Origin: a virus
Length of the DNA: 64,000 bases
Strand: one strand, 5' to 3'
Virus record (IMG/VR): IMGVR_UViG_3300045988_154248
Part shown: positions 1 through 64,000 of the stretch, piece after piece
Layout of the letters: the number at the start of each line of letters is the position of its first letter
How positions within the stretch are numbered: position 1 is the first letter of the stretch
Notes under the pieces: model-generated
Databases searched by the model: none
What the model was told of the DNA's origin: nothing
Seen by the model: the letters and a program-made list of their open reading frames with translations, nothing else
Made by a program: the position numbers and the translations under genes

Positions 1-129
1 ATCCGGAATATCTACAATTACATGATCTGAGTGTGTTTCTTTTATTTCTCCATTATGCCATTTACCTGTGTCTGGATCATGATACTTAACTTTTTGTTTT
101 ACCTTGAATAAATGTGTTAAATTTGCCAT
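1..129 (-). CDS. hypothetical protein, N-terminal part only (runs off window edge)
   Basis: ATG at 129-127 with GGAG upstream. The frame stays open to base 1 (MANLTHLFKVKQKVKYHDPDTGKW...). Overlaps the stop of 117..350. Confidence 0.4.
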   Translation of the reverse strand, partial: MANLTHLFKVKQKVKYHDPDTGKWHNGEIKETHSDHVIVDIPD

Positions 130-350
130 AATTTCTCATCTCCGTTTCTTGGGTCAATATAATCATCGCCATATTCTTCTTGATCTTCTTTATTGTAGAT
201 AATGCTTACATCACATTTTGGAATGTTATATTTATTATCATGTTTCCATTCTGAGAATAGTTTTCTTGCTTCATTTTCACTTGATGCGCAAAATTGAATC
301 GACCCATAGCCATCTACATTTTCATCATAACAAAATTGATATGTATACAT
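117..350 (-). CDS. hypothetical small acidic protein
   Basis: 77-aa ORF. GGAGG (plus cctcc 360-364) lies 9 nt upstream of the start. Confidence 0.55.
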   Translation of the reverse strand: MYTYQFCYDENVDGYGSIQFCASSENEARKLFSEWKHDNKYNIPKCDVSIIYNKEDQEEYGDDYIDPRNGDEKLWQI

Positions 351-379
351 ACATTTAGACCTCCGTTATAAAAATAATT

Positions 380-775
380 CTATAATATAAAGTGCAATTT
401 TGTTCCAGTAATTTTTCCATTTTTATATGATGAATCAAGTAATCTATATAATCCTGTTTCTTTTTCTTTTCCATTGTAGCTTTCTAGAAAATCTTTATAA
501 TTACCTTCATACATCTCATTATAAATTTCATCAAAATCACGATTATCCACATCTCCAGTTACCTCAACATAACCGCCTTTCTCTTTGTAAGACACATTAT
601 GTAACAATACAACTTCATCACTGTTAATTGTATTTTGAATATCGGCATATGCTTTAAGTAACATGCCTTTCTTACCACAAACATCAAAATCAAAATAATA
701 TGCATCTAGTTCTAATGTTCCTTGTATATAATCCTCGTATACTTGCTCTTTAATTTCGCTTTTTGTATATAGCAT
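380..775 (-). CDS. hypothetical protein
   Basis: 131-aa ORF. GGAGG lies 7 nt upstream. Tiles the minus-strand operon. Confidence 0.6.
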   Translation of the reverse strand: MLYTKSEIKEQVYEDYIQGTLELDAYYFDFDVCGKKGMLLKAYADIQNTINSDEVVLLHNVSYKEKGGYVEVTGDVDNRDFDEIYNEMYEGNYKDFLESYNGKEKETGLYRLLDSSYKNGKITGTKLHFIL

Positions 776-847
776 ATAATAACCTCCACTTTTTCATATT
801 TGGTTTTATCTGTGTTATAATACTATTTAAATCTCCGTTTTTATGTA

Positions 848-1042
848 TTATCTTTGTTTTATATATACGTTCTCCATATTTTCAATCCGTCCACATAGTA
901 AGTTCAATACCAATTTCAATTTTTCCATATCATTATATTCGAATGCCAATATAAGACCTTGAAGTGTTTTATTTCTATATTCTTCATCATCATATACATC
1001 TGACAAACATGAGCAAATTCTTTTTGCTAACTTTTTCGTCAT
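848..1042 (-). CDS. hypothetical protein
   Basis: ORF track gives 848..1087. An internal ATG at 1042 (MTKKLAKRIC...) reduces the overlap with 990..1325. Confidence 0.4.
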   Translation of the reverse strand: MTKKLAKRICSCLSDVYDDEEYRNKTLQGLILAFEYNDMEKLKLVLNLLCGRIENMENVYIKQR

Positions 1043-1325
1043 TCGCTTCTTTTTCCCAGTCATACACCGGAATGTCATCAATAACATCTGCGTCTCTATC
1101 CATTCGGATCAAGTCAATTCCATTTATCCATGCATACTGAAGTAAGATCCGTAAATCTTTTGGCATATCACTGATATTGGTTTCGTTTTTATCTGGAACA
1201 CTCATAAAAATACCTTCTTCATATTCATAGGTATATGGTGGTTCCATGGCACTGAGTCCTTCAAGTGTTTTCTGTTTTAAATGTGCTGTACTAATTTCTA
1301 GATATTTTCTTTCATTTGTTTTCAT
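990..1325 (-). CDS. hypothetical protein
   Basis: 111-aa ORF. GGGAG lies upstream, preceded by a TGAAA-N6-TTTCA element. Confidence 0.6.
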   Translation of the reverse strand: MKTNERKYLEISTAHLKQKTLEGLSAMEPPYTYEYEEGIFMSVPDKNETNISDMPKDLRILLQYAWINGIDLIRMDRDADVIDDIPVYDWEKEANDEKVSKKNLLMFVRCI

Positions 1326-1342
1326 ATTTTGATTCTCCCTTC

Positions 1343-1358
1343 TGAAATCCTTGTTTCA
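1343..1358 (-). promoter_or_regulatory. intercistronic element TGAAA-N6-TTTCA (copy 1)
   Basis: The mRNA strand reads AATGAAACAAGGATTTCAGAAGGGAG. It sits immediately 5' of the SD of 990..1325. Confidence 0.5.
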
Positions 1359-1372
1359 TTTTTCTATTATTC

Positions 1373-1412
1373 TCCAACAAAAAGGAACCATACACTATTT
1401 TGTATGATTCCT
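1373..1412 (-). terminator. intrinsic terminator-like hairpin
   Basis: AGGAA/TTCCT and CATAC/GTATG stems are followed on the minus strand by TTTTTGTT. Lies downstream of 1438..1668. Confidence 0.5.
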
Positions 1413-1437
1413 TCGTTAATTTTATTCTGGCAATATT

Positions 1438-1668
1438 TTATAAGTTAATTGGTTCATCATTCTCATCATATTCAATCGGATAAATCTTCGCTGCATAACC
1501 AATATTTTTTAATTTATCATAAATTTCCATTGTAATTGTTTCGCCACCTACTGACCATTCAAGCGAAAATCTACTATCATTGTTTTCAATGATTTCAATC
1601 AAATGATCTAATAATTCTTCTGTATTACTTGCTCTTTCCATCTGTTCTTTAATATTATTCATAATCAT
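1438..1668 (-). CDS. hypothetical protein
   Basis: ORF track gives 1438..1677 with a GTG start. ATG at 1668 lies 8 nt after GGAGG. Confidence 0.6.
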   Translation of the reverse strand: MIMNNIKEQMERASNTEELLDHLIEIIENNDSRFSLEWSVGGETITMEIYDKLKNIGYAAKIYPIEYDENDEPINL

Positions 1669-1682
1669 AAATAGCACCTCCT

Positions 1683-1698
1683 TGAAATGCGGTTTTCA
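1683..1698 (-). promoter_or_regulatory. intercistronic element TGAAA-N6-TTTCA (copy 2)
   Basis: Sequence TGAAATGCGGTTTTCA. Its TGA is the stop codon of 1696..1989 and its 3' half abuts the next SD. Confidence 0.5.
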
Positions 1699-1989
1699 TT
1701 TACTCAATACTTTCCATTTATCAATATTTTCAGTATCAAAAAACGAATGTAATTCCTCTTCTGATAATGGTGTAATTCCATAAACACCATCATATCCAAA
1801 TTTTTTCAAATCATCTTTTATAAACTCTTCTGCTTCTTCAAAAGTTGGATAATGATCTGCTTTGATTGCTATACTATACTCCGTATCAATAAGACCTCTA
1901 TTGATTTCACATCCATTTTCTGCTCCATTTTTAATTTCTTCTTCTGTTGCCTTTACTCCGCAATTTAATTCGTAATATTTAATCTTCAT
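1696..1989 (-). CDS. hypothetical protein
   Basis: ORF track gives 1696..2013. ATG at 1989 (MKIKYYELN) lies 7 nt after GGGAGG. Confidence 0.6.
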   Translation of the reverse strand: MKIKYYELNCGVKATEEEIKNGAENGCEINRGLIDTEYSIAIKADHYPTFEEAEEFIKDDLKKFGYDGVYGITPLSEEELHSFFDTENIDKWKVLSK

Positions 1990-2362
1990 AATATTCCTCC
2001 CAATCTTCTTCACTTAACGATTTCCATAATTCAAGACTCATTTCCTCGCACGCTTCCATATCCTCATAAACATCTTTCATATCATATGGTGCGCCATTTG
2101 TTCCATGCCCTGTATTGTCTAGCCACAAATAAGCCTCATAGCTGCAATCATAATTATCATAATAATCTTTAATGTTATTTAATAGTGCGTATACATTATT
2201 ATCTTCCATCTCTGCCTCAAAATTGAAATCTTGACCTGCCGGACTATATTTAGAAAATTCATAAGAAAAATTATCTCCGTCATTTGATTCAACATCAACT
2301 TCCCATCCGTTTTCTTCTGCAATTTCTACAATTCTATCTCTCATGGCTTGTAATTTATTCAT
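1979..2362 (-). CDS. hypothetical highly acidic protein
   Basis: 127-aa D/E-rich ORF. GGAGG lies 8 nt upstream. Confidence 0.65.
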   Translation of the reverse strand: MNKLQAMRDRIVEIAEENGWEVDVESNDGDNFSYEFSKYSPAGQDFNFEAEMEDNNVYALLNNIKDYYDNYDCSYEAYLWLDNTGHGTNGAPYDMKDVYEDMEACEEMSLELWKSLSEEDWEEYYED

Positions 2363-2389
2363 ACCATCTACCTCCGATCAAATATATTG

Positions 2390-2551
2390 TTATTCACATT
2401 CTATACAATTATTTTCAATTTCTTCTTCTGTTTTCCATTCTTCAAGTCCAACGCATCTGCATTCACAACTATCTTTTTCATCACAGTAAAAGCAACATTT
2501 AGAGCATTTACTATCTTCTGGAACAGAAACATCAATTAAACATTTCAACAT
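2390..2551 (-). CDS. small Cys-rich protein (53 aa)
   Basis: Hand-translated as MLKCLIDVSVPEDSKCSKCCFYCDEKDSCECRCVGLEEW... GGTGAGGTG lies upstream. Below the ORF-track length cutoff. Confidence 0.4.
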   Translation of the reverse strand: MLKCLIDVSVPEDSKCSKCCFYCDEKDSCECRCVGLEEWKTEEEIENNCIECE

Positions 2552-2581
2552 ATTATCACCTCACCAAAATAATTAATCTTC

Positions 2582-3905
2582 TATAAATGAGCAAATCCAA
2601 AATATTGCACAAAAGAAAGACACCCTCTGTAGAAGGATGTATAATTGAAGTACCAACAAACAACATACTCACTCAAACAAGGGGGTGTCCGTTGCAAACA
2701 GTATACATCATTCCAAACATATTTACAATTACCTGAAAGCATTAAATCTCGGATTATTTTTATCCGATGTGTATCTGAACCACTTATTGACCATCATCCT
2801 GTCTGTTTTTCTCCGGGGATACCGGGGAAAAACAGTTGATTTCCAAGAAGTCAGCCATTGCCACAGGACAACGACCGCTTATTTCCTGAATCACGGAAAA
2901 TGGAAGGACGATGCATTGCAGGATGTTTTAAAAAGCAGCATCCTCCAAGCCATTTATAGGGAAGCACAGCGTTCCGGACAACCGATTTACTGTATTGTGG
3001 ATGATACGATTGCTTCACATACCCGGCCTTCGTCACAGGCGGTTCATCCAATCGAAGCTGCGTATTTTCATCAATCACATTTAAAAGGCTGTCAGGATTA
3101 TGGGCATCAGGTTGTCTCCGTTATGCTTTCCTGCAACGGGATTACCCTGAATTATGCAGTCATCCTGTACGATAAATCAAGATCAAAGATCCAGATTGTA
3201 CAGGAGATCGCGGAAGAACTTCCCGCTGCGCCGGTCATTTCCTACTTTCTTTGTGACAGCTGGTATACTACTGCAAAAGTGATGGACCGTTTTATTCGGA
3301 AAGGATTCTATACGGTTGGGGCATTAAAGACCAACCGAATCCTTTATCCATGCGGGATCCGTCAAAAAGCCAGTGCATTTGCCCTTCATTTGCGGAAAAC
3401 AGACCCGGATGTCAGCCTCGTGACCGTTGGCAGCCGTGAATTCTATGTATACCGCTATGAAGGGGAGTTGAATGGCATTCCAAATGCAGCGGTGATCCTC
3501 AGCTATCCGAAGGATGGATTTGGGAATCCCAAAGCATTGCGTGTATTTCTCTCTACAAATGCAGAGTTATCCACGCAGGAGATCCTGGACACCTATACGA
3601 AACGGTGGCCGATTGAATTATTTTTCCGGCAGAGCAAAAGTAAACTTGCGCTGGATAGTTATCAAATCCGATCCCGTCAGGGAATCCAAAGGTATTGGCT
3701 GATCATGTCGTTGGTCCACTATTTGTGCTGTATGCATTCTGGAAACTACTGCACATTCGAAGAGGGATACGCATCCTTGAAGCAGCAGCTAAAGCAGGAA
3801 CAGTTTGCAAACCTGTACCGCCTCATAAAAAGCAGCGCCTCATTCGAAGAAGCTTTTAAGTTTGTGGGATAAGTTTGTGCAAAATTCGATATTTGCTCAT
3901 TTATA
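2582..3905 (+). mobile_element. IS4-family insertion sequence
   Basis: Terminal inverted repeats TATAAATGAGCAAAT...TTGCACAAA at both ends. 8-bp direct target duplication TAATCTTC at 2574-2581 and 3907-3914. Visibly higher GC than the flanks. Confidence 0.8.
2685..3872 (+). CDS. DDE transposase, IS4 family
   Basis: 395-aa ORF on the strand opposite its neighbours. Carries DDT...CDSWY...YTKRWPIELFFRQSK, the Y-x2-R-x3-E-x6-K signature. Confidence 0.85.
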   Translation: MSVANSIHHSKHIYNYLKALNLGLFLSDVYLNHLLTIILSVFLRGYRGKTVDFQEVSHCHRTTTAYFLNHGKWKDDALQDVLKSSILQAIYREAQRSGQPIYCIVDDTIASHTRPSSQAVHPIEAAYFHQSHLKGCQDYGHQVVSVMLSCNGITLNYAVILYDKSRSKIQIVQEIAEELPAAPVISYFLCDSWYTTAKVMDRFIRKGFYTVGALKTNRILYPCGIRQKASAFALHLRKTDPDVSLVTVGSREFYVYRYEGELNGIPNAAVILSYPKDGFGNPKALRVFLSTNAELSTQEILDTYTKRWPIELFFRQSKSKLALDSYQIRSRQGIQRYWLIMSLVHYLCCMHSGNYCTFEEGYASLKQQLKQEQFANLYRLIKSSASFEEAFKFVG

Positions 3906-4223
3906 GTAATCTTCATAAACTCTATACATTTCCTCATATTCTTCCGACAAACTTCTCAATACATCTTTATAGATGTAAAGTTGATTATTTTCTAAATAGT
4001 TACGCAATCCTGTTTCCGTATCAAAGAATTCCTCAACTGCTGTCGAATTCGCCCATCTGTCAAAAGATACCAACGCAGCTACTCTTAACATCCATTTTCC
4101 ATTTGTTCCGCTATGTGGTTCTACAACCAGGAATAAAATTGTATCTGTTTTCGCTTGTAGTATGGCTTCGTATTCATCGACTTCATAACCGTTATCTTTG
4201 AACCAATTCTTTATAATATCCAT
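3897..4223 (-). CDS. hypothetical protein, C-terminus altered by IS insertion
   Basis: 108-aa ORF. The last codons (YYK-stop) come from the IS end. Without the IS the frame would stop at GAAGATTAA. Confidence 0.6.
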   Translation of the reverse strand: MDIIKNWFKDNGYEVDEYEAILQAKTDTILFLVVEPHSGTNGKWMLRVAALVSFDRWANSTAVEEFFDTETGLRNYLENNQLYIYKDVLRSLSEEYEEMYRVYEDYYK

Positions 4224-4237
4224 GATTTTTTCCTCAT

Positions 4238-4253
4238 TGAAATGTGCTTTTCA
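4238..4253 (-). promoter_or_regulatory. intercistronic element TGAAA-N6-TTTCA (copy 3)
   Basis: Sequence TGAAATGTGCTTTTCA. Its TGA is the stop of 4251..4514 and it sits just 5' of the SD of 3897..4223. Confidence 0.5.
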
Positions 4254-4514
4254 TTGTGTTATTCTCGCATATTTTAATGGATATTTCGAAAAATCCAAAT
4301 ATTCAGAATTATATACACTAGGAATAAATTTTCTAAAATCATCATAGTACCATGCTTTCCATAATTCTGTTCCGGTCTTTGCAAATTCCCTAGTGGCTTC
4401 TTGAAATGCGTCATATAACGTCATGTTATATACTTCCATATTTTCTTTTGTTCTTTCTTTTACCTTTTTAGGAACTCTACCAATTATCAAATCATCGTCA
4501 TAAAACATATTCAT
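4251..4514 (-). CDS. hypothetical protein
   Basis: ORF track gives 4251..4541. AGGAG followed by ATGAATATG favours a start at 4514 or 4508. Confidence 0.55.
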   Translation of the reverse strand: MNMFYDDDLIIGRVPKKVKERTKENMEVYNMTLYDAFQEATREFAKTGTELWKAWYYDDFRKFIPSVYNSEYLDFSKYPLKYARITQ

Positions 4515-4543
4515 ACTCCTTTTTTTATGAGAAGTTTTCATTG

Positions 4544-4747
4544 CTATTTTACTTTGTCCAATCCAAATAAAGCATCAGGAAAACTTCTCTTTATTTCTTC
4601 AAAATTTTCAAAGCAATCTGCATATCTATCTGTGCCATCTTCTATGTTCAATACGAGAAAACTTCTATCTCCATCATTCCATAATGTTCTTGCATCATGT
4701 TCTGAAATAATATCAAACCATTTTGAAAAATATTCTTCTGTAAACAT
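4544..4747 (-). CDS. hypothetical protein
   Basis: 67-aa ORF that tiles the operon. Confidence 0.55.
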   Translation of the reverse strand: MFTEEYFSKWFDIISEHDARTLWNDGDRSFLVLNIEDGTDRYADCFENFEEIKRSFPDALFGLDKVK

Positions 4748-4816
4748 TTCAATTCCTCCAATCTTTTAATTTATTAGTTTATCAAACCCTATCTTATTAT
4801 TCTCTGTCTTGTTGTA

Positions 4817-4850
4817 CTAAAAAAGCAGATAACTTTTTCGTCACCTGCTT
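4817..4850 (-). terminator. intrinsic terminator-like hairpin
   Basis: AAGCAG/CTGCTT stem followed by a U-run on the minus strand. Confidence 0.45.
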
Positions 4851-5002
4851 TCCTTAAATATTACGAAACTGCATCTCCGTATCATTTCATAATCTCTACA
4901 TCCTTTATAATTATCACACATCCAATTATAAATCTCTGTATCAGACATATTATGAAATTTTAGAATATGTTTTCTGCATTCATCTAAGATATATTCTTCC
5001 AT
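4841..5002 (-). CDS. small protein (53 aa)
   Basis: Hand-translated as MEEYILDECRKHILKFHNMSDTEIYNWMCDNYKGCRDYEMIRRC... AGGAG lies upstream. Confidence 0.4.
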   Translation of the reverse strand: MEEYILDECRKHILKFHNMSDTEIYNWMCDNYKGCRDYEMIRRCSFVIFKESR

Positions 5003-5005
5003 ATT

Positions 5006-5173
5006 TTACTCCTCAATTTCTTCAACATCACTTTCATCATAATGAGTATCTGCTATTGGAATACATCTATCAGATTCCAATTTTCCTTCCGCTATTCTAA
5101 GTGCTTCAGTTTCATTTTCTGCCTCTACTTCATATTCTTCATATGTTGTAAATGTCACACTATACTTCTTCAT
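5006..5173 (-). CDS. small acidic protein (55 aa)
   Basis: Hand-translated as MKKYSVTFTTYEEYEVEAENETEALRIAEGKLESDRC... GGAGG lies upstream. Confidence 0.45.
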   Translation of the reverse strand: MKKYSVTFTTYEEYEVEAENETEALRIAEGKLESDRCIPIADTHYDESDVEEIEE

Positions 5174-5175
5174 AA

Positions 5176-5382
5176 TCATTCCTCCATCATTTCATTAAAT
5201 TCTATCCAACTTTCAAAAGACTCTTCCAATCCTCTCGATCGAATGGTTTCCATTTCGTCTTCTGTCATTTCATAATTTTTATCTTCACAATATTGTTGGA
5301 CTGTATCATGCTCTGCTTCTAACCACTTATCATCGTCTTCAATTTTATCGACTTCTACTAATAATTTATCAAGTTCATTCAT
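5176..5382 (-). CDS. hypothetical acidic protein
   Basis: ORF track gives 5176..5415. ATG at 5382 (MNELDKLL) follows GGAGG. Confidence 0.55.
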   Translation of the reverse strand: MNELDKLLVEVDKIEDDDKWLEAEHDTVQQYCEDKNYEMTEDEMETIRSRGLEESFESWIEFNEMMEE

Positions 5383-5459
5383 AGTAGTCAACCTCCAATT
5401 CATGTCAACAATCAATAAAGAAAATCGTTCCGTTAAATATTTATTCTCTCTTTTTTTAA

Positions 5460-5475
5460 TGAAATTTCCGTTTCA
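5460..5475 (-). promoter_or_regulatory. intercistronic element TGAAA-N6-TTTCA (copy 4)
   Basis: Sequence TGAAATTTCCGTTTCA, directly after the stop of 5477..5629. Confidence 0.4.
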
Positions 5476-5476
5476 A

Positions 5477-5629
5477 TTATATTCCAAACGCCATAAATAC
5501 AATCGCACACAGCAACATACCAAATGCTGTAATCGCTAAAGCTCCTTTAATTGTCAAGTTAACTCTTGACATATGACTTCTCATATACCAACATGTCAAA
5601 CTAATTAATGCACATGTAATTCCTCTCAT
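5477..5629 (-). CDS. small hydrophobic membrane peptide (50 aa)
   Basis: Hand-translated as MRGITCALISLTCWYMRSHMSRVNLTIKGALAITAFGMLLCAIVFMAFGI. ATGA overlap with the upstream stop. Confidence 0.4.
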   Translation of the reverse strand: MRGITCALISLTCWYMRSHMSRVNLTIKGALAITAFGMLLCAIVFMAFGI

Positions 5630-5808
5630 TTTTTATCTCCTTTGTTCTCAAAACCTTTCTCTTTATAAGCATATTCTCTGTCATAAACTTCTTTATAGAA
5701 TTGAATATCCTGTGCTGTTGCTCTTTTTGCTTTCTCTATACAATTTTGTAAAAAAGCCAAACTTTCTTCCTTATTCAAATGTTTTCCTCCTGATACTTTC
5801 CGTTTCAT
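5626..5808 (-). CDS. hypothetical basic protein
   Basis: 60-aa ORF that tiles the operon. Confidence 0.5.
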   Translation of the reverse strand: MKRKVSGGKHLNKEESLAFLQNCIEKAKRATAQDIQFYKEVYDREYAYKEKGFENKGDKK

Positions 5809-6113
5809 TACAACTCATAATCTCTGCATAAATCCAACACTGTATCAATAATATTCTGTACGGAATCAATTCCATACCCGCTTAACATATCGAACGAAAC
5901 GTTGTCAGATGCGTATACTAAATCACAATAATGACACCATCCATCTTCTTCGTTATTAACAAATGTAATCTCAAGATTCACTTCGTTTGTTAATGGATAT
6001 TGCCAAGCTCTGTCATCAAATGATATTGGTCTATTTCCATTTCCGCTCCACATTTCAGGGTTCATCTGATTAAAAAAATTTTTTACAATTTTTTCTGCCG
6101 TTTCTCTTTTCAT
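5808..6113 (-). CDS. hypothetical protein
   Basis: ORF track gives 5808..6122. ATG at 6113 lies 8 nt after GGAG. Confidence 0.6.
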   Translation of the reverse strand: MKRETAEKIVKNFFNQMNPEMWSGNGNRPISFDDRAWQYPLTNEVNLEITFVNNEEDGWCHYCDLVYASDNVSFDMLSGYGIDSVQNIIDTVLDLCRDYEL

Positions 6114-6149
6114 TATCATCACTCCTAATTTTGAATTTTCTATTTCATT

Positions 6150-6344
6150 CTAATAAAAACATAAGACACCATCATATAAGTCCGGTGTAAATTCCTCAAT
6201 TCCCCATCGTGTAATATCTAATGGCAATCCTAAAGTTTCTAATAATTTTTTTCTTTGACATTTCATTTTTTCAAATGCATCGTTTTCATTATCTGCATAG
6301 ACAACACATCCGAAATTCTCTTGTGCTAAATAAAATACTTTCAT
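6150..6344 (-). CDS. hypothetical protein
   Basis: ORF track gives 6150..6359. ATG at 6344 (MKVFYLAQ) follows GGAGG. Confidence 0.55.
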   Translation of the reverse strand: MKVFYLAQENFGCVVYADNENDAFEKMKCQRKKLLETLGLPLDITRWGIEEFTPDLYDGVLCFY

Positions 6345-6371
6345 ATTGCTTTCCTCCACATAAATTTGTTT

Positions 6372-6710
6372 TCATAGATTTATTTTATCCTTGCATAAGT
6401 TATAAATAATTCCTCGTAGATCTTCAATTTCTGTTTCCGAAAGATATTCGCTTCTGTTAGTCTCCGGAATGTCATAAATATTACAACTATCATTTTCAAA
6501 CCATATTTCAAAAATATAATACCATATTCCATTATCACAATTGTATTCACAGTGGATAAAATATGAATTTCCATCTTTATCAATCAACTCTCCATCACCA
6601 ATGTCCAATGCAAAAGAAGTATCATCATTCCAATATGAATTGCATTTGAATTTTCTTCCATTTCCCCAATCTATTTCATAAAGGAGATTTTCGGTTTCTA
6701 TATATTTCAT
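6372..6710 (-). CDS. hypothetical protein
   Basis: ORF track gives 6372..6719. ATG at 6710 follows AGGAG. Confidence 0.6.
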   Translation of the reverse strand: MKYIETENLLYEIDWGNGRKFKCNSYWNDDTSFALDIGDGELIDKDGNSYFIHCEYNCDNGIWYYIFEIWFENDSCNIYDIPETNRSEYLSETEIEDLRGIIYNLCKDKINL

Positions 6711-6728
6711 TTCTATCACTCCTAATTT

Positions 6729-6744
6729 TGAAATCTACGTTTCA
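6729..6744 (-). promoter_or_regulatory. intercistronic element TGAAA-N6-TTTCA (copy 5)
   Basis: Sequence TGAAATCTACGTTTCA. Its TGA is the stop of 6742..6960 and it sits 5' of the SD of 6372..6710. Confidence 0.5.
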
Positions 6745-6960
6745 TTTAGCTGCTTCTATTACAATGGTAGAATCTTGTGTTGTGATAGACTTTATTTTCA
6801 TATCAAGAATACGATCCAATGGTTTATTAAAACCGTCTCTTTGTGTGCAAAAAACCAATTCTGCTCCATCACCATATTGCTTTCCGTCTGAGCAATCATA
6901 AATATCATAATTACAATTACAATCAAAATCATCATTATAAACTAAATCGCCAACAACCAT
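6742..6960 (-). CDS. hypothetical protein
   Basis: 72-aa ORF that tiles the operon. Confidence 0.55.
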   Translation of the reverse strand: MVVGDLVYNDDFDCNCNYDIYDCSDGKQYGDGAELVFCTQRDGFNKPLDRILDMKIKSITTQDSTIVIEAAK

Positions 6961-7166
6961 TCTTGTATCCTCCGATCATCAATTTCTTGTTTCTCTTTTT
7001 CGTGGATCTGTTCAAGCTCTTCATAAGTTACAGTTCGAGAATTATAACCTATACTTCTATAATATTTGGTATAATGATTTGCATTCTCTCTATCACAGCT
7101 TGTACATGTTTTTATAAATCCAGTATGCTTTTCTGTTGCAATCACGCAGACAACATTATCTTCCAT
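6942..7166 (-). CDS. hypothetical Cys-containing protein
   Basis: 74-aa ORF that overlaps its neighbour by 19 nt. Confidence 0.55.
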   Translation of the reverse strand: MEDNVVCVIATEKHTGFIKTCTSCDRENANHYTKYYRSIGYNSRTVTYEELEQIHEKEKQEIDDRRIQEWLLAI

Positions 7167-7224
7167 AATTGTTTCCTCTCTTTTCTCTTTCCGTTTTCGT
7201 TTCTGAAATCATCGTTTCTTATGG

Positions 7225-7512
7225 CTAAATAAATTCTTCAACATATCCCATCGCTAACACATCTTGCATATAATTATAAAAATTTCTAGTTACAATTATT
7301 TTTTCAGGCGAATAAATAATATGTCTTTCATCGTATAATCTGTTTAGAATTTCAATTTCTTCTTCATCCATTTTTGAATAGCTCCATCCTTGACATGCAT
7401 TTTTTATTGAATAGTCTATATACGGATATAATCTAAGTTCCTTTTGTGAAATTGTTCTATTCAAGAATGCCACCGCTTTTTCTTGAATGCTATCTGTTAG
7501 TATTCCTCTCAT
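7225..7512 (-). CDS. hypothetical protein
   Basis: 95-aa ORF. Confidence 0.6.
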   Translation of the reverse strand: MRGILTDSIQEKAVAFLNRTISQKELRLYPYIDYSIKNACQGWSYSKMDEEEIEILNRLYDERHIIYSPEKIIVTRNFYNYMQDVLAMGYVEEFI

Positions 7513-7540
7513 ATAAAAACCTCTCTTTCCTAGTAAATCC

Positions 7541-8398
7541 TCATTTCATTGTCTCAATTTTTATTAATGGTTTTATTCTTCTCCTACCAACATTTTTCCC
7601 TTGTCGTTTAAGTAACGATAAAGTTTTATTATATGTTTCAACATCTATAATTGGCTCAAAATTTCCTTTATAAGTTTCTCCACAAAAAATATTGTACCCA
7701 CAATATTGTGTTCGTGTAAGAATTTTTTGAACACTATAAGCTGTTGGGACTTTGCCTCTCTTACCTTTAAATCCTCTTTCTCTTGCTTCTTTCGCAACTT
7801 CTGATAAATTTTTTCTTAACGAATACTCAGAAAAACAAAAACGCACATATTCTGCTTCTTTTTTATTGATTTTAAATGAATCCTTTCCATCTAAATCATA
7901 TCCTAATATTTCAGAACAAGTACGTTTTCCTTGTGCGGCTCTCTCTGCCATAGCTGCACTAACTCTTTCACTTGTTAATTCTCTTTCTAGCTGTGCGAAT
8001 ACACCAACAATGCCAATCATTGCTCTACCCATTGGAGTAGATGTATCAAAAGCTTCAGTATATGAAACCATAGATATATTCCATTGTTGGAATTTTTCCA
8101 TTGTCGAATATAAATCCGATACACTTCTTGTAAATCTACTAAGTGCCCAAAATAAAACTAAATCAAATTTCCCATTTTTTGCATCATATAATAATCTATT
8201 TATATCTGGTCTATGTTCAATATCCTTTCCTGAAATTCCTTTGTCTGCATACAAATCATAAACATTATATTTCCGTTCCTCACACCATTTCCTAAGCGTT
8301 TTTTCTTGTGCATCTAAAGAATATCCTTCACGGACTTGATCGAGTGTGCTTACACGTATGTATATTGCTACTTGTTTTTTATTCTCCACATACAACAC
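7541..8398 (-). CDS. serine recombinase (resolvase/invertase catalytic domain plus recombinase domain; short form)
   Basis: N-terminal VAIYIRVSTLDQ...GYSLDAQ...DKGISG motif set. 285 aa, with no long C-terminal zinc-ribbon or coiled-coil region. Confidence 0.85.
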   Translation of the reverse strand: MLYVENKKQVAIYIRVSTLDQVREGYSLDAQEKTLRKWCEERKYNVYDLYADKGISGKDIEHRPDINRLLYDAKNGKFDLVLFWALSRFTRSVSDLYSTMEKFQQWNISMVSYTEAFDTSTPMGRAMIGIVGVFAQLERELTSERVSAAMAERAAQGKRTCSEILGYDLDGKDSFKINKKEAEYVRFCFSEYSLRKNLSEVAKEARERGFKGKRGKVPTAYSVQKILTRTQYCGYNIFCGETYKGNFEPIIDVETYNKTLSLLKRQGKNVGRRRIKPLIKIETMK

Positions 8399-8400
8399 CT

Positions 8401-8718
8401 CTATTCCTTTTTTATTCCAAATTCAAAACAAGCAGCACATCCCATTTTATCAGGGTACATGCCATCATTGTCAGCCACAATTTCCCATCCATATTCAAAA
8501 GATACTATGTTATCATATACTGCTTGTGGATTATCTTCATTACCATCCCAATCCGTAACTGGATTATCTCCATTTTTTAATGCTTCTAAATCACATATTA
8601 ACCTTCCATGTTTCCCATATTCATATCCGCTATGTAAATAATCGACTTTACCATTTTTATTAAAAACAACTAAAGTTAACCCACCGCCATTATCCTCAAT
8701 AACTTCATATTTCCTCAT
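8401..8718 (-). CDS. hypothetical protein
   Basis: ORF track gives 8401..8736 with a TTG start. ATG at 8718 lies 9 nt after GGAGGGG. Confidence 0.6.
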   Translation of the reverse strand: MRKYEVIEDNGGGLTLVVFNKNGKVDYLHSGYEYGKHGRLICDLEALKNGDNPVTDWDGNEDNPQAVYDNIVSFEYGWEIVADNDGMYPDKMGCAACFEFGIKKE

Positions 8719-8744
8719 AATATTTTTCCCCTCCAATCTTCAAA

Positions 8745-8760
8745 TGAAAATCTTGTTTCA
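8745..8760 (-). promoter_or_regulatory. intercistronic element TGAAA-N6-TTTCA (copy 6)
   Basis: Sequence TGAAAATCTTGTTTCA, between the stop of 8761..9012 and the SD of 8401..8718. Confidence 0.5.
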
Positions 8761-9012
8761 TTAATTTTCACAAATAATCTGATAACATTCTGCCTGATCT
8801 TCTGTCAATTCATACATTCCGTTCTTATCTGCATATTCACTTGGATATGTATTACACTCTGCATCTTCATCAAGCAAGATAATTGTGCAATCTTCAACAG
8901 CAGCATCTACTATTTCTTCTGCCTGTTCAATATTTTCTACTTCTTCAATTGGGACTAATATCGTTTTCTTAAAAACCATTTCCGTTGTAATTGCGTAATA
9001 TTTCTTTTTCAT
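8761..9012 (-). CDS. hypothetical acidic protein
   Basis: 83-aa ORF. Confidence 0.55.
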   Translation of the reverse strand: MKKKYYAITTEMVFKKTILVPIEEVENIEQAEEIVDAAVEDCTIILLDEDAECNTYPSEYADKNGMYELTEDQAECYQIICEN

Positions 9013-9200
9013 AAAAACTATCTCCTTTCCTGAAATTCATATACAGAAAATACTTTTCTCTTCTTTTCAGTTACAAGGATTTTCCGCAATTTTCACTGCC
9101 TGTTCCTTTGTTTTTGCGTCTACAGATATACCTAATTCTTCATTTTCAAAACCAACACACCATGTTTTCATATTATTTTCTCCTTTGAAATTGCTATCTC

Positions 9201-9545
9201 TTAACAATAAAGCTCCCATCCTTTTCTTTGACTTCCAAGTTTCCGTTCAATTACAATACTTTCACCTTCACCTATTAAATATCCTTCTCTGCAAATTTCT
9301 GTATCTCCTAAACGAATCCATGGATAAATATAAAACTGCGTGATCTCTTTATAATTTGATAGATCATCTTTAAATCCATTTTCTCTGTTTTCTTTCAAGC
9401 ATTCCTTCCAGATCTTTTCAAATTCAGTTCTACATTTCCGCTTAGACATTCGATTTGACTTAGTAACCTCATTTCCAGCATAATAATAACCACCTTCTGC
9501 TGGTTCATAAATCGGATATTCTGAATAAAATGTTAGATATCTCAT
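9201..9545 (-). CDS. hypothetical protein
   Basis: 114-aa ORF. Confidence 0.6.
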   Translation of the reverse strand: MRYLTFYSEYPIYEPAEGGYYYAGNEVTKSNRMSKRKCRTEFEKIWKECLKENRENGFKDDLSNYKEITQFYIYPWIRLGDTEICREGYLIGEGESIVIERKLGSQRKGWELYC

Positions 9546-9645
9546 ATTATTTTCCTTCTCTCACACAATCATCCTGCTTCTATTCCCTGATATGATAAGA
9601 TTTTGTCTTCATAATCATTTTCCCAATGTTCCATTTCCGTTCCTC

Positions 9646-9885
9646 CTAAATCCCGAGTAAATCTTCTAATTCTCTCATCCGATCATGCTTAAAACCAATA
9701 CATACAAGTGTCTGAAGAATACCTTCTGCATATCCTCTGTGATTTTCAGCTTTCATCCGTAAAGTTTCAAAATGCACTCTGTTATCGGTTTCATTTGCTT
9801 CTGTAAATTCTTTAATCGCCTGATTTGCATTTCGAATTCCTTCTTCCATAACTCTTTTACAATTTTCACATTCTGTTTTATTCAT
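9646..9885 (-). CDS. hypothetical protein
   Basis: 79-aa ORF. Confidence 0.55.
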   Translation of the reverse strand: MNKTECENCKRVMEEGIRNANQAIKEFTEANETDNRVHFETLRMKAENHRGYAEGILQTLVCIGFKHDRMRELEDLLGI

Positions 9886-10085
9886 TTACATCGCTCTCAC
9901 TTTCTGTTATAATAACTACTCAAGGAGTTGGGGACTTACATGGAATTTCCATTGCCCCATTTGTTATTCATTGATATATTCCCAGGCTTCTCGTTCTGTT
10001 GGAAAAGCAATGCTGCATCCTGGGATATACCAGTTTCCGTATTTCATGTACGGCATAGCTACACACCTCCTTGTATGTATTTATA

Positions 10086-10116
10086 GAAAAAGCAGAGATG
10101 GCGTTCTCTGCTTTTA
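10086..10116. terminator. bidirectional terminator-like hairpin
   Basis: AAAAGCAGAG...CTCTGCTTTT is a perfect stem with an A-run and a T-run on either side. Confidence 0.55.
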
Positions 10117-10156
10117 TCTATCTCGTTATGTTATTCTCTCTTTTGGAATTGCTATT

Positions 10157-10327
10157 TCATCGCCATGACAAAACCGGTTCATAAACCGTATCAATCCATT
10201 TACATAAATCATCGAATTCTCTTTCCGTGATAGACCCATCATCATAGCAATCATGAACATAATCCTCAATATCTCCCTTATGTTTTCCGCGCATATTGTT
10301 TATGATATAGTTCATAATTTCTCTCAT
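10157..10327 (-). CDS. hypothetical acidic protein
   Basis: ORF track gives 10157..10372. ATG at 10327 (MREIMNYII) follows GGAGG and overlaps the upstream stop as ATGA. Confidence 0.5.
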   Translation of the reverse strand: MREIMNYIINNMRGKHKGDIEDYVHDCYDDGSITEREFDDLCKWIDTVYEPVLSWR

Positions 10328-10707
10328 AAAATCGCCTCCTGTTTTATCATCTTTCCATCTTCCCAATGACAAATTGGCGTACTTGAAGAAATTTCAAGAC
10401 TATCGTCGTTATTCAAATACACCTTTTCTCTCCGTAACGTAACTACTTCAAATTTATTTTCGCTTAAAGCTTTTCTGATTGCGTTTAATGCACCAGACTT
10501 CGATTTATAACTTCTATTAAATGTTGCATTTTTATTTTTATCATCAAACCCAACCACCAAATAAGAGATTTTGTAGGTTGCCTTCCAAAAATTCTTTGCG
10601 AGTGGTTCAAGAACATAATGCTCTTTCATCCATTTGAAGCTTTTTTCTGTTTTACAAATATACGGGTTGCTTCCATCAATAAAAGTAATATGCTGATATA
10701 CATTCAT
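10324..10707 (-). CDS. hypothetical protein
   Basis: 127-aa ORF. Confidence 0.6.
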   Translation of the reverse strand: MNVYQHITFIDGSNPYICKTEKSFKWMKEHYVLEPLAKNFWKATYKISYLVVGFDDKNKNATFNRSYKSKSGALNAIRKALSENKFEVVTLRREKVYLNNDDSLEISSSTPICHWEDGKMIKQEAIL

Positions 10708-10719
10708 ATTTCTCTCCTT

Positions 10720-11118
10720 TCACACATCAACCGAAATGCAATGGTAAGCCCACCATCTTCCGTTTCTTTCAACAAGCTTGTACCAACTCGTAAATCTCTG
10801 TCCTGTGCAATCAAATGCAGAAGGAACATATTCCATATATTTATTATATTGAAACCATTCATCCGCTGTTTCCCTTGTAGTGATTTCTTCTGGAAGTTGA
10901 AGTAATTCAATATACCCGTCAATTCCATTATCATGCACAATATGTCTTTCTGGTTTTTCGTTTTCTTGTTTATAGATATCACGGATTTTTCTTTTCTTTT
11001 TGATAATTTCATCTTTAGCTATTTCATTCACGTCATATCCATAAAGCTCACACATTTCTTTACAAATTTGAAGCCAATCGTAAAGCTCATGTAATCGTTG
11101 TCTTATTATATGATCCAT
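10720..11118 (-). CDS. hypothetical protein
   Basis: 132-aa ORF, preferred over the alternative-frame ORF 10704..11012. Confidence 0.6.
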   Translation of the reverse strand: MDHIIRQRLHELYDWLQICKEMCELYGYDVNEIAKDEIIKKKRKIRDIYKQENEKPERHIVHDNGIDGYIELLQLPEEITTRETADEWFQYNKYMEYVPSAFDCTGQRFTSWYKLVERNGRWWAYHCISVDV

Positions 11119-11146
11119 ACTCTACACCTCCATTTTATCTATTGTC

Positions 11147-11332
11147 TTAATCTACCAGATCCGCATAGCCGCCATCATAATTCTGTTTCCACGACCTATA
11201 AACTCCGTTTGTATCAAGAAACTCTAAATAATATGCCTCTCTCCATTCCCACGGCTCCTGCCATACAATCTCTTTAATTGTACATACAATTCCTTGGCAA
11301 TGAACTACATCACCTGGTCTTAAATCTCTCAT
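11147..11332 (-). CDS. hypothetical protein
   Basis: 61-aa ORF. Confidence 0.55.
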   Translation of the reverse strand: MRDLRPGDVVHCQGIVCTIKEIVWQEPWEWREAYYLEFLDTNGVYRSWKQNYDGGYADLVD

Positions 11333-11363
11333 TTTCTTTACTCCTTTTAAAATCTTAGTTTCT

Positions 11364-11678
11364 TCAATTTTCTACTTCCACGAGAACAGTGTATTCAATT
11401 CCATTATGTTCAAAGTTCCATTCACCGTCATATGTACAATCTGGTTCTGTGCATGTCAGTTCAAATCCATTATGGAATAATACACCTTCTGTATATGGAG
11501 CTTCTTCACAAAGTACTAACTTAATATCTGCTTCAATTCCGTTTGGAAATTTTGCGGTGTGCGTAATTGTTTCATCTCTCTTATATCCATATTTCTGATA
11601 AATTTCATCTCCTGTAAGATTGAGTAAATCATTAATTAAATTCATTTCCTCGCTTGATATTTTTATTGTTTGTACCAT
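11364..11678 (-). CDS. hypothetical protein
   Basis: 104-aa ORF. Confidence 0.6.
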   Translation of the reverse strand: MVQTIKISSEEMNLINDLLNLTGDEIYQKYGYKRDETITHTAKFPNGIEADIKLVLCEEAPYTEGVLFHNGFELTCTEPDCTYDGEWNFEHNGIEYTVLVEVEN

Positions 11679-11724
11679 AAAATTTCCTCCAATCTACTTT
11701 TGAAATGCGAATTTCTTACTTATG

Positions 11725-12291
11725 TCACTCTTTTTCAAATTTAGTTCCCTTCCAATCTAACCCATCAATCAGATAATTGGATAACTCGTCAAGTACATCG
11801 TCGGGTGTTTCATTGATGAATCTATTCATATTTACTGTAGTTCTGTCGTGTGTATATTCATCAATAAAGTCCATGATTTCCTTTACTGTAATATCCGTTC
11901 TCTGAATTTTATAAAAATCAGGATACCATCTATCAGAAAATCTGCCGTTAAAGTAGTCTGTTGCATACTGACCTGTTTTCATAGGAACTTTAATCCCGTG
12001 ACTGTAAAAAATTTCTTCTACTGCCTTTTCTTTCTCATTTTCCTTAAATGTATCTGTATTGATTACTTTATCTTCGTATGAAGAAAAATCTGCCGAATAC
12101 ATTTCATAACAATCTTTTGATGGATCGTCCCAATCAGGCGAAATATCTGCACCAATCAGAGTTGCATTTCCACATGCTGCACAAATAAGAAGGAAGTTTT
12201 TATCAGCATCTAATGCCTTTTCAATCCTCTCATTTGGGATAGCATGAATCCGTCCACATTTACAAATTCTAATATCATACTTTCTACTCAT
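11725..12291 (-). CDS. hypothetical protein with N-terminal CxC...CxxC metal-binding pattern
   Basis: 188-aa ORF containing ICKCGRIH...ICAACGN. Confidence 0.6.
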   Translation of the reverse strand: MSRKYDIRICKCGRIHAIPNERIEKALDADKNFLLICAACGNATLIGADISPDWDDPSKDCYEMYSADFSSYEDKVINTDTFKENEKEKAVEEIFYSHGIKVPMKTGQYATDYFNGRFSDRWYPDFYKIQRTDITVKEIMDFIDEYTHDRTTVNMNRFINETPDDVLDELSNYLIDGLDWKGTKFEKE

Positions 12292-12360
12292 ATCTTACCT
12301 TTCCTTTCCAATGAAACACGCATTTTTTATATTATATGTCCATTGTATTATTTGAAATAA

Positions 12361-12666
12361 TTATGTCGCCTTATCTAGCAAAATGTTACCGACTTCTTCC
12401 TCTGTAAGTTCTCTGATTATCTTCATTTTCTGTGTAAGAATCCAACTTCCGCCCTGGCTTTCTGGTCTGTTATAGCTTGTCCAATCTTCTACTTCACATT
12501 CGACCCATACACGCTGCTCTCCGTTTGCAAGCTTCTTGCGCCCCAAAGATTTTTGTCTAAATCTAATTTTTCTCCATACCGTAACATCACAAGTCCTCCT
12601 TTTTATAAAAACAAAGGAACAAGATTTCTCTTGTCCATTTATCATTCTCCTTTTAAATTCGGACAT
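12361..12666 (-). CDS. hypothetical protein (start uncertain)
   Basis: 101-aa ORF. The strongest SD (AAGGAGG, about 12600) serves a different frame, so the 5' end is unclear. Confidence 0.45.
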   Translation of the reverse strand: MSEFKRRMINGQEKSCSFVFIKRRTCDVTVWRKIRFRQKSLGRKKLANGEQRVWVECEVEDWTSYNRPESQGGSWILTQKMKIIRELTEEEVGNILLDKAT

Positions 12667-12815
12667 AAGTTAAGTCCACCATCAATTTCAGGAACTCTTC
12701 TATATGCATCTCTGTGAATACATTTTTCTCTTTCACATTCTGTGCAATCACATTTCTGATACTCTTCATAAGTCATTTTCCAATTTGTTTCTGCAAATCT
12801 TTCTCTTGTCATCAT
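12642..12815 (-). CDS. small Cys-rich protein (57 aa)
   Basis: Hand-translated as MMTRERFAETNWKMTYEEYQKCDCTECEREKCIHRDAYRRVPEIDGG... AAGGAG lies upstream. Confidence 0.4.
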   Translation of the reverse strand: MMTRERFAETNWKMTYEEYQKCDCTECEREKCIHRDAYRRVPEIDGGLNLCPNLKGE

Positions 12816-12830
12816 ATTGTTCGCTCTCCT

Positions 12831-13271
12831 TTAAACAAAATCTTTTGCAATATCTTCTCGACTCCCACAACTTGAACAACCTTCTGTGCCATGCTTTTCA
12901 AGTATCTTCCATATTGCATTTTCCTCTTCTTCTAAAAGATTAAAACCTTCCCAATATTCTACAGTTCCGTTCTTATGTGTTTGAAGAATTCCGCTAATCC
13001 ATGTATCATTTGTCATTTTTCTTACATAATCTTCAGGATTTTTGAGTGCAATATAATCTGGTTTAATCATCACAACTGCACCATATCCATTTACACACAA
13101 GCCAAAAGCAATATCTTCTGCATAAGATTTACTATCAAACACCTTTGCTTCCTTGTTTGATTCCCACTTTGCAACATTTGTATTTGTATCAATGCTTGTT
13201 ACATATTTAATCGTATTTACGTTATCATTACCGCCAATAACTCCTATTACATATTTAATTTTCTTTGCCAT
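12831..13271 (-). CDS. hypothetical protein
   Basis: ORF track gives 12831..13280. ATG at 13271 begins MAKKIKYVIG. Confidence 0.6.
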   Translation of the reverse strand: MAKKIKYVIGVIGGNDNVNTIKYVTSIDTNTNVAKWESNKEAKVFDSKSYAEDIAFGLCVNGYGAVVMIKPDYIALKNPEDYVRKMTNDTWISGILQTHKNGTVEYWEGFNLLEEEENAIWKILEKHGTEGCSSCGSREDIAKDFV

Positions 13272-13324
13272 ATTTATCATCCTTTCTCTTTAAGAAATCG
13301 TTCTTTCATTAGGTATCATGCAAT

Positions 13325-13594
13325 CTATAATTCCAAAATATTTATCATTGAATCCTTATAAATCTGTGTTCCGTCTGTTCTTATTTCTTTTACAAATTCT
13401 ACAAGTGGAATTCTTTTATTTCTTTCCATTTGCCATGAGTACATTTGTATCCAATCGCTTAACAGATTAAACATTGAATAATCATAAAATGGACAGCCCT
13501 TTGGTTTTACACTTTCCAAAAATTCTTTGGTCTTTGTCAATATTAATACATGAGTTGTGCCATTAAAATCAACTATAATATAATTACCTTCCAT
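13325..13594 (-). CDS. hypothetical protein
   Basis: 89-aa ORF. Confidence 0.55.
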   Translation of the reverse strand: MEGNYIIVDFNGTTHVLILTKTKEFLESVKPKGCPFYDYSMFNLLSDWIQMYSWQMERNKRIPLVEFVKEIRTDGTQIYKDSMINILEL

Positions 13595-13607
13595 TTACAT
13601 CGCTTCC

Positions 13608-13886
13608 TTATGTTGTCACAAATACTTCATTTCCATTTGTATCAAAATATCTTTCATGAAATTTTCCATCCACATAATCAATATCCATTCTAACGTCTTC
13701 GCAACCTGTAATAAGTTCCGCATATCTCTGATCTGCCAAAGCTTGCCAGCTTTTAATTCCGTGGTCACTCTTTACATTCTTAACAAGTTTACGAACTTCA
13801 TCATAAAATGTTTCTGCATTTGTAAGTTTATTCAGTTTATCAATTCTTGTACAATCTCTCTTTTCAAAAGCAAATTTGTATGTCAT
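13608..13886 (-). CDS. hypothetical protein
   Basis: ORF track gives 13608..13892 with a GTG start. ATG at 13886 lies 9 nt after GGAG. Confidence 0.55.
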   Translation of the reverse strand: MTYKFAFEKRDCTRIDKLNKLTNAETFYDEVRKLVKNVKSDHGIKSWQALADQRYAELITGCEDVRMDIDYVDGKFHERYFDTNGNEVFVTT

Positions 13887-13888
13887 AT

Positions 13889-14135
13889 TCACTCGCTCCT
13901 TTTAAACCACTCAAATTCATTTGTCACATAATTCCATCTAATAAATCCATTTTTATCTTCTCTTATATTTTCACGATTTTCTAATATACATTTGAGCAAT
14001 TCTTTTGCCAACTTGTCATTCAGTCGTTTTTTATGACATTTCAAATCATTGTTAACATAGTCAAACACTTCGGAAATATCTGAATTGCCTTTGTGTATCC
14101 TCTAATAAATTCACCAGATAATTTTTCAATTTTCA
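13889..14135 (-). pseudogene. small gene split across two frames (frameshift or two mini-ORFs)
   Basis: ATG at 14135 opens a 31-codon frame. A 59-codon frame (VFDYVNNDLKCHKKRLNDKLAKELL...) continues in another phase to the TGA at 13889-13891. Confidence 0.3.
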
Positions 14136-14138
14136 TAA

Positions 14139-14501
14139 CTATCCCTCCATTGTGTAATACAGATATTTGTATCTTGTATCATCCACATTTCCATTCCAAT
14201 CAATATCAAGCCATTTCAGTTCTACAACCAGGATATTGTCATCTGTTGCATAGCACTTTATAAAGGTATGTGGTCTTACATCTTTGAGTTCCAAATGACT
14301 ATCTCCATCAAATACTAAATGATTATTTGATTTTGCCACACATGTTCTTGCATGTGATTTATAATTTTCAAGCCTTCTTTGTCTTACAGCACCAATTTCT
14401 CCATCATCCATAGCAGGGCTAATCCCAATCAATAATGACTTACCACTTGTAATTCTTCTAACAAATTCTGCCTTACTAATCTCTTTAATGTTATCTCTCA
14501 T
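14139..14501 (-). CDS. hypothetical protein
   Basis: ORF track gives 14139..14510. ATG at 14501 follows GAGGGTG. Confidence 0.6.
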   Translation of the reverse strand: MRDNIKEISKAEFVRRITSGKSLLIGISPAMDDGEIGAVRQRRLENYKSHARTCVAKSNNHLVFDGDSHLELKDVRPHTFIKCYATDDNILVVELKWLDIDWNGNVDDTRYKYLYYTMEG

Positions 14502-14519
14502 ATCAATCACCCTCGCTTT

Positions 14520-15158
14520 CTACGCTATCTGCTTTGCTATATCTTCAATGTTTCCATTCATTACAATTACCGCATCTTTGTTGTCAGGATACTCATTCAT
14601 AAAATCTCTCAATCCCTCAAACTGCTTATTATCTGCATTTTCAATCATCTGCCTTACATTTTCGTTATGCAACTTAATCAAATAAGCTTTTTTATAATAC
14701 TGTTTGAATAAAAGATTTTCCTTTTCGCAATACTGCTTAATCACGTCAATCTGTCTCTGTTCCTCTTTCTTGATTACTTCGACTCTTGCCTTCTCATTAG
14801 CTTCTGCCTGTTCTTTTCGTTTGCGATTTCCAATTAGATAATTGAATAATGAATCTGATGCACATAAACTTTTATAAACCGCCTTTTCAATGTCGTATTC
14901 ATCTGGTTTGTCTTTTTCAATCCACCACAAGAAATTATCAATTGTTCTGTTGAAATTCTCTTCAAAGATGCACCTATTGCCAAGCTTGATATCTAAAATA
15001 TTCTTTCCATCTTTTTCGATCCGTAATGATGTATATACGTTTTCATCCGGTTTATCTGGATAAATACTCCATGTATACCTATCTTGTGTTCCATATACAA
15101 TCATTCCATATGCTTCATAAATCCGTTTCTCTTCATTTTTCAAATATACAAGTCCCAT
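14520..15158 (-). CDS. hypothetical protein
   Basis: 212-aa ORF. Confidence 0.65.
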   Translation of the reverse strand: MGLVYLKNEEKRIYEAYGMIVYGTQDRYTWSIYPDKPDENVYTSLRIEKDGKNILDIKLGNRCIFEENFNRTIDNFLWWIEKDKPDEYDIEKAVYKSLCASDSLFNYLIGNRKRKEQAEANEKARVEVIKKEEQRQIDVIKQYCEKENLLFKQYYKKAYLIKLHNENVRQMIENADNKQFEGLRDFMNEYPDNKDAVIVMNGNIEDIAKQIA

Positions 15159-15177
15159 TTTTTACTTGCCTCCTACA

Positions 15178-15456
15178 TCATTCTAAATTTGCATTTGTAT
15201 ATTTCAACCATTTTCCTGTATAAGTTCCGTTTAATCTCTCTTCGAAAGTTCTTTTTCTCATTCCGTAGATTTCTGTAGCAACTTTATACATGTCATATAC
15301 AAGATCCTTTTTCATATCTACAATCATAAAATCTTTTGGGTTATCCATACTATCCAATACATACTGCATGAAGTCTCTAAAAGTAACCAATCTATTTGTC
15401 GTACACCAAACAATTACTTCATCTTTTTCCTTCGTTACAAATTTTACTATCTGCAT
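15178..15456 (-). CDS. hypothetical protein
   Basis: ORF track gives 15178..15492. ATG at 15456 (MQIVKF) follows GGAAGGAG. Confidence 0.55.
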   Translation of the reverse strand: MQIVKFVTKEKDEVIVWCTTNRLVTFRDFMQYVLDSMDNPKDFMIVDMKKDLVYDMYKVATEIYGMRKRTFEERLNGTYTGKWLKYTNANLE

Positions 15457-15476
15457 AATATTCACTCCTTCCATTA

Positions 15477-15504
15477 CAAAAAGCAGACACAATTCTGCAT
15501 CTGC
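15477..15504 (-). terminator. intrinsic terminator-like hairpin
   Basis: GCAGA/TCTGC stem followed by UUUUUG on the minus strand. Confidence 0.45.
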
Positions 15505-15542
15505 CTTATTATTCTCCGCTCATGAAACTAATATTTTATGTA

Positions 15543-15887
15543 CTACCACTCAGGTTCTTTATCTGTTAAACCCAAGTAAAACGCATCCTTTTCGCTGTTC
15601 CAAAAATGTTCTTGCAAATCAGCAAACGATTTAGTTCCATTTTTCAACGCCTCATAATCTGCAAGTACCATATCATCTGTGTAATTTGCATATTCATTTC
15701 TGGCAATAGCAAGTCTGAACGTTTCACCCTTTCTTATCCAACCAAATCTACTTGTATTTTTCGCTATCGGATAAGCACTAATTGTATACCCATGCAAATC
15801 TGGATATTCTTCTGAATTTTCACTATGCCAATCTTCAAGCTGTATTTTTGTTCCATCTGCCATTACTGCTCTATCAATAGTCTGCAT
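15543..15887 (-). CDS. hypothetical protein
   Basis: ORF track gives 15543..15896. The second in-frame ATG is at 15887. Confidence 0.6.
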   Translation of the reverse strand: MQTIDRAVMADGTKIQLEDWHSENSEEYPDLHGYTISAYPIAKNTSRFGWIRKGETFRLAIARNEYANYTDDMVLADYEALKNGTKSFADLQEHFWNSEKDAFYLGLTDKEPEW

Positions 15888-15888
15888 A

Positions 15889-16074
15889 TCAATCACTAAT
15901 CCTTTCTCTCCACTTTTTAATTCGCACAGGGTAAATTACGTTTTCTCTGTATGTTTTCAATTGTGCTTTTGCATCTGCTCTATCTTCACAATTGCACTCA
16001 ATATCCCATCCATAACCACAATTTCCTTCGATTGCATAACAATCTTTCGTCTTTCTTTTATATGCCATAATCAA
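15889..16074 (-). CDS. hypothetical protein
   Basis: 61-aa ORF. Confidence 0.5.
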   Translation of the reverse strand: MIMAYKRKTKDCYAIEGNCGYGWDIECNCEDRADAKAQLKTYRENVIYPVRIKKWRERISD

Positions 16075-16475
16075 TATACCTCTTCATAAAATTTAATTGT
16101 TCTTTCCTTTTCAGCTTTATATTTCGCTTTATCAGTAAATAATGTGAGATAAATATCTCCCTCACAATATGTAAATACCGCCATCTGTTCATCTGAATAA
16201 GCATAAGAGCTATAACCATTTACCTGCACTAAATCGAATTTGCATTTCTTTGCGAACTGATAGCTCAAATCAGACATCCAATGTCCACTCAACATATAGT
16301 TTCCATTTCTATCTTCTGTCTCTTCCATGAAGTTTACGTTCGCAATCCGTTTTGTATCTTCGTTCAATGGATACACTGACAAATCTAAATCGGCAATGTC
16401 ATATTCTTCTTTATCTGGGATTCTTCCAGTTTCTCTAATCATCTGATAGTATTTGTTTCTTGGTATATATTTCAT
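16071..16475 (-). CDS. hypothetical protein
   Basis: ORF track gives 16071..16565. ATG at 16475 (MKYIPRNKYY) follows GAGGA and overlaps the upstream stop as TAATG. Confidence 0.55.
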   Translation of the reverse strand: MKYIPRNKYYQMIRETGRIPDKEEYDIADLDLSVYPLNEDTKRIANVNFMEETEDRNGNYMLSGHWMSDLSYQFAKKCKFDLVQVNGYSSYAYSDEQMAVFTYCEGDIYLTLFTDKAKYKAEKERTIKFYEEVY

Positions 16476-16918
16476 TATTTCATCCTCACTTTCATCATTT
16501 CTTTTCTGTATTCTTTTATCTGTTCCAAAGTCAACCATTCCGGTTTCTCTTCCAGTGATTTCCAAATCCGTTCCATTTCGTCACAGATTGCTTCTACACT
16601 GCCACCCCACAGATGACCTTCATAACCGTTTCCATTTCCGAGGAAATAGTTACAATCACTTCTCATTCTGTCTAATAACATGTAATCCTTTTCTCTTGGA
16701 TGCCGAATAAAAGGATCATCGCACTCAACTGGTTCTGTTACTCTATTACATGGCTCACCACAGATTTCATCCCATTCGGTTCTATAAGCACCTGTGTAGA
16801 GATTAAGTCCGTTTTCTCCATTGTTCTCGTCAAAATACAACTTCCCATTTTCATCTTCGTAGCATGGAACTTCCATGTATCCACCAAACCCAACATATTT
16901 TACTTTCATACTTTTCAA
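16475..16918 (-). CDS. hypothetical protein
   Basis: 147-aa ORF. Confidence 0.6.
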   Translation of the reverse strand: MKSMKVKYVGFGGYMEVPCYEDENGKLYFDENNGENGLNLYTGAYRTEWDEICGEPCNRVTEPVECDDPFIRHPREKDYMLLDRMRSDCNYFLGNGNGYEGHLWGGSVEAICDEMERIWKSLEEKPEWLTLEQIKEYRKEMMKVRMK

Positions 16919-16927
16919 CCTGCCTTT

Positions 16928-17137
16928 CTATCCGATCCACTGTTTTGTTACTGTGTTATAAATCGCCCCGTTTGCATCCTGATATTCTTTGTATCTGGAA
17001 TATGTAAACCGTAAACATTTATGACCGTTCGCATAAACAATGGTCTTATTTCCATTATCAATGGCAAATCTTTCACGCCACCCAGCAGCTTCCCATGCTT
17101 CTTTCATTTCACCTCTGAATCTTCTTGCCTTCTCCAT
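16928..17137 (-). CDS. hypothetical protein
   Basis: ORF track gives 16928..17200. ATG at 17137 (MEKARRFRGE) follows GGAGGAG. Confidence 0.5.
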   Translation of the reverse strand: MEKARRFRGEMKEAWEAAGWRERFAIDNGNKTIVYANGHKCLRFTYSRYKEYQDANGAIYNTVTKQWIG

Positions 17138-17139
17138 TT

Positions 17140-17379
17140 TTACTCCTCCTGTTTTCTCTTCATAATTCCATTTGCTGCCTGTACACATCCGTATAACCAA
17201 CCATTCAGGTAATCAATGTTGTAGCAATACTGCGTCCAATCTCCGTTTTTTGCCCTTTCTTCACTGGTAAAAACATAAAATCCATTACCATAATCAGCAT
17301 CTTCAATTTTAATAAAGTCGAAGTTTGCCTTATAAGACCGCAAGTTATCTTTAATAATTTCTTCCTGACGTTTTGTCAT
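17140..17379 (-). CDS. hypothetical protein
   Basis: ORF track gives 17140..17394. ATG at 17379 lies 9 nt after GGAG. Confidence 0.55.
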   Translation of the reverse strand: MTKRQEEIIKDNLRSYKANFDFIKIEDADYGNGFYVFTSEERAKNGDWTQYCYNIDYLNGWLYGCVQAANGIMKRKQEE

Positions 17380-17400
17380 CTTCTTTTTCTCCAATTAAAT

Positions 17401-17434
17401 AAGGCAGCTAGGTATTTATTCTCCTAACTGCCTT
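17401..17434 (-). terminator. conserved-loop intergenic hairpin (family copy 1)
   Basis: The minus RNA reads AAGGCAGTTAGG-AGAATAAATA-CCTAGCTGCCTT. Homologous to 17697..17728. Confidence 0.5.
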
Positions 17435-17441
17435 GCTGCGT

Positions 17442-17663
17442 TTAATTACTATGAATCGAATAGCGAGCATTCACTTCTTTCAAACATTCCATCATCAAAC
17501 CGAAATCATTAAATCTGTCAATATCTTTAATAACAGCTGTACTACCACATACATTAATAAAAATGCATTTTGCGTTTTCACAATAATCTACGGTCACTCT
17601 CTTATCATCCGTATACTCATTCGCTTCGAACATCTCATTCATTTTCTTAATCCAGTCATTCAT
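17442..17663 (-). CDS. hypothetical protein
   Basis: 73-aa ORF. Confidence 0.55.
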   Translation of the reverse strand: MNDWIKKMNEMFEANEYTDDKRVTVDYCENAKCIFINVCGSTAVIKDIDRFNDFGLMMECLKEVNARYSIHSN

Positions 17664-17696
17664 GATATTTTCCTCATTACTTTCTTGTAATAAAAC

Positions 17697-17728
17697 AGAT
17701 AGTTAGGTTTTTATTCTCCTGACTACCT
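17697..17728 (-). terminator. conserved-loop intergenic hairpin (family copy 2)
   Basis: The minus RNA reads AGGTAGTCAGG-AGAATAAAAA-CCTAACTATCT followed by GUUUUAUU. The stem differs from copy 1 by paired changes. Confidence 0.5.
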
Positions 17729-17761
17729 TTGTTTTGCGTTGTTTTGTTTAGTTGCTAGAGC

Positions 17762-18046
17762 TTACAGACACTCTGCAAAAATCTGAAGGTTAAATTTGTT
17801 GCTTAACTTTTCAATGGTCATATCTTTGAGTTTCTTTGCAAGAGATAATTCATTTGCATCGTAAGTCCATTCCATTTCGTATCCATTTGGTGTCGCAGGG
17901 AATTTCACTTCTACACAAATTCCATTTCCATAATCCGTAACTTCTGTTACAGTTCCAAAGAAACTTTTATGATACCGTACACCATATTCTTCTTCATACT
18001 TCGTATCTGGGTTAGATACATATACTAAATCACCAACTTTAAACAT
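17762..18046 (-). CDS. hypothetical protein
   Basis: 94-aa ORF. Confidence 0.6.
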   Translation of the reverse strand: MFKVGDLVYVSNPDTKYEEEYGVRYHKSFFGTVTEVTDYGNGICVEVKFPATPNGYEMEWTYDANELSLAKKLKDMTIEKLSNKFNLQIFAECL

Positions 18047-18065
18047 TTGCCTTCACTCCTTTTCT

Positions 18066-18081
18066 TGAAATCTTAATTTCA
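18066..18081 (-). promoter_or_regulatory. intercistronic element TGAAA-N6-TTTCA (copy 7)
   Basis: Sequence TGAAATCTTAATTTCA. Its TGA is the stop of 18079..18384 and it sits 5' of the AAGGAG of 17762..18046. Confidence 0.5.
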
Positions 18082-18384
18082 TTGGGTTATGTTATCAAAA
18101 AAATCTAATATCTTCGTTTTTTCATAATACTGTTTCCAGTTACCGCTTAAAGTTACGCCTATACAAGTACACGGATCTGTATTATGACTTTTCGGTATCT
18201 GAAAAACGGCAATACATTCATCGTCAGTAACAGTCATATCCGAAAATATCAACTTTTCTAAGCTACATTTTGTTGCGCAGTTTTCTTTTACACCTGTACA
18301 AATTCTGTCATACTCCGACTTACACTCATCAAAAGATTTTCCTTTAATCACAACAGAATGATTTAAAACTTTAATTTCTGTCAT
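18079..18384 (-). CDS. hypothetical Cys-rich protein
   Basis: 101-aa ORF. Confidence 0.6.
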   Translation of the reverse strand: MTEIKVLNHSVVIKGKSFDECKSEYDRICTGVKENCATKCSLEKLIFSDMTVTDDECIAVFQIPKSHNTDPCTCIGVTLSGNWKQYYEKTKILDFFDNITQ

Positions 18385-18420
18385 ACAATTATACCTTTCC
18401 TATGAAACACGTATTTCTAA

Positions 18421-18951
18421 CTACTTGCTAATATAAATTCTTACTGAGTTTTCGTCATCAAATGCCTTTATGACATCATCTTCCGTTTCTAAGAATGTAT
18501 AATTGATTCTGTATCTAATTCTTGCATTACTATAAAGTTTCTTGTAGAAATAATCGTCAAACTCCTTCATTGTCATTTCCGTTGGCTTGTCATTTTCAAA
18601 TACTGTCACACCATCAATTCTATTGAATGACACATATTTTCCAGAATGAATTAACTCATCGTAAGTAACTGACTTTTTCAGCATTCTCAACAAGTGCATT
18701 CCATAATCATAATAATTACAATATCTACTTCCGATTTTCAAGTCAAAGCCCTCTGATTCTTTGGATGGTTTACTATCATTTTTGAATCCTTCTGCAAACT
18801 TGATAAAATCTTCTTTTGTATAAATTTTCCCTTGCCAATCATCGTTTTTTCTGCCTTCATTGTCATTGTTACAACCTTGTAAACTCAGATGTAAAATTCT
18901 CCCATCTGATAAGTTCACAATTTTTGTTTTAAAGATAATACCATATCCCAT
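18421..18951 (-). CDS. hypothetical protein
   Basis: 176-aa ORF. Confidence 0.65.
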   Translation of the reverse strand: MGYGIIFKTKIVNLSDGRILHLSLQGCNNDNEGRKNDDWQGKIYTKEDFIKFAEGFKNDSKPSKESEGFDLKIGSRYCNYYDYGMHLLRMLKKSVTYDELIHSGKYVSFNRIDGVTVFENDKPTEMTMKEFDDYFYKKLYSNARIRYRINYTFLETEDDVIKAFDDENSVRIYISK

Positions 18952-19015
18952 ATAATCACCATTTGTCTTTCTGATCTTCCTATGAAATGTTGCTTTCTTA
19001 CACTAAGCTATAATT

Positions 19016-19243
19016 TTAGTAACTTTTAATTGAGCCATCTGCGTTTACATGCCATTTTTCAGATGGTCTAAAGTTCTTTCCGTTGTTGATATGCAAAATC
19101 CATATGTCACCCTTCGGACAAAACCAATTAGCATGTTCCATCCGATGCTCCATACATTCTTCAAAAGAAGAAAATATATCTACAACTTCACCGCTTCTTT
19201 CGCTTGTTTCAACATATATTGCATAAAAATCAAACTTAACCAT
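19016..19243 (-). CDS. hypothetical protein
   Basis: ORF track gives 19016..19297. ATG at 19243 (MVKFDFYA) follows GGGAG. Confidence 0.55.
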   Translation of the reverse strand: MVKFDFYAIYVETSERSGEVVDIFSSFEECMEHRMEHANWFCPKGDIWILHINNGKNFRPSEKWHVNADGSIKSY

Positions 19244-19255
19244 TATTCTCCCTTC

Positions 19256-19271
19256 TGAAATTTCTCTTTCA
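19256..19271 (-). promoter_or_regulatory. intercistronic element TGAAA-N6-TTTCA (copy 8)
   Basis: Sequence TGAAATTTCTCTTTCA, immediately 5' of the SD of 19016..19243. Confidence 0.5.
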
Positions 19272-19334
19272 TCCGATGAATCCATAGAAATAACCAAAAA
19301 CTTTTTCTGGTTTATGAATAGTTACTGTGCTACA

Positions 19335-19517
19335 TTAACCATGTTTTATTACCTCAGTTTCAATTTCATTCCCATCATCATCTTCCAGCCAATATTTCAA
19401 ACCGAGATAATCTGTATCCTGTAAATTTTTCACTAACATTTTCGCTTTCGGTAAGGAAACAGTTGGCTTTAATTTTCTGGCTTGTGTTTCTACACCATTA
19501 CTTGCTACAATGTACAC
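19335..19517 (-). CDS. hypothetical protein
   Basis: 60-aa ORF with a GTG start after GGAGG. Confidence 0.45.
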   Translation of the reverse strand: MYIVASNGVETQARKLKPTVSLPKAKMLVKNLQDTDYLGLKYWLEDDDGNEIETEVIKHG

Positions 19518-19699
19518 ATTCCCTTGCCTCCTTCTCTTACAGATTTTCTTGTTGCAAATAATCGACCGTCAAGACTCATATATACATCAACCATTGTATT
19601 TTTTGTTCTTACATACAAGACGGTCATATGCCGCAAAGCGTCTTTCTGTACATATAGTACGGGTTCGTACCGATCAAAGATTTTTATCCAAATCACCAT
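19505..19699 (-). CDS. hypothetical protein
   Basis: 64-aa ORF. Confidence 0.45.
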   Translation of the reverse strand: MVIWIKIFDRYEPVLYVQKDALRHMTVLYVRTKNTMVDVYMSLDGRLFATRKSVREGGKGMCTL

Positions 19700-19995
19700 A
19701 AAATCGCTTTCCTTTCTGTGATTACTAACAGCCCAAATAAAATGAACGTTACCCCTAACGGCCAGGTATCGCTTGCATATCTAATAAGTAGATACCCAAC
19801 GCCCATAAGCATCACGCAAAAGATTTTTTGTGCTATAAGTTTTTTACGCTGCCGTTCTCTTTTGCGTTTGGCTTTCGCTTTCTGGATTTCCATTTGCCGT
19901 TGTTCTTCAATATGCTGACGGTATTTTTCGTAGTTGGTAATATCAATTATGTTGTAATGATCTGGATCAAATACAGCACATTGTTGCGTTCTCAA
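19693..19995 (-). CDS. membrane protein with charged KR-rich helix and two C-terminal hydrophobic segments
   Basis: 100-aa ORF containing ...AKAKRKRERQRKKLIAQKIFCVMLMGVGYLLI...LGVTFILFGLLVI. Confidence 0.55.
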   Translation of the reverse strand: MRTQQCAVFDPDHYNIIDITNYEKYRQHIEEQRQMEIQKAKAKRKRERQRKKLIAQKIFCVMLMGVGYLLIRYASDTWPLGVTFILFGLLVITERKAILW

Positions 19996-20236
19996 TTCTT
20001 TTCGCTCCTTTCACTTTTTTATTCGACATAAGGTTATTCTCTTTAATCAGTCTTGCTTTTACTTCTCTGTTCAGCCGTGTGTTTACTTCAATTCTCTTGT
20101 GAGTTACACGGTTTAAATAATGTAAGTGTGATCCAGTACCATCTCTTCCGTTTACTCTTGTTTCTCTGAATCCATTAGGAAATAAATATTCCCTTTCAAA
20201 ATCCAGAACTTCCTTTGGCTTTCGTCGTCTCGACAT
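19967..20236 (-). CDS. HicA-like (YcfA family-like) small basic protein, tentative
   Basis: GTGSHLHYLNRVTHKRIEVNTRLNREVKARLIKE resembles the HicA GSH...K..IL core. The similarity was judged by eye only. Confidence 0.4.
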   Translation of the reverse strand: MSRRRKPKEVLDFEREYLFPNGFRETRVNGRDGTGSHLHYLNRVTHKRIEVNTRLNREVKARLIKENNLMSNKKVKGAKRIENATMCCI

Positions 20237-20637
20237 TATTCATCACCTCTTTTTAATAATCCGAAAAATTCTAATTCTGCATCATCCATAGCACATTCAT
20301 TCATGAAATATTCATACTGTTCTTCGTCTGTCATATTACATTCTTCCAGAAGAGTATCTTTCCATTGCGTTGCAAGTTCTTCCAGGCGTGAACGTGGAAT
20401 GTATGTAATTTCCGTTCTAGCACGAAATGAATCAATCGCATTCTGCATAACCAGATATTCTTCTCTACCATATTTTCCATACATCCATGAGCAGACAGTG
20501 TAAGCCCAACTTCCATCAGCACAGATGTCAGATACGATCTTGTACTCTTCTGTACTTTCCATTTTGATGAGTGCGTACTCTTTCTTTTGGGCAATGATTT
20601 CATAATCAAAGCCAGCTGGATTATGTCGTTTTTCCAT
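20236..20637 (-). CDS. hypothetical protein
   Basis: 133-aa ORF with a 1-nt overlap with the next gene. Confidence 0.6.
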   Translation of the reverse strand: MEKRHNPAGFDYEIIAQKKEYALIKMESTEEYKIVSDICADGSWAYTVCSWMYGKYGREEYLVMQNAIDSFRARTEITYIPRSRLEELATQWKDTLLEECNMTDEEQYEYFMNECAMDDAELEFFGLLKRGDE

Positions 20638-20715
20638 TTTATTTTCCTCTCTTTCTTGTGATTTAAGTAATCACATTGGAACGGACAAGTTTCCTTATCC
20701 GCTCTGTCTAACTAC

Positions 20716-20805
20716 TTAATTTTCACTTTCGCTTTCGGACAGATATTCTTCTAATCCTGCATATTCATCATCCGAAAGCAGATTCCGTAAATCATCCATT
20801 GACAT
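20716..20805 (-). CDS. very small acidic peptide (29 aa)
   Basis: MSMDDLRNLLSDDEYAGLEEYLSESESEN. GGAGAATAA lies 5 nt upstream. Confidence 0.3.
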   Translation of the reverse strand: MSMDDLRNLLSDDEYAGLEEYLSESESEN

Positions 20806-20839
20806 AATCGTTATTCTCCTTTCTCGTTTGCGTTTTTGA

Positions 20840-20881
20840 GTGAAAGAAAACACCATCAGTTAGCTAGGCTGACGGTGTTTC
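20840..20881 (-). terminator. intrinsic terminator
   Basis: Long stem AAACACCGTCAG...CTGATGGTGTTT followed by UCUUUC on the minus strand. Lies downstream of 20985..22100. Confidence 0.55.
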
Positions 20882-20933
20882 TTCCTATATATATGTGGAG
20901 GGATAAGGTGGTGCTTTCTTATTCCGAACTCCC

Positions 20934-20984
20934 TATGTAAAATATGTATATGTATTGCTTGCTATGTATTATGTAAGATATGTA
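20934..20984. repeat. array of six TATGTA hexamers
   Basis: TATGTA at 20934, 20943, 20949, 20963, 20970 and 20979, abutting the stop codon of the HTH-ParB gene. Confidence 0.6.
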
Positions 20985-22100
20985 TTATTTATTGACTTCG
21001 CTTTCCAGAATGTCAAACAACTGTGCATTACTCTTAACAGGAAATACCTTACTTTCGTAGAAAGCTGCTCCGCTACAATGTTTCTTCAAAAGATTTAATG
21101 TTTCCGTTCCGTGAATGCTTTCCATCTTCAGAAGAACATTGATATTTCGCTGTGTGAATGCATTCTTTTCTGTAGATCCGCACCAATTCAATTCTTTAAT
21201 CATAACGATTGCATGTTTAAGCGATTCAGGTCTGCGCTTTGCCATTCTTAACAGATTCATGGTTGGTGTAACTTTCCCAATAGGATTTTCTTTCCGATTC
21301 AGGTCAGCCGAGATCTGGATGTTGTATGCATCGAAAATCATTTTGAAATTAATATAATCTTCTTCGTTCGCTTCAATACCAGCTCTATACATATCACTAA
21401 CCGACATAGGTTTCCTTCCTGCCTGCTGTCCTAAGAAAACTAATACGGCCTCACACATTGTTTTACAATCAATAATCTCAACCAGAATTTTTAATTTTTC
21501 TGCTTTTCCTAACAGATTGTTTTTCATAATGAATGCAGCTAATCTATGTGCGCCATCGGCTACATATAATTTTCCATCAATAAGGAACACTTTGATCGGA
21601 TCGAATTTCGATTCATTGAAATTTTCTTCAATCTCTTTTGCCTTTACCATGTCCGTACTTCTCTGCCAGTCTGGAATATGTACAAACAGTGGGTTGATTG
21701 TTATATATTTTTTATTTCCTACTGTCAAAGGATACCGTAATGCATTGCTTACTTCCGATGTTTCCATTTCTGCATCAAAATCCCTCTGTTCATTAATCCA
21801 ATTTTCGAAATCGACTGATGTCATATAATGCCGAAATCCTTTTGCTCTTCTATATTTTTCATATGTCTTTCCCATCGAATCTGAAAAGCTGTATCCTACA
21901 TCATGAATTTCGATGTCATCTTTATTAATTTTCAGGATAAAGCACAGCTTTTTCACTTTTCCTTCCGATGGGTTACTTTTGCCTGTTTCATAATTGGAAA
22001 TTGTGTTTTCAGTCACACCGAGTTCTTTTGCAAGTGCTTTCTGTGACATGCCGGCTTTCTCTCTCATCTCTGTTAATTTTACTCCATTGATTTTACACAT
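20985..22100 (-). CDS. XRE-type HTH fused to ParB/Srx-like (ParB N-terminal nuclease/NTPase) domain
   Basis: N-terminal MSQKALAKELGVTENTISNYETGKSNP is an HTH. The central region IKVFLIDGKLYVADGAHRLAAF carries the DGxHR ParB-fold motif. Confidence 0.8.
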   Translation of the reverse strand: MCKINGVKLTEMREKAGMSQKALAKELGVTENTISNYETGKSNPSEGKVKKLCFILKINKDDIEIHDVGYSFSDSMGKTYEKYRRAKGFRHYMTSVDFENWINEQRDFDAEMETSEVSNALRYPLTVGNKKYITINPLFVHIPDWQRSTDMVKAKEIEENFNESKFDPIKVFLIDGKLYVADGAHRLAAFIMKNNLLGKAEKLKILVEIIDCKTMCEAVLVFLGQQAGRKPMSVSDMYRAGIEANEEDYINFKMIFDAYNIQISADLNRKENPIGKVTPTMNLLRMAKRRPESLKHAIVMIKELNWCGSTEKNAFTQRNINVLLKMESIHGTETLNLLKKHCSGAAFYESKVFPVKSNAQLFDILESEVNK

Positions 22101-22203
22101 AATTTTTATCTCCTTTTTCTATGTTTTATTATTTTGAATTTCCCTTTGATTTTGAGCATAAAAATAACAGGTATATTTCAACCTGCTTTTCTATGCTCTG
22201 TGT

Positions 22204-22521
22204 TCAGTTTTCGAAACCACATAATGTATATGGTTCTAGCGTACATACCATATAACAATATATAGCATTATCATATAGTATGTCATCTTCGGCAATTCGC
22301 TTCCAATTTTCAAGCGTTGCCTTTTCATTTTCTCTTAGTCCTCCTCCGTATTCTTTCCAGATCGTATCACGACTTGCAATGTTTAGTTCTGCTAATCTAC
22401 GATCCATTTGCCTTAAAGATTCTATACGACGGTTTAGTGACCATGATTCTATTTTGCGTTGCGGAATGTAATCACCTTCTTTCTGTGGTTTTGCCTTACC
22501 GAATTTTGTAAAGAATTTCAT
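22204..22521 (-). CDS. hypothetical protein
   Basis: 105-aa ORF. Confidence 0.55.
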   Translation of the reverse strand: MKFFTKFGKAKPQKEGDYIPQRKIESWSLNRRIESLRQMDRRLAELNIASRDTIWKEYGGGLRENEKATLENWKRIAEDDILYDNAIYCYMVCTLEPYTLCGFEN

Positions 22522-22990
22522 CCCAACCAGGAAGAAGAAATTCTGTCAGCCGATTATTGTTCATCATCGCATCGAATCCGATTTTTGTTACAATATCAAC
22601 AATTTCTTTTTTAGTAAGGATAAATTCTGGCGTTGTCTTTTTAATAGTTCTTACACAGATTTCCGCAAGTTCCCTTCCTGCTTCTTTCTGTTCATAAAAT
22701 GCATGACGGCTGATGTCATGAAACAGATCGTCTAATATTTCCTTTACCTTCTGAAGAGTAATATATTCTTCATGCAGTTTTTTGTATTTTCGTACAGACT
22801 CGTTGAATTTCCGTTCTTCCGCCAGCTTGTTGCAATACTGGACTGCTGCCGCGAACTCTGCGTCTGTCATATCACAGGTAAAGATGATAACTTCCGGTTT
22901 CTCTTTTGCTTCAAAGTCGATTCCTGACAATGCAAGATAAGAATAAAAGCTTGCACTATTTGCCACTTTGATTTCAAATACTTTTCTCAT
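22496..22990 (-). CDS. hypothetical protein
   Basis: 164-aa ORF. Confidence 0.6.
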   Translation of the reverse strand: MRKVFEIKVANSASFYSYLALSGIDFEAKEKPEVIIFTCDMTDAEFAAAVQYCNKLAEERKFNESVRKYKKLHEEYITLQKVKEILDDLFHDISRHAFYEQKEAGRELAEICVRTIKKTTPEFILTKKEIVDIVTKIGFDAMMNNNRLTEFLLPGWDEILYKIR

Positions 22991-23073
22991 GATTTTTAAT
23001 TTCCTTTCTTAATTAATTTGATTATGTATATATTATGCATAATTATAAGTGCATAACTTATAATTCATAGTTC

Positions 23074-23247
23074 TTAGTGCGGCGAAATGATCCAGTTTCC
23101 GTTGTTCGCTTCGCCAAAAGCTACGACATAAGTAAGACATAAAGCTCCCGGAACTAGATACCAAAGACTGCTTTCTGAACTGAGCAAGAACCAGATTGCT
23201 CCGATCCATGCCAGGATATAACTTACTTTTAATAATTTGTCTCTCAT
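23074..23247 (-). CDS. small two-helix membrane protein (57 aa)
   Basis: Hand-translated as MRDKLLKVSYILAWIGAIWFLLSSESSLWYLVPGALCLTYVVAFGEANNGNWIISPH. AAGGAG lies upstream and there is an ATGA overlap. Preferred over the Arg-rich ORF 23033..23293. Confidence 0.45.
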   Translation of the reverse strand: MRDKLLKVSYILAWIGAIWFLLSSESSLWYLVPGALCLTYVVAFGEANNGNWIISPH

Positions 23248-23624
23248 TCCTTTTTCTCCTTTGCCTTTTTGTTTTTTCTCTGGAAATAATCAAGCGGAAG
23301 CGGAATATCTTCTTTACCTTCTTCTTGAAAGAATTTAAATTCTCTTCCTTTCCATCTTCCGGTGATAGAAAGAATCAGTCTTTCCGTTCCGTCAAGCCAA
23401 TGACCTGCACCCAGGCTATAATAGTTCTTATCATTCGGAAGCATGAACAGAATGACTACTTCATCATCCCAGTCAAGCGGGATTTCATAGATTTCTGCAT
23501 TCTGTGGAATGTTTACGAGATTCATAAGTTCCCTTGCAAGTTTCGATTTATTTAAGGATCTGCAATCAGTTGCTTCTATGTTACAAATTTCCTTTACAAG
23601 TGGCATAAACTTTTCTGGTTTCAT
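23244..23624 (-). CDS. hypothetical protein
   Basis: 126-aa ORF. Confidence 0.6.
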   Translation of the reverse strand: MKPEKFMPLVKEICNIEATDCRSLNKSKLARELMNLVNIPQNAEIYEIPLDWDDEVVILFMLPNDKNYYSLGAGHWLDGTERLILSITGRWKGREFKFFQEEGKEDIPLPLDYFQRKNKKAKEKKE

Positions 23625-23659
23625 TTTTTGGTTTCCTTTCTGTGTAGTTTCTTTTTTCT

Positions 23660-24052
23660 TTATTCTCCGAACACCTGATAGATTGTTCCATCTTTGGTGT
23701 AAATCCGAATTTTGCCTTCTGCCTTTTCTACGTCGGTGATGTCGTCCAACGCAACGTATGCCTTGTTAAAATCGTACTCGTCGGCTGATTTATAAGAGTA
23801 GAACTCATAACCGTCGGAAGTCATAAGAGACAGTTCTTCTCCGTTTGTATTCCAGTCTACAATGTCACAGACGAACGCATCGGCGTAGCTGTAGTCCTGT
23901 TCCTGGCTGTAATCGAGCTTCTGAGTTTCGCTTGTGATTTCCGTTGCGGAGTTCTGCCGTGATTCTGATGCTGTTTTGGTGGTTTTGTAAGCAGAGATTC
24001 CGGAAAAGATGGTGGTAAGGGTGAGAAGTGTTACTGTTATTTTTTTGAACAT
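23660..24052 (-). CDS. secreted or membrane-anchored protein with N-terminal signal peptide
   Basis: MFKKITVTLLTLTTIFSGISAYK has the pattern of a hydrophobic h-region. Lies within the GC-enriched block. Confidence 0.6.
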   Translation of the reverse strand: MFKKITVTLLTLTTIFSGISAYKTTKTASESRQNSATEITSETQKLDYSQEQDYSYADAFVCDIVDWNTNGEELSLMTSDGYEFYSYKSADEYDFNKAYVALDDITDVEKAEGKIRIYTKDGTIYQVFGE

Positions 24053-24165
24053 AGTAGTTCCTCCTTATTTTGAGTTTGCCTTGTGAAATTGAAAACTTTT
24101 GCATCAAAAAAAGACATTCTTGCTTTGCATTGCAAAAACGCCTTTTTCGGTTCTGTTATTTTGTT

Positions 24166-24402
24166 TTACAAATAGAATGTAACTTCTACTTGTGTAGGAA
24201 TCCCGAATGCAATTACATTACATACACGAGTTTCCATTGTGTTATCTTCCAGATATTTCCGTTGTTGGATTCTGGAATCATACATTCCTGTCAGTTTCCG
24301 CAAAGTATCTTCTACGTTTTCCGGTATGAACTGTTCCGCAATTTCTCTGTGACGCCGTGAAAATTTTGTCATCGGAATACAAGTAATATCATTTCTTTTC
24401 AT
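24166..24402 (-). CDS. hypothetical protein
   Basis: 78-aa ORF. Confidence 0.5.
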   Translation of the reverse strand: MKRNDITCIPMTKFSRRHREIAEQFIPENVEDTLRKLTGMYDSRIQQRKYLEDNTMETRVCNVIAFGIPTQVEVTFYL

Positions 24403-24631
24403 TTGTGTTTCCTCCTAAGATCATTCTTGATGCTTTCAGCGCATTGTTTGCCTTGAAATTTCCAGTTTTGATAAACACAGATAATAAAGCAGGTGCTAAT
24501 TCTTCTACTAATTCTGTAGTATATAACATATTACAGATAGCATTGAAAATACCCATGGTTGCCTTGTCATTTTCTAAATGATTGCTTTTAATTGTAACCA
24601 TCATTGCGTTTTCTGCCTGGATTGCGTTCAT
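24389..24631 (-). CDS. hypothetical protein
   Basis: 80-aa ORF. Confidence 0.5.
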   Translation of the reverse strand: MNAIQAENAMMVTIKSNHLENDKATMGIFNAICNMLYTTELVEELAPALLSVFIKTGNFKANNALKASRMILGGNTNEKK

Positions 24632-24670
24632 GTTATTCTACCTCCTGTTTTACCTTTTTACATTCTCTGC

Positions 24671-25204
24671 TTAATAGTCATAACCACAAGATAATGAAAT
24701 CATTGATGCATTACCAGAAAATTCCCAATGAGCATAAGTTGTGTGTTCTTTCCATTCCGGTTCTGACCGTCCAAAATCTCGTGCTTCCATTCCAGGAATT
24801 AATCGCTGCCCAGATCCACCGCCTTTCTTTCTTGTAACCGCGCTTTTCATCATTTTATCGAAATTTTCCGGTTTGCATTCTCTGATTGGGTGAACTGATT
24901 TCGCTTTACTTTCTTTATGAGCTTTCCAGATGCTGCACGCAAGTTTCCGTTCGAACTCATTCTTGCTATAGGTGGCGATTATATCTCGTTCCCATTCGTT
25001 ATAAACCGAATTGAAAGCCCACACATACAAATAAACGCGGTTTCCTTTATAGTTTGGGAACGAGTCACACACGTACCGAACGCCGTCATATTGAGTATAT
25101 ACGGCATTTACTGGGAAAAGTTTTCCCGCCATTCTGAATTGTTTTCTTGCAATGAGATAACGCGTATCTGAGCATTTTTTAAACACTTCTGAAATTTTAC
25201 ACAT
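24671..25204 (-). CDS. hypothetical protein
   Basis: ORF track gives 24671..25234. ATG at 25204 (MCKISEVF) follows GAGGG. Confidence 0.6.
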   Translation of the reverse strand: MCKISEVFKKCSDTRYLIARKQFRMAGKLFPVNAVYTQYDGVRYVCDSFPNYKGNRVYLYVWAFNSVYNEWERDIIATYSKNEFERKLACSIWKAHKESKAKSVHPIRECKPENFDKMMKSAVTRKKGGGSGQRLIPGMEARDFGRSEPEWKEHTTYAHWEFSGNASMISLSCGYDY

Positions 25205-25258
25205 GGTTTTCCCTCTTTTCTTTCTTATTTTCATTGCAAAGCTGGAAATTTAAGTACG

Positions 25259-25285
25259 CAAAAAAGACGTTGCACACACAACGCC
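25259..25285 (-). terminator. intrinsic terminator
   Basis: The minus RNA reads GCGUUG-UGUGUG-CAACGUC followed by UUUUUU. Confidence 0.6.
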
Positions 25286-25323
25286 CATTTTCGGGTATCA
25301 AAAAGCACTTAAAAAAATAAGTG

Positions 25324-25359
25324 TTGAAAATCGCCCGTAACTTTTGACGGTCACGGGCG
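25324..25359 (-). terminator. intrinsic terminator-like hairpin
   Basis: CGCCCGT...ACGGGCG forms a 7-bp stem followed by AUUUUC on the minus strand, just after the stop of 25380..26342. Confidence 0.5.
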
Positions 25360-25379
25360 ATTATATTGCGATTGCGTGG

Positions 25380-26342
25380 TTATTTCTGTTTCTTCTGTTC
25401 AAAAGTCAGATTGCCCTTAATTTCGAACTTTCCACCCTGTTTTTTCAGGACGATTGCTTTTACAAGAACTCGTTCAAATTTCTTGTAGTTCACTGTCTTG
25501 AACAGGAATTTTCCGTTTCCGTCCTGTTCAATGTTGAAACCAGAAACAAGGGTCGCCAGGTTATTTAATTCCGTTGGGGTCATTCTGATGGAACGAGACG
25601 CAAGTACCTTATTCCCGTCCGATTTTGTGACAGAAAACCGCGAAAACAGGTTTTCCATCTCAGCGCGGAATGACAGATAAAGTTTTTTTGTATCTTCCGT
25701 TGTTTCACCTCCTGTTCGTCCTAATTCGTGACGGTAAAGCTGGGCACTCTGTAAAGGTTTTTCAAAAACCTTTTTCCAGTCCGAAACGTTGCCGGACGCA
25801 AGCGAACAGAACAGTTCAAAATGGAGCAGCTGTTTTCCAGTTCCTTTTACCTGGGCAACGTATACCGGAGAAATAATACCGGAAATTTTTTCGCACGCGT
25901 CACGCAACGCGTCACGGCGGTTAGTGAGATCCATTCTCACATCTTCTGCCGTCAGAAGAAACGCGCGGAGCTTTAAATATTCCGTACTTTCTTCCGTATC
26001 CAATTCGAATACATCACGCTTGTTTTCAAGCTCTTTTGCGCGCGCTTCAGACTTTTCAACCGTTTTCAGAAAACTTTCTAACTTGTTTTCTGAAGCGGTT
26101 TTTTCCTGTTCCATACAAGCCGCGAAAACGGCGTTTTTGTAAAGAACCGGAGTGAGAACTACACCGACAAGTGAAAGTTCATTAAAATCGGTATAAGACC
26201 GTGAGATAATCCCGTCCGAAACGAGATCGAAAACAACGCGGTTATAGACAAGCGCGGTTTCATCTACTACAAGACGAGTTCCGGAAACAAGGTTGATAGA
26301 AGCAAGTTCGTTGCGGGTTACTTTCAGAATGTTATACATCAT
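25380..26342 (-). CDS. orphan 320-aa protein, first gene of the leftward arm
   Basis: ORF track gives 25380..26426. ATGATG at 26342 follows AAGGAGG. GC-enriched. No motif recognised. Confidence 0.7.
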   Translation of the reverse strand: MMYNILKVTRNELASINLVSGTRLVVDETALVYNRVVFDLVSDGIISRSYTDFNELSLVGVVLTPVLYKNAVFAACMEQEKTASENKLESFLKTVEKSEARAKELENKRDVFELDTEESTEYLKLRAFLLTAEDVRMDLTNRRDALRDACEKISGIISPVYVAQVKGTGKQLLHFELFCSLASGNVSDWKKVFEKPLQSAQLYRHELGRTGGETTEDTKKLYLSFRAEMENLFSRFSVTKSDGNKVLASRSIRMTPTELNNLATLVSGFNIEQDGNGKFLFKTVNYKKFERVLVKAIVLKKQGGKFEIKGNLTFEQKKQK

Positions 26343-26343
26343 G

Positions 26344-27010
26344 GTTTTTTCCTCCTTAAATGCCGTGTACTTGACACGGCGAAACAAAATTGATAAGATA
26401 TGTATTGAAACAATTTCGGCGCTCATAAACTCACGTTTTCGTCAATATTTCAAGCGGGCGACTTGAGCGCCACGACTTACGGGAAACGTCCCGCGACGTA
26501 TTTTAATGGAACACGTAAACCGAAAAGGGAGCGACTTGAGCGCCACCACTTTTTTTATTGCAATTTGTAGGGAGCGACTTGAGCGCCACCGCTACGAAAA
26601 GGTGTTTCGTTCGAATGTAGTCTGTATATCCCGTGTACAGGTGGGAAAACGCATATCATCACACGCGCCCACTTTGTTTACCACTCAAGTGCTGCTGATT
26701 TTAAGCAGATATTTGAAGACGGTTACTCGTGTTACCCGTTCGCGTACATCTCACGACGTTCGCGCGCTCAACTGGGAATAGTCCTATTCGGTATGGACTT
26801 TGTACCGGGCAAATTAGTTTGCCGAACTCATGCAAGAATAGAATGCAGATGGATTTTCCGCCATCCGCGGAGCGGTTACACGTCCGCGTAATAGATACTG
26901 AGACTAAGGTTGACAGTTACAATCCCGGGCGGTGTCCGGTATACAGAAGAAGAAACACCGCGAACGAAACGACCGTTCGCGTACCGTTTAGGCTATCACC
27001 CTTTCGGTAA
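26344..27010 (-). ncRNA. long GC-rich structured leader or ncRNA candidate
   Basis: No credible ORF on either strand. Much higher GC than surroundings. Many 5-7 bp GC stems, for example 26362-26380, 26866-26888 and 26960-26980. A G-U versus A-C asymmetry favours the minus strand. Confidence 0.4.
26453..26593. repeat. three direct copies of GCGACTTGAGCGCCAC (about 20-24 nt)
   Basis: Cores start at 26458, 26531 and 26574, so the spacing is 73 and 43 nt. Confidence 0.8.
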
Positions 27011-27022
27011 TTGTATTATCTC

Positions 27023-27087
27023 ATAAACATGCATAGATTGCAAGTGTTTTTTAGTGAAATTATACACAAATTATAAACATGCATAGA
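27023..27087. repeat. direct repeat ATAAACATGCATAGA x2
   Basis: Copies at 27023-27037 and 27073-27087 in the divergent control region. Each contains the ATGCAT palindrome. Confidence 0.7.
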
Positions 27088-27136
27088 ACTATTTTTAGTG
27101 CATATTGCTAGTTGATTAATTGTCGTTGTGTAATAT

Positions 27137-27208
27137 ACACAATAGATGCGGTATAAGTAATAGTATTATGCAGCATATTGGCAAATAGTAATATTACACA
27201 ATAGATGC
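27137..27208. repeat. direct repeat ACACAATAGATGC x2
   Basis: Copies at 27137-27149 and 27196-27208, upstream of the RHH gene. Confidence 0.7.
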
Positions 27209-27244
27209 AATAGTTTATTGTGCAAAGTGCTGAAAATAAAATAA

Positions 27245-27460
27245 TTGAAAGAAGGTATCATATTGTCAGAAACTAACGAGTCACAATTAAAAGCTGTCAG
27301 AAAATATAACTCGCAATGTAAAAGTGTCGCAATACGCTACACTCCAAAAGAATTATCAGAATTTGAAAGGTTAGAAAGATATATTTCAGAAAATAATGTA
27401 AATAAAGCCGAATATATTAAAAATTTAATAAAAGCAGATCTGGACAAAAAGGGCTATTGA
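27245..27460 (+). CDS. ribbon-helix-helix (CopG/Arc-like) DNA-binding protein
   Basis: VAIRYTPKELSEFERLERYISENNVNKAEYIKNLIKADL fits a beta-strand plus two-helix RHH pattern. It is the first rightward gene. Confidence 0.55.
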   Translation: MKEGIILSETNESQLKAVRKYNSQCKSVAIRYTPKELSEFERLERYISENNVNKAEYIKNLIKADLDKKGY

Positions 27461-27486
27461 CTGCAAAGTGTACCAGAATAGAAGGT

Positions 27487-27524
27487 TGACTATTGGTCAG
27501 TTTAGAATGACTATTGGTCAGTTT
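27487..27524. promoter_or_regulatory. tandem operator-like repeat TGACTATTGGTCAGTTT x2
   Basis: Copies at 27487-27503 and 27508-27524, a 21-nt period. Each contains the TGAC...GTCA dyad. Confidence 0.6.
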
Positions 27525-27530
27525 GTAAAT

Positions 27531-27670
27531 TAGGAATGATTACTATTATTGATTTTATGGAAATGTGAGGTTTAGTACTGGTAAACTTTTTGTTTAGTAT
27601 TTGTATATGTGGAAATTGTGGATAATGTGGAAAACTTATGTAGATAACTTGATAATAGTAATCATTCCTA
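27531..27670. repeat. 19-bp perfect inverted repeat bracketing the DnaA-box cluster
   Basis: TAGGAATGATTACTATTAT at 27531-27549 and its reverse complement at 27652-27670. Confidence 0.8.
27608..27634. promoter_or_regulatory. three tandem DnaA boxes (origin-like)
   Basis: TGTGGAAAT TGTGGATAA TGTGGAAAA. The middle 9-mer is the exact complement of the TTATCCACA consensus and the others have one mismatch each. AT-rich DNA follows. Confidence 0.65.
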
Positions 27671-27967
27671 TTTTCGATATATAAAATTTTTACATATGAC
27701 CTTACGTCACACTTTACCACCCTTTTTCAACTTGCCACCGGAACAGCGCGCGCCATGGTCAAAAATTTTTATTTTACCAAACAATAGAAAAAATTTTATC
27801 TATTGTCAAAATATTTTAAATTGTACTGAAATTGTGTTATGCCATGTAAAATACCTGTTTTTCGGGGTAAAATGACGTTGTGATCTGTTTATTGTCTGAG
27901 TAGTCAGACGGGGGGTAGTTAAAATCAGCAAATTGTCTGAATTTTCTGAAATCTCACATAGCTGGTT

Positions 27968-28429
27968 CATCTACACACTAACTCCAAAATCCATCACTCC
28001 ACCCAATCTCCCTATCTCACCACCCTCCCATTCCACCCATCCAAAAACAATCCACATTTTACCTAATAATCAAGCCCAAAACCCCATCATATCACCATAA
28101 AACCCCATATCGTACCCCTTATCGTAAACCTCAGTAATCAAGCCTTAAAATCACTCTGCCCTTCAAATTTTACTCTCCACTTTTTCACCCTCAATCAAAA
28201 ATACCCCATATAAATTCTGGCCTCAAACGATAAACATTTTACGGATTAAAAATTGCACTCTTCCTCTCTCCTTCACTATTTCAACACTCACCTATCTAAA
28301 CCATATCATATCATCACAAATCATCCTTACTATTGATCTAAGGACAAAACAGTATTATAATCAACCTAGAATCCATTCAAACACATACACCCTATAAACT
28401 GTCCACCAATACAAGAAAAGAGGAAAATC
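27968..28429 (+). other. G-depleted, C/A-rich untranslated tract
   Basis: About 460 nt with only about 20 G, and none at 27968-28073. CCC runs occur at 28002-28038. No ORF. Ends at the SD of 28430..28948. Confidence 0.7.
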
Positions 28430-28948
28430 ATGTCATTTCGTGATGAATTGTCCAGCCTTACACCAACGCAAGAACAGTTCCAGACTAAAGCAACATCTGA
28501 AGCACAAACAAATGCCAGACTTGATTATTCTGGTGTAAAAGATCTTTTACGCTCCAAAGCACAGCATAATGAGTACACAACTATAGGCAATCATAAATAT
28601 ATCTCTTGCTATTATCCGGATTCCTATTCGGGCGAACCAGAAGCTGCAGAATATGTCAGACGAGTCTGTGAAACAAGAACAACCATGCATAGAAGAGGAT
28701 TATTTTCTGGACAAGTACAAGAAACATCATGCATAATCTCTTATGTTATTACAAACCAATCTGCATATGATGAATATTTAAAAGAATTACAAAGACTTGC
28801 TGCAGAAGATGATATTCGTATATCTGTAGTAGGATATAATAAATTAGAAAAACGCACCGAAATATCAATTCCCTGTTGTCTCGGATCAACTTTACTGGCA
28901 AACAATTATATGTACAGAATCAAACTTAGTGTCAGCATCACATTTTAA
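28430..28948 (+). CDS. hypothetical protein
   Basis: 172-aa ORF with AAGAGGAAAATC directly before the ATG. Confidence 0.6.
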   Translation: MSFRDELSSLTPTQEQFQTKATSEAQTNARLDYSGVKDLLRSKAQHNEYTTIGNHKYISCYYPDSYSGEPEAAEYVRRVCETRTTMHRRGLFSGQVQETSCIISYVITNQSAYDEYLKELQRLAAEDDIRISVVGYNKLEKRTEISIPCCLGSTLLANNYMYRIKLSVSITF

Positions 28949-29303
28949 ATAGGAAATAACTCAAATAAAATAAGGGTAGATGACCATAAAAATCACCTAC
29001 CCTATACAAAAAGATACTTCTACAGATTTTAAATCAATTTTATATCCATACCCTAACAACTATCCACTAAGCACATTAAAATTTGTTCTAAACAAATAAT
29101 CTCACATACTCTCCTACGATCATACCCAAGAAATGATCTGTATCCTCTTATACCAGACACACCATGGGGGCTACTTTTAAACTCCAGCATAAAAAGATCT
29201 TCTATTTCATATATACCTATATAATATACAGAATTTACCATTTGAATGTTTGTTCGAATTATGCTAAAATTATTAATATCAAAAATATAAAGGACTGTTG
29301 GGC

Positions 29304-30074
29304 ATGAATGATTTATATAGCTTTTTCTATTGGGGAGATTACAATGCTCAGATGGCGGAATTAGCAAAAAGAGCACAGTCAGAGCCGTGGTCTTTTGGAA
29401 ATATAAACGATTATTCAATTTTAAAAAATTATATGAAACATACTTTCCAAAAACTGCAGAGTGAAGGGAAAATCGTTACAGCAAAATATTATTGTATTTT
29501 TAATACAGGCCTATATGATAATTATAACGAACCAATTTATGTATATGCAGAACCTAATAATAGATTAGGCTATTCAAGTTGGATATTTAAAGGATTCAAA
29601 GATTGTTATGAGCTAGGCGATTTAAAAATCATTGATTTACCAGAAAGAGCTGATTACTTTTTTGATCCAGGCAAACTCATATTCAACTGGCATTATCCCG
29701 TTAATGTTCATTATGAACACATCTTAGATGACCTTAATACAGCGCAGCGTTTACCAGAACGTATTCGGACAAGTGATCTTGCATTGGAAACACTAAAAGG
29801 AGTAATCGATTCTTCAATTCAAAAGGTTACTGCGAATTATAAGCTTGCTATTCCTCATTACTACAATAACAGGATTCAGCTAATGATTCCATTATATTTC
29901 AACAAAAATAATATTCCTGACGTTGCATTGGTGCTTAATGAAATAGATGGAAAGTGTTACCAAGCAAGAACATGTCTTTCCATGAAGATGGCATACATTG
30001 ATGCAAGGATTATTTCTAAGCCTGATGTGTTCTGGTTATCCTTTGATACAATTAATGCAAGAGAAGAAGAATAA
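29304..30074 (+). CDS. hypothetical protein (DUF3825-like by recollection)
   Basis: ORF track gives 29298..30074. ATG at 29304. The N-terminal MNDLYSFFYWGDYNAQMAELAKRAQSEPWSF...ILKNYMKHTFQKLQSEGKI pattern gives the tentative family assignment. Confidence 0.5.
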   Translation: MNDLYSFFYWGDYNAQMAELAKRAQSEPWSFGNINDYSILKNYMKHTFQKLQSEGKIVTAKYYCIFNTGLYDNYNEPIYVYAEPNNRLGYSSWIFKGFKDCYELGDLKIIDLPERADYFFDPGKLIFNWHYPVNVHYEHILDDLNTAQRLPERIRTSDLALETLKGVIDSSIQKVTANYKLAIPHYYNNRIQLMIPLYFNKNNIPDVALVLNEIDGKCYQARTCLSMKMAYIDARIISKPDVFWLSFDTINAREEE

Positions 30075-30100
30075 AATAATATATGAAAATACATTCCTAT

Positions 30101-30135
30101 AGCAGATGAGAGAAATCTTGTCTGCTATTTTTTTA
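30101..30135 (+). terminator. intrinsic terminator
   Basis: AGCAGA...TCTGCT stem followed by ATTTTTTT. Confidence 0.6.
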
Positions 30136-30346
30136 TGCTCAAAATCAAAAATTGACAAATCATAAAACACAAAAACGATTCAAATCGTATGGAGAATAAG
30201 TGAATACCAAAGCAAATCATAAATAAAAAAGGAGATATTTACTATAAATAATAATTTGAAACTGATTACAACAGAAAAATTTGTTACAGAACAGAGAATG
30301 AACAGATAGACGAACTTGGACTCCGAAAGGAGTGCAATTAATCTCA

Positions 30347-30461
30347 TATAATAATTATATATTTATATAATAATTAATTAAGTGCAAAAAGTGGTCAAAA
30401 TCTACCCACTTAGTGGGAGTGTTTTGGAGTGTAGTGGTCAAAATCGATACACTTTTTGCAC
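30347..30461. promoter_or_regulatory. AT-rich direct repeats plus GTGGTCAAAATC x2 inside a 12-13 bp inverted repeat (iteron/DUE-like)
   Basis: TATAATAATTA at 30347 and 30366. GTGGTCAAAATC at 30391 and 30434. AGTGCAAAAAGTG at 30381-30393 pairs with CACTTTTTGCAC at 30450-30461. Confidence 0.5.
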
Positions 30462-31451
30462 CATGTAAAAAATGGAGGTAAAATTATTAACGATCAAAAT
30501 TTAAAATCAATTCAAATTTCTATACCAAAAGATATACTTCACTCTTCTGCTTTTTCAAATTATGAAATTGCAGCGTACTGTTTTTTAAAAACTGTAGTGA
30601 CTGTCACATACACAACAGAACATTGTATATCTTATTCTCAGGCCAGCTATTATCTAACTGGATCTACAAAATATTCTAAACGATTCCCTGTATATATAAA
30701 AAACGGAATAGATAGACTTATTCAAAAAGGAATTATTATCCAAAAAGGAGTCGCTCAAAAAGAATATATTTTAGACTGTTCTTGCTTATGGGATGATACA
30801 AAAGATGCTCCGTTTGTTATTATTGATTTTTTTGAAATAAGAAAAATATTTCAAATAACAGACTGTAATAATTTTCAATTGCTTAGATATTTTTCAATTC
30901 TTATTGGTACGATCAGCTCTTCTATCGATGTGTGGCTCGATTCATTAGAACACAAAAGTCGTGTCGTTGGCAATATGACGATCGAATATCTGTCCGATTT
31001 ATCTGGAATTTCCATAAGAAGTATAAAAGAATATAATCGCGTTTTGGAGAAAAATCAGTTGATCTATATTTTTCGCCAAGATGATTTTTTACTATCACCT
31101 GATGAAAAAAATATTTCTCGTATGACAAACGTGTATGGTCGGCCTGCAGATAAATTATACATTGATTCTTATGCTGGATCACAGAAAAAAGAAAAGAAAT
31201 CTTACAAATGGATTAATAGTGAAGTTGAAAATGCGAATCGTAAACGTAAGCTGGCCCAAATGTATAACCAGATTGCAAAGGGTAAGGGTCAAAAATACTC
31301 TTTGGAAGAAATTCAGCAGGTATATGATTATATTCATTCTGAAAATAGCAAATATAAAGCTATGTATAAAGAGAATAAATACGAGGAGTACTTAACAAAA
31401 CAAAGAGATGAAACTGTTTTTGAAAAATTGAATTTAAAGAAAGAAGGATAA
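30456..31451 (+). CDS. putative replication initiation/organizer-type protein (function tentative)
   Basis: 331-aa ORF directly after the iteron-like repeats. The TTG at 30456 lacks an SD, whereas GGAGG at 30474 is followed 7 nt later by in-frame ATT at 30486. Confidence 0.5.
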   Translation: MHHVKNGGKIINDQNLKSIQISIPKDILHSSAFSNYEIAAYCFLKTVVTVTYTTEHCISYSQASYYLTGSTKYSKRFPVYIKNGIDRLIQKGIIIQKGVAQKEYILDCSCLWDDTKDAPFVIIDFFEIRKIFQITDCNNFQLLRYFSILIGTISSSIDVWLDSLEHKSRVVGNMTIEYLSDLSGISIRSIKEYNRVLEKNQLIYIFRQDDFLLSPDEKNISRMTNVYGRPADKLYIDSYAGSQKKEKKSYKWINSEVENANRKRKLAQMYNQIAKGKGQKYSLEEIQQVYDYIHSENSKYKAMYKENKYEEYLTKQRDETVFEKLNLKKEG

Positions 31452-31452
31452 A

Positions 31453-32610
31453 ATGTCAGATACTAAACATTATTTAAAATTACTACTCACGAATATTCAT
31501 AAAAAATATTCACTAAAAGATACCATTGATAAAAACGAATATTCTTTTACTATGATGAAACTAAGTCAAAACAACATAACTCCGCAAGAGGCTTTAATGT
31601 GTTATTTAGATCAAGAATCGTCAATTCTCGACCCATCGAATGAAGTGTTGGACAATACAATTTCTTTATTGAATTATCTTTTATCTTATATTACTGCAAA
31701 TTTTAATATAAAAACCATTGCAGGTTGTTACAAAATTACGAATAGAGAAACTGGTGAAATATACATTGGAGAAACAGTCAATATGTTTGCAAGGTTCTCG
31801 CAACATATCAGTATGTTGTATAACGGTACACATCATTGCATAGCTCTTCAAGAATCATTTAATAAAAACAAAGACATTGACCGTTTTTCTTTTAAGCCTA
31901 TTTTCTTTTTTGAAACATCCTATTACAAAGGCAGAGCAGTAACAAAAACAAGAACACTATATTTAGAAGCTGCATATTATTTAACTTATCGTTATAAAAA
32001 ATATGTTCTTTATAATACGAAAAATCCATTTTTAGAACTTAAAAATAATGAAAAGAAAACTTTTGATAATTACGAAGTCATCTATAAAGATGTTTTACAG
32101 ATGATATATGACGATCCTGACAAAATTTTATCAGAAAATTTAAAAGAAAAAGTTAGAAAAAATTTGAATGAAAAGGGAATTCATGAAACGCCTGAGACAA
32201 AACAAAAAAAGAAACATAGTCATTCAAAAAGCAGAGAATATATTGGTGTTGATACGGAAAATGGAACATATGAATATAACAATAAAACATATCCACTGTG
32301 TCCTGGTGAAAAATATAGTTTTACGAGTTTGACTGAATCACTTTGTGATAATGGAATTCTACTTTCAAGAGAAGAACATGATTATTTGTTATTCAAAAAG
32401 ACATTGGTGTACGAAAATCTATTAAATGTGGATAACAGCAATAGGTTTTTTGCCAGGGAATCTTCTTTAACTGACGGATATTTAGAATTAAAGCATTTTA
32501 AAACATGCAATTCTGATTTATATAGATATCAAATAACAGAAAAAGGTAAAGATAGAATTTTAGAAATTATCAATCAGTATGGAAAAGATTACTTTAAAAG
32601 ACAAGATTAG
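31453..32610 (+). CDS. GIY-YIG homing endonuclease-like protein
   Basis: [28 protein letters not shown]...LQESF...R..YLEAAY is the GIY-YIG motif set. Confidence 0.75.
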
Positions 32611-32612
32611 CA

Positions 32613-32885
32613 ATGGAGAATAATGATAAAGTACATCTCTCAACAATTCATAGAGCAAAAGGGTTGGAATATCCAATCGTGTTCATTGTTGGATTGAATG
32701 ATGGACTGCTCCCACATGCAAAAAGTGACAATCTCGATGATGAACGCAGGTTATTATATGTCGGAATTACAAGAGCAGAGAATGAATTATATCTCTCTTC
32801 TACTGCATCATACAATGATAATCTTATGACTCCTAGCCCGTTCATTGATGAACTTGGAGATAGCGTTAAAAAGATGAAGTGTTAA
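32613..32885 (+). CDS. stand-alone SF1 (UvrD/PcrA-type) helicase C-terminal fragment
   Basis: [19 protein letters not shown]...[18 protein letters not shown] matches helicase motifs V-VI. No upstream helicase core is present in the window. Confidence 0.7.
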
Positions 32886-32989
32886 TGAATGTTTAGAGAA
32901 TATAAAATTAGGAACTATTAATCATCCCTATAGTCAAGGAGTGATAAAAATGTATTTAAAAATTATGAAAATCAAAGGAGATACTAATT

Positions 32990-33235
32990 ATGAAAGAGAA
33001 CACAAGATTTTGCACCAGAAGTTTAAGAGATAATACAAGATTTGGAGGAGTAATTCAGTTTACAGAACTTTCTCCATATCCGAATTCTACTACCCTATCA
33101 CATGGATCGCACTTCGCAGAAAAGATTATTGCAGACAGAAAGTTTGATGAACAGTGTCATCGAAATATTATTCAAACACAAAAATTAAAAGCAAAACAGT
33201 CCACAGTAAAGGAAGTGGATGAGTTTGTTTACTAA
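32990..33235 (+). CDS. hypothetical protein
   Basis: 81-aa ORF with AAAGGAG 9 nt upstream. Confidence 0.45.
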   Translation: MKENTRFCTRSLRDNTRFGGVIQFTELSPYPNSTTLSHGSHFAEKIIADRKFDEQCHRNIIQTQKLKAKQSTVKEVDEFVY

Positions 33236-33659
33236 AACTGATCGTAGATATTTATCTAAAGCGAGACAGGCTGCAGATATTTCTGATTATAAAAACGTAC
33301 ATATCGGTTGTGTGGCAGTATACAAAGGAAATATTGTTGGTATTGGTTGTAATACTAATAAAACTCATCCAGTACAGAAATATTATAACAAATATAGAAA
33401 TACTGACGTTGATCAGGAAACACTTCTTCCTAAAATACATGCGGAAATTAGCTGTATCAATTCCATCCGACATCTGGATATAGATTTTTCCAAAGTAAAA
33501 TTATATATATATCGAAAACGAAATGATAAACCTTATGGTATGTCTAGGCCATGTCCGTCATGTATGGCTGCCATCAAGGATTTAGGCATAAAACACATTT
33601 ATTATACTACAAATGAAGGCTTTGCTTATGAATGTGTAACACAGGAGGATTTAGTATGA
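33219..33659 (+). CDS. dCMP/CMP-type zinc deaminase
   Basis: HAEISCI...PCPSCMAAI is the H-A-E ... PCxxC zinc-deaminase signature. Confidence 0.8.
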   Translation: MSLFTKTDRRYLSKARQAADISDYKNVHIGCVAVYKGNIVGIGCNTNKTHPVQKYYNKYRNTDVDQETLLPKIHAEISCINSIRHLDIDFSKVKLYIYRKRNDKPYGMSRPCPSCMAAIKDLGIKHIYYTTNEGFAYECVTQEDLV

Positions 33660-34060
33660 ATATTAATACAAATATTATAGATTTTGTATGGAATTTTAAA
33701 AATTTTAAACTTAATGATTTTGGATTAGATCCTGAATATAACATGTTATGTGCGCCAGTTTGTGAATGCGGATGTGGTGAGAAGATGAATGTTTTACTTG
33801 AAAGTGATGATGACATCTATGATTTTTGTTATGAGCTTGTAGATACTCAAGATTGCAATTATTGTGTTGCTTTTGCAATCAATGAAAAGAATGAAATGCT
33901 TGGTGCAATTAAATATGATGGTGAAATTCATTGTATTAAATTGAAAAACATTTCTGAAGACTATCTTCAAGTTGGTGGCATGTTTAATGATTTAGAGCTA
34001 CATCAGTATGGAATTATTGTCTGTGTTGGCGATGGAGAATATAAGATTTTGGAGGAATAA
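33656..34060 (+). CDS. hypothetical Cys-rich protein
   Basis: ORF track gives 33632..34060. ATG at 33656 follows GGAGG. Confidence 0.55.
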   Translation: MNINTNIIDFVWNFKNFKLNDFGLDPEYNMLCAPVCECGCGEKMNVLLESDDDIYDFCYELVDTQDCNYCVAFAINEKNEMLGAIKYDGEIHCIKLKNISEDYLQVGGMFNDLELHQYGIIVCVGDGEYKILEE

Positions 34061-34067
34061 AAAATAT

Positions 34068-36581
34068 ATGGCAGGTATTAATGTACCTCAGTATGAGATT
34101 TTTAAAATTGGAACAGATAAATTAAAATATTCTAAATGGAATTTGAATATTGATAAAAAAGAAGCATTTAAATACCAAGAATCTGTTTCATTATTTGAAG
34201 GTCAGCAATTTCGAATTATGGCAAAGAAAATCATGAAGAAAGCAAAATGGAAATGTGATTTTTCGAAACTTTTTATGCAAGTCGTTATTGATCAGAAAAC
34301 AGATTTTGCAAGAGCGACAAACAGAAAAGGTGTTACTGTAAATGGTATAAATTATAGACGTTTTGTTGGAACAACAGGTGGTTTGAAGAATAATACTCTT
34401 CTATTTTGTAATTCGGAATACATAGATAAACTAAATGAATTATGTGAGTGTAGGCGAAACAAAGAAGTGCCATTAGTTCCAGCAAAATATGAAGCATATA
34501 AAGCGTTAACTTGCTCTGCATCGCAGCCAATTTGCGAACCACATGGAATTTTAGTTGTAAAAGATTGCATTACTCAATACGAAGATGATGTAATTTCTCT
34601 CGATAGTGGAGTTGGAGACGGTGAGCCAATTCGTGAAAAAAAACATAAAGTAATGGAAAATACAGTGTCTGATGGGTTTAATTTATGTACTATTGGATAC
34701 ATGCAAAGAGTTGCTGAATCTCTTGGATTAGATTATACTCCTGCAGGTGTATGTTTGCGAAATGCCTGGTTAAAAGGTATGCTCTATCCTTTCCCAATTA
34801 TAGAGTTTATTGAAAAATATAATGGTGGGAATTATTTTATCAAGGATATTTGGGGTAATGTGCAGGACATTCGAGAGTGTGAAATGATTCTCACGGAATC
34901 TTCATTGAAATTATGGTCGGCATATGAAAGTATTGACGAATATATTGCAGCATATAGAGAGTGTGGATATGAATTTGCAGTTACGAAAATTTCTCCTCAT
35001 ATCTTAGATGAAGAACGTGAATTAAATTATCAATATTTACAGTCTTATGAATTCACTGATGATGATATTAAAGAATTGTGTAATCCTACCATTCAGCATT
35101 TAAAAGATGCGATGTGTGGAAACTACGAATCCACTATTAAATTTCTTGGAATTAATGAAAATACAGACGTGAATTCATGGCAACGTGCATTATATACAAG
35201 CCAATATATGCTTGGCGATCCGTATATTATCGATTCAACTCATAGGTATATTAAGAAGAAAATAAATGATGCAAAAATTGGTAAATTAATTGTAAATGGT
35301 AATTATCAAATTGCTAGTGGTGATCCGTTTGCGTTAATGCAATCAATTTGTGGCCTAGAAATAACTGGCTTATTAAAAGCTGATCAATGCTACTCAAAAT
35401 TCTGGATTGACAAATCTGTAGATTCTGTAGTTATCTTTCGAAGTCCAATGACTTCTCACAATAATATTCGAAAATGCAATGTAATTTCAAATGAAGAGTG
35501 TTTGTATTGGTATCAGTATATGGATACTATTATGATTATCAATGCATGGGATTCTTTTTGTGTGGCGGAAAACGGTTGTGATTGGGATGGCGATCTTTTA
35601 TATTCAACCAATAATAAAGTCTTACTTCGTTGTTTTAGAAAACTATTAGCAATTGAATGTGTTCAAAGAAAAGCCAATAAGATTATTATTAATGAAAAAG
35701 AAGTCAAAAAAACAAATAAAAACGGCATGGGAAATCAGGTTGGACAGATTACAAACCGTGTTACTTCGATGATCGAAGTTTTGTCACGATTTGAAGAGGG
35801 GTCTAATGAATATAATGATTTATTATATCGTATTGAATGTGGACAGCTTCACCAACAGGATGAATTGGATAAAATCAAAGGAATTATTGCAAAGCCAATG
35901 GCAAAATATTGGTATAATCTTGGTGCTTGTAAAGATAATCATTATTTACAATCAATTTGTGCTTATCGAAAACCGTATTTTATGATCTATATTTATGATG
36001 AGATTAAACGTAAGTATAAGAACTATATCAAGGAAAGCGAGATAAAATGCGCTGCATTATATGATTGCAGTATTCAAGATTTATATAGTAAAAAGGATAA
36101 TTTAACTGACGAACAAAAAGATTTTTTATTTTGGTATGAGTATAAAATGCCGGTTGGCATTGGAGCTTGTGCAATGAATAAAATCTGCTGGTATGTTGAA
36201 AGTCAATTAGACGGATATAAATCACAATTACATCATGATTCTACTTTTGATTACAATCGTTTAAAAGTTAAACGTCGATGTACAGAAGAACATCGGAAAG
36301 CTTTACATGATCTTGAACAAGAGTATCGTGAATGTATTAAGGAGTATAAAGCAAACAGGTCTTCCGACAAAGAACAATCAAATAATAACAGAAAATATTT
36401 ATGCGAAAAATTTAGGCAAGCGGCTATTGAACTTTGCCCAAATGATGAAGAGCGCATGAATATTATCCTTGATATCACCTATGGTTATAAGGGAAATCGA
36501 CAGTTTTGTTGGGACTGTATTGGTGACTTGCTTATTAAACGTTTGGAAGAAATGGAGAATGAAAATGTATATACTGAATGA
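34068..36581 (+). CDS. YonO/RdRP-like single-subunit RNA polymerase (double-psi beta-barrel, DxDGD)
   Basis: 837 aa. FRSPMTSHNNIRKC...AENGCDWDGDLLYS matches the R-x-P ... DxDGD catalytic arrangement of YonO and eukaryotic-type RdRPs. ATG at 34068 follows GGAGG. Confidence 0.65.
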   Translation: MAGINVPQYEIFKIGTDKLKYSKWNLNIDKKEAFKYQESVSLFEGQQFRIMAKKIMKKAKWKCDFSKLFMQVVIDQKTDFARATNRKGVTVNGINYRRFVGTTGGLKNNTLLFCNSEYIDKLNELCECRRNKEVPLVPAKYEAYKALTCSASQPICEPHGILVVKDCITQYEDDVISLDSGVGDGEPIREKKHKVMENTVSDGFNLCTIGYMQRVAESLGLDYTPAGVCLRNAWLKGMLYPFPIIEFIEKYNGGNYFIKDIWGNVQDIRECEMILTESSLKLWSAYESIDEYIAAYRECGYEFAVTKISPHILDEERELNYQYLQSYEFTDDDIKELCNPTIQHLKDAMCGNYESTIKFLGINENTDVNSWQRALYTSQYMLGDPYIIDSTHRYIKKKINDAKIGKLIVNGNYQIASGDPFALMQSICGLEITGLLKADQCYSKFWIDKSVDSVVIFRSPMTSHNNIRKCNVISNEECLYWYQYMDTIMIINAWDSFCVAENGCDWDGDLLYSTNNKVLLRCFRKLLAIECVQRKANKIIINEKEVKKTNKNGMGNQVGQITNRVTSMIEVLSRFEEGSNEYNDLLYRIECGQLHQQDELDKIKGIIAKPMAKYWYNLGACKDNHYLQSICAYRKPYFMIYIYDEIKRKYKNYIKESEIKCAALYDCSIQDLYSKKDNLTDEQKDFLFWYEYKMPVGIGACAMNKICWYVESQLDGYKSQLHHDSTFDYNRLKVKRRCTEEHRKALHDLEQEYRECIKEYKANRSSDKEQSNNNRKYLCEKFRQAAIELCPNDEERMNIILDITYGYKGNRQFCWDCIGDLLIKRLEEMENENVYTE

Positions 36582-37410
36582 GAAGGATTATATTAGATCT
36601 GTTCTGGCTTCAAAAAAGAAGCCAGAAGATCTATCTATTGGCTATTTGATTGTTTTAACAGCAAAATATTATTATATTAACAATGAAAATATAGAAAAAG
36701 AACAGTTAGTTGAAATCGTTACAAATAAGATTTCTGATATGATGATTTATGGCTATCAGGAATATAAATGGATTCGCAAAATTGAGAAAGTATGTGATAT
36801 TTTTTATGATAACGAGAAAGATAAAAAGTCAAATAAAAAGGAAGAAATTAACGAAAAGGACAAACAACTCAGAGAATTAAAATATGTTCCAATTTATCAA
36901 GAAGAAATTGATCTTATTAACTCACTTCCTAATGACAGACAAAAGAAATTTATGTTTACTTTATATGCCGTAGCTCGTTATATGGATTCTGATGGATGGA
37001 TTAATAAAAAGGATCTTAGAGGATTGTCTGAAATTTTTAAATTGGCAAATATTACTCTTACGTCGGATAAAAAAAACGAACTGCTTCATGAGTTATATAA
37101 AAATGGTTATATTTATTTTGGTAAACAAATAGATAACCTGAATATTAGAGTTAATTTAGCTGAATCTGATAATGTGGTATATAAGATAAAAGAATTTTCT
37201 AATTTAGGGAATCAATATATCGGTAACTTTAAAAAAGGATATAGACAATGTGCAAATCCATCATGTGGAAAAAGAGTTAAAATGACTGCACCAAATAGGA
37301 TTTATTGTAGTAAGTGTGCCGAAGAAATTGATCGAGAAAAAGCAAAAGATCGTATGAAGAAATTGAGAAACCATAAAATGTTCGAAGCTGACAGTATGAA
37401 AAATGCCTAA
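36565..37410 (+). CDS. hypothetical protein with C-terminal zinc ribbon
   Basis: ORF track gives 36469..37410. ATG at 36565. Contains CANPSCGKRVKMTAPNRIYCSKC. Start overlaps the RNAP stop. Confidence 0.6.
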   Translation: MYILNEKDYIRSVLASKKKPEDLSIGYLIVLTAKYYYINNENIEKEQLVEIVTNKISDMMIYGYQEYKWIRKIEKVCDIFYDNEKDKKSNKKEEINEKDKQLRELKYVPIYQEEIDLINSLPNDRQKKFMFTLYAVARYMDSDGWINKKDLRGLSEIFKLANITLTSDKKNELLHELYKNGYIYFGKQIDNLNIRVNLAESDNVVYKIKEFSNLGNQYIGNFKKGYRQCANPSCGKRVKMTAPNRIYCSKCAEEIDREKAKDRMKKLRNHKMFEADSMKNA

Positions 37411-37526
37411 TTTTGTTGGGATTTTTGTTTCTTTTTCAAAAAAAATTGTTTTTCTTTGAAGGGAATAAATAATCATTTTTTATTTCTGACTATACCGGAA
37501 GAAACAAAACCTGTAGTCTATTCAAC

Positions 37527-37552
37527 GGGCGGTTACTCTCTGCCGCCCTTTC
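37527..37552 (+). terminator. terminator-like hairpin
   Basis: GGGCGG...CCGCCC stem followed by TTTC. Confidence 0.45.
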
Positions 37553-37616
37553 AAAAGGTTAATTCTTTATGTTAATTTCATAATTATCTCCTCTTTCTTT
37601 TATGTTTTATTTTTTA

Positions 37617-38585
37617 CTGGCAGATATAATAGTTTGCCAGTATTATCGCGGGATATGCTGGATCGGTTCCACGAGAGATTCATGTTCTCTAAAGCTACGT
37701 TCGACTCGTAGTCCCGCAACTCGTGGCATAGCACAGATAGATGCGTGTGAGCGTATTAAAGGCGAATTTACAACTCGTCGCCATGAAAATTGGTCAATCT
37801 ATGCAAAACTAACATCCCAGGCACTCAAAAAGTGCTGTTTCATACCGGTAAAACGAGTAAGTCCTGTGTGGAAATAGTGTCAGGAAATAGGGAGTAACAA
37901 GGTGATTCAGGGGCAACCGCTGAGAATCATTTTTCTGCGCAACAGAATAGCTCACGCGAACCTATGAAGATATGATGGGGAATTAGGAGGATATATAGTG
38001 CGAGTCCTTATTAGACAAGTGCGATGTCCATTTGGGTAAGTGAATTGGTAGAGATGCCAAATTAGCTTATGCAGGATGCGAGTAGGGATTATAACCGAAA
38101 GCTACGAAGGCGTGATGGATTTTGTTATCCAAAAGATAACGAAACATCTGGTGCAGCGCGTCTTCTGTATTCAATTTCGTTTCTATTAATTAGTATATTC
38201 AGGAAGAATGTAAAAATTGGTTTGATGCAAAAGGTAAACAAATTATAAAGCGAAAGTCTGTACCTCTGTATGGTGTAAGCAGCCAAAATGTGTAATCTCT
38301 TTTGAGGTAATACACACACTGAAAGATACGCAATATCTGGATGTGTTAAGCGGATTCTGCACAGTTCTCTTAGCGGAGATTTATAGCACGGCAGTGTTAA
38401 TGGAACGATGAAACTTGAGTAGTCATACAGCAAAGAAGATAAGCCTCTTCTCAAAAGGCGGTTGTGGAAGATACTATATGTGTGCGCAAGCAACATATAG
38501 TGGATAACCGAAGAAAAAATAATGTCGGTAAAGGTTTCTGAAAATACGTATAATCTCAGCGTATTTATTTTGCTACTTCTGTAGC
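37617..38585 (+). ncRNA. candidate giant structured ncRNA (GOLLD/ROOL-class context)
   Basis: About 1 kb without credible ORFs and GC-enriched. Hairpins at 37617-37640, 37695-37711 (T-loop-like TTCGACT), 38124-38140 and 38474-38500 (with an internal GCAA tetraloop). Directly abuts a tRNA in a phage. Confidence 0.4.
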
Positions 38586-38590
38586 ATTAT

Positions 38591-38664
38591 TGCGGTGTAG
38601 CTCAGTTGGTGAGAGCATTCGGCTTATATCCGAACGGTCGTGGGTTCGAGTCCTACCACCCCAA
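38591..38664 (+). tRNA. tRNA-Ile (anticodon TAT)
   Basis: Cloverleaf read by hand. D arm GCTC/GAGC, anticodon arm TTCGG-CTTATAT-CCGAA, T arm GTGGG-TTCGAGT-CCTAC. One C-C mismatch in the acceptor stem. No encoded CCA. Confidence 0.7.
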
Positions 38665-38705
38665 CTATTTATCTTTGTTGTATACAAAGAAATTTAAAAC
38701 GAAAG

Positions 38706-38894
38706 GTGTGTATTAATATAGTACTCATTACTAAACAAGAGAAAGAATATTTAGTAAAGCATGGAGTTCCTTATGCGGAAGGCGGCGTATCCCATTCGGA
38801 ATCATGTCATAAACGTAAAAAATTCTATTTGTGTGAGACTTCTCATAATATGAGACTACTCGAAAATTATAGAAAAAAATTATATCATCGCTAA
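38706..38894 (+). CDS. small basic protein (start uncertain)
   Basis: Frame ...VLITKQEKEYLVKHGVPYAEGG...KRKKFYLCE... GAAAGGTG at 38701 is followed 7 nt later by in-frame ATA at 38718. GTG at 38706 overlaps the SD. Confidence 0.45.
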   Translation: MCINIVLITKQEKEYLVKHGVPYAEGGVSHSESCHKRKKFYLCETSHNMRLLENYRKKLYHR

Positions 38895-38927
38895 TGCGAA
38901 ATTTAATGAGAAAGGTGGTTTGGAGCC

Positions 38928-40139
38928 ATCAAAACTAAATTTTATGATACTAACGCTCTTCTATTACTACAGGATAAAATTTTAGAAGACAGTTTTTACA
39001 TTAGTTCTACTACTCTAGAAGAACTAGAAAACATTAAAACAAGTTCTCGAAAAGATGAAGAGACAAAATACAAAGCAAGAAAATTATTACATATTTTAGA
39101 TGAAAATGATGATAAATATAAAGTTGTTATTACCACCAAAGATATTATCTCAATTATAGATGCTTTTGGATTAGAAAACACTCCTGATAATCAGATTTGT
39201 GCATGTGCATATTCTACTCCTGATATTTTATTTATTACAAACGATATTTCTTGTAAAACCATTGCAAAATGGATTTTTGGATTAGATGTTTCCAGTATTT
39301 CTACTATTCAAGAAGATCTATATAAAGGATATAGAGATATTACATTGTCTGAAAATGATATGGCATATTTCTATGAACATTTAAATGAAAATGTTTTCAA
39401 TTTATTAACAAATGAATATGTTATTATTCGAAATGCAGACAATGAAGTTGTAGATAAATTAAAATGGGATGGCGGAATGTATCAGACTATTAGAAATAAA
39501 CCATTTAAATCTAATATGTTTGGTACATTAAAACCATTAGACGACATTCAATCATTCGCTATGGATTCGATTAATACAAATGACATTACCGTATTGTATG
39601 GTAAAGCTGGTAGTGGTAAAACTACTCTTCCGCTTAATTATATCATGCAAGAAATCGAAAAAGGAAAATATAAAAAATGCTATATGGTTTACTCTTATGA
39701 ACCATTAAAAGGAGCAAAAACTCTCGGCTACGAAAAGGGTGATCATGTCACAAAATTGATCTATTCTGCATCTATCGGAAATATTTTAGCATCAAAATTT
39801 GGCGATCTACAGCAAGTTGAATACATGCTTGATCGTGGAATGCTAGATATTATTCCAACTGCAAATATTCGAGGTGTCGAATTTGAATCTGATAGCATCT
39901 GTATGGTTACAGAAAGTCAGAATTTGGATGTTTATACTCTAAAAACAATTATTCAACGTTGTAAATCTGGATGTAAACAAATATATGAGGGTGACATTAT
40001 TGAACAAAAGGATACAAACGTCCAAAATGTTGGTATTAATAGACTGATTGACGTATTCAAAGGACATAAAAGCTTTGGGTGTGTCAAACTTAAAAATAAT
40101 TACAGATCTGAATTGAGCGAATTAGCAGATTTGATGTAA
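38928..40139 (+). CDS. PIN-domain plus PhoH-like ATPase (PhoH2 architecture)
   Basis: PhoH Walker A is LYGKAGSGKTT. The upstream 139 codons encode a PIN-like domain (KFYDTNALL...EELE...TNDIS) with no ATG, GTG or TTG. ATC at 38928 sits 9 nt after GAAAGGTGG. Confidence 0.7.
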   Translation: MKTKFYDTNALLLLQDKILEDSFYISSTTLEELENIKTSSRKDEETKYKARKLLHILDENDDKYKVVITTKDIISIIDAFGLENTPDNQICACAYSTPDILFITNDISCKTIAKWIFGLDVSSISTIQEDLYKGYRDITLSENDMAYFYEHLNENVFNLLTNEYVIIRNADNEVVDKLKWDGGMYQTIRNKPFKSNMFGTLKPLDDIQSFAMDSINTNDITVLYGKAGSGKTTLPLNYIMQEIEKGKYKKCYMVYSYEPLKGAKTLGYEKGDHVTKLIYSASIGNILASKFGDLQQVEYMLDRGMLDIIPTANIRGVEFESDSICMVTESQNLDVYTLKTIIQRCKSGCKQIYEGDIIEQKDTNVQNVGINRLIDVFKGHKSFGCVKLKNNYRSELSELADLM

Positions 40140-40157
40140 GAAAGGATTTATATATTA

Positions 40158-40337
40158 GTGATTAAAAAATTTGATAAAGAATACAGTACTCAATACGTAC
40201 CTGAGATGAAATATCTTCAATCAAAAGGTATTGAATATTCTTTTGTAAAAGATATTCAAGGAGTGACGACATATAAATATACGAAGACACCAGAGTTATT
40301 TTTGGCTTTGGTGTCTTTTTATATGGAAAATAAATAA
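40158..40337 (+). CDS. small protein (59 aa)
   Basis: GTG start. VIKKFDKEYSTQYVPEMKYLQSKGIEYSFVKDIQGVTTYKYTKTPELFLAL... Pattern resembles 58169..58345. Confidence 0.4.
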   Translation: MIKKFDKEYSTQYVPEMKYLQSKGIEYSFVKDIQGVTTYKYTKTPELFLALVSFYMENK

Positions 40338-40370
40338 AAATACGAAAGGATAAATAATAGGTGATAAATA

Positions 40371-41360
40371 ATGAGCCAAAAAAGAATTTATTCAAAAGAT
40401 GAAACTGAATTAATGCTTGAAATGTACAAAGATGGAGAAACATATTCGGACATAGGGAAAGCTTTACATACTAAAGCACAAAAAGTTTCAAAATATTTAA
40501 AAGAACTGGGGTATGGCGTCAGGCCACATAACCAATTAAAAAATCATGAATATTTATCTGCATCACGAAAAAACTCTTTAAATGAAAATTTCTTTAAAAC
40601 TATTGATACAGAATCAAAGGCCTATTGGCTTGGATTTTTATATGCAGATGGATATATATGTAAAAAGTATGATAAATCGGGGCATGAAAAAGGTGGATCA
40701 GTAGAGTTAACTTTAAAATCAGATGATAAATATCATATTCAAAATTTTTTAAGTGATATACAATCTACTGCGCCGATTGCAGATAGGAAAATAAAATTAA
40801 ATGGTAAAGAATATTTTGCAAACAGAGCTTGTATAACGTCTATTAAAATGGTGAATGATTTAATTAGTCATGGATGCGTAGAAAATAAATCTTTGATTTT
40901 AGAACCACCTACCTCTGTTCCTGATGGTTTAATTTCGCACTTTATACGCGGATACTTTGATGGCGATGGATGTGTATGTTTTTATCCTGAAAACTATTCA
41001 TATACGTATAGTATATTGGGTACTAAAGCATTTCTTGAGTTTGTTGCAACCAAAGCACAATTACCGTCTTTTAATATTATCTCTTTTGAACACAAAAAAT
41101 GTTATGAATTAAGAACTCATTCCAAAAAATCAGCAGAATTATTTCATAATTACATTTATAAAGACAAAACAATTTATCTCGAAAGAAAATATCAAAAATC
41201 TCTTGCGATGATGAAGTGGTGTTTTATGGAAGATAATAGAACTGAAACACAGAAAATAGCAGATTTATTAGACGATATGTTATTTTTTGATGATAGTAAT
41301 ATAGAAAATTTTATAAAGTATGTCAAGAACACCCGTGACTTTAGTCATGGGATGAATTGA
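40371..41360 (+). CDS. LAGLIDADG homing endonuclease (double-motif)
   Basis: WLGFLYADGYI and FIRGYFDGDGCV motifs. Confidence 0.85.
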   Translation: MSQKRIYSKDETELMLEMYKDGETYSDIGKALHTKAQKVSKYLKELGYGVRPHNQLKNHEYLSASRKNSLNENFFKTIDTESKAYWLGFLYADGYICKKYDKSGHEKGGSVELTLKSDDKYHIQNFLSDIQSTAPIADRKIKLNGKEYFANRACITSIKMVNDLISHGCVENKSLILEPPTSVPDGLISHFIRGYFDGDGCVCFYPENYSYTYSILGTKAFLEFVATKAQLPSFNIISFEHKKCYELRTHSKKSAELFHNYIYKDKTIYLERKYQKSLAMMKWCFMEDNRTETQKIADLLDDMLFFDDSNIENFIKYVKNTRDFSHGMN

Positions 41361-41453
41361 CATACATATGTTAAACAGAAATACGCTGTAATATATTGAA
41401 AACACTAGATTTTGTAATATACATATGTTATCATAGTCATGAGGTGATAATAT

Positions 41454-41855
41454 ATGGAAGTGACTCATGGTCGTGGATATGTATATTCGATACAATATCA
41501 TATTGTTTGGTGTGTTAAATACAGACACAAAATAATTACAGAAAAAATAGAGAATAGATTAATAGAGATACTTAATAAAATAGCTGATGATAATGGATTT
41601 CAAATATTAGAATGTAATACAGATAAAGACCATATTCATCTTCTCGTTAATTGTTCTCCGCAACATTATATCCCAGACATGATAAAAGCATTAAAAGGCG
41701 TGTCAGCAAGGTTACTTATGAAAGAATTTGGAGAAGAATTAAAAAGAAAATTATGGGGTGGTCACTTGTGGAATCCATCATATTTCGTGGCAACCGTATC
41801 AGAAAATACAGAAGAACAAATTAGAAAATATATTCAAAATCAGAAAAGAAAGTGA
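41454..41855 (+). CDS. tnpA: IS200/IS605 Y1 (HUH) transposase TnpA
   Basis: [10 protein letters not shown]...HIHLLV...Y motif pattern. 133 aa. Confidence 0.85.
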
Positions 41856-41865
41856 GGTGAAGTCA

Positions 41866-42969
41866 GTGGAAAAAGCTTATAAGTACAGGATTTATCCAAA
41901 TAAAAAGCAGAAAGAAATAATTGCAAAGACTTTTGGGTGTTGCAGATTTATATATAATAAGTATCTTGCAAAGCGAATTGAAATGTATGAACAGAATAAA
42001 GAAACATTTTCATATGTTCAATGTGCAAATGATATGAAGAAACTAAAATCAGAGTTAGAATGGCTTAAAGAAGTCGATTCTACTGCTCTTCAATCTTCAC
42101 TTAAAGATTTAGATTCAGCTTATCAAAAATTCTTTAAAGAACACACAGGATATCCTAAGTTCAAATCAAAGAAAACACATAGATTTTCTTATAAATCAAA
42201 GTGTGTAAATGGCAATATTCAGTATTGTGATAAATATATTAAGTTACCTAAACTTGGAATGGTAAAAACGAAAAACAAGTTAGTACCAAAAGGAATGATT
42301 CTTAATGCTACTGTGTCACAAGAACCAAGTGGCAAATATTATGTGTCAATTTGTTGTACTGATATTGATATTCAACCACTAAATAAAACTGGTAATAACA
42401 TTGGTATTGATTTAGGCATTAAAGAATTTTGTATTACAAGTGATGGAGAATTAATTCCAAATCCACATTACTTAAAGAAGTCTTTAGATAAACTTGCTAA
42501 GTTACAAAGAGAATTATCTCGAAAATCAAAAGGTAGTTCTAATCGTAATAAAGCAAGAATAAAGGTTGCAAGACTTCAGGAACATATTGCAAATCAGAGA
42601 AAAGATTTCTTGCATAAGTTATCTACTGAAACAATCAGAAGTAATGATATTGTATGTATCGAAGACCTTCAAGTAAAGAATATGATTAAAAATCATAAAC
42701 TTGCACAGTCTATCGCAGATGTATCATGGTCTGAATTTGTAAGACAACTTGAATATAAAGCAAATTGGTATGGTAAACAAGTTGTGAAAGTAGATAAATT
42801 CTATGCAAGTTCTCAAACTTGTAATGTATGTGGGTATATAAATAAGGATACAAAAAATCTTTCAGTAAGAGAATGGGAATGTCCTTGTTGTCATACACAT
42901 CATGACAGAGATATGAACGCAGCCATCAATATTCTTAATGAAGGATTGAGAATATTAGAAGTGGCATAG
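41866..42969 (+). CDS. tnpB: TnpB (OrfB) RNA-guided nuclease family protein
   Basis: GTG start giving [15 protein letters not shown]. RuvC-like IGIDLG...IEDL. Zinc finger CNVCGY...CPCCH. The ORF-track start at 41758 overlaps tnpA. Confidence 0.85.
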
Positions 42970-43071
42970 ACGAATAAAGAACGGTAGGAACTATCGGGAT
43001 AGCTTGGTAAATATCTTTTCAGTAGAAATGAGTTCCCAAGAATCTCGTGGCTTTAGCCATGAGAGGTTCAA
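42930..43071 (+). ncRNA. putative omega/reRNA of TnpB (3' end of tnpB through right end)
   Basis: Assignment rests on position, relative to known TnpB systems, and on the terminal hairpin. The 5' boundary is not determinable by eye. Confidence 0.35.
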
Positions 43072-43150
43072 ATGTGATTCATATAAAACAGAACGAAGTG
43101 AAACTGCAGCTATGGCAGATTTATTAGATTAATCCTTTTATGGAAATATT

Positions 43151-43828
43151 ATGAAAGCACGAGGCATATTGCCAATGGAGAAAAAGGAACTCAAGCAAAA
43201 ATTAGAAACAACATATTTAGACATTGCAATTCCAAGTAATGTAGAAAATTTACAGTTGCCAGATCCTACGCTATTACAATTTTATAAAAATTACGATGAT
43301 AGAATTATTTGGATTGATGATGAAATTACAACCATGACTTTGGAATATGCAAAGATGATTATGCAGTGGAATTCAGAAGATAAGAAAAATAATATTCCAG
43401 CAGAAGAACGTAAGCCAATTAAAGTAATCTTCTTTAGTCCTGGTGGCGATTTAGAGGTAAATAACTGTTTGGTTGATACAATTCAACTAAGTCAAACAAA
43501 AGTTATTGGAATCAATGTTGGTATGGCTGCATCAAGTGGATGCTTTATTTATTTAGCATGTCATGAGCGTTTTACATTTCCAACGGCAGAATTCCTCATC
43601 CATAAGGGAGCTGGTCAATTTGCTGGGACATACAATGATGTAGTTGCAGCAATTTTAAATTATCAACGACAAATCGAAGAACTTGGTGACTTTGTTTTAT
43701 CTAGAACAAAGATTCCAGAAGATGTATTTAATGAAAACTTTGAAAATGACTGGTATTTATCTGCGAAAGAAGCTATTAAATATGGTGTTGCAGATAAAAT
43801 TATTACAAGTTTAGACGAAATCATTTAA
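43151..43828 (+). CDS. ClpP-family serine protease
   Basis: FFSPGGDL...GMAASSGCFIYLA...FLIHKGAG resembles the ClpP Ser and His motifs. An alternative ATG start lies at 43175. Confidence 0.75.
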   Translation: MKARGILPMEKKELKQKLETTYLDIAIPSNVENLQLPDPTLLQFYKNYDDRIIWIDDEITTMTLEYAKMIMQWNSEDKKNNIPAEERKPIKVIFFSPGGDLEVNNCLVDTIQLSQTKVIGINVGMAASSGCFIYLACHERFTFPTAEFLIHKGAGQFAGTYNDVVAAILNYQRQIEELGDFVLSRTKIPEDVFNENFENDWYLSAKEAIKYGVADKIITSLDEII

Positions 43829-43855
43829 GGAAGAGTTCAATACTCTTCTATTTTT
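43829..43855 (+). terminator. intrinsic terminator
   Basis: GAAGAGT-TCAAT-ACTCTTC followed by TATTTTTA. Confidence 0.6.
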
Positions 43856-43892
43856 ATACAAATTTTTAGGATTAAAAGGAGAATTATACGAT

Positions 43893-44096
43893 ATGGCAGC
43901 ATTTACTTATAAGAAAACATCGACAACTTCAATGAAAGTTACTGGTATTTTAAATCCACAAACTATGGTAATCAATGTTGACGGTGAAGATAAGCAACTT
44001 TCTACTCTTCTACGTGACTTCGCAGACCTACCAGTAGAAATTAATATTAAGGTCAAGGACGAGGAAGAACTGGATGAACCAGTTGATGTTGAGTAA
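43893..44096 (+). CDS. hypothetical acidic protein
   Basis: 67-aa ORF with AAAGGAG upstream. Confidence 0.5.
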   Translation: MAAFTYKKTSTTSMKVTGILNPQTMVINVDGEDKQLSTLLRDFADLPVEINIKVKDEEELDEPVDVE

Positions 44097-44131
44097 GAAG
44101 GGAGTGATCTACTATTACTTCCTATACAAGA

Positions 44132-45316
44132 TTGCCTGGTGAAACAGATGATCAACTTATATATAGAGTTACTAAAGATAAGGATATAATCGGTTCATGG
44201 AATGATGTAGCTGATGTACTCAATCAGTTACTTGGAACTCATTATGGAGAATCAAAATTTCGGAAGGATAAAGCGACATTTGATCGAATGCTGAATGCAA
44301 ATCGTGATATGTTTGTTGATTCTGATAAACAGTTGCAGGATATCCGGATCGCGCAAAGAGAATTAGAAAAAACTCGTAAGAAAATCCAAACAGAAAAACT
44401 AGAATATTCAAAATGGCTACGCGAAGATGCGAGAGCTGAAATGGTTACAGAAAAAATTTGCAATGCAGTTCGTGAATTAAAAACATTGGATATTCCGGAA
44501 TACATTCCACCTATACATGATCATAAATCATATCTTCTGTGTTTAGCTGATGCTCATTATGGGATTGAATTTGAGATTAAAGATTTGTTTGGAAATATTA
44601 TCAATGAATATAGTCCAGAGATCTTCGAAACACGTATGTGGGATCTTTTAAATAAAGTTGTTCAGATTGTGAATAAAGAACATATTACAGAATTAAATGT
44701 TTGGGAGTTAGGCGATGGACTGCAGGGTGTCTTGCGTTTAAATTCCCAACTTATGAAGCTTAGATATGGTATTATCGACTCTTCTATTCTGTATGCCAAT
44801 TTCCTTGCAAATTGGTTAAATGAACTTAGTAAATATGTACGAATTAAATTTCAAATGGTGATTGATTCAAATCATAATCAGCTTAGAATTTGCGGTGCGC
44901 CGAAAAATGCATTCGTAGATGAAAATATGAGTAAATCAATGCTTGTATTAATTAAAGCACGGCTTAAAGACAATAAGAATATTGTAATTCTTGAAAATCC
45001 AACTGGAATGGATTATTCCGTACTAAGCACATATGCAGTATTAGGTATTCATGGCGAAGTTCCGAACATTAAAACCGCAATTGATGAATATGCGCGAGCT
45101 TATCAAACACATTTTGATTATTTGATTGGCGCTCATTGCCATCATAAAACAAATGTGGAAGTTGGAATTGATGCAGAATGTCTTACTGTCAGATCTATTA
45201 TTGGCGTCGATCCATATGGGATGTCTCTAAGGAAAACATCTAACCCTGGCGCGAGTTTATTTGAGTTCGAGCTTGGACAAGGGCTTACAACACAACATTC
45301 AATTAAGCTTAATTAA
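44132..45316 (+). CDS. calcineurin-like metallophosphoesterase (Mre11/SbcD-like)
   Basis: ADAHYG, GDGLQG, DSNHNQ, GIHGE and GAHCHH motif series. The TTG at 44132 lacks an SD. In-frame ATT at 44114 sits 9 nt after GGAG. Confidence 0.7.
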   Translation: MPGETDDQLIYRVTKDKDIIGSWNDVADVLNQLLGTHYGESKFRKDKATFDRMLNANRDMFVDSDKQLQDIRIAQRELEKTRKKIQTEKLEYSKWLREDARAEMVTEKICNAVRELKTLDIPEYIPPIHDHKSYLLCLADAHYGIEFEIKDLFGNIINEYSPEIFETRMWDLLNKVVQIVNKEHITELNVWELGDGLQGVLRLNSQLMKLRYGIIDSSILYANFLANWLNELSKYVRIKFQMVIDSNHNQLRICGAPKNAFVDENMSKSMLVLIKARLKDNKNIVILENPTGMDYSVLSTYAVLGIHGEVPNIKTAIDEYARAYQTHFDYLIGAHCHHKTNVEVGIDAECLTVRSIIGVDPYGMSLRKTSNPGASLFEFELGQGLTTQHSIKLN

Positions 45317-45504
45317 TGGAGAATACAATTATGGGAGAAATTGACGAAAATCCAGTGTTGGATTATGACGAACTTAATTCATACATTCAAGGTCGAACTG
45401 GTTTAGATTATGACACGGTAGCTAATGTACTGGATCTTGAAACAGAATACATGATCAAAGTAGGAATTATTGAATCACAAAATCCTGCTGAAGTAGAAAA
45501 ATAA
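45316..45504 (+). CDS. hypothetical acidic protein
   Basis: 62-aa ORF with a TAATG overlap with the upstream gene. Confidence 0.5.
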   Translation: MENTIMGEIDENPVLDYDELNSYIQGRTGLDYDTVANVLDLETEYMIKVGIIESQNPAEVEK

Positions 45505-45984
45505 GTACAGATACATCTGTACTTACATATAAAGAAGGCCATCGGCTACCTAAAATTTCTTTCTTTATGTTGCTATACAACAAATGTACAAACTCGTGGA
45601 AGCCGATGATCAAAAATACAGAAGAAGGACTGACGGCTATCTCGATTTCTAGAAGTGAACTTTATCAGAGAATTCAATCCTGTCATCAGGATGCAGGTAT
45701 CATAACCTAACGGTTACGTTCGTGCCGCCAATACTGTCTCACTCGTTCCCATTTATTATAACGGAAACGTGAGTAGCTATTGACATACACTGGTGTTTCT
45801 GGTGAATAAAACATCGCCATACTAAATCACCTGCCTTCCGTTGATAAACTTTCTATCATTGGAAAAACCGGCAGTCCAAGAATACGGAAGATGCTCCGTA
45901 CTTATAAAGAATAACATATTATAAAAAATTAGACAAGCACTTCATAAGTGCAAAATTTATTTGAACAAAAAGGAGAATATTAAA

Positions 45985-46260
45985 ATGATGAACAAACAAG
46001 ATATTTTTAAAACCGTAGCAGCAAACCTAGAAGTAACCCAGAAAGATGCAGCAAAATATGTAGATGCTGTTTTCGTTACCATCAAAGATGCAATGGCTGA
46101 TGGAGAATCTGTAAATATCGCAGGATTTGGAAAATTCGAGGTTGTAGAAAAGGCAGAATCTAAGAGACGTAATCCTCAGACTGGTGAAACAATTATGGTT
46201 GCTGCTCATAAAGCACCGAAATTCAAGGCAGCTACTGCTCTTAAAGAGGCTGTTCTCTAA
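45985..46260 (+). CDS. HU/IHF-family DNA-binding protein
   Basis: MNKQDI...GFGKFEVVEKAESKRRNPQTGETIMVAAHKAPKFKA is classic HU. AGGAG lies upstream of the ATG at 45985. Confidence 0.85.
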   Translation: MMNKQDIFKTVAANLEVTQKDAAKYVDAVFVTIKDAMADGESVNIAGFGKFEVVEKAESKRRNPQTGETIMVAAHKAPKFKAATALKEAVL

Positions 46261-46278
46261 TAGATCGGTGGTGATTAT

Positions 46279-46845
46279 ATGCATACACTGAAATGCAAAA
46301 GTATTGAAGAATTAGTCGAAGTAGTTGTCGAGACTTATGAGCTACTACATGATTGTGATCGAAACGTAAGTTTTGTTGCTAAGTATGATCATGCAAAAGA
46401 AATTTTGAGAGAATTGGTATTTTACGATTATGATCTAAAATTTGTTGAGTTAGCAGATCCTGAGTGGGATAACTATGAAGACGAATATGTTATCAGTATT
46501 GTGTGTGATGAAATATTTTGCGAGAAGCTAAAATTGGACGGAAGATATTGTATACTATCTCCAAAATTTGTATTTTTTGATGAAAATGCAAATTCTAAAT
46601 GCGTTAAATATTTTGAGTCGGATATGAAATATGAATTTGAAATCACGGAAGAAGAATCTAGTGGTGACTCTGATCAGGAGTTGAATTGTCATGACGATTC
46701 TATGGATGTAGATTTCTCTGATGATGGACATGGATTTACATGTAGCAAGCATGATAAGAATGGATATAGTTCTATTTCATATTGGTCATCTGAACAGGTT
46801 GATAAGGATCGTTTATCTGAGATTTTGAAAAGTTTTTATTTATAA
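46279..46845 (+). CDS. hypothetical acidic protein
   Basis: 188-aa ORF. Confidence 0.6.
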   Translation: MHTLKCKSIEELVEVVVETYELLHDCDRNVSFVAKYDHAKEILRELVFYDYDLKFVELADPEWDNYEDEYVISIVCDEIFCEKLKLDGRYCILSPKFVFFDENANSKCVKYFESDMKYEFEITEEESSGDSDQELNCHDDSMDVDFSDDGHGFTCSKHDKNGYSSISYWSSEQVDKDRLSEILKSFYL

Positions 46846-46887
46846 TTTTGTTGAGTGTGTAAGACTGCAGCTTACGCACTCAACTAC

Positions 46888-46959
46888 AGGTCGTTAGTGT
46901 AATTGGCAACACGGCAGTCTCCAAAACTGTTAATCAGGGTTCGAATCCCTGGCTTCCTG
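46888..46959 (+). tRNA. tRNA-Trp-like (anticodon CCA), weak acceptor stem
   Basis: D arm GTGT/ACAC, anticodon arm GCAGT-CTCCAAA-ACTGT, T arm CAGGG-TTCGAAT-CCCTG. The acceptor stem pairs at only 5 of 7 positions. Confidence 0.5.
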
Positions 46960-47222
46960 TTTGCAATTTTCTGCAAACGAGCGCAGAGAATAAATGATTA
47001 GAGACGGGTGGATAACCTGGTTTCTATCTTTCATACCAATATTTATGATTCGTTATTTTATGTGAGGTGATTACACCTCTCATTCATGAGATCTTTCTCG
47101 CTTTACGAGATGATTGTTGCCGCAGTCATCTCACATAAGATAACGACGGAAGTTATCGGCAAATAACTATAAATATTAAAAATGGCGAACGCTGCCATAG
47201 TGCGAGAAAGTGGAAAAAGTAT

Positions 47223-47939
47223 ATGAGTGATATTATTAAATTTGACTATGATAAACAAACAGTATCTGCAAGAGATTTGTTCGATGCAGTAAACGAAGGA
47301 AAAGAAAGATTTAGTAAGTGGTTTGCGAGGCAGTTACAATTTGGGTTTGAAATTGGAATTGATTATTCCAACCCGTACCAAAAAGTACGGGTTCAAAAAG
47401 AAGGCAAACGTACTGTTGAACGTGAAGTTGAAGATTATGACCTTTCTATAGATATGGCAAAACATATCTGTATGGTTCAGAAGACGGAAAAAGCAAAACA
47501 AGTTCGTCAGCGTTTAATTGAATTAGAAAATGCATGGAACACACCAGAGCAGGTAATGGCTCGTGCTTTAAAGTTTGCTGATAAAACCATTTCTGACTTA
47601 AAGCATCAAATCGAGGAACAACAGCCAAAAGTAGAATATCATGATGCGGTCCTTAATAAGAAAGGATTGATTACTACTACAGTTGTAGCAAAGGATCTTG
47701 GTTATAGAAGTGCTCAAAAACTTAATGAGATTATGAATCTTAATCATATTATTTTTAAGAATCAATCTGGAACATGGTGTCCATATGCTGAATATGAATG
47801 GCTAATTATAGAAGGATATGCAGATTATCAGAGTTATACTGCAAAGAATGCTGCTCCATGTCTGAAATGGACTGAAAAAGGTAGAAAATGGATCATCGAA
47901 AATTATGATCAGTGGGTAAAGAATATTACTGCAGCATAA
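47223..47939 (+). CDS. phage antirepressor (KilAC-domain type)
   Basis: N-terminal SARDLFDAV...ERFSKWFARQLQFGF. C-terminal YHDAVLNKKGLITTTVVAKDLGYRSAQKLN. Confidence 0.7.
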   Translation: MSDIIKFDYDKQTVSARDLFDAVNEGKERFSKWFARQLQFGFEIGIDYSNPYQKVRVQKEGKRTVEREVEDYDLSIDMAKHICMVQKTEKAKQVRQRLIELENAWNTPEQVMARALKFADKTISDLKHQIEEQQPKVEYHDAVLNKKGLITTTVVAKDLGYRSAQKLNEIMNLNHIIFKNQSGTWCPYAEYEWLIIEGYADYQSYTAKNAAPCLKWTEKGRKWIIENYDQWVKNITAA

Positions 47940-47957
47940 TAATGTGCTATTTGTAAC

Positions 47958-48081
47958 GGAGAATAAAATATAGAGATCTCTCGATCTGTGTCATAGCTGG
48001 TCGAGAGAATTAATGGAATGGGACTATTGGAAGTCATGAGCCAATAGAGTAGAGTCACCTACCTCTCTCCCATTCTATTTT
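47958..48081 (+). promoter_or_regulatory. three-way-junction RNA motif, copy A
   Basis: GGAGAATAA, hairpin 47977-48008, ATTAAT. P1 is GAATGGGA/TCCCATTC, P2 is CTATTGG-AAGTCATGAG-CCAATAG, P3 is GTAG/CTAC, then a U-run. Lies upstream of the integrase. Confidence 0.55.
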
Positions 48082-48106
48082 ACGCAGACAAGAAAGGAGA
48101 GAAATA

Positions 48107-49159
48107 TTGTCAAAAGAAAAAATTACAAGAGTGAAATATTTCACTCCTGACAAAGAGAAATATATTTATGAAGAAAATTGGAAGAAATATAAAAAATATT
48201 TACAGTCCAATATTATTAAAAATAAAGATGTAAAAGATACGACATACAAGAGATATGAAGCCTTATTCCGACATTTTCTTATATGGCTTGGTGAAAGTTA
48301 TGGTGAACTTGATTTATATTCTGATGAATTTATGGAAAATGCCGTAGATATAATGGAAGGATACATGCTATTTTGTCAAGAAGTATTACAAAACCATAAA
48401 AAAATTATTAATATGAAAGTATCTGCAGTAAGTTCTTTTTATATTTGGTCAATGAAACGTGGTTTTGTTAAATATCACCCATTTGATGGAAAACTTGATC
48501 GCATGAAAAAGGCAAACGAGGAACAGATTTTAAATCATTATTTTCTTTCTGATGAGCAAATCAATCAGATCAGAAATGATTTATACCAAACGGAGAATAA
48601 TAAATGGAGCATACAAGATCAATTATTATTTGAAGTTTCTTTATTTTCCGCTAACCGGTTAGGAGCATTGGAGAGATTAACAATTTCTTCTCTTGATCTT
48701 GACAATATGGTATTTGAAGGAATTAGAGAAAAGGAAGGTTATAGAGTCGAAGTGTCATTTGATGATACATGTCGAGATATGATCGAAACATGGTTGTCTA
48801 TGCGAAAGGACGATTATGATCATCTTGAATGTGATGCCTTATTTATACATAAATATAAGGATGAATGGAAGCCATGGACAAGAAGTATGATTACTGATCG
48901 AATGCATAAATTCGGAGAAATTATTGGAATAGAAGATTTTCATCCTCACTGCATGAGAAAAACAGCGATTAATAAAATATATGAAGATACTGGCGATCTT
49001 AATCTTGCATCACAATGGGCTAATCACAAGTCAAGCGCAACCACTCAAGCTGCATATCTGAAACCAGTTTCTAAATCAGAACTTAGAGACAAACTAAAAT
49101 TATTAAAATTCAAGCAGCAGGAAATCGAAAAAGAAGTAAAAATGCAAGAAAATAATTAG
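48107..49159 (+). CDS. tyrosine recombinase / phage integrase
   Basis: ...SANRLGAL..., HPHCMRKTAIN, WANHKSSATTQAAYL form the R...HxxR...H...Y pattern. TTG start lies 7 nt after AAAGGAG. Confidence 0.85.
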   Translation: MSKEKITRVKYFTPDKEKYIYEENWKKYKKYLQSNIIKNKDVKDTTYKRYEALFRHFLIWLGESYGELDLYSDEFMENAVDIMEGYMLFCQEVLQNHKKIINMKVSAVSSFYIWSMKRGFVKYHPFDGKLDRMKKANEEQILNHYFLSDEQINQIRNDLYQTENNKWSIQDQLLFEVSLFSANRLGALERLTISSLDLDNMVFEGIREKEGYRVEVSFDDTCRDMIETWLSMRKDDYDHLECDALFIHKYKDEWKPWTRSMITDRMHKFGEIIGIEDFHPHCMRKTAINKIYEDTGDLNLASQWANHKSSATTQAAYLKPVSKSELRDKLKLLKFKQQEIEKEVKMQENN

Positions 49160-49221
49160 ATGTTGCTTGTATTAGCAACTGTGTTATTTTACTACAAATT
49201 TGTCATTTGTCAAGACTTAAC

Positions 49222-49250
49222 TTGACATTCCTCAAAAATTAAGGTATATT
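49222..49250 (+). promoter_or_regulatory. near-consensus sigma-70/sigA-type promoter
   Basis: TTGACA, 17 nt, then TATATT. The -35 lies inside the TTGTCAAG...CTTGACA dyad. Confidence 0.6.
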
Positions 49251-49270
49251 ACATTTGTAAGTAAGACAAA

Positions 49271-49308
49271 GTAGACCTGAGTAGAACGATGTAGAGTGAT
49301 ATAGTAGT
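49271..49308. repeat. helically phased GTAGA repeats
   Basis: GTAGA at 49271, 49281 and 49291 with an exact 10-bp period, plus GTAGT at 49304. Lies just downstream of the integrase. Confidence 0.6.
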
Positions 49309-49333
49309 CTATATAATTATTTAAATAAAATAA

Positions 49334-49352
49334 CCACTTGCTAATCAAGTGG
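49334..49352 (+). terminator. hairpin CCACTTG-CTAAT-CAAGTGG (weak U tract)
   Basis: A second CAAGTGG copy at 49394-49400 could pair alternatively with the 5' arm. Confidence 0.4.
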
Positions 49353-49444
49353 CTTTCAATAAATCGAATATATAGAATTGGGATATTCACCCAAGTGGAT
49401 TTCTCAGAGCCGAAGGGGTATCGGCTGATTTCAACTTACGAAAA

Positions 49445-49471
49445 GGATCGCTTATTTAGCGGTCTTTTTTC
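49445..49471 (+). terminator. intrinsic terminator
   Basis: GGATCGC...GCGGTC stem followed by TTTTTT. The same stem sequence occurs in the terminator at 60097. Confidence 0.55.
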
Positions 49472-49907
49472 GTTGGGACAATATTCTGTAAAAACATTAG
49501 AATTGTCCCGGCAACAATAGTAGATAGTAAATTACTATCATTCACAATTGTGTATGTATCTTTAAAAAATCTTAGAAACGTATCTATGTCGCATCACCCT
49601 CCTTTCTTAGCAAGGGTATCTATATAACGAAGCATCGCTGCTTCGATGCGACTCTGAAAAATCCTTGACATTGCATCCAGCCGTAAATGAACGCCTGGGT
49701 GAATTCCTACATATAGATTATATGTCAACAGGAAAAATCTGTCAACCATAACATATGGACAATCTATAGATAGATCGTGTAGCAACACGTAAACTGCAAT
49801 CTCCGACCGACGTCTAGGAATCGGTATTGGCACAAACCTGAGAAAATGTGCGACGTCAAAAAATACAAAAAATCGCAAAAATATTTATAAAAAGGACGTG
49901 CTGTACC

Positions 49908-49936
49908 TTTACAAAATTTTCCTATTGTGATAATGT
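49908..49936 (+). promoter_or_regulatory. promoter-like element upstream of the DUF262 gene
   Basis: TTTACA, 17 nt, then TAATGT, with TG two bases upstream of the -10. Confidence 0.45.
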
Positions 49937-49966
49937 GAAATTATCAAATACAGGAGGTAATTTTGT

Positions 49967-50944
49967 ATGGACTATGTAGTAAAAAGCCAGAGTGCAAAGA
50001 ACTTTACTAAAGATATCGTAAAAGGAAAATACAGTATGAAACACAAGTTTCAACGCCAGGAAAATCAGTGGGGCAATCGTCAGAAAAGTTTACTGATTGA
50101 CTCTATGCTTCGTCCGTATCCAATCGATCCAATTAGATGCGAAGTCGGATCTGACGATGTAAGAAGAATTTTTGATGGCGTTCAGCGCGCTACCACAGTA
50201 AGAGACTTTTTTAAGAAAGATGGTTTTAGATTGGCTAAAAATTTAAAACCAGTTACAGTTGATGGCGAGGTATATGAAATTGCTGGTAAAAAATATGCAC
50301 AGCTCGATGAAGCCGTACAAGATAAGCTGAATGATTATGAGATGACAATCTATGTGTTTACTGATTGTACTGGAGAAGATATTCGAGAAATGTTTACTCG
50401 TCAGAACAATGGTAAACCATTGAACAATACTCAAAAACGTACAGCAATCGAGAGTGAAAAAGTAAGTGATGTTATCTTTAATTTTGCAGATCATGAGTTC
50501 TTTGAGAAAGTCCTTACTGATGCACAATATAAGAAAGATGTTCAGCGTGATCTGATCCGCGAAACCCTTATGCTGATTAATACAAATGAAGAAAATGATT
50601 TTACATCATTTAGAGCGAAAGATATCGACAGTTTTGTTGTTTGGTATGATGAAAATATCAATGCTACTGATATCAGTATATTAACAGATGTATTAGATAC
50701 TTTCAATACAGGAGATGAAGTAATCAAGGTAAAATCTACTTCTATTCCAATGATCCTGTATGGCGGTTATAAATGTATTAAAGACGGAAAAGATTTTAGA
50801 AAATTCGAAGCTGCAGTAAATGAGTTTGTTGAGAATTATGATTCTAACGAAGCATATAAACAACTTGTACAATCTGGTACTACTGCTTCTGCTGGTGTTA
50901 AAGCTCGTCTACAGTATTGGAATAACGTCGTAGATAATTTATAA
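49967..50944 (+). CDS. DUF262 (ParB-like/GmrSD N-terminal type) domain protein
   Basis: FQRQENQW...QKSLLIDSMLRPYPIDPI...FDGVQRATT fits the DUF262 motif order. No DUF1524/HNH half is present. Confidence 0.7.
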   Translation: MDYVVKSQSAKNFTKDIVKGKYSMKHKFQRQENQWGNRQKSLLIDSMLRPYPIDPIRCEVGSDDVRRIFDGVQRATTVRDFFKKDGFRLAKNLKPVTVDGEVYEIAGKKYAQLDEAVQDKLNDYEMTIYVFTDCTGEDIREMFTRQNNGKPLNNTQKRTAIESEKVSDVIFNFADHEFFEKVLTDAQYKKDVQRDLIRETLMLINTNEENDFTSFRAKDIDSFVVWYDENINATDISILTDVLDTFNTGDEVIKVKSTSIPMILYGGYKCIKDGKDFRKFEAAVNEFVENYDSNEAYKQLVQSGTTASAGVKARLQYWNNVVDNL

Positions 50945-51013
50945 TTTTTTGTGAAATAATTTGATATGATTTTTATTATGGAGAGTGGAGCAATCTACTC
51001 TCCATTTTTGTAT

Positions 51014-51097
51014 GGGCAGATGTGCTTAGTGGCGATAGCAGTGGGCCGTAACCCCACCACATTAGAAACACCGTAGGTTCGACTCCTACTCTGCTCA
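51014..51097 (+). tRNA. tRNA, long-variable-region type, anticodon GTA (Tyr)
   Basis: Acceptor GGGCAGA/TCTGCTC, anticodon arm GTGGG-CCGTAAC-CCCAC, T arm GTAGG-TTCGACT-CCTAC. C at position 33. The variable region shows no obvious stem. Confidence 0.55.
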
Positions 51098-51107
51098 TTT
51101 TTGTTTT

Positions 51108-51197
51108 GGAGCTTTACTCAAGTTGGATGAAGAGATCAGTCCTGAAAACTGACAGGCCGTTAACAACGGCGCGTGGGTTCGAATCCTACAGGCTCCG
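51108..51197 (+). tRNA. tRNA-Ser (anticodon TGA)
   Basis: Acceptor GGAGCTT/AGGCTCC, anticodon arm TCAGT-CCTGAAA-ACTGA, long variable arm GGCCGTTAACAACGGC, T arm GTGGG-TTCGAAT-CCTAC. C at position 33. Confidence 0.7.
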
Positions 51198-51232
51198 TAT
51201 ATAATTAGTGAATGGAGGCAGTGCCTCCGTAT

Positions 51233-51315
51233 GCCGGTATGGTGGAATTGGTAGACACATCTGGTTTAAGCCCAGATTGCTATGAGCAGTGCGAGTTCGA
51301 GTCTCGCTGCCGGTA
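51233..51315 (+). tRNA. tRNA-Leu (anticodon TAA)
   Basis: Acceptor GCCGGTA/TGCCGGT with two G-U pairs, anticodon arm TCTGG-TTTAAGC-CCAGA, long variable arm, T arm GCGAG-TTCGAGT-CTCGC. Confidence 0.7.
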
Positions 51316-51343
51316 TTATTTTTTGTAAAAAGGAGACATACAT

Positions 51344-51442
51344 ATGAAAGGTATGACCGGAATTTACAGGATCAATCCTGCATTGTTTGGTGGAATTCTT
51401 GGTGGATGCACTGGTATTCTACTTCGGATTCTATTGTTTTAA
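51344..51442 (+). CDS. small hydrophobic peptide (32 aa)
   Basis: MKGMTGIYRINPALFGGILGGCTGILLRILLF. AGGAG lies 9 nt upstream. The 3' end overlaps the convergent gene by 4 nt. Confidence 0.4.
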   Translation: MKGMTGIYRINPALFGGILGGCTGILLRILLF

Positions 51443-51921
51443 GGCGTTATGAATCCTAATAAATAAAATATTAAAGCAACTACAAATGAAACAATTGCGG
51501 TATTTCTCCAATAGTGTCTATTACTATTTTCAAGGTTTTTATTCACCGCTTTTAATTCTGCATTTACATTTCTTAAAGTATTCAATTCTTCTAAATTTGA
51601 ATCAATCGTTTTGTTTTGTATTTCAATTTGTGCATTCAATTTCATGTTTTCGTACTGAATTTTTCTCATAGCTTCTGTCTGACTTTCAAGCTCAGATTGC
51701 ATAGAATCCATTTTGTCAGTAAGGAATTTTAAACGTTCTTCTGGAGATTGGAATTTTGGCATGTAATCAAATATATTCATGCTGGCATTATTGTTCAGCA
51801 TTTGCTGATAGCTTGCATCTGATATTAGTTTTTCAGAAAATTCCTGTAGTTTTTGGAGATTTTTAGATAGAGCTACTGGTTCCAATATTTTTCCATCTGG
51901 TGTGGTTATAGTTTTACACAT
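51439..51921 (-). CDS. tail-anchored coiled-coil membrane protein
   Basis: 160-aa ORF and the only minus-strand gene in the right arm. Heptad-like Q/E/N/L-rich centre with a C-terminal TM segment AIVSFVVALIFYLLGFI. Confidence 0.6.
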   Translation of the reverse strand: MCKTITTPDGKILEPVALSKNLQKLQEFSEKLISDASYQQMLNNNASMNIFDYMPKFQSPEERLKFLTDKMDSMQSELESQTEAMRKIQYENMKLNAQIEIQNKTIDSNLEELNTLRNVNAELKAVNKNLENSNRHYWRNTAIVSFVVALIFYLLGFITP

Positions 51922-51981
51922 TTAAATCACCTTTCTTTATTTTGTTTCATGTTTTATATTTTTATTCTCTTTAAATTCATT

Positions 51982-52118
51982 GGAGAATAAGTAATCATAA
52001 GCAGTTTGGTGCTTATTGCTCTGTCAGTGGAGCGTGATTAATTTTTTGGAGTAGGAAACCAGAGAAGTCATGAGCTTTGGCATAGTAGACACTCGCACTA
52101 CTCTCCTACTCTTTTTTA
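51982..52118 (+). promoter_or_regulatory. three-way-junction RNA motif, copy B
   Basis: GGAGAATAA, hairpins, ATTAAT. P1 is GAGTAGGA/TCCTACTC, P2 is CCAGAG-AAGTCATGAG-CTTTGG, P3 is AGTAG/CTACT, then TTTTTT. Lies upstream of the HNH gene and late operon. Confidence 0.55.
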
Positions 52119-52150
52119 ATTGTTATGCGAGTGGAAAGCGAGAAATAAAA

Positions 52151-53407
52151 ATGGGATATACTCATGGAACAAGTATTGAATCAAAAACAAGAATTTGTAC
52201 AAAATGTGGAAAAGAATTCCCGAATACAAATAAATTCTTTTCTTATGCAAATAAAAAACTTGGACGATTAAATGCTTTATGTAAAGAATGTCAAAAAATA
52301 ATTAGTAAAGAAAAGCGCCTGAAGATTATTGAGAAAAATAAAAATAAAGATTTATTTTATTCAGGGACACGACATTGTAAAAAATGCAATAGAGATTTAC
52401 CAAATAATAAATTATATTTTCCTATCGATCTATCTTGTATTGATGGTTTAAGAAATGTATGTAGAGAATGCAGCAAAAAGGAATCTGGTTTTCTTGATCC
52501 CAATTATACAGTTTCCGAAAAATGGACGGATGAAGAAAATAATGTATTGTTAGAAAAATATAAAGATTTTACTGGCGAAGAATTGCATAATTTATTTTTG
52601 CCAAATAGAACCGTTAGATCTATAGAATGTCATGCAGCGCTTCTTGGTCTGCAAGGCAAGAATTACGATGCACAAGTTAGAGCTAATTTGTCTAGAAGTA
52701 TAAAAAATAGTGAAAAGTTGAAAGGGCGAGCATTATCTGAAGAATCCAGAAAGAAAATTTCTGAAACAAAAAGAGAATATTTTAAGACTCATAATGGATG
52801 GTGGAAAGGTAAAAGACGTAGCCCAGAACAATGCAAAATGATAAGCGAAAGGCAAAAGGGAAAATGGGCTGGAGATAAAAATCCAAGACATTTAAATCCA
52901 TTAGTTGGCGAAGAAAATGGTCGTTGGAAAGGTGGAATTAATTCTACTTATGTCGAGTTAAGATCTGATACAAAAAGTTGGTTCAATGATTCAATGGGAT
53001 TTTGTAATTATAAATGTGTTATAACTGGCGGTGAATTTGATAATGTACATCATACAACAGCATTTAGAGATATCGTTGATGAAGTTTTTAAAATAACAGG
53101 AATAGAAGTAAAACAGCAAGTATGTGATTATAACAAAGAAGATTTCGATGAATTAAGATTAACATTAAAAGATTTGCATATGTTATATGGGTATGGAGCA
53201 TGTATAAACAAAGAGGTACATAAATTATTCCATGACAATTATGGATATACAAAATTCTCTCCATTTGACTTTTTGGATTTTTTATACAGAATCGATACTG
53301 GAGAATTTGATACTTGGTTCACGGAAAATAATTTGAAAATAAATATAAATTATGAATATGTAGAATATTTAGAAAGCACTTTGTCAGTTCTTGCGGAAAG
53401 TGCTTAA
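52151..53407 (+). CDS. HNH-type homing endonuclease with zinc ribbons and NUMOD3-like repeats
   Basis: CTKCGKEF...CKECQK and CKKCNRDL...CRECSKK. Repeated KGRxLSEESRKKISE and GDKNPRH units. C-terminal CVITGGEFDNVHHTTAF...HKLFH. ATG at 52151. Confidence 0.7.
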   Translation: MGYTHGTSIESKTRICTKCGKEFPNTNKFFSYANKKLGRLNALCKECQKIISKEKRLKIIEKNKNKDLFYSGTRHCKKCNRDLPNNKLYFPIDLSCIDGLRNVCRECSKKESGFLDPNYTVSEKWTDEENNVLLEKYKDFTGEELHNLFLPNRTVRSIECHAALLGLQGKNYDAQVRANLSRSIKNSEKLKGRALSEESRKKISETKREYFKTHNGWWKGKRRSPEQCKMISERQKGKWAGDKNPRHLNPLVGEENGRWKGGINSTYVELRSDTKSWFNDSMGFCNYKCVITGGEFDNVHHTTAFRDIVDEVFKITGIEVKQQVCDYNKEDFDELRLTLKDLHMLYGYGACINKEVHKLFHDNYGYTKFSPFDFLDFLYRIDTGEFDTWFTENNLKININYEYVEYLESTLSVLAESA

Positions 53408-53437
53408 TTTATTGAAATAAAAGGAGGTGGCTGTTAA

Positions 53438-54646
53438 TTGGCTACAAAAGCAACTGCACCGAAATTAACGGCTGCTCAAGCAAGAGAAAAAGTTGTTGAA
53501 TTACAAAATAAATTAGATAACTATAACAAAACAGCACAATGTCCGATGTGTAGGAAGCATAAGGATGTAAAAATCGGATTTTATATGGACACAGACCCAA
53601 TTCTTGGCGGGGATAGTTTTAGTAGAATATGCCGTGACTGTGCAAGGAAAATTGCATTGCGTGTGGATAAAAATGGAATTGAGCATGACCCAACTAAAGA
53701 ATCCGCACAAAAAGCACTATATTATTTAAATAAACCTTTTATTGAGTCATTGTGGAATTCAAGTATACAAGAGTCTGAAAATTTAGTAACAGGAAAAGGG
53801 AAAAGCAACGCCTGGAATGCTTATATTAAAAATATAAGTATGGTTAACTATAACGGGCAAGGTTATATGGATTCTGATATGTTTAAAGAAAAAATTGTTT
53901 ATGCTGACGAAGAGAAAAAGCAAAATACAAAAGAGGAATTGTCTGAAGATGTTGTTGAAATGTACAAAATAAACAAACGTACAGTTCTTCGTTTTTTAGG
54001 TTATGATCCATTTGAAAATGAACCAGAAGAAGAAAAACCTCTTTTATATTCCAAACTTGTAGGATATTTTGATGAATCAGTAAAAGATGATGGGTTAAAA
54101 CTTGAAGCAGTTATAGAGATAGTGCAAAGTTTTAAAGATGTCAAGACAATTAACGATGCAATTTCACAATATAAAAAGCAGCTAGGTAGCAATCCAGGCG
54201 TTATTTCCACAATTAAATCTCTTGCTGACACAAAACAAAAAATGATTAATTCTGCACTTGCTCTAGCAAAAGATAATGGGATCTCAGAGAATAATAATAA
54301 CAGAAAAAGTAAAGGTGCTGGAACATTGACAGGTATTATAAAGGAACTTCAGGAAATGAATCTAAATGGTTCAGAAGTTAATACTTTTGATTATGAAACA
54401 AATTTGGCGATCGAAGATATTATGACTAGAAATCATCAGAACCAATTAAGACAATTGAATCCAGACGAGAATGATTGGGAAAAAGAAGTAGTTCATCAAA
54501 AAGAACTACTTTTTAATTTGCAAAAAGAACGGGATAACGCCGTTGAATTTAGTAGGTTATTAAAAAAAGAAAATAAAGATTTAAAAGATTTTCTTTTAGA
54601 AAAAGGATTAATTAATGAAAAGGGACAAGTAATCGAAGATGAATGA
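53438..54646 (+). CDS. putative small terminase / DNA-recognition subunit (assigned by position)
   Basis: 402-aa ORF with a zinc ribbon CPMCRK...CRDCARK. Overlaps the start of the large terminase. TTG start after GGAGG. Confidence 0.4.
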   Translation: MATKATAPKLTAAQAREKVVELQNKLDNYNKTAQCPMCRKHKDVKIGFYMDTDPILGGDSFSRICRDCARKIALRVDKNGIEHDPTKESAQKALYYLNKPFIESLWNSSIQESENLVTGKGKSNAWNAYIKNISMVNYNGQGYMDSDMFKEKIVYADEEKKQNTKEELSEDVVEMYKINKRTVLRFLGYDPFENEPEEEKPLLYSKLVGYFDESVKDDGLKLEAVIEIVQSFKDVKTINDAISQYKKQLGSNPGVISTIKSLADTKQKMINSALALAKDNGISENNNNRKSKGAGTLTGIIKELQEMNLNGSEVNTFDYETNLAIEDIMTRNHQNQLRQLNPDENDWEKEVVHQKELLFNLQKERDNAVEFSRLLKKENKDLKDFLLEKGLINEKGQVIEDE

Positions 54647-56573
54647 AAATAAAAATATTGTCCTAATGGGGGATAAAATTAACGAATTTACCCCAAAGAA
54701 TTTTACTTTTTTTACAAAACCTACGTATTATGATATGTCTGAACTGAAATTGGAAGGATTAAAGAAATTTGCTGAAATCATTCAATGGGGGAGGCGCAAT
54801 CCCGTCAAATTCTGCGAAAGATTCTTTGGGATAGAATTTCTTGATTATCAAAAATACGTATTTATGATGTCGTGGATAACCCCAAACGTTGTATGGTGTA
54901 TGAGTCGTAATGCTGGAAAAACAACATTAGGTAGCCCATTTCTTATGGCAAAGACAATGTTATTGCCTAAATTTGAAGCATATATTTTAAGTTCAACTGG
55001 TTCACAAAGTATTGGTATGATGAAAAAGATTGAATCAATTGCCAAAAAAGAAATTGCTTCATTTACGGGTTTAACAGATGTTTTTCTTAATGAACTTGTT
55101 AAAAGTGCAAATTCTGAAGGGTTCCGGCATGATCCAGCATCTTATTCATTTAAGCTTTATTCAGGATCAAGTTTGGCTACAGTAAATTCAAATTTTGATG
55201 GATCTCGTGGACGTCGAAGTAGACTAAATTTTTATGATGAAGCATCCTATGTGTCAGAAGATATGTTTGCTGCTACTCTTCCATTTGTCACACAAAATAG
55301 TGATTTTGCCCTTGGAGGAGATGTTGACGTAACTTTACTTCCTCCAAATTTCCCGAATCAAGTTATTTGTGCTAGTTCTGCAGGTTCGATGGATGACGTT
55401 TTTTATAAAAGATATAAAGAAGCAGCTATGCATTCCATGGCGGGAGACAAAAATTATTTTTGTGCAGATATTGATTGCGAAGTTATTCTTCATGCTACAT
55501 ATAATGGAAAAATTTACCCTGTACCACTTCTTACTCAAGCAAAAATTGATTCTGAGATGAAAATGAATCCAACAAAAGCAACAAGAGAATACATGAATAA
55601 GTTCGATTCCGATCTTGGCGATGATATTGCAGTCAAGAAATCACAGGTATTAAGGAACAGTGTAGTAAGACCACCTATGTTGGTTAATGAAGATAATTCA
55701 TATATGGTAATTTGCTTCGATCCAGCCAAAAAACGCGATAATAGTTTTGTATTAATTGGTAAATTACATAGGGATGATCGGCGCGGATGGTTATTGGATG
55801 TTGTAAACGGAATAAACCTCATTGATAAAGAAACGAAAAAACCATTGACAACTCCAGAACAGATAAAAATGTTACAAGATATTATTGTTCGATACAACGG
55901 ATATGGCGTTCCCGATTATAAAAATATACATGGTATATATATAGACGCTGGTTCTGGTGGAGGAGCTACCCAAATGTGCGATCTTCTTTTTGATAATTTT
56001 TATGAATCAGGACATAAAGGAGAAAAAGATTATGAACATCATGGTTTAATAGATGCAAATTATGATTATGCAGCTCCATATGTGAAAAGATATCCTGATG
56101 CTATAGATATCATTCGAATGAGAGAACCGTCAAAATATAAAACAATTATGTATTCACAATTATGTGAGATGATTGATCAAGATTTAATAAGTTTTACCGC
56201 AGAATATGATTATCATGGCAATCTTACAATACTATCAGAAGAAAATGGCGAAGTCAAAGAGCAAGTTTATAACCTTACATTGGAAGAGGAAGTCGGATTA
56301 AAACAATTGGATGCAATGAAAGAAGAAGTTACCCATATGTATAAATACAAAGCTTCGAATGGCAATGTAAGATATGACTTAGCTCCTGGATTTGAAAGTA
56401 TTTTGCATGATGATAGAAGTTACTGTCTCGCTCTTATGGCTCATAGTCTCTTCGAGTTAAGAAGTAAGGACAAGGTAAGGCAAAAACGCCCACAAGAGTC
56501 CACTCAATCTCTCCTCTCTAAACTTTCAATCAATCAACCAAAACGTATCTCTTCGTTTTCCAAAACAATCTAA
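54639..56573 (+). CDS. terL: terminase large subunit
   Basis: Walker A-like MSRNAGKTT and Walker B-like RLNFYDEASYV. C-terminal nuclease-like FDPAKKRDNS...IYIDAGSGGG. Confidence 0.8.
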   Translation: MNENKNIVLMGDKINEFTPKNFTFFTKPTYYDMSELKLEGLKKFAEIIQWGRRNPVKFCERFFGIEFLDYQKYVFMMSWITPNVVWCMSRNAGKTTLGSPFLMAKTMLLPKFEAYILSSTGSQSIGMMKKIESIAKKEIASFTGLTDVFLNELVKSANSEGFRHDPASYSFKLYSGSSLATVNSNFDGSRGRRSRLNFYDEASYVSEDMFAATLPFVTQNSDFALGGDVDVTLLPPNFPNQVICASSAGSMDDVFYKRYKEAAMHSMAGDKNYFCADIDCEVILHATYNGKIYPVPLLTQAKIDSEMKMNPTKATREYMNKFDSDLGDDIAVKKSQVLRNSVVRPPMLVNEDNSYMVICFDPAKKRDNSFVLIGKLHRDDRRGWLLDVVNGINLIDKETKKPLTTPEQIKMLQDIIVRYNGYGVPDYKNIHGIYIDAGSGGGATQMCDLLFDNFYESGHKGEKDYEHHGLIDANYDYAAPYVKRYPDAIDIIRMREPSKYKTIMYSQLCEMIDQDLISFTAEYDYHGNLTILSEENGEVKEQVYNLTLEEEVGLKQLDAMKEEVTHMYKYKASNGNVRYDLAPGFESILHDDRSYCLALMAHSLFELRSKDKVRQKRPQESTQSLLSKLSINQPKRISSFSKTI

Positions 56574-56608
56574 ATAAAAATCCAAAACACAACTAAATAG
56601 AAAAGGAG

Positions 56609-58156
56609 GTGTTCTCGTCAAAAATGACACAATCCAAAAAAGAGATGGCAGAAACATCTCCAACACGTAAAAAACAACCAACAGCTGCAGAACGAAAATT
56701 GTATATGCAAAGTCTTGAACGTCAGCAAAAGAGATTTGCAGAAACGCAGAATGCATTTAAACAAGTTCGTGATGTTACAAAAACGACAAGACAAATTCCT
56801 ATAAGTTCATATAACAAGGGAAATGTAATTAAATATCTTCAAAATATAGACAGTTATGAAGATGAATTGCGTGGTTTATCTCGTTACTTATTTTATCGTT
56901 GTCAGATATATTTTAGATTAATTATGTATAATGCAACTATGTTTGACCTAAATGCAAGGTACGTAGTTCCTACATATGATCCAACTGGTGACAACGACAA
57001 GGAAAGTATATTAAAAGATTATTATGACACTTTGGTATGGCTAGATAGAATGTCTTTACAAGGGAACTTCTTACAGGTATTAATTAATAACTTTATAGAA
57101 GATGTATTCTATGGATGCTGTTGGCTGGACGAAACCGGAATGTTTATTTTAAAAATTCCACCAGATTATTGCAGAATTTCTGGTAAATATTTTACTGGCG
57201 ATTATTCTTTCTCTGTAGATATGAGTAAATATAAAAAATTCGAAGACGTGCTTGAATACCTTGGTGATCCATTATTATCAATGTATAAAAAATACGGTGG
57301 CAATAATCAAAATAAATGGCAACCTATGCCTGATGAATATGCTTTGTGTACAAAGTCAAGAGTTGAGACATGGGAAACTATTGTTCCAATTTACAGTGGA
57401 TTATTTATTGATTTAATTGGTCTTTTAAATCTTGGTGATGTACAAGCTGTTGCGGATGAACAACAAATTTATAAATTAATTACAGCTACTATACCGACAT
57501 TATCTGGTGCTGATGAACCAGATCAATGGGCTGTAAACATTGATTTTGCCGTAGATTATTATAATAAATTGGTTGATAGCCTTCCACCTTATATTGGTTC
57601 TGTGATAAGTCCATTGCCACTTAATACAATATCTTTTTCTGATGATCAAACAACAGACACGACGAAGGTACAAAAAGCCACAAAAGAAGTGTTGAATACT
57701 TCTGGTGGAGCGCAAATACTTAATTCTTCTAGTATTTCTGGTGCTGAAGCATTTCGAGCTGCTACAAAGGCAGATACTGAATTAGCAATTTCTGCACTTT
57801 TAGGTCAGATTCAAGGATGGGTAAATAGAATGCTATCATACCAAGTCAAAAATGCGGCGAAGGTTAAATTTTTTGAAGTGTCTTCTTATACAAAAGATAC
57901 TCTTAGAGAAGCCATGCAAAAAGATCTGCAATATGATAGTTCTAAAATGATATTAATAAATGCATTAAATGGGATTAGTGAACTTGATACCCTTTCGATG
58001 ACTTTCTTAGCCAATGATGTATTAGATTTAAAGAATAAATTTGTTCCACTCGTATCAGCAAATACAGTATCCAACGCAAGTGACGAAGGTGGCAGACCAG
58101 AGGTTTCTGATTCAGAAATAAGTGACGATGGAGCTAAAACGAGAGACAGAAAATAA
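56609..58156 (+). CDS. portal protein (by position and size)
   Basis: 515-aa ORF immediately after terL. Start is either GTG at 56609 or ATG at 56624. Confidence 0.6.
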   Translation: MFSSKMTQSKKEMAETSPTRKKQPTAAERKLYMQSLERQQKRFAETQNAFKQVRDVTKTTRQIPISSYNKGNVIKYLQNIDSYEDELRGLSRYLFYRCQIYFRLIMYNATMFDLNARYVVPTYDPTGDNDKESILKDYYDTLVWLDRMSLQGNFLQVLINNFIEDVFYGCCWLDETGMFILKIPPDYCRISGKYFTGDYSFSVDMSKYKKFEDVLEYLGDPLLSMYKKYGGNNQNKWQPMPDEYALCTKSRVETWETIVPIYSGLFIDLIGLLNLGDVQAVADEQQIYKLITATIPTLSGADEPDQWAVNIDFAVDYYNKLVDSLPPYIGSVISPLPLNTISFSDDQTTDTTKVQKATKEVLNTSGGAQILNSSSISGAEAFRAATKADTELAISALLGQIQGWVNRMLSYQVKNAAKVKFFEVSSYTKDTLREAMQKDLQYDSSKMILINALNGISELDTLSMTFLANDVLDLKNKFVPLVSANTVSNASDEGGRPEVSDSEISDDGAKTRDRK

Positions 58157-58168
58157 TGAGGTGGTTAT

Positions 58169-58345
58169 ATGAAAGAAAAGTTTTTAAAAACAACAGACAC
58201 TACTACCTCTGAAAACTTAAAGAAACTTGGATTTCAAGTAGTAAGTGAATTGAATGGAATGTATATATTTTTGAATACTGACAAACTTCAGTTTTCAAAT
58301 ATAGATAAATCAAAAATACAGTATAGCAATATACTTACTTTTTAG
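58169..58345 (+). CDS. small protein (58 aa)
   Basis: MKEKFLKTTDTTTSENLKKLGFQVVSELNGMYIFLNTDKLQF... TGAGGTGG lies upstream. Confidence 0.4.
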   Translation: MKEKFLKTTDTTTSENLKKLGFQVVSELNGMYIFLNTDKLQFSNIDKSKIQYSNILTF

Positions 58346-58376
58346 CCACTCTTCTATTTCTTGAGTGGTATTTTTT
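58346..58376 (+). terminator. intrinsic terminator
   Basis: CCACTC...GAGTGG stem followed by TATTTTTT. Confidence 0.6.
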
Positions 58377-58415
58377 ATACCTAATATTTAAGGAAAGGAG
58401 GAATCGCTAAATATC

Positions 58416-60071
58416 ATGTCAAAAAAAAGACTTCTTTTTATAGAAGATTTATATGATTTTTATTTAAACAAATATAAAAGATCTACACATTTTAGTAGCG
58501 AAAAAAATGGAGAACCTTTGGTTGTTCAAGTACATGGCAAAGTTAATTTTGATCAGTCTGACAAAAATAAAGATGGACTACTTCCAGTTCACCTCCAATC
58601 TTGTCACACAGATTTAAATGTAAATGGATCAAATATTAACAAAACTGTTATGGAAGCAGCATTGCCATCATTCAGCAATCGTCCGATTCTTGGTTATATC
58701 CATAAGGTAGTTACAGATGAAAATCCGGATGGTCAGTGGGAGTTTTACAGTCACAATATGCATGAAAATGAAAATGGAGAGCTTGTTTATGACGAATATC
58801 CGATTGGAATCATTCCGGAGAGCTGTAATGCACAACTTGTTTACGATGAAGAAAAAGAAAAAACCTATTGTGAAGTTGATGGATATATCTTTGAAGAGTA
58901 TTCAAAAGCTGCTGAGATTTTAGAGCGTGAAGGTGAATGCTTTGTATCGGTTGAACTTTCAATTCGAGAATTAAGCTATGATGCAAAATCAAAGTATTTA
59001 AACATCGAAGACTTTTTCTTTAGTGGAGTAACAATTTTGGGAAAAACTCCACAGGGAGAAACCGTAAAGCCTGGAATGTCCGGATCAAATATTAAACTTA
59101 CTGATTTTAAAGCAAAAAATAACAGTTTATTTGAAAATTATGAATCAAAAATGGATGAGTTGCAAGAACGACTAAATAAATTAGAGTCTACTTGCTTCAG
59201 TATTAAGGAGCAAACTTCTGCTCTACTATTACAAAAGGAAGGAGGAAATGAAAGTAAAATGAATAAATTTGAAGAGTTATTAGAGAAATACAATAAAACT
59301 GTAGAAGACATTACATTTGAATATTCTAATTTATCAGATGAAGAATTAGAAGTTAAATTTAAAGAAGTTTTCGAAGATAGTTCTATTGGCAAAGGGGAGG
59401 CATCTAGTGACGGTGAAAATAACAAAGGACAGGGATTTGAAAAACTTGTTCGTACATATGAAATTTCACATGAAGATGTTCGATACGCATTGTATAATTT
59501 ATTAACTCCATACGAGGAACTAGACGATGATTATTATTACATCTCAAATGTTTATGATTCTTATTTTGTATATGAAGGATGGTGTACAGATAAGATTTAT
59601 CGTCAGGGTTATGTAAAAGATGGTGACAATGTTTCATTTGATGGAGAACGTACAGAATTATTCCGTGAACTTTTAACAGCAAGTGAAAAAGCAGAATTAG
59701 AAGAAATGCGTTCAAACTATGCAGAATTAAAAGTGTTCAAAGAAGAAATTGAATTAAATGAACTTCGTGAAAAAAAGAAAGAAATTCTTGATTCTGAGAA
59801 ATATGAAATTCTTGCACAGAAAGATGAAGAAGGAAAATTCGTAAATAAAGATTATGAGAAACTTGTTTCTGAAATGGATAACTACTCTCTCGCTGATCTT
59901 GAGACAGAAATTAAAGTTCTTCATTCTGATTATGTTTCTGAGCATGGTAACTTTGCACTTTCTAATAACAAAGAAAAGACAGCTACATCAAAGAAACAAT
60001 TTGTAAATGTAAATAAAAAAGCTTCGAAACCTAGCAGATATGGAAAACTGTTTGCTGAAGAAGAAAAATAA
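58416..60071 (+). CDS. head-assembly protein (scaffold and/or prohead protease-like; assignment tentative)
   Basis: 551-aa ORF between portal and capsid genes. The C-terminal half is acidic and coiled-coil-like. Confidence 0.45.
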   Translation: MSKKRLLFIEDLYDFYLNKYKRSTHFSSEKNGEPLVVQVHGKVNFDQSDKNKDGLLPVHLQSCHTDLNVNGSNINKTVMEAALPSFSNRPILGYIHKVVTDENPDGQWEFYSHNMHENENGELVYDEYPIGIIPESCNAQLVYDEEKEKTYCEVDGYIFEEYSKAAEILEREGECFVSVELSIRELSYDAKSKYLNIEDFFFSGVTILGKTPQGETVKPGMSGSNIKLTDFKAKNNSLFENYESKMDELQERLNKLESTCFSIKEQTSALLLQKEGGNESKMNKFEELLEKYNKTVEDITFEYSNLSDEELEVKFKEVFEDSSIGKGEASSDGENNKGQGFEKLVRTYEISHEDVRYALYNLLTPYEELDDDYYYISNVYDSYFVYEGWCTDKIYRQGYVKDGDNVSFDGERTELFRELLTASEKAELEEMRSNYAELKVFKEEIELNELREKKKEILDSEKYEILAQKDEEGKFVNKDYEKLVSEMDNYSLADLETEIKVLHSDYVSEHGNFALSNNKEKTATSKKQFVNVNKKASKPSRYGKLFAEEEK

Positions 60072-60096
60072 ATAAACAAAATAACTTTTAATTTTA

Positions 60097-60126
60097 AAGA
60101 TCGCAACAAGCGGTCTTTTTATTTTG
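60097..60126 (+). terminator. intrinsic terminator
   Basis: AAGATCGC-AACAA-GCGGTCTT followed by TTTATTTT. Confidence 0.6.
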
Positions 60127-60153
60127 TAAAAAAACAAAAGGAGGAAAAATCAA

Positions 60154-60648
60154 ATGGCTATTAAATATAAAATTGATCAGCATCATGTATGCTTCCCAAC
60201 CAAAGTCCTTTCTGACAAAGTTGGTCGTGTATTAAACATGGTTATCAAAGAAGATACGGATAACGGTACAGTTTGCGGCAAAGGAAAATATGTAAGCTTT
60301 GACCAATATGAGGTTGCAGATGCACCAGCTGGTTTTGAAGGAGAAATTCTTGAGCAAGCTGCTGACGGAAACTGGTATGTAGAGGTTAAGAAAGTCGATC
60401 CAAATGCACCAGCAATTCTTATTTATGAAGTTCCTGAAATTGCAGAAACCTATAATAGTGAATTTACCAAAACTTCTAACTTCTTCAACGCAGCAACAGC
60501 CGAAAGAACAAAAACAGTTAGAGGACTTGTGCTTACAGTAACAGACGTTTATGAGCTTAGTGAAGATACATTTGACGGAACACCTGTAGCTGGTAAGAAA
60601 GTAACTGTTGAAGCTGGAAGTCAGAAACACAAAGTTTCAGAACTATAA
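60154..60648 (+). CDS. hypothetical head-associated protein
   Basis: 164-aa ORF with AAGGAGG upstream, directly before the capsid gene. Confidence 0.5.
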   Translation: MAIKYKIDQHHVCFPTKVLSDKVGRVLNMVIKEDTDNGTVCGKGKYVSFDQYEVADAPAGFEGEILEQAADGNWYVEVKKVDPNAPAILIYEVPEIAETYNSEFTKTSNFFNAATAERTKTVRGLVLTVTDVYELSEDTFDGTPVAGKKVTVEAGSQKHKVSEL

Positions 60649-60666
60649 AGAAGGGAGGAATAAGCA

Positions 60667-61776
60667 ATGAATAAGATGAATTTTAGCGCACATGTGCTTA
60701 ATGTATTCGATGAAATGAAAACTTCTTATGAAGAAGTAAAAAATCTGATGTTCGATTTATATAAAAATGAACTCGACGATGGAATTTCTAAGAGAGAGGC
60801 TGAAGATAAACTTAGAGAAGTATCTCTAAAAATTTTCGGTCTTACCAAAGACTCTTCTCGTAGAGAAAGAGAACGTGCTTACAGAGATCATGCTCGTCAG
60901 TATTTCGATGTAATTGAAGAAGTAACTGATTGGACAGTTTCTACAGGACTTAAAGAAAATGAGTGGTTCAACGCACTTGTTAATTACAGAAACCTTAAAG
61001 AGGGAGATACTAATCTTTTCGTTAATGAGCATGAGGAAGTAATTCTTTCTATAGCAAGAATGGGTAAGAGACATCACGATACAATGCTTCAGAGATTACC
61101 AGAGAACACAACATATTCTGTAGAGACGGATGTTTATGGTGCTGCTGTTGGTGCTGATATTGATAGATATCTTATTGGACAAGAGGATTGGACAAAACTT
61201 GTAGACGCTATCACTAAAGCATTTGTTGTAAAGATTCAAGAGCTTATCTTTGCTGAGATTCTTGAAGCACCAAAGAAACTTCCGGCACAGTCCGAGTTCG
61301 TACAAACAGGTGCGCTCAACACAACAAATAGAAAGAAATTCAATAAAGTTCTTCAAAATGTATCTGTTGCAAATGATAATGCAGATGTAGTTATCATGGG
61401 AACAATGGTTGCACTTCAGGAGCTTGAAAACCTTATCGATGTTAAATGGGTTGCTGATTCTCAGAAAGAAGATATTGCAAAGATGGGTCGCCTTGGAAAT
61501 TACGGACGTTACACGCTTGTTGAAATTCCACAGAGATTTGCAAGAAACGATGTAACTAAGTCCATGTACAAGGATGACACTCTTTTCGTATTTGCAACTG
61601 GTGACAACAAACTTGTTGATATGGTTGATGTTGGTGAGACTCTTATCGAGGAAATCACAGAGCGTGGAACAGCTAATAGTAACATCGCTGATATCATGAA
61701 ATACGAAGTTCAGAGAGAGCTTGGAGTATCTACAAGAATTGGTCGTTACTTTGGTTCATGGACCATTACTGACTAA
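60667..61776 (+). CDS. major capsid protein (by position, size and flanking strong terminator)
   Basis: 369-aa ORF with GGGAGG upstream, followed by a strong terminator. Confidence 0.55.
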   Translation: MNKMNFSAHVLNVFDEMKTSYEEVKNLMFDLYKNELDDGISKREAEDKLREVSLKIFGLTKDSSRRERERAYRDHARQYFDVIEEVTDWTVSTGLKENEWFNALVNYRNLKEGDTNLFVNEHEEVILSIARMGKRHHDTMLQRLPENTTYSVETDVYGAAVGADIDRYLIGQEDWTKLVDAITKAFVVKIQELIFAEILEAPKKLPAQSEFVQTGALNTTNRKKFNKVLQNVSVANDNADVVIMGTMVALQELENLIDVKWVADSQKEDIAKMGRLGNYGRYTLVEIPQRFARNDVTKSMYKDDTLFVFATGDNKLVDMVDVGETLIEEITERGTANSNIADIMKYEVQRELGVSTRIGRYFGSWTITD

Positions 61777-61797
61777 TCTAAGTAATAAAAATATATT

Positions 61798-61832
61798 AGA
61801 GGAGTAGTTTAACCGCTACTCTTCTATTTTTT
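61798..61832 (+). terminator. intrinsic terminator
   Basis: AGAGGAGTAG...CTACTCTTCT is a 10-bp stem followed by ATTTTTT. Confidence 0.65.
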
Positions 61833-61847
61833 AATGGAGGGAAAGCC

Positions 61848-64000: not shown

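Follow-up and report, generated by a model that had tools for sequence, protein, structure and literature searches.

The parS/ParB, NBS/Noc and RK2 OB/KorB systems use palindromes of 13–16 bp which are spread across a delimited stretch of DNA, where a dimeric HTH protein that has the ParB NTPase fold recognises them; KorB acts from a distance to silence transcription. Another type of dispersed site is cre, whose copies located within transcription units work as roadblocks. In Firmicutes, CcpA recognises cre as WWGAAARCGYTTTCWW, and flexible cre-var variants exist (PMC5263246). In SPbeta, the repeated intergenic element SPBRE is bound by the master repressor MrpR (YopR) (Kohm et al. 2023, PMC10516654). 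Finally, recombination between copies of the PeSLs reshuffles gene cassettes in T4-type phages (Arbiol et al. 2010, PMC2839356; Comeau et al. 2014, PMC4122927).

The dyad TGAAA-N6-TTTCA analyzed here belongs to a prevalent gut Firmicutes phage of ~200 kb, a member of the SPbeta / c-st lineage with a YonO-type RNA polymerase, of which a stretch of 64,000 nts (the window) was available. Like the PeSLs, the dyad is a short conserved non-coding repeat found between small, mainly ORFan genes of hyperplastic regions, and in both systems cassettes are inserted, deleted, replaced and reordered among close relatives via the copies. However, a PeSL of ~50 bp combines a sigma-70 early promoter with a terminator stem-loop, whereas the dyad has neither a sigma-A-type promoter nor a stable or covarying stem and resembles a protein site, being a palindrome of 16–18 bp wedged between a stop codon and a Shine-Dalgarno (SD) sequence. 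The dyad and SPBRE come from one broad lineage of phages, which share the YonO polymerase and have related portals, and both are repeated, intergenic elements of early/accessory gene clusters. Furthermore, SPBRE, which we recovered de novo in SPbeta, adjoins the SD of yopM and yopV, so that some of its copies touch the SD directly, as the dyad does. On the other hand, the SPBRE sequence, (A/T)CAAATACAAAAAATATGTATATA, is unrelated and occurs in ~10 copies at promoter regions, while the dyad, carried by 57% of junctions, reaches a density of ~1 per kb; a search of the window and the other phage-contig loci (~1 Mb in all) yielded no YopR/MrpR homologue. In c-st, TAAAA-N6-TTTTA is enriched, with the same geometry as the dyad.

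Copy number and position of the dyad

All eight perfect copies listed in the original prediction are present, and their excess over chance withstands a shuffled control: the window contains 10 perfect copies against 0.64 expected, with a maximum of 3 in 100 dinucleotide-shuffled windows. The two additional copies, 50037 and 62452, a number allowed by chance, lie within plus-strand ORFs; hence the predicted intergenic placement is valid for every copy of the arm but not for these two. One-mismatch dyads amount to 27 in the whole window (14 expected). Among those proposed earlier, 7204, 10144, 11701, 18403 and 18983 were found again, "13286" is in fact 13293, and 6132 and 15523 had been overlooked. 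When the arm and 15 relatives are pooled, 57 perfect (0.7 expected) and 104 one-mismatch dyads (28 expected) are counted, although some of these counts are inflated by partial kinship through descent, an effect lessened by the use of unique sequences and of unrelated arms. Indeed, an independent ENA assembly has 7 dyads (0.19 expected), all 7 downstream of the HTH gene described below, and a locus with a single 226-nt stretch in common with the window has 9 (0.14 expected). Among 5-mer dyads, TGAAA-N6-TTTCA scores highest within the arm, though not elsewhere in the window, and a scan of the window for perfect copies shows that it is absent from the late region of the phage.

The arm (1..20637, minus strand) is a hyperplastic accessory region of ~60 small co-directional genes, nearly all unannotatable, which exceeds the left edge of the window and extends for at least 12 kb more in one relative. 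Its dyads sit between minus-strand genes, 0–13 nt after the upstream stop codon and 1–10 nt before the SD, and for most copies the next start codon follows after 12–26 nt. The same context, shortly 5′ of an SD as originally noted, recurs in related ~200-kb gut phage contigs. Overall, 20 of the 35 arm junctions of at least 20 nt (1–20.7 kb) carry a dyad when degenerate copies are included, among them the two-mismatch junction copies at 7533, 9186, 11348 and 12312.

In the direction of transcription, the first copy of the arm is a perfect dyad at 19256..19271, 12 nt ahead of the start of gene 19016-19243. It is followed by one-mismatch dyads at 18983..18998 (AGAAAGCAACATTTCA) and 18403..18418 (AGAAATACGTGTTTCA), and by a perfect one at 18066..18081, whose TGA is the stop of 18079-18384. 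The one-mismatch dyad at 15523..15538 (TAAAATATTAGTTTCA) precedes GGAGAATAATAA and a terminator hairpin. Further on, one-mismatch dyads at 13293..13308 (TGAAAGAACGATTTCT) and 11701..11716 (AGAAATTCGCATTTCA) alternate with two-mismatch copies at 12312..12327 (AAAAATGCGTGTTTCA) and 11348..11363 (AGAAACTAAGATTTTA). At 10144..10159, a one-mismatch dyad provides the stop of 10157-10327, with an SD-like string and a terminator hairpin downstream; the next copy, at 9186..9201 (AGAGATAGCAATTTCA), has two mismatches. The perfect dyad at 8745..8760 lies upstream of a two-gene block composed of 8401-8718 and a serine recombinase gene, while the variant dyad TGAAATGAGGATTTAC at 7533..7548 overlaps the stop codon of the latter. 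Beyond this block are located a one-mismatch dyad at 7204..7219 (AGAAACGATGATTTCA), a perfect one at 6729..6744, whose TGA is the stop of 6742-6960, and a one-mismatch dyad at 6132..6147 (TGAAATAGAAAATTCA), 18 nt ahead of the start of 5808-6113. The perfect dyad at 5460..5475 is an "orphan", since the SD-like GAGAGAATAA and a weak hairpin follow it but a start codon is missing; the identical 16-mer in another locus (L010) heads a real gene. The last three copies are all perfect: 4238..4253, with its TGA as the stop of 4251-4508; 1683..1698, where the TGA is the stop of 1696-1989 and the start of 1438-1668 is 14 nt away; and 1343..1358 (TGAAACAAGGATTTCA in mRNA sense), 17 nt ahead of the start of 990-1325 and immediately preceded by a terminator-like hairpin.

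Some of these features would be expected if the dyad were a promoter or re-initiation signal recognized by a phage-specific transcription machinery, with a start just upstream of the SD and every cassette as its own transcription unit, i.e., a true PeSL analogue. The cassette units comprise 1–5 genes, each with a dyad at the head; a terminator-like hairpin stands directly ahead of 1343, and the SD-like strings after 5460, 10144 and 15523, with a clear terminator hairpin after the last two, could mean that a short transcript arises there. In addition, the phage has an RNA polymerase gene of its own, of YonO type, and PMBT24 has a different AT-rich dyad immediately upstream of several SDs. However, the short and variable dyad–SD gap, with the ATG as near as 12 nt, leaves nearly no space in which transcription could start ahead of the SD, two-fold symmetry is uncommon in promoters, and no sigma-A-like promoter was found in a search near the dyads. 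Moreover, SPbeta YonO starts at one late promoter (PMC5467207), and yet the late region here is devoid of the dyad. We consider this explanation unlikely.

The headline of the original prediction was a mini-ORF, AUGAAA...UUUCAR = MKxxFQ, acting as a termination-reinitiation relay that hands ribosomes on to the next start codon. As claimed, an A precedes the motif in 7 of the 8 perfect copies, and the UGA of the motif is the upstream stop at 1683, 4238, 6729 and 18066, as well as at 10144, which generates AUGA overlaps. Over all copies, however, this use of the TGA (29/116) does not exceed the one in three expected from the frame. The ATG, produced by the A at position 0 (79% of copies), is intact in only about half of the junction copies (153/289, 53%), and the variants AGAAA, GTAAA and TAAAA, which destroy it, are nonetheless enriched. 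The would-be peptides range from 2 to 139 codons, their stops lie anywhere between 45 nt before and more than 25 nt after the next start codon, and a synonymous signature is absent (AAA>AAG none; TTT>TTC in 2 of the 6 changes there). Finally, the CAT in the right half shows mirror-image conservation, for which coding offers no explanation. A translated mini-ORF is therefore highly improbable.

Symmetry of the element and its proposed recognition

The degeneracy of the dyad was analyzed in 239 distinct copies (unique 18-mers) from 65 loci, which give the consensus A-TGAAA-y-NNNN-r-TTTCA-t. The two halves vary as mirror images of each other: position 1 (T197/A25/G11/C6) matches position 16 (A197/T22/C12/G8), position 2 (G177/A48) matches position 15 (C155/T51), and the partner spectra agree as well (TAAAA 21 and TTTTA 22; AGAAA 11 and TTTCT 12). 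The flanks are imperfectly symmetric, with A at position 0 in 79% and T at position 17 in 52%. The halves nearly always occur together; TTTCA is found in 140 of 457 junctions, compared with 10 in shuffles, and in 119 of these 140, AAA occupies the partner position. The dinucleotide at the centre varies greatly, CG being the most frequent; copies in which it is self-complementary number 86, compared with an expectation of 59.6 (p ~1e-4).

Because the dyad always lies within transcribed intercistronic sequence with an SD 1–10 nt downstream, it could alternatively act in the polycistronic mRNA, as a UGAAA-N6-UUUCA hairpin bound or cleaved by a phage or host factor (RegA/RegB-, RNase III- or RNase Y-like) for processing, stability or translational control of each cistron. 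The predicted MFE structure indeed has a stem of 5 bp and a loop of 6 nt, and the preponderance of A at position 0 over T at position 17 hints at some strand-specific constraint. However, in the 239 18-mers, Watson-Crick pairing equals what independence predicts for each of the 7 pairs that could form, and the halves do not covary. Non-pairing hybrids are enriched (TG..AC, 12; GT..CA, 7; TG..CT, 13; AG..CA, 11), GT..AC is absent among the variants, and there is no G·U preference, since G2>A (48), which makes A·C, is about as frequent as C15>U (51), which makes G·U. The hairpin reaches merely −1.3 to −3.1 kcal/mol (z-scores −0.4 to −2.2), the arm gives no match to any Rfam family, and the reverse-complement symmetry of the half-site variants would be meaningless to single-stranded RNA recognition. 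The RNA-binding or nuclease site formerly considered is thus disfavoured, and we regard it as improbable.

Mirror-image degeneracy, lack of covariation and of G·U preference, and a marginal hairpin together point to a site in duplex DNA that is recognised by a protein with two-fold symmetry. This fits the 16-bp dyad operator of 5-N6-5 geometry that had been offered as a third reading.

Cassette borders among relatives

The dyad is also present in arms without any gene content in common with the window. Dyad-rich arms of this kind, for example L119, L093, L088, L084 and L129, have no DNA or protein similarity to it, and still keep the stop-dyad-SD-ATG order. Among relatives, 130 of 145 homology breakpoints fall within junctions; all 13 testable motif junctions have breakpoints, as compared to 21 of 39 others (p = 0.0019). 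In the arm, breakpoints were mapped at 13294 and 13308, at the dyad 10144..10159 (7 relatives), at 8758-8768 (12 relatives), at 6723-6740 and, for the dyad 4238..4253, at 4239-4260 (6 relatives). Downstream of the dyad 7533..7548, at least 7 differing cassettes are found. Identical 16-mers occur with differing upstream and downstream neighbours, cassette order differs among relatives, and the dyad is the sole sequence common to otherwise unrelated cassettes. Being both the only shared sequence and the site of the breakpoints, the dyad qualifies as a linker for modular cassette shuffling, and crossovers between relatives would take place there. That the dyad marks the borders of exchanged gene cassettes is an evolutionary aspect additional to those originally noted.

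The same data raise the question of a dedicated, integron-like recombination site, used by the 285-aa Ccr-like serine recombinase (7541..8398, minus strand; Resolvase and Recombinase domains) or by the XerC/D-like tyrosine recombinase (48107-49159). Mosaic boundaries that coincide with dyads, variable cassette order, and a recombinase block bracketed by dyads and followed by alternative cassettes are in line with it. Recombinase core sites also typically have independent halves around a palindromic centre, with a spacer that is not conserved, as the dyad does. However, the apparent crossovers map to either half of the dyad (position 6, positions 15–18 or −5..+2) rather than to a single fixed point, and almost never to the dyad centre, which is moreover highly variable, while serine recombinases require matching centres. 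A length of 16–18 bp is also short for such sites. The recombinase is encoded in none of 36 dyad-rich pattern-scan loci (381 kb), and a homologue with 74% identity is found in a prophage-like contig of 46% GC which is unrelated and lacks dyads. Homology-dependent exchange within conserved arms accounts for all patterns, and a specific recombination site is quite improbable.

A proposed role and its parallels

We propose that the dyad is an 18-bp, two-fold-symmetric putative duplex-DNA protein site which gates cassette read-through and also serves as a cassette linker, an explanation to which we give an even chance. From the features of the sequence we infer that a protein binds the dyad, that binding affects expression, and which proteins are candidates. 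A dimeric sequence-specific DNA-binding protein would occupy the dyads across the entire arm, and the occupied dyads would gate read-through transcription by roadblock or silencing. Since sigma-A-like promoters are lacking near the dyads, a classical promoter-operator layout is unsupported, and repression would hit the elongating polymerase or act at a distance. As a secondary role, the dyad would link shuffled modular cassettes, as the PeSLs do in T4-type phages.

Candidate binders are a host LacI/CRP-type regulator or a phage protein whose gene lies at the arm head (20985..22100, minus strand). This protein has an Xre-type HTH_3 domain and a DUF6551. DUF6551 is associated with the ParB-CTPase fold. 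Among three alleles of this protein, 37 of residues 1–40 are invariant, while two of the alleles are only ~35% identical outside this region. A search with exact peptide words, covering parts of several large dyad-rich contigs (e.g., 160259, 2834277561_000001 and 139527), did not detect it there.

With the ParB-type systems, the phage shares dispersed palindromes and, at the arm head, an HTH protein with a ParB-fold-associated domain. However, the sequences are unlike, the predicted domain order is reversed, with the Xre HTH N-terminal in the phage protein, and the latter is detected in some dyad-bearing contigs but not in all. As for cre, the half-sites TGAAA / TTTCA are the same and its central CG is the most frequent central dinucleotide of the dyad; however, canonical cre has a 4-bp spacer (14–16 nt in total) with an obligatory CG, whereas the spacer of the dyad is fixed at 6 bp and its centre is largely variable. 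The proposed gating would resemble that of other dispersed operators, such as SPBRE/MrpR in SPbeta, KorB/OB in RK2 and the intragenic CcpA/cre roadblocks.

Distribution of the dyad along the arm

The palindrome TGAAA-N6-TTTCA (hereafter the dyad) is present ten times in the window, where 0.64 copies are expected and no shuffled sequence held more than three, an excess over chance that had been proposed from base composition and that the shuffled control now bears out. The element is real, strongly non-random and widely conserved. The eight perfect copies of the original prediction all lie where they had been placed, at 1343, 1683, 4238, 5460, 6729, 8745, 18066 and 19256, within the arm, i.e., the co-directional minus-strand run of small accessory genes at 1–20637; the two remaining ones, at 50037 and 62452, lie within plus-strand ORFs and need no explanation beyond chance. 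The list of one-mismatch copies (7204, 10144, 11701, 18403 and 18983) stands, except that the copy given at 13286 is really at 13293 and that those at 6132 and 15523 had been missed; with these corrections, the counts and placement first reported are right, and every arm copy is intergenic, as claimed. The motif begins 0–13 nt past the upstream stop codon and, in most copies, ends 12–26 nt short of the start codon. With two-mismatch junction copies included, the element is present in 20 of the 35 junctions between arm genes that measure 20 nt or more. When 5-mer dyads with gaps of 0–12 bp were enumerated without bias, TGAAA with a 6-bp gap ranked first in the arm, as the sole TGAAA dyad among its top matches, and was unranked in the remaining 37 kb. 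A sequence carrying the dyad reads AATGAAACGGAAATTTCAT.

The window comes from a large tailed phage, with a terminase at 54639–56573 and a portal at 56609–58156 that is distantly akin to the portals of SPbeta-like, Sundance and Lactococcus 949-group siphoviruses. It also encodes an 857-aa homologue of SPbeta YonO, a single-chain RNA polymerase related to multisubunit RNAPs (34008–36581, plus strand), which has no Pfam match and is 50% identical to its counterpart in Enterocloster phage PMBT24, 35% to that of Clostridium phage c-st and about 26% to those of SPbeta/phi3T. No close relative was found among deposited phage genomes, and megablast of the arm against INPHARED returned an IS fragment only. 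Near-identical contigs of up to 200–208 kb are numerous in IMG/VR and public assemblies, and the exact protein encoded at the head of the arm (20985–22100, minus strand; Xre-type HTH_3 plus DUF6551, hereafter the HTH protein) is recorded in 488 blocks of public assemblies; therefore, this is a common gut phage. Approximately 1–26.4 kb of the window is read on the minus strand (GC skew about −0.35), with some 60 small genes running leftward from 20.6 kb, almost none of which match Pfam, PHROGs or NCBIfam; a search for related loci seeded with one of them (380–775) found no relatives. The arm extends at least 12 kb past the left edge of the window, as seen in one relative, and its fast-evolving small genes of unknown function make up about a quarter of the ~200-kb genome.

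Other features were recorded along the window. A near-perfect dyad lies inside the HTH gene itself, at 21996–22011 of the window and 10090–10105 of the compared locus L017; it is perfect in one allele and falls in the recognition-helix codons (T-E-N-T-I-S-N). The 347-nt gap between this gene and the first arm gene holds five TACATA repeats (~20930–20990, minus strand), which adjoin a terminator-like hairpin and a 29-codon ORF; the arm may be controlled from here. On the minus strand, an SD-like string, GGAGAATAA(A/T), recurs without a start codon at 5382–5460, 10056–10144 and 15456–15523, and also upstream of 17379 and of 17663. It lies within a hairpin loop or has a hairpin after it, which is a clear terminator at 10056–10144 and 15456–15523 but only weak at 5382–5460; such strings could represent small RNAs, 5′ stabilisers or the remains of decayed cassette heads. 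The arm is broken up on the opposite strand by an IS of higher GC content (40%) at 2552–3896, with a DDE transposase at 2685–3872 (plus strand) and a 124-bp end 100% identical to the human-faecal phage contig MT835587.1. A second mobile element, of the IS200/IS605 type, lies at 41454–42969 (plus strand) and pairs a Y1 transposase with a TnpB (OrfB_IS605 plus a Cas12f-like TNB domain). Finally, a full-length GOLLD RNA (Rfam RF02032, 193 bits; 38105–38562, plus strand), directly followed by a tRNA (38591–38664), sits a few kb past the gene for the YonO-like polymerase, on its downstream side; the YonO-driven late operon of SPbeta likewise starts with an unannotated non-coding RNA (PMC5467207). 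Four more tRNA genes are on the plus strand, one at 46888–46959 and three clustered at 51014–51315.

Symmetry statistics and the level at which the dyad acts

The element was analyzed in 289 junction copies, corresponding to 239 distinct 18-mers from 65 loci and 852 kb, whose consensus is A-TGAAA-y-NNNN-r-TTTCA-t. The headline of the original prediction, a conserved mini-ORF starting at AUGAAA and coupling translation to the next gene, does not survive this analysis. Only 153 of the 289 copies keep the AUG, variants without it are enriched in their own right, and no synonymous bias is seen among the motif substitutions. The putative mini-ORF would span anything from 2 to 139 codons, with a stop lying, relative to the next start codon, between 45 nt upstream and over 25 nt downstream. 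The UGA of the motif is indeed the stop codon of the upstream gene in 29 of 116 cases, a frequency that reading-frame chance alone would produce when a motif abuts an ORF end. Furthermore, the A preceding TGAAA is mirrored by a T following TTTCA (52% vs. 28% in the background), so that the conserved A is part of the palindrome and not of a start codon. We regard the mini-ORF as hardly tenable.

The degeneracy of the two halves is mirrored throughout. Position 1 is T197/A25/G11/C6 and position 16 is A197/T22/C12/G8; for the next pair, position 2 is G177/A48/T11/C3 and position 15 is C155/T51/A23/G10. The one-mismatch spectrum of the first set is equally symmetric (T1>A 11 vs. A16>T 13; G2>A 8 vs. 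C15>T 10). The half-sites nearly always occur together: of 457 distinct junctions, 140 contain TTTCA (shuffles gave 10), and AAA occupies the partner position in 119 of the 140; the partner spectra of the half-sites are also mirrored, and the two central positions are self-complementary in 86 cases against 59.6 expected (p ~1e-4).

The same preferences come without any constraint on pairing. At pairs 0–17, 1–16, 2–15, 6–11 and 7–10, the Watson-Crick count equals or falls slightly below the expectation under independence, i.e., there is no covariation. Non-pairing hybrids are all enriched (TG..AC, 12; GT..CA, 7; TG..CT, 13; AG..CA, 11) and the fully compensated GT..AC is never seen, while G2>A, which would leave an A·C mismatch in RNA, is as frequent as C15>U, whose G·U pair RNA would tolerate. 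Folded as RNA, the hairpin is of marginal stability (−1.3 to −3.1 kcal/mol, z-scores −0.4 to −2.2) and lacks a T-run, and an Rfam scan of the arm gave no family match. Covariation, wobble statistics and folding energy all disfavour the suggestion that the motif is bound as RNA by a phage repressor or nuclease, and an element acting at the RNA level is improbable. Reverse-complement-symmetric preferences free of pairing constraint argue for a two-fold symmetric protein reading duplex DNA, and against recognition of a hairpin or of single-stranded RNA. Of the readings offered originally, it is the DNA dyad that fits, with mirrored halves that co-occur and do not covary; the data support a site in duplex DNA for a symmetric protein, as far as symmetry statistics can indicate.

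Could the dyad be part of a promoter? Sigma-A promoters are not enriched beside it: the best −35/−10 match averages 7.75 upstream of 272 dyad junctions, compared to 7.52 at random positions and 7.76 at non-dyad junctions, and strong matches account for 6.6% at the dyad junctions vs. 5.8% at random positions and 10.3% at non-dyad junctions. A phage-specific promoter would be compatible with the terminator-like hairpin just before the copy at 1343 and with three "orphan" copies that are followed by a short SD-like string and then by a hairpin (a clear terminator after 10144 and 15523, only a weak hairpin after 5460); in addition, a distinct, AT-rich dyad immediately precedes several SDs in PMBT24. 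On the other hand, the dyad is too near to the SD, and at too variable a spacing, for an obvious promoter, and we consider this explanation unlikely. Analogies with ECF, sigma-54 and N4-hairpin promoters were rejected because the expected downstream elements or SD spacing are absent. A YonO promoter was rejected as well, as the dyad is absent from the late region and SPbeta YonO uses a single late promoter (PMC5467207).

Given the lack of a sigma-A promoter and the small, variable distance between dyad and SD, occupancy by a dimeric protein is the simplest mechanism. Such a DNA-binding protein would occupy many dyads along the arm and, once bound, might gate elongation or silence the region; adjacency to the SD would then simply reflect the fact that the spacers are the only non-coding DNA on offer.

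Conservation of the dyad and exchange of cassettes

Fifteen loci around homologues of the serine recombinase gene of the arm (7541–8398, minus strand) contain up to 7 perfect copies per 20 kb; pooled with the arm, they amount to 57 perfect copies vs. 0.7 expected and 104 one-mismatch copies vs. 28. An independent 202-kb ENA contig (L167) holds 7 copies vs. 0.19 expected, all downstream of the HTH gene, and none in the 10 kb upstream of it. Among seven IMG/VR relatives, one dyad was found upstream of the HTH gene (L023, 4050) and one inside it (L017, 10090). A pattern scan of IMG/VR recovered arms without nucleotide or protein similarity to the window (contigs L119, L093, L088, L084, L052, L129 and others), and a further one, L118, whose sole match to the window is one 226-nt stretch; no window protein common to all dyad-rich loci was found. 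All arms of the scan have the same layout: stop codon, A-TGAAA-N6-TTTCA, 1–12 nt, SD and ATG. The positional link to the SD holds in relatives as well as in arms with unrelated genes. Since both the genes and the 6-nt spacers are unrelated in the latter, direct selection, and not passive inheritance, maintains the conserved halves of the motif.

The dyad was not found in PMBT24, nor in the first 50 kb of c-st (L160, 1–50000). The latter carries TAAAA-N6-TTTTA, of the same geometry, 13 times, where 2.1 copies are expected and 200 shuffles never gave more than 6; at least 12 copies are intergenic, AATTAAATTAAA follows about half of the 13 after 5–10 nt, and this may be the c-st counterpart of the repeated element. 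PMBT24 (L030/L031) contains 13 copies of TTAAA-N7-TTTAA (shuffle maxima 6–9), several directly upstream of SDs, on both strands, and in one place just after an HU-like gene, which is where SPbeta has its YonO promoter region. A literature search for the motif string gave no match, and a wider one for intergenic palindromes in phage early regions returned nothing relevant.

Alignment of the window to 15 relatives yielded 145 internal homology breakpoints, 130 of which fall within gene junctions and 42 within 10 nt of a motif copy, vs. 3% expected for random positions. Breakpoints were present at all 13 motif junctions covered by relatives and at 21 of 39 others (Fisher p = 0.0019), several of which contain degenerate motif copies. 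An identical 16-mer, spacer included, can be joined to differing upstream and differing downstream genes; at the junction after the serine recombinase gene (7533–7548), at least 7 different cassettes are found across genomes, and the order of cassettes varies too. Among pairs that agree upstream but not downstream, identity stops right after the left half of the dyad (position 6; 11 pairs) or right after the right half (positions 15–18; 31 pairs); among those that agree downstream, it stops at the left edge (−5 to +2; 33 pairs), and breaks in the centre are rare. Such a pattern is expected if exchange takes place at any point of the two conserved halves, and it gives no sign of a fixed central crossover.

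These positions bear on the possibility that the dyad is the site of a site-specific recombinase. A truncated, Ccr-like serine recombinase does lie in the arm between two dyads, and the dyad centre tends to be palindromic; however, neither of the traits of a serine-recombinase site, a conserved central dinucleotide and a fixed central crossover, is present. A fixed central crossover was rejected since the breakpoints are at the halves and not at the centre, and since there are 54 distinct spacers with many central dinucleotides. Such a recombination site is, in our judgement, quite improbable. The recombinase matches NCBIfam CcrB (6e-45) and is only 285 aa long, too short to include the zinc-ribbon and coiled-coil portion that large serine recombinases have. 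The contig with a 74% homologue (L014, 46% GC) turned out to be unrelated and prophage-like.

Candidate binding proteins and known systems

The 371-aa HTH protein is a candidate binder of the dyad. Two of its alleles are about 35% identical overall, with residues 1–40, which bear the HTH, almost invariant (37/40), and both allele groups carry the same dyad. In phage proteins, DUF6551 occurs in fusion with ParB-CTPase folds, and some of these proteins bind CTP or ATP (bioRxiv 10.1101/2025.10.10.680097). Peptide-word scans of several large dyad-rich contigs did not detect the N-terminus of the HTH protein, and a search of GTDB genomes gave generic HTH matches only. A host factor is equally possible as the binder.

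The symmetry statistics appear to identify the dyad as a protein site on duplex DNA; its conservation extends to arms of unrelated gene content within a prevalent group of gut phages, and its positions match the boundaries of exchanged cassettes. This corrects the attractive but wrong reading of a conserved upstream mini-ORF, and provides a sequence tag for accessory arms and cassette boundaries in metagenomes, as well as a way to find the regulator controlling the whole arm. Somewhat speculatively, and with a low probability in our estimate, the dyads could be the cis-sites of a phage "accessory-arm management" system not yet described, serving either as a clamp-loading array or as cassette-exchange sites. 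In the former case, an NTP-switch ParB-fold/HTH clamp would silence, and then release, the 40–50-kb arm of ORFan cassettes as a unit; in the latter, a protein would actively promote cassette exchange, making an integron-like shuffling device of an 18-bp palindrome. Either version, if true, would account for the retention of one and the same site between unrelated cassettes in many gut phages.

Among known operators, the CcpA cre has half-sites identical to TGAAA/TTTCA, and CG is the commonest central dinucleotide of the dyad (22/130). However, cre is a 14–16-nt site with a 4-bp spacer (PMC5263246) and a conserved central CG, whereas the dyad spacer is 6 bp and CG is just the commonest of many. 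CRP/FNR-type sites, to which the dyad had been likened, share the 5-N6-5 geometry but not the half-sites (TGTGA or TTGAT), and no cNMP-binding or Crp-HTH domain was found among the window proteins. ParB-family sites (parS/OB/NBS) are 13–16-bp palindromes spread over one DNA domain, and the dyad resembles them as an 18-bp palindrome confined to the arm; their cognate ParB-fold HTH protein is encoded on the same replicon, a part for which the HTH protein beside the arm is a candidate. The T4 RegA/RegB sites, also invoked originally, are single-stranded RNA located in, or right at, the SD or the start codon (for RegB, GGAG), unlike the dyad, which is upstream of the SD and has DNA-type statistics. 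A precedent within the lineage comes from SPbeta, whose repeated intergenic element SPBRE is bound by the master repressor MrpR (PMC10516654). We recovered it de novo from 7 MrpR-bound SPbeta promoter regions (L161, SPbeta 50–100 kb) as AAATACAAAAAATATGTATATA, and also as (A/T)CAAATACAAAAAATATGTATATA; it directly abuts the SD at yopM and yopV, and its sequence has no similarity to TGAAA-N6-TTTCA. Searches by tblastn with SPbeta and c-st queries found no homologue of YopR (MrpR) or YopQ in the other compared loci or in the window, which covers 64 kb of a ~200-kb genome; the tyrosine recombinase of the window (48107–49159) is XerC/D-like and not YopR-like. A YopR homologue is encoded by c-st.

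As for recombination elements, integron attC sites, hairpins that go with an IntI-type integrase, keep structure and paired arms while their sequence varies, the opposite of the dyad, where sequence is conserved and pairing is not; attC sites are 57–141 bp long and the dyad 16–18 bp. A closer likeness is to the promoter-early stem-loops (PeSL) of T4-type phages, repeats between the small ORFs of hyperplastic regions that coincide with recombination breakpoints, and whose cassettes of ORFan genes are shuffled by recombination between these repeated regulatory elements (PMC2839356). A PeSL combines a strong sigma-70-type early promoter with a terminating stem-loop, whereas the dyad is neither promoter nor terminator; as a different kind of element, it illustrates outside the T4 family, by a concrete example, the long-standing "linker sequence" idea of how phage mosaicism arises. 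The dyad stands outside every named family, because a defining feature failed or stayed undecided for each family tested, and it is best filed with its closest kinds, dispersed palindromic operators and regulatory linkers mediating modular shuffling.

Follow-up and report, generated by a model that had tools for sequence, protein, structure and literature searches.

A structured leader RNA with a predicted antisense promoter in the first leftward early transcription unit of a human gut phage

The operator hairpins of MS2 and PP7 and the IRE have a short upper stem, a single-base 5′ bulge and an invariant loop. ColE1 RNA II is about 555 nt in length. The ColE1 RNA I/RNA II pair is one of the countertranscript systems with which the present locus is compared, the others being R1 CopA/CopT, pIP501 RNAIII, pMV158 CopG plus RNAII and P22 sar/ant; their targets are plasmid rep genes and phage antirepressors. 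According to PMC4485353, which cites Franch et al. 1999, YUNR acts generally as a U-turn that enhances the kissing of antisense RNAs. Plasmid rep genes can be controlled by an antisense promoter together with a long leader and a small repressor (PMC4485353).

The DNA analysed here is a stretch of 64,000 nucleotides from virus record IMGVR_UViG_3300045988_154248, referred to as the window. The phage is roughly 125 kb in size and comes from the human gut, and its first leftward early transcription unit consists of a leader (nt 26343–27010) and the gene ORF320. The phage polymerase is akin to those of Enterocloster phages; a comparison of gene order with the Enterocloster phage PMBT24 was uninformative. 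The GC content of the leader is 0.475 and that of ORF320 is 0.431, against a window mean of 0.334 (standard deviation 0.037 for windows of the leader's size). The leader shares the top GC level of the window with one IS element and is the richest non-IS stretch, so that the GC island noted in an earlier, sequence-only reading of this DNA is real. The same reading saw no plausible ORF in the leader, and indeed none is kept on either strand among 10 relatives. The unit adjoins the origin region, which has a DnaA-box cluster at about nt 27600–27635.

The leader is a structured minus-strand RNA conserved in related phages. RNAalifold analysis of 10 distinct relatives predicted 135 pairs, 41 of them with compensatory changes. 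The edited structure comprises 121 pairs in 21 helices, with 98.6% of the cells paired. Forty of these pairs show compensatory double changes, compared with 2 to 8 in slid controls, and none of 500 shuffles matched the observed values. The consensus energy is −144.1 for the sense (minus) strand versus −122.5 for the antisense strand, and the sense-strand structure contains 137 G-U cells versus 6 A-C cells. The G-U counts, together with the promoter and its operators, assign the leader to the minus strand. This agrees with the strand proposed in the sequence-only reading. The hairpins covary and their loop is conserved in related phages, so the RNA withstands the refuting checks set by that reading. 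The adjoining ORF has a dS of 0.5–1.9 between the same genomes, yet the leader retains invariant blocks of 19–39 nt, indicating selection rather than recent divergence. Most helices of the GC-rich structured core (H1–H14, nt 26596–26887) carry compensatory changes. Covariation supports the GTGGG/CCCAC helix proposed earlier, at nt 26641–26672. A second proposed helix, CGCGGA/TCCGCG, gives way to GCGG/CCGC at nt 26872–26887 and to a helix of the GCGGAUGGC/GCCAUCUGC type at nt 26845–26868, both supported by covariation.

The leader matches no described RNA family. At the gathering threshold, Rfam 15 identified only GOLLD (nt 38105–38562, next to a tRNA) and tRNAs in the whole window, and nothing in the leader. 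At E ≤ 10 the region 26200–28200 gave only noise, for instance mir-1473 at 22.5 bits against a gathering threshold of 95. The Rfam 15 families that the leader fails to match include GOLLD, ROOL, T-box, riboswitches and the put/antitermination RNAs. A blastn search of nt 25200–27300 against 50,697 GenBank phages gave no match. An exact 18-mer of the leader was then scanned against viral contigs, metagenomes and 185,579 reference genomes. About half of the matches were chance ones; about 13 true members were found in the viral and metagenome collections, all in human-gut phage contigs, with no true match in the reference genomes and none in any bacterial genome. The leader RNA is new and lineage-restricted, about 0.65 kb long, and would be co-transcribed with the orphan ORF320.

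An early leftward promoter of the sigma-70 type, TTGCAA-17-GATAAT with TG (nt 27015–27043, minus strand), matches the consensus, and transcription would start near nt 27008–27012. Its place is kept in relatives while its sequence changes. Two 15-bp direct repeats, ATAAACATGCATAGA, identified by repeat search at nt 27023–27037 and 27073–27087, are likely operators. One copy sits between the −35 and −10 hexamers, and in distant loci other sites, repeated or palindromic, occupy the matching position. A small divergent HTH gene with operator repeats lies beside the sense promoter in every lineage. The minus-strand RNA opens with a 5′-terminal hairpin, ACCG...CGGU (nt 26983–27008), which relatives keep with other stems (UCAAU/AUUGA in L002, ACAAGGG/CCCUUGU in L009 and ACAAGUU/AACUUGU in L043). 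Next, close to the promoter, comes a terminator-like hairpin, GCGAACG/CGUUCGC with a U/C-rich tail (nt 26940–26981, minus strand), which is possibly an attenuator. Its helix, at nt 26959–26981, had been correctly recognized earlier. The hairpin is common to the other cassette types L042–L045, and L001, L002 and L009 have an alternative 3′ arm there. The 5′ 150–200 nt of the leader are replaced or deleted in some relatives.

The core contains a pseudoknot module, CGGUA-CAAAGUCCA-UACCG-AAU-AGGAC (nt 26781–26807, minus strand), which is invariant in 10 relatives. Stem H5 spans nt 26789–26807. The loop-to-3′ pairing GUCC/GGAC (H6) is a prediction, because those bases never vary. The module is also present in two unrelated cassette types, in which stem 1 covaries (CCGUG/CACGG in L042/L044); a search with a degenerate version of its pattern brought up no additional cassette type. 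Close relatives keep the origin and the promoter and carry other long RNAs with unrelated-looking ORFs, so the whole unit is a variable cassette, one of several alternatives at this locus. The types are that of the window; L015/L044, with a tRNA-like element, which lies directly before the ORF in L042/L044; L043/L045; and L041, in which a Pistol ribozyme marks the 5′ edge of 1.2 kb of noncoding sequence. Rfam gave no confirmation of a hammerhead-like string in L041. Relatives exchange the leader RNA for unrelated ones and retain the downstream arm, and those with an origin region 82–97% identical have neither the repeats described below nor ORF320. By hhalign, ORF320 did not match the 259/268-aa family of other cassettes, and it gave only a weak colinear match to a 277-aa cassette ORF (E 0.016, probability 2.9%). 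The alternative-cassette nature of the unit, the pseudoknot module common to other cassettes and the antisense promoter were all absent from the sequence-only reading.

Three direct repeats had been reported between the core and ORF320, and they are found exactly at nt 26458, 26531 and 26574. The repeat 16-mer occurs three times at ≤3 mismatches in 64 kb, versus 0.12 expected, and the spacing is irregular (73 and 43 nt). Each copy forms a minus-strand hairpin in which a 4-bp upper stem carries a 7-nt loop, CUYAAGU, and the bulged U never varies; the closing pair is G-C in copy 1 and G-U in copies 2 and 3, as described before. Copy 3 (H15, nt 26567–26595) has the loop CUCAAGU, and its stem GUAG.GG.GGCG covaries to GGAA.UG.AACG. 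Copy 2 (H16, nt 26523–26556), identified by repeat search and covariance model, has an invariant A7 tract on its 5′ flank and UUUU on its 3′ flank; read from the plus strand, it is a hairpin followed by U7, possibly the end of an antisense RNA. Helices H17 and H18 (nt 26479–26516, minus strand) separate copies 2 and 1, and two pairs of H18 have compensatory changes. Copy 1 (H19, nt 26452–26478), also with the loop CUCAAGU, covaries in both its upper stem (GGCG/CGCC to GGCA/UGCC and GACA/UGUC) and its lower stem (AAGUCG to AAUGAG).

Among 18 distinct copies, 97% of the cells pair, double changes occur at 6 of 10 pairs, and the closing pair is G-U in eight. The bulged U is invariant, and the one variable loop position is C or U only (CUCAAGU/CUUAAGU). 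YUNR fits the sense loops CUCA/CUUA as well as the antisense complement CUUG. In the three close-family loci searched (window, L005 and L009), the covariance model detects three copies per leader and nothing else in about 194 kb. A partial fifth copy had been suggested at about nt 27731; it matches neither the 16-mer at ≤3 mismatches nor the covariance model, and is a chance resemblance. The minus-strand anti-repeat UGAGCGCCG (nt 26417–26425) complements the 5′ half (GGCGCUCA) of each repeat hairpin. In a possible alternative fold, RNAalifold pairs it with the 5′ half of copy 2; L009 then shows one compensatory change and L005 one mismatch, and G-U pairs occur as well. The sequence ACUUGAG at nt 26684–26690 was considered as a loop receptor and rejected, being part of the covarying helix H9 and not conserved.

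The SD-proximal hairpin GCCGUGU-CAAGU-ACACGGC (H21, nt 26362–26380, minus strand) is supported by covariation. In its stem C-G gives way to U-A by way of U-G, and the stem of distant lineages is UUGUC/GACAA or CUGUC/GGCAG. The earlier reading took it for a fourth repeat copy. Its conservation and its position just upstream of the SD hold, but it is not a member of the repeat family: it lacks the bulged U, its loop has 5 nt, and the covariance model gives no match at E ≤ 10. The idea of four hairpins with one loop for one protein was thus three-quarters right, H21 being a different element. H21 shares UCAAGU with the repeats because UCAAGU complements the conserved −35 TTGACA of a predicted antisense promoter, the loop and 5′ arm being complementary to the −35 at nt 26371–26376.

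This predicted promoter, TTGACA-17-TAAGAT with TG (nt 26371–26399, plus strand), is the best promoter match in nt 25150–27700, with 10 of 12 positions plus the TG. All 10 lineages tested have TTGACA and TAnnnT separated by a spacer of exactly 17, and 8 of them also have the TG. The promoter is kept in L037–L040, whose proteins are only 24–30% identical, and L038 retains TTGACA with a different hairpin loop sequence. In the close family the −35 hexamer, the TG and positions −12, −11 and −7 are invariant, and positions −10 to −8 vary. The promoter is defined by consensus match and conservation, and its transcript is a prediction. Plus-strand transcription would begin near nt 26406 and run into the leader. 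Two terminator candidates for this countertranscript are both weak: a 5-bp hairpin with AUUUU at nt 26486–26499, and the complement of copy 2 with U7, at about −7.8 kcal/mol. A conserved promoter directed back into the leader suggests antisense RNA control.

ORF320 extends from nt 26342 down to 25380 on the minus strand and is preceded by the SD AAGGAGG (nt 26348–26354). Its C-terminal half is almost invariant in the close family (dN 0.01–0.04 at dS 0.5–0.9), and against L009 dN is about 0.1 at dS 1.3–1.9; these values mark a real gene under strong purifying selection. As the sequence-only reading supposed, the protein is an orphan: searches of Pfam, PHROGs, NCBIfam, PADLOC and PDB were all negative. 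Exhaustive HMMER against 1.84 billion representatives gave 8 clusters, and tblastn found nothing in phages or in 72,556 plasmids. A first AlphaFold model was poor (pLDDT 57), and Foldseek with it was uninformative. The second model (pLDDT 79) is usable and predicts an all-helical coiled coil; the structure search with it, a check proposed earlier, gave no match below E = 1e-3 in PDB or BFVD. Sequence inspection and a terminator scan place two terminator-like hairpins in series after the gene, at nt 25332–25359 and 25254–25286 (minus strand), matching the two terminators described before.

From these data we propose a new structured leader in the first leftward early unit, whose 3′ part is under predicted countertranscript control, and give this proposal an even chance of being correct. 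The leader RNA starts at the operator-repeat promoter and opens with the 5′-terminal and terminator-like hairpins. It continues through the GC-rich multi-helix core with the conserved pseudoknot-type module and the three paralogous hairpins, and ends in a control module conserved in 10 of 10 examined loci of the ORF320 protein family. Between the repeat hairpins and the SD, the convergent promoter, with its −35 within the SD-proximal hairpin, would yield a predicted countertranscript of about 100–150 nt that is complementary to the anti-repeat and repeat hairpin 1, and probably to hairpin 2. The YUNR U-turn motif, which antisense systems use for fast loop-loop kissing, occurs in the 7-nt repeat loops. 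Pairing of the two RNAs may then affect read-through, cleavage or translation of the leader and so set the level of ORF320.

Several features fit this proposal poorly. The countertranscript is predicted from the promoter consensus only and its terminator is weak or ambiguous. It would miss the SD, and the SD-proximal hairpin lacks a U tract. The proposal covers only the 3′-most 150–200 nt, and neither the 400-nt GC-rich core nor the shared pseudoknot module. Full complementarity also does not need three hairpins with an identical loop and an identical bulged U; such identity points to a common trans-acting ligand, for example a protein.

A tentative alternative, clearly less probable than antisense control, is that the three U-bulged CUYAAGU hairpins bind one protein, either ORF320 or a host RNA-binding protein, which would autoregulate the transcript or build a particle on the leader. 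By analogy, the invariant 5′ bulge (the U) and invariant loop resemble those of protein operators, in a hairpin repeated three times whose stems are free to covary, and an antisense RNA has no need for three paralogues to share one loop. Only the close ORF320 family has the hairpins, and there the protein varies hardly at all in its C-terminal half; ORF320 may bind them. On the other hand, ORF320 has no recognisable RNA-binding domain or fold match, its 24–30% identical homologues have long leaders without repeat hairpins, and the SD-proximal hairpin, the obvious translational operator, falls outside the repeat class.

It is unlikely that the GC-rich domain is functional by itself as a large noncoding RNA comparable to GOLLD/ROOL, with ORF320 merely sharing its promoter. 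Processing, for instance RNase III cleavage of a sense-antisense duplex, would free the RNA from the mRNA. The roughly 21 helices with long invariant single-stranded blocks favour such a role, as do the recurrence of the pseudoknot module in cassettes whose ORFs have no detectable homology to ORF320, the processing-type elements of sister cassettes (tRNA-like in L042/L044, Pistol in L041) and the presence of GOLLD beside a tRNA in this phage. Opposed to it, the window has no clear sense terminator or known processing site between core and ORF, the variable 5′ 150–200 nt and the modules shuffled between cassettes resemble a modular leader more than a single globular RNA, and the distribution is very narrow, as the few members from the 18-nt motif scan show.

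The leader and the coiled-coil protein could also form a dedicated RNA-protein system in which the RNA is released from the mRNA and acts jointly with the protein, the alternative cassettes being diversified versions of it. We consider this rather unlikely. If true, it would represent a new class of phage module, serving for example host takeover, anti-defence or exclusion.

Processive antitermination, in which the leader would modify RNA polymerase for reading through the terminators of the leftward arm, as HK022 put and lambda nut do, is improbable. The leader is the first RNA from an early promoter, a terminator-like hairpin lies about 30–50 nt from its predicted start, and the leftward genes continue beyond the unit's two terminator-like hairpins. 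However, no Rfam antitermination RNA resembles it, relatives swap the RNA for unrelated ones ahead of the same downstream arm, and the unit looks monocistronic with its own terminators. The boxB-like sites considered earlier also find no support, the repeat loops being 7-nt CUYAAGU rather than GNRA-like pentaloops, and neither a boxA-like nor an N-like partner was noticed.

Very improbable is the reading of the repeat loops as mimics of the tRNA-Leu anticodon arm (C32-U33-(C/U)AA-G37-U38, with a U-turn), and as decoys or ligands of a tRNA-Leu-recognising factor. The sole variable loop position is C/U, and CAA and UAA are both Leu anticodons; the loop of the phage's own tRNA-Leu(UAA), UUUAAGC, also has G37, and sister cassettes contain a tRNA-like element. 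Yet the upper stem is 4 bp with a bulge and not a 5-bp anticodon stem, ARAGORN and Rfam (RF00005) detected no tRNA-like structure in the leader of the window, a resemblance to anticodon loops is common to all YUNR heptaloops, and no candidate nuclease or enzyme was identified. The least credible explanation, double-stranded DNA iterons bound by a replication initiator, with ORF320 as a Rep beside the origin, draws on the nearby DnaA-box cluster and on the likeness of small repressor, long leader and antisense promoter to plasmid rep control, but is disfavoured by stems that covary as hairpins with closing pairs that would be A-C mismatches on the other strand in 8 of 18 copies, by irregular spacing, by the relatives that keep the origin region and lack both repeats and ORF320, and by the failure of ORF320 to match any of the plasmids or a Rep family in Pfam or NCBIfam.

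Structured RNAs above 500 nt with such covariation are rare, and most of the known ones have been informative. This leader occupies a regulatory hot spot of a gut phage, an operator-controlled early promoter beside the origin, and its unit is one of several interchangeable cassettes of a long RNA plus an orphan protein with a shared pseudoknot module. If antisense control is true, the early region of a large phage of Firmicutes joins the known cases of plasmid-style countertranscript control; if the RNA functions alone or together with ORF320, a new class of RNA or RNP is at hand. Experimental work is practicable: relatives of the host have been cultured, the size of the RNA suits cryo-EM, and the well-defined hairpins lend themselves to binding assays.

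Compared with known systems, the unit resembles type III toxin-antitoxin loci (ToxI/ToxN) in having repeated RNA elements upstream of a protein gene on one transcript of a mobile element. It differs in that the repeats are dispersed rather than tandem, no terminator separates RNA and ORF, and ORF320, with its predicted all-helical coiled-coil fold, has no ToxN/AbiQ-like match in Pfam or PADLOC. Like the MS2/PP7 operators, the IRE and lambda boxB, the repeat hairpins combine a short upper stem, a single 5′ bulge and an invariant loop, in several copies on one transcript upstream of a phage gene. Unlike them, they lie 110–250 nt from the SD and not on it, their loop matches none in sequence and size, and no cognate protein fold is recognised. 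With GOLLD (RF02032) and ROOL the leader shares the character of a GC-enriched multi-helix RNA of 0.5–0.7 kb with much covariation in an AT-rich phage genome. It is, however, a modular 5′ leader attached to an ORF, varies in its 5′ part, has a very narrow distribution and no Rfam match, and is not a free-standing gene next to tRNAs.

The countertranscript systems differ from the present unit in several respects. Here the countertranscript is predicted, the SD is left uncovered, no obvious attenuator terminator precedes the ORF, three hairpins share one loop and one bulge, and most of the leader lies outside the antisense target. ORF320 is neither a Rep nor a known antirepressor, and is dispensable in close relatives. 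The likeness lies in the architecture: a convergent promoter within a long leader, at about 650 nt near the length of ColE1 RNA II; a small repressor gene with operators at the sense promoter; several target stem-loops with 7-nt YUNR loops; and a unit that adjoins the origin.

Bases 26343-27010 on the minus strand form a structured leader RNA 5′ of ORF320, the gene of an orphan 320-aa protein. The GC content is 47.5% in the leader and 43.1% in ORF320, against a window mean of 33.4%; among all 668-nt windows (standard deviation 3.7%), only an IS element at 2.8-3.2 kb equals the leader. The sequence-only reading had described a GC-enriched, minus-strand structured RNA with no plausible ORF, and its description was largely right. 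No leader ORF is conserved among ten relatives, because the ORFs vary in position, length and strand.

Relatives were gathered via the protein, via an 18-nt invariant motif and via a neighbouring gene, giving ten distinct leader sequences for comparison. RNAalifold predicted 135 pairs, 41 of them with compensatory changes. In this structure we put back the local hairpin of repeat copy 2 and introduced a pseudoknot. The result, with 21 helices (H1-H21) and 121 pairs, shows standard pairing in 98.6% of cells and changes on both sides at 40 pairs; controls with the 3′ partners shifted by 1-3 columns give 2-8 such pairs, and the observed values were not reached in any of 500 column shuffles. For the sense (ORF) strand the score is -144.1 (covariation term 16.8), against -122.5 (covariation term 8.7) for the opposite strand; the sense structure contains 137 G-U cells versus 6 A-C cells. 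The strand scores and G-U excess, together with the promoter described below, place the RNA on the minus strand. The leader also contains invariant blocks of 19-39 nt. Synonymous divergence in the adjacent ORF of the same genomes is 0.5-1.9, and these blocks therefore reflect selection, not recent common ancestry. The leader is a real structured RNA that was previously uncatalogued.

A sigma-70-type promoter was identified by sequence match at 27043-27015 on the minus strand (TTGCAA-17-GATAAT with TG), with a 15-bp repeat, ATAAACATGCATAGA, inside and upstream of it. The leader, read 5′ to 3′ on the same strand, opens with a terminal hairpin (27008-26983) that is kept in relatives with wholly different stems, followed by a terminator-like hairpin with a U/C-rich tail (26981-26959), for which some relatives use another 3′ arm. 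Helices H1-H4 precede the module CGGUA-CAAAGUCCA-UACCG-AAU-AGGAC (26807-26781), whose loop GUCC can pair with GGAC downstream; the pseudoknot is putative because these bases never vary. Helices H7-H14 lead to repeat hairpin 3 (26595-26567), an invariant A7 tract separates it from repeat hairpin 2 (about 26553-26523), and H17 and H18 lie between the latter and repeat hairpin 1 (26478-26452). Then come the anti-repeat UGAGCGCCG (26425-26417), complementary to the 5′ half of every repeat, the SD-proximal hairpin (26380-26362), the SD and ORF320. Repeat 2 is paired with the anti-repeat in the RNAalifold structure and in the single-sequence fold alike. This pairing has a single compensatory change, a single mismatch and several G-U pairs, so an alternative leader fold through it is possible rather than established.

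The three paralogous hairpins coincide with the direct repeats already seen from the sequence: the 16-mer GCGACTTGAGCGCCAC occurs in exactly three copies, at 26458, 26531 and 26574, and no further copy with up to 3 mismatches was found in the 64 kb (0.12 expected). When extended, the repeat is 27 nt long. One architecture fits the alignment of 18 distinct copies. A lower stem of 3-4 bp, a one-base 5′ bulge and two more pairs are followed by an invariant bulged U, a 4-bp upper stem and the loop C-U-(C/U)-A-A-G-U. Pairing holds in 97% of cells, with both-side changes at 6 of 10 pairs; the upper stem GGCG/CGCU varies to AACG/CGUU, GGCA/UGCC and GACA/UGUC. The closing pair is G-C in nine copies, G-U in eight and A-U in one. 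The both-side stem changes and the eight G-U closing pairs among 18 copies therefore rule out duplex-DNA iterons. Searching with a covariance model of the hairpin gave exactly three copies per close-family leader searched; the rest of the window, the loci of distant homologues of ORF320 and the other cassette types gave no match. The "partial fifth copy" proposed near 27731 was missed by both the 16-mer search and this model, and is wrong.

The SD-proximal hairpin, counted in the sequence-only reading as a fourth CAAGU member of the family, is likewise not matched by the model, and the CAAGU that it shares with the repeats is best explained by a -35 box. The best promoter match in 25150-27700 runs into the leader on the plus strand, TTGACA (26371)-17 nt-TAAGAT (26399) with TG before TAAGAT, and the CAAGU loop together with part of the hairpin stem is complementary to its -35 hexamer. 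TTGACA, a spacer of exactly 17 and TAnnnT are conserved in 10 of 10 lineages examined (TG in 8 of 10), among them four loci whose protein is only 24-30% identical. At one related locus, L038, the hairpin loop is UCAAU, yet TTGACA is intact. Within the close family the -35 box, TG, -12, -11 and -7 are invariant and -10 to -8 are variable; the invariant positions are those important for a promoter. The hairpin is real at the RNA level as well, judging from a stem that covaries from C-G to U-A via U-G and reads UUGUC/GACAA and CUGUC/GGCAG in distant lineages. With a conserved promoter consensus and a covarying stem, the locus therefore combines a sense-strand hairpin with a predicted convergent promoter.

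ORF320 (26342 down to 25380, minus strand) starts at 26342, preceded by AAGGAGG, and is a real, orphan protein gene. A longer, 348-aa reading was rejected as not conserved, because relatives lack the upstream AUG. Two terminator-like hairpins lie 3′ of the gene, where two terminators had been proposed. A set of 5.8 billion clustered proteins contains 18 close relatives of ORF320, and an exhaustive profile search of 1.84 billion representatives gave 8 clusters. Strong purifying selection is indicated by dN/dS, which is about 0.2 for the N-terminal half and 0.02-0.06 for the C-terminal one. Searches of Pfam, PHROG, NCBIfam, PADLOC and PDB sequences gave no match, in line with the earlier remark that the protein has no recognisable motif. 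In the AlphaFold model made with distant homologues added (pLDDT 79, pTM 0.76), residues 65-156 form a long antiparallel coiled-coil hairpin; there is also a helical bundle, and residues 256-301 form a small helix/beta-hairpin/helix unit that contains the most conserved motif, RSIxMxxxExNNxAxxxSG. Foldseek of the model against PDB and BFVD found nothing below E = 1e-3; the best BFVD match, also not below this value, is an uncharacterised 268-aa virus protein. Across relatives, the C-terminal half (residues about 155-320, window 25380-25880) is almost invariant as protein, with dN of 0.01-0.04 despite dS of 0.5-0.9; evolution of the N-terminal half is about tenfold faster.

The window's origin region recurs at 82-97% identity in five IMG/VR contigs that are 130-209 kb long. 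Four of these have the promoter and the leader's first 60-90 nt in common with the window as well; none of the five has the leader core or ORF320. ORF320 therefore cannot be the initiator for this origin, and the leader-ORF320 unit behaves like an exchangeable early cassette. Where the window has the leader core and ORF320, two related loci, L042 and L044, carry a noncoding stretch of about 900 nt that includes a variant pseudoknot module (stem CCGUG/CACGG), then an 89-nt tRNA-like element and a 268-aa ORF. The element, at the 3′ end of this leader (L044 2841-2929 and L042 2817-2905, both minus strand), is tRNA-Stop(tta) by ARAGORN; Rfam at the gathering threshold makes no tRNA call. Its T-loop is GGTTCGAATCC and its variable arm is long, and it lies just 5′ of the orphan 268-aa ORF; a diverged version with no ARAGORN call is found at L015 about 7800-7890 (minus strand). 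L011, L015 and L017 contain the 30-nt module within another ~900-nt leader, 5′ of a homologue of the 268-aa ORF. This module, CGGUACAAAGUCCAUACCGAUAUAGGACUA (L015 8380-8412, minus strand), also occurs in L042 and L044, all in leaders otherwise unrelated to the window's. L015 has about 50 more nt, up to GAACGGG, in common with the window leader, and GAACGG is repeated inside both RNAs. In L043 and L045, a 277-aa ORF follows a noncoding stretch of about 1 kb. A perfect TTGACA-17-TATAAT promoter lies ~100 nt into their common leader (L045 about 3555-3590, minus strand), and this cassette may have a second, internal start from such a promoter. In the close relative L041, a Pistol ribozyme (RF02679, 69.5 bits, 3899-3965, minus strand) forms the 5′ edge of a ~1.2-kb GC-enriched noncoding stretch (2670-3900, minus strand), directly 3′ of a 176-aa ORF; Rfam did not confirm CUGAUGAGACAUGAGUCGAAAC, a hammerhead-like string near 2700-2720. 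Sequence comparison found no homology between ORF320 and the 259/268-aa family, and only a weak colinear match to the 277-aa ORF.

A small divergent ORF, whose annotation in relatives is HTH_26, lies to the right of the leader promoter, as do repeated sites and a DnaA-box-like cluster, TGTGGATAA, at about 27600-27635. The origin-like region (27487-27674), near which the GC skew switches sign, has a perfect 17-bp tandem pair, TGACTATTGGTCAGTTT, and a 23-bp inverted repeat (27527-27549/27652-27674) that brackets the DnaA-box-like sequences TGTGGATAA, TGTGGAAAT and TGTGGAAAA. At the start of the rightward arm lies a C/A-rich stretch of about 275 nt within 27966-28260 (plus strand), with only 12 G, a GC skew of -0.64, ATCACTCCACCC-type repeats and no ORF; 27966-28073 is a 108-nt run without any G.

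An 857-aa ORF (34008-36581, plus strand) shares 50% identity with Enterocloster bolteae phage proteins, e.g. of PMBT24 (PMC11035940). It has more distant kin in Clostridium phage c-st and Bacillus phages and no Pfam match, and its PMBT24 counterpart is annotated 'RNA-dependent RNA polymerase'. We take it to be a YonO-type single-subunit phage RNA polymerase. The ORF suggests a Lachnospiraceae host. A second GC-rich island contains a bona fide GOLLD RNA (RF02032; 193 bits, gathering score 150) and, 28 nt after it, a tRNA-Ile(tat); the two span 38105-38665 (plus strand). Another island (2.5-4.0 kb) includes a DDE transposase (2685-3872, plus strand). Also encoded are TnpB/IS605 OrfB (41758-42969, plus strand; OrfB_IS605, Cas12f1-like TNB domain and HTH), a tyrosine integrase (48107-49159, plus strand), a serine recombinase with Resolvase and Recombinase domains (7541-8398, minus strand), a GmrSD N-terminal domain protein (49967-50944, plus strand), GIY-YIG (31453-32610) and LAGLIDADG (40371-41360) ORFs and PhoH (39345-40139). 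The phage genome looks temperate and rich in mobile elements.

Control of ORF320 by a countertranscript is the most likely reading, and we give it about an even chance of being right. The plus-strand promoter would yield a countertranscript some 100-150 nt long, with complementarity to hairpin 1, to the anti-repeat and probably to hairpin 2. In the repeat hairpins the 7-nt loop has the YUNR U-turn motif, which makes loop-loop kissing faster in systems of antisense control (PMC4485353). By pairing with the leader, the countertranscript would alter the leader's fold, stability or processing, and so set the level of ORF320 expression. The weak points of this model are an ambiguous terminator for the countertranscript and a predicted extent of that RNA that leaves the SD uncovered. 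Why three hairpins should keep one loop and one bulged U is left unexplained by the model; this favours a shared trans-acting ligand of the hairpins, a possible if rather doubtful RNA-protein reading. The role of the 400-nt upstream core, also left unexplained, favours a leader RNA with a function of its own, which we think unlikely. These readings are not mutually exclusive.

The leader belongs to a known general kind, a structured leader with probable antisense control; its size, modular make-up and cassette context are unusual. Countertranscript control of ORF320 would be analogous to the control of plasmid rep genes by CopA/CopT, RNA I/RNA II, pIP501 RNAIII and pMV158 CopG with RNAII, and to P22 sar/ant.

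What the first reader, a model, noticed from the sequence alone, without database searches (positions are those of the whole stretch)
37617..38664. About 1 kb ORF-free, hairpin-dense, GC-enriched block abutting tRNA-Ile: candidate giant ornate ncRNA
Almost 1 kb lies between the zinc-ribbon gene (ends 37410) and tRNA-Ile (38591) with no credible coding potential. The only ORFs there (37602..37877 +, 38125..38496 -) translate to Arg/Cys/Leu-rich junk without an SD.

The tract is visibly richer in G+C than the phage and packed with local helices:
- CTGGCA/TGCCAG at 37617-37640.
- A tRNA-like sub-element at 37669-37726, made of the CCACG/CGTGG closing stem, AGAGA-TTCATGT-TCTCT, and a T-arm-like CTACG-TTCGACT-CGTAG.
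- GTTATC/GATAAC at 38124-38140.
- CTATATGT/ACATATAG at 38474-38500, enclosing a GC-GCAA-GC tetraloop.

The GNRA loop reads correctly only on the plus strand. Very large structured RNAs of unknown function (the GOLLD and ROOL classes) are known to sit in Firmicutes prophages next to tRNA genes. That is the same context seen here. Whether this is a member of a known class or a new one cannot be decided by eye.
Basis: partly seen in the sequence, partly recalled or inferred. Interest (0 to 1): 0.8.

Follow-up and report, generated by a model that had tools for sequence, protein, structure and literature searches.

The report
GOLLD giant RNA in gut phage

Summary
Rfam's GOLLD model (RF02032) matches window 38105-38562 (+) end to end at 193.1 bits (gathering score 150, E 7e-53).

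That model covers only the conserved 3' domain. The 380 nt upstream (37723-38104) is the clade-specific 5' domain.
- In 27 homologues from large gut-phage contigs it folds into 15 helices.
- 32 of its 84 predicted pairs show compensatory changes.
- 99.7% of cells are paired, against 35-44% in slid controls.

The two ORFs in the tract are broken in relatives that are 91-95% identical.

The RNA is about 840-870 nt. Sister clades carry a normal tRNA-Met there. tRNA-Ile(TAT) (38591-38665) lies downstream.

The L21a and L21b hairpin loops are conserved while their stems covary, and the A/U-rich linker is hypervariable. Both match the features behind the cryo-EM homo-oligomeric cages of other GOLLDs.

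The host element is a large phage of Bacillota type, and more than 60 relatives come mostly from human-gut metagenomes.

Verdict: a new member of a known family. Biological function remains unknown, as for all GOLLDs.

The parts
37527..37552 (+). Terminator-like hairpin (GGGCGG-10 nt-CCGCCC, then TTTC) ending the upstream zinc-ribbon gene unit. It marks the left boundary of the RNA locus.
   Evidence: Read directly from the sequence. Conserved in window-like relatives (alignment). The terminator scan missed it because the loop is longer than 8 nt. Function is inferred.
37617..37646 (+). Hairpin CTGGCA/TGCCAG enclosing a perfect TATAAT (37625-37630), plus a second -10-like TATTAT (37641-46). 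Candidate promoter region for the tRNA-like/GOLLD/tRNA unit.
   Evidence: Sequence. The promoter scan lists CTGGCA-18-TATTAT, but the number of such sites does not exceed shuffles. A stem at the equivalent place in group D shows one compensatory change (L017 against L023). Promoter function is inferred, not shown.
37648..37718 (+). Degenerate tRNA-Met(CAT)-like cloverleaf. It has a 7-bp acceptor stem GCGGGAT/GTCCCGC, a weak D arm, an anticodon arm AGAGA-TTCATGT-TCTCT and a T arm with loop TTCGACT. It is a flanking pseudo-tRNA or atypical tRNA, possibly a processing handle.
   Evidence: The MFE fold is a cloverleaf, but no better than shuffles (z = -1.24). ARAGORN calls it only at a relaxed threshold (-ps80). 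The Rfam tRNA model does not find it at E<=10. ARAGORN calls a normal tRNA-Met(CAT) gene upstream of the GOLLD in sister clades: at the same place in group C (gap about 5 nt), and about 55 nt upstream in groups B and E.
37723..38104 (+). GOLLD 5' domain (clade-specific 'cap' domain). At least 15 helices, including an invariant GNRA hairpin (GG-GCAA-CC, loop 37913-37916) and the junction motif AGUAGGGAU (38081-38089).
   Evidence: Alignment A2 and RNAalifold give 84 pairs, 32 with changes on both sides. 99.7% of cells are paired against 35-44% when partners are slid. Homology across clades begins at TGGC (37723). Models R1 and R2 built from it give weak hits, in correct register, in distant GOLLDs.
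38105..38562 (+). GOLLD 3' domain, the universally conserved part that Rfam models.
   Evidence: Rfam RF02032: 193.1 bits (gathering score 150), E 7e-53, model positions 1-416 of 416. 47 of 109 predicted pairs show compensatory changes in 12 homologues.
38165..38250 (+). Variable A/U-rich linker inside the 3' domain (J13/15-type region). It carries no embedded tRNA in this copy.
   Evidence: Unstructured, low-conservation insert in the Rfam alignment. Hypervariable in length and sequence between clades. No tRNA is called there. Other GOLLD loci carry a tRNA at this place.
38366..38399 (+). Twin hairpins matching P21a (TCTC-TTAGCG-GAGA, 38366-79) and P21b (TAGCAC-GGCA-GTGTTA, 38384-99). Their loops are conserved and contain a self-complementary GC.
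   Evidence: Stems covary: TCTC/GAGA, TTTC/GAAA, GTTC/GAAC for P21a; CAC/GTG, CAA/TTG, CGT/ACG, CAT/ATG for P21b. Loop UUAGCG is identical in every sequence but one (L005, UUAGCA). Loop GGCR is kept in all, and its G-C dinucleotide never varies. env-38 GOLLD has ..CGGCAG.. in L21b, and GC kissing contacts B8 and B9 join the two half-cages (PMC12286853).
38572..38585 (+). Small 3' hairpin GCTAC-TTCT-GTAGC between the GOLLD end and tRNA-Ile. It looks like a weak remnant of the strong intrinsic terminator found at this place in sister clades C and D.
   Evidence: Sequence and MFE fold. It aligns with the terminator hairpin and T-run of groups C and D (A3 columns about 527-560).
38591..38665 (+). 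tRNA-Ile(TAT), immediately downstream and on the same strand.
   Evidence: Rfam tRNA 65.0 bits. ARAGORN. Same-strand tRNAs (Ile, Arg, Pro, Lys or Thr) start 14-30 nt (groups A and B) or about 65 nt (groups C and D) after the GOLLD end in 31 of the 35 homologues checked. They do so within 100 nt in 28 of 82 diverse GOLLD loci.

Best explanation
[quoted passage not shown] It is on the plus strand of a large Bacillota-type gut phage.

Shown here:
- The 3' domain (38105-38562) is a bona fide family member.
- The 5' 380 nt (37723-38104) is a conserved, covarying structured domain.
- The tract is non-coding.
- It sits between a tRNA-Met-like cloverleaf and tRNA-Ile, on the same strand as all neighbouring genes.

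Inferred:
1. It is transcribed rightwards from the A/T-rich region at about 37600-37646, together with the flanking tRNA(-like) elements. Its ends are set by tRNA-processing enzymes: RNase Z or 3' trimming after the Met-like cloverleaf, and RNase P at the 5' end of tRNA-Ile. The weak hairpin at 38572-85 may help. Probability about 0.5.
2. By homology with the env-38 and S. agalactiae GOLLDs solved by cryo-EM, the two domains fold separately and copies join into a closed dihedral homo-oligomeric cage. It most likely resembles the 14-mer, because it is about 850 nt long and keeps both P21a and P21b. The 5' domains would form the caps, the 3' domains the rings, and the variable linker would face the interior. 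Probability about 0.7 for a multimer and about 0.4 for the exact stoichiometry.
3. It acts during lytic growth as part of the phage's tRNA/translation module, for example by caging or sequestering tRNAs, ribosomes or a host factor. Probability about 0.3. No GOLLD has an established function.
For: - Rfam GOLLD hit at 193.1 bits against a gathering score of 150, with the full-length model. The nearest phage-database homologue, MT835469, also scores 172.6 bits.
- 5' domain: 15 helices, 32 of 84 pairs compensatory, 99.7% of cells paired against at most 44% when slid.
- 3' domain: 47 of 109 pairs compensatory.
- ORFs are not conserved and substitutions show no codon periodicity.
- Folding is strand-specific.
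- tRNAs flank the RNA on both sides across clades. 28 of 82 diverse GOLLDs have a tRNA within 100 nt downstream, mostly 6-19 nt.
- L21a and L21b loops are conserved over covarying stems, and the linker is hypervariable.
- Phage context.
- More than 60 homologues in IMG/VR and gut metagenomes.
- Cage formation, domain roles and the B8/B9 contacts come from PMC12286853. Dependence of stoichiometry on P21b and P11a-c comes from PMC12990946.
Against: - There are no expression data, so the transcript ends and the promoter are inferred. The promoter-like matches do not exceed the shuffled expectation.
- Sister clades C and D have a strong terminator between GOLLD and the next tRNA. Co-transcription with the downstream tRNA is therefore not universal.
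- The 5' domain shows no significant sequence similarity to env-38. Only weak, register-consistent CM hits link it to other GOLLDs. Transfer of the cap contacts and the stoichiometry is therefore uncertain.
- Covariation rests on about 4-5 independent clades.
- Function is unknown for the whole family.
Confidence: 0.93

Rival explanations
1. The tract is only a long spacer or leader in a phage tRNA operon. Its hairpins would be incidental or serve only as processing and termination signals, and it would not be a functional RNA in its own right.
For: It lies between a tRNA-like element and a tRNA. Promoter and terminator matches do not exceed chance.
Against: The Rfam family match is full-length and far above threshold. 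79 base pairs across both domains carry compensatory changes, with almost no broken pairs. Loops are conserved over covarying stems. The RNA is conserved in more than 60 phage contigs at only 60-70% identity.
Confidence: 0.02
2. The region encodes small proteins, from ORF 37602-37877 (+) and/or ORF 38125-38496 (-).
For: Both ORFs are open in the window and in its nearest relatives.
Against: In relatives 91-95% identical (L013, L030, L045), and in all relatives around 60-70% identical, the ORFs carry 4-12 stops or frameshifts. Substitutions are spread evenly over the three codon positions (83/94/90, 94/81/94). The longest stop-free stretches elsewhere are about 30-70 aa in every frame.
Confidence: 0.01
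3. It belongs to a different large structured RNA class: ROOL, a group I or II intron, RNase P RNA, tmRNA, HEARO/omega RNA or raiA.
For: ROOL shares the genomic context of phages and tRNA arrays (PMC5737381). An IS200/IS605 TnpB gene lies 3 kb downstream.
Against: No such family reaches its gathering score anywhere in the window. None appears at E<=10 in 37400-38120. The GOLLD match is specific and complete.
Confidence: 0.01
4. It is a GOLLD, but one with a new architecture. The 5' domain would be a clade-specific invention, and the degenerate tRNA-Met would be retained as an integral, covalently attached module. That would give a cage with different stoichiometry or cargo from the solved examples.
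For: The 5' domain has no blastn or nhmmer similarity to 79 other IMG/VR GOLLD loci or to env-38. The Met-like cloverleaf keeps its shape and its CAT anticodon while falling below tRNA thresholds. One relative (L110) has a compensatory change in the anticodon stem.
Against: Covariance models of two 5' sub-regions hit four distant GOLLDs at exactly the expected offset from the 3' domain. The junction motif GUAGGGAU is shared with env-38. This argues for divergence of a common 5' domain. In one close relative (L113) the acceptor stem of the cloverleaf is broken, as expected for decay. Variable 5' domains are already a known property of the family (PMC12286853).
Confidence: 0.2

Closest known systems
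GOLLD RNA env-38 (marine metagenome; cryo-EM 14-mer, PDB 9MEE; PMC12286853)
   Same: Same Rfam family. Similar length (833 nt against about 840-870 nt). Two-domain layout with a variable internal linker. It lies next to a Met-tRNA. Both P21a and P21b hairpins are present, and the L21b loop contains the same GGCA. The junction motif GUAGGGAU lies just 5' of the 3' domain. The 5' domain has a conserved GNRA hairpin (GAAA there, GCAA/GCGA here).
   Different: The sequence is barely alignable outside the motifs. The 5'-domain helices cannot be matched one to one with the tools at hand. The L21a loop is UUAGCG here against CGCAA there. Multimerisation is untested for this RNA. The source is a gut Bacillota-type phage rather than a marine sample.
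Streptococcus agalactiae GOLLD (cryo-EM 12-mer for the full length, 10-mer for the 3' domain alone; PDB 9L0R and 9LMF; reviewed in PMC12990946)
   Same: Same family, Bacillota host range, prophage/tRNA context, and cage-forming 3' domain.
   Different: The S. agalactiae RNA is shorter (about 700 nt) and lacks P9, P11a-c and P21b. The window RNA is about 850 nt and has a P21b-like hairpin, so it resembles the env-38 layout more.
Mycobacterial tRNA-array GOLLDs (PMC6582537; Morgado 2020, cited in PMC12990946)
   Same: tRNA genes lie both upstream and downstream. A pseudo-tRNA is associated with the GOLLD gene. tRNA-Ile(TAT) occurs in the same horizontally acquired arrays.
   Different: There the (pseudo-)tRNA is embedded in the linker J13/15. 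Here the linker has no tRNA, and the degenerate tRNA sits immediately 5' of the RNA.
ROOL RNA (Rfam RF03087)
   Same: Large ornate phage-associated RNA near tRNAs that forms RNA-only cages.
   Different: Unrelated sequence and secondary structure. No Rfam hit in the window.

Membership tests
GOLLD RNA (Rfam RF02032) | Match to the curated covariance model of the conserved 3' domain at or above the gathering score | tested here: met
   193.1 bits against 150, E 7e-53, model 1-416 of 416, window 38105-38562 (+).
GOLLD RNA (Rfam RF02032) | 3' domain secondary structure maintained by compensatory substitutions in homologues | tested here: met
   12 homologues. 47 of 109 RNAalifold pairs have changes on both sides, and few are broken.
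GOLLD RNA (Rfam RF02032) | Giant size (about 700 to over 800 nt) with a structured but less conserved 5' domain | tested here: met
   5' domain 37723-38104: 15 helices, 32 of 84 pairs compensatory, 99.7% of cells paired against at most 44% when slid. Total length is about 840 nt. Weak CM hits in correct register in distant GOLLDs.
GOLLD RNA (Rfam RF02032) | Variable, poorly conserved linker inside the RNA (J13/15), sometimes holding a tRNA | tested here: met
   38165-38250 is A/U-rich and hypervariable in length and sequence between clades. It has no tRNA here. 5 of 10 other loci tested have an embedded tRNA.
GOLLD RNA (Rfam RF02032) | Non-coding | tested here: met
   ORFs are broken in close and distant relatives, and substitutions show no codon periodicity.
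GOLLD RNA (Rfam RF02032) | Phage or prophage location, close to tRNA genes | tested here: met
   Terminase, portal and PhoH. Integrase. tRNA-Ile 28 nt downstream, a tRNA-Met-like element 4 nt upstream, and four more tRNAs in the window.
GOLLD RNA (Rfam RF02032) | Self-assembly into a dihedral homo-oligomeric cage through kissing loops (L21a, L21b, L20-J13/15) and A-minor bridges | tested here: inconclusive
   P21a- and P21b-like hairpins are present. Their loops contain GC and are conserved over covarying stems, which fits contacts B8 and B9. A dinucleotide is weak evidence, and assembly itself cannot be tested with these tools.
GOLLD RNA (Rfam RF02032) | Expression rising during phage lytic growth | not testable with these tools
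   No transcript data are available. This is known only for the L. brevis prophage (cited in PMC12286853).
tRNA (for the upstream element 37648-37718) | Scores as a tRNA with the Rfam tRNA model or with default ARAGORN | tested here: not met
   No Rfam tRNA hit at E<=10. Default ARAGORN gives nothing. It is called tRNA-Met(CAT) only at -ps80. It is therefore filed as a degenerate tRNA-like element, not as a tRNA gene.
ROOL, group I/II introns, RNase P, tmRNA, HEARO, raiA | Match to the respective Rfam model | tested here: not met
   None reaches its gathering score in the whole window. None appears at E<=10 in 37400-38120.

The most novel reading that the evidence does not exclude
This human-gut phage clade (more than 60 contigs) may carry a GOLLD variant with two unusual properties. 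Its diverged 5' cap domain would give a cage of different size or stoichiometry from the solved 10-, 12- and 14-mers. Its maturation would depend on a tRNA-Met gene that has decayed into a pure processing handle, tying GOLLD biogenesis directly to RNase P and RNase Z.
Probability: 0.2. Interest if true: 0.45.

Novelty: new member of a known kind. Interest (0 to 1): 0.25.

Why it matters
GOLLD is one of the largest and most elaborate bacterial or phage RNAs, and its function is still unknown. In 2025 it was shown to build RNA-only nanocages larger than a ribosome.

This locus adds three things:
1. A well-populated clade from human-gut phages, with more than 60 relatives at 60-100% identity.
2. 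A covariation-supported secondary structure for the 5' domain, which Rfam does not model.
3. A clean genomic layout, tRNA-Met(-like) / GOLLD / tRNA, that makes the idea of excision by tRNA-processing enzymes directly testable.

It does not reveal a new kind of element or explain what GOLLD does.

Tried and rejected
- **Megablast against phages.** Window 28000-48000 gave no match, so the phage itself is not in GenBank phage records.
- **blastn 'distant' against phages.** The locus found only MT835469, plus tRNA-only hits.
- **Genome-contig scan with the 18-mer 5' motif.** It returned 27 loci, about the number I estimate by chance for that database size. Only L048, a 5.6-kb contig binned as Elusimicrobiales, is a true homologue. 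No host could be assigned this way.
- **Alignment to env-38.** The sequence was taken from the paper's supplement. The OCR copy has 816 of 833 nt, so residue numbers cannot be transferred. There was no significant local similarity apart from GTAGGGAT.
- **nhmmer with the 5'-domain profile.** Against 88 diverse GOLLD loci it found only 9 further members of the same clade.
- **Covariance models R1 and R2 with default filters.** They gave only four weak hits outside the clade. I did not rerun them with filters off.
- **Papers.** Weinberg 2009 (PMC4140389) and Morgado 2020 (PMC7549688) are not held.
It can form, but it competes with the cloverleaf. In group C the same 3' sequence (ACTCG) is simply the trailer of a normal tRNA-Met, so I treat the cloverleaf as the ancestral reading.
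- **The tRNA fragment as an attP core.** I considered this and gave it low weight. The cloverleaf is complete rather than a 3' fragment, and the integrase gene is 10 kb away.

Full report
**1. The observation**

tRNA-Ile(TAT) lies at 38591-38665. G+C is 0.40 over 37723-38562, against 0.29-0.31 in the flanking genes and 0.334 for the window.

The two ORFs in the tract are 37602-37877 (+) and 38125-38496 (-). They are interrupted by 4-12 stops or frameshifts in homologues. This includes relatives only 5-9% divergent. Substitutions fall equally on the three codon positions.

The plus strand of 37717-38590 folds more stably than dinucleotide shuffles (z = -2.5). The minus strand does not (z = -0.07).

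**2. What it is**

A gathering-threshold Rfam scan of the whole window gives one non-tRNA hit. It is GOLLD (RF02032) at 38105-38562 (+), with 193.1 bits against a gathering score of 150, E 7e-53 and all 416 model positions aligned. Nothing else reaches threshold: no ROOL, raiA, HEARO, introns, RNase P or tmRNA. A permissive scan of 37400-38120 finds only noise.

The Rfam model covers only the universally conserved 3' half of GOLLD. The family is described as a conserved 3' region plus a less conserved 5' region, often over 800 nt in total (PMC12286853). The question then became whether the 490 nt upstream of the hit belong to the RNA.

**3. Homologues and the 5' domain**

The GenBank phage set holds one homologue, MT835469. 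It is a 176-kb record of 'Bacteriophage sp.' from human faeces. It is 67% identical across window 37723-38568 and scores 172.6 bits for GOLLD.

Further scans gave:
- 44 loci from an exact-motif scan of IMG/VR with a 5'-domain 18-mer (window 37910-37927), on contigs of 14-209 kb (about three-quarters over 80 kb).
- 23 loci from a 3' motif.
- About 42 true homologues from a metagenome scan, several labelled human-gut assemblies and two of them over 99% identical to the window.
- Nine more from a separate subclade.

After removing duplicates there are four or five clades, 60-70% identical to each other.

Homology across clades begins sharply at TGGC (37723) and runs to the Rfam 3' end. On 27 sequences RNAalifold predicts 84 pairs in 15 helices for 37723-38104. 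Of these, 32 pairs change on both sides while staying paired.

In the independent count, 99.7% of cells are standard pairs, against 35-44% when the 3' partners are slid by 1-3 columns. There are 32 double-change pairs, against 0-4 in the slid controls. The 3' domain shows 47 of 109 compensatory pairs in 12 sequences.

The caveat is that the compensatory events come from only a handful of independent lineages.

The RNA is therefore about 840 nt (37723-38562). It could be up to about 870 nt if it extends to the tRNA-Ile processing site.

**4. Is the 5' domain a new invention?**

Sequence-level methods find nothing outside the clade. This holds for blastn, for nhmmer against 88 diverse IMG/VR GOLLD loci and for alignment to env-38.

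I built two covariance models from the clade: R1 (37884-37968) and R2 (37987-38103). They give weak hits of 17.8-29.3 bits in four distant loci. Those four loci are bona fide GOLLDs by Rfam.

All four hits fall at the expected offset from the 3' end of the RNA:

| Model | Hit start/end, nt upstream of the GOLLD 3' end | Window value |
|---|---|---|
| R1 | 679/588 and 691/603 | 676/592 |
| R2 | 582/466 and 568/459 | 573/457 |

The R2 hits also abut the start of the Rfam match.

The junction motif GUAGGGAU occurs just upstream of the 3' domain in both the window and env-38. I read the 5' domain as a diverged form of the family's usual 5' domain, which is what the literature leads one to expect.

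**5. Flanks**

It has these parts:
- a perfect 7-bp acceptor stem (GCGGGAT/GTCCCGC);
- an anticodon arm with CAT;
- a canonical T loop (TTCGACT);
- a defective D arm.

This cloverleaf is the MFE fold. However, ARAGORN calls it only at a relaxed threshold, and the Rfam tRNA model misses it.

In clades B, C and E a normal tRNA-Met(CAT) gene lies upstream of the GOLLD: at the same place in clade C, and about 55 nt upstream in B and E. In clade D the element is equally degenerate, and two members read TGT instead of CAT. Among close relatives of the window:
- one has a compensatory change in the anticodon stem (L110);
- one has a broken acceptor stem (L113);
- one passes the default threshold (L092).

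It is therefore a decaying or atypical tRNA-Met flanking the RNA, not part of the GOLLD fold. env-38 also lies downstream of a Met-tRNA.

Downstream, a same-strand tRNA follows closely in most homologues of the clade: within 14-30 nt in groups A and B, about 65 nt in groups C and D, and not at all in group E. In 28 of 82 diverse GOLLD loci one follows within 100 nt, mostly 6-19 nt. Clades C and D insert a strong intrinsic terminator between GOLLD and that tRNA. The window keeps only a weak remnant, GCTAC-TTCT-GTAGC at 38572-85.

Upstream, a terminator-like hairpin (37527-52) closes the preceding gene. A TATAAT box lies at 37625-30, inside the CTGGCA/TGCCAG hairpin. Promoter-like matches do not exceed chance, so the transcription start is inferred only.

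**6. Features bearing on mechanism**

Cryo-EM showed that env-38 GOLLD forms a closed 14-mer with D7 symmetry. The 5' domains form the caps and the 3' domains the rings. A disordered variable linker lies inside. The two half-shells are joined by self-complementary kissing loops L21a (B8, G-C) and L21b (B9, G-C) (PMC12286853).

The S. agalactiae GOLLD lacks P21b and P11a-c, and forms a 12-mer (PMC12990946).

In the window both hairpins are present. The P21a stem covaries (TCTC/GAGA, TTTC/GAAA, GTTC/GAAC) under a loop UUAGCG that is identical in every sequence but one (L005, UUAGCA). The P21b stem covaries through four variants under a conserved GGCR loop. That loop is the same GGCA as in env-38. 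The linker 38165-38250 is hypervariable.

These patterns are what one expects if the loops make conserved tertiary or quaternary contacts. They do not prove assembly.

**7. Context**

All neighbouring genes are on the plus strand. The window encodes:
- PhoH;
- a LAGLIDADG endonuclease;
- an IS200/IS605 TnpA-TnpB pair;
- an integrase;
- a large terminase subunit;
- a portal protein.

The portal is 25-29% identical to those of SPbeta-like and other large siphophages of Bacillota. The host could not be assigned.

**8. Verdict**

This is a GOLLD RNA, a family known since 2009, in its typical phage and tRNA setting. It is a new member, and part of a sizeable gut-phage clade, of a known kind. The biological function remains unknown, as for the whole family.

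My best mechanistic reading has three parts. The probabilities are my own estimates:
- co-transcription with the flanking tRNA(-like) elements and excision by tRNA-processing enzymes (about 0.5);
- self-assembly into a cage of about 12-14 subunits (about 0.7 for a multimer);
- a role in the phage's translation/tRNA module during lytic growth (about 0.3).

Interest is modest because nothing here departs from what is known of the family.

Noticed in passing
window 41454-42969: A complete IS200/IS605-type element: TnpA (Y1_Tnp, 149 bits, 41454-41855) overlapping TnpB (OrfB_IS605 plus Cas12f1-like TNB, 41758-42969). It lies 3 kb downstream of GOLLD, next to a LAGLIDADG homing endonuclease (40371-41360). 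An omega-RNA would be expected 3' of tnpB, but I did not look for one.
   Followed up: partly
L012 (IMGVR_UViG_3300029431_000033), about 4499-4830: A truncated GOLLD. The tRNA-Met and the first ~317 nt of the 5' domain are intact. The sequence then switches to an unrelated coding region, and no 3' domain occurs in the 6.5 kb held. This looks like a deletion or recombination remnant.
   Followed up: partly
L124 5276-5693 and L140 5916-6334: Phage-encoded tmRNA genes (Rfam 73 bits) lie about 115-145 nt from very high-scoring GOLLDs (308-323 bits) on the opposite strand.
   Followed up: no
L218 2015-2086, L228 8233-8303, L144 4299-4370, L150 6368-6438, L148 4609-4678: tRNA genes are embedded inside the GOLLD 3' domain, in the linker, in 5 of 10 diverse IMG/VR GOLLD loci tested. 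This matches the literature. The window's linker has none.
   Followed up: partly
A3 columns about 527-560 (for example L003 705-760, L017 6200-6261): Sister clades C and D carry a strong intrinsic terminator (hairpin ...CTCATAC-TTCG-GTATGGG... followed by a T-run) between the GOLLD 3' end and the next tRNA. The window has only a 5-bp remnant of it at 38572-85.
   Followed up: partly
window 37935-37949 (A2 columns about 252-266): An extra small hairpin in the 5' domain that RNAalifold did not predict on A2, although it did on the sub-alignment A4. The stem is TCTG/CAGA in the window, TTGA/TCAA(G) in other clades and CCGG/CTGG in a third. The loop contains a conserved GCAA(A). It appears to covary.
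   Followed up: partly
window 46887-46960 and 51013-51316: Four further tRNA genes on the same strand: Trp(CCA), Tyr(GTA), Ser(TGA) and Leu(TAA). A tyrosine-type integrase (48107-49159) lies between them.
   Followed up: no
L048 (JAUNWB010000104.1, 5.6-kb contig of an 'Elusimicrobiales' MAG): This is the only true homologue of this GOLLD clade in the species-representative genome collection. It is probably a phage contig mis-binned into the MAG, so it is not usable as host evidence.
   Followed up: partly
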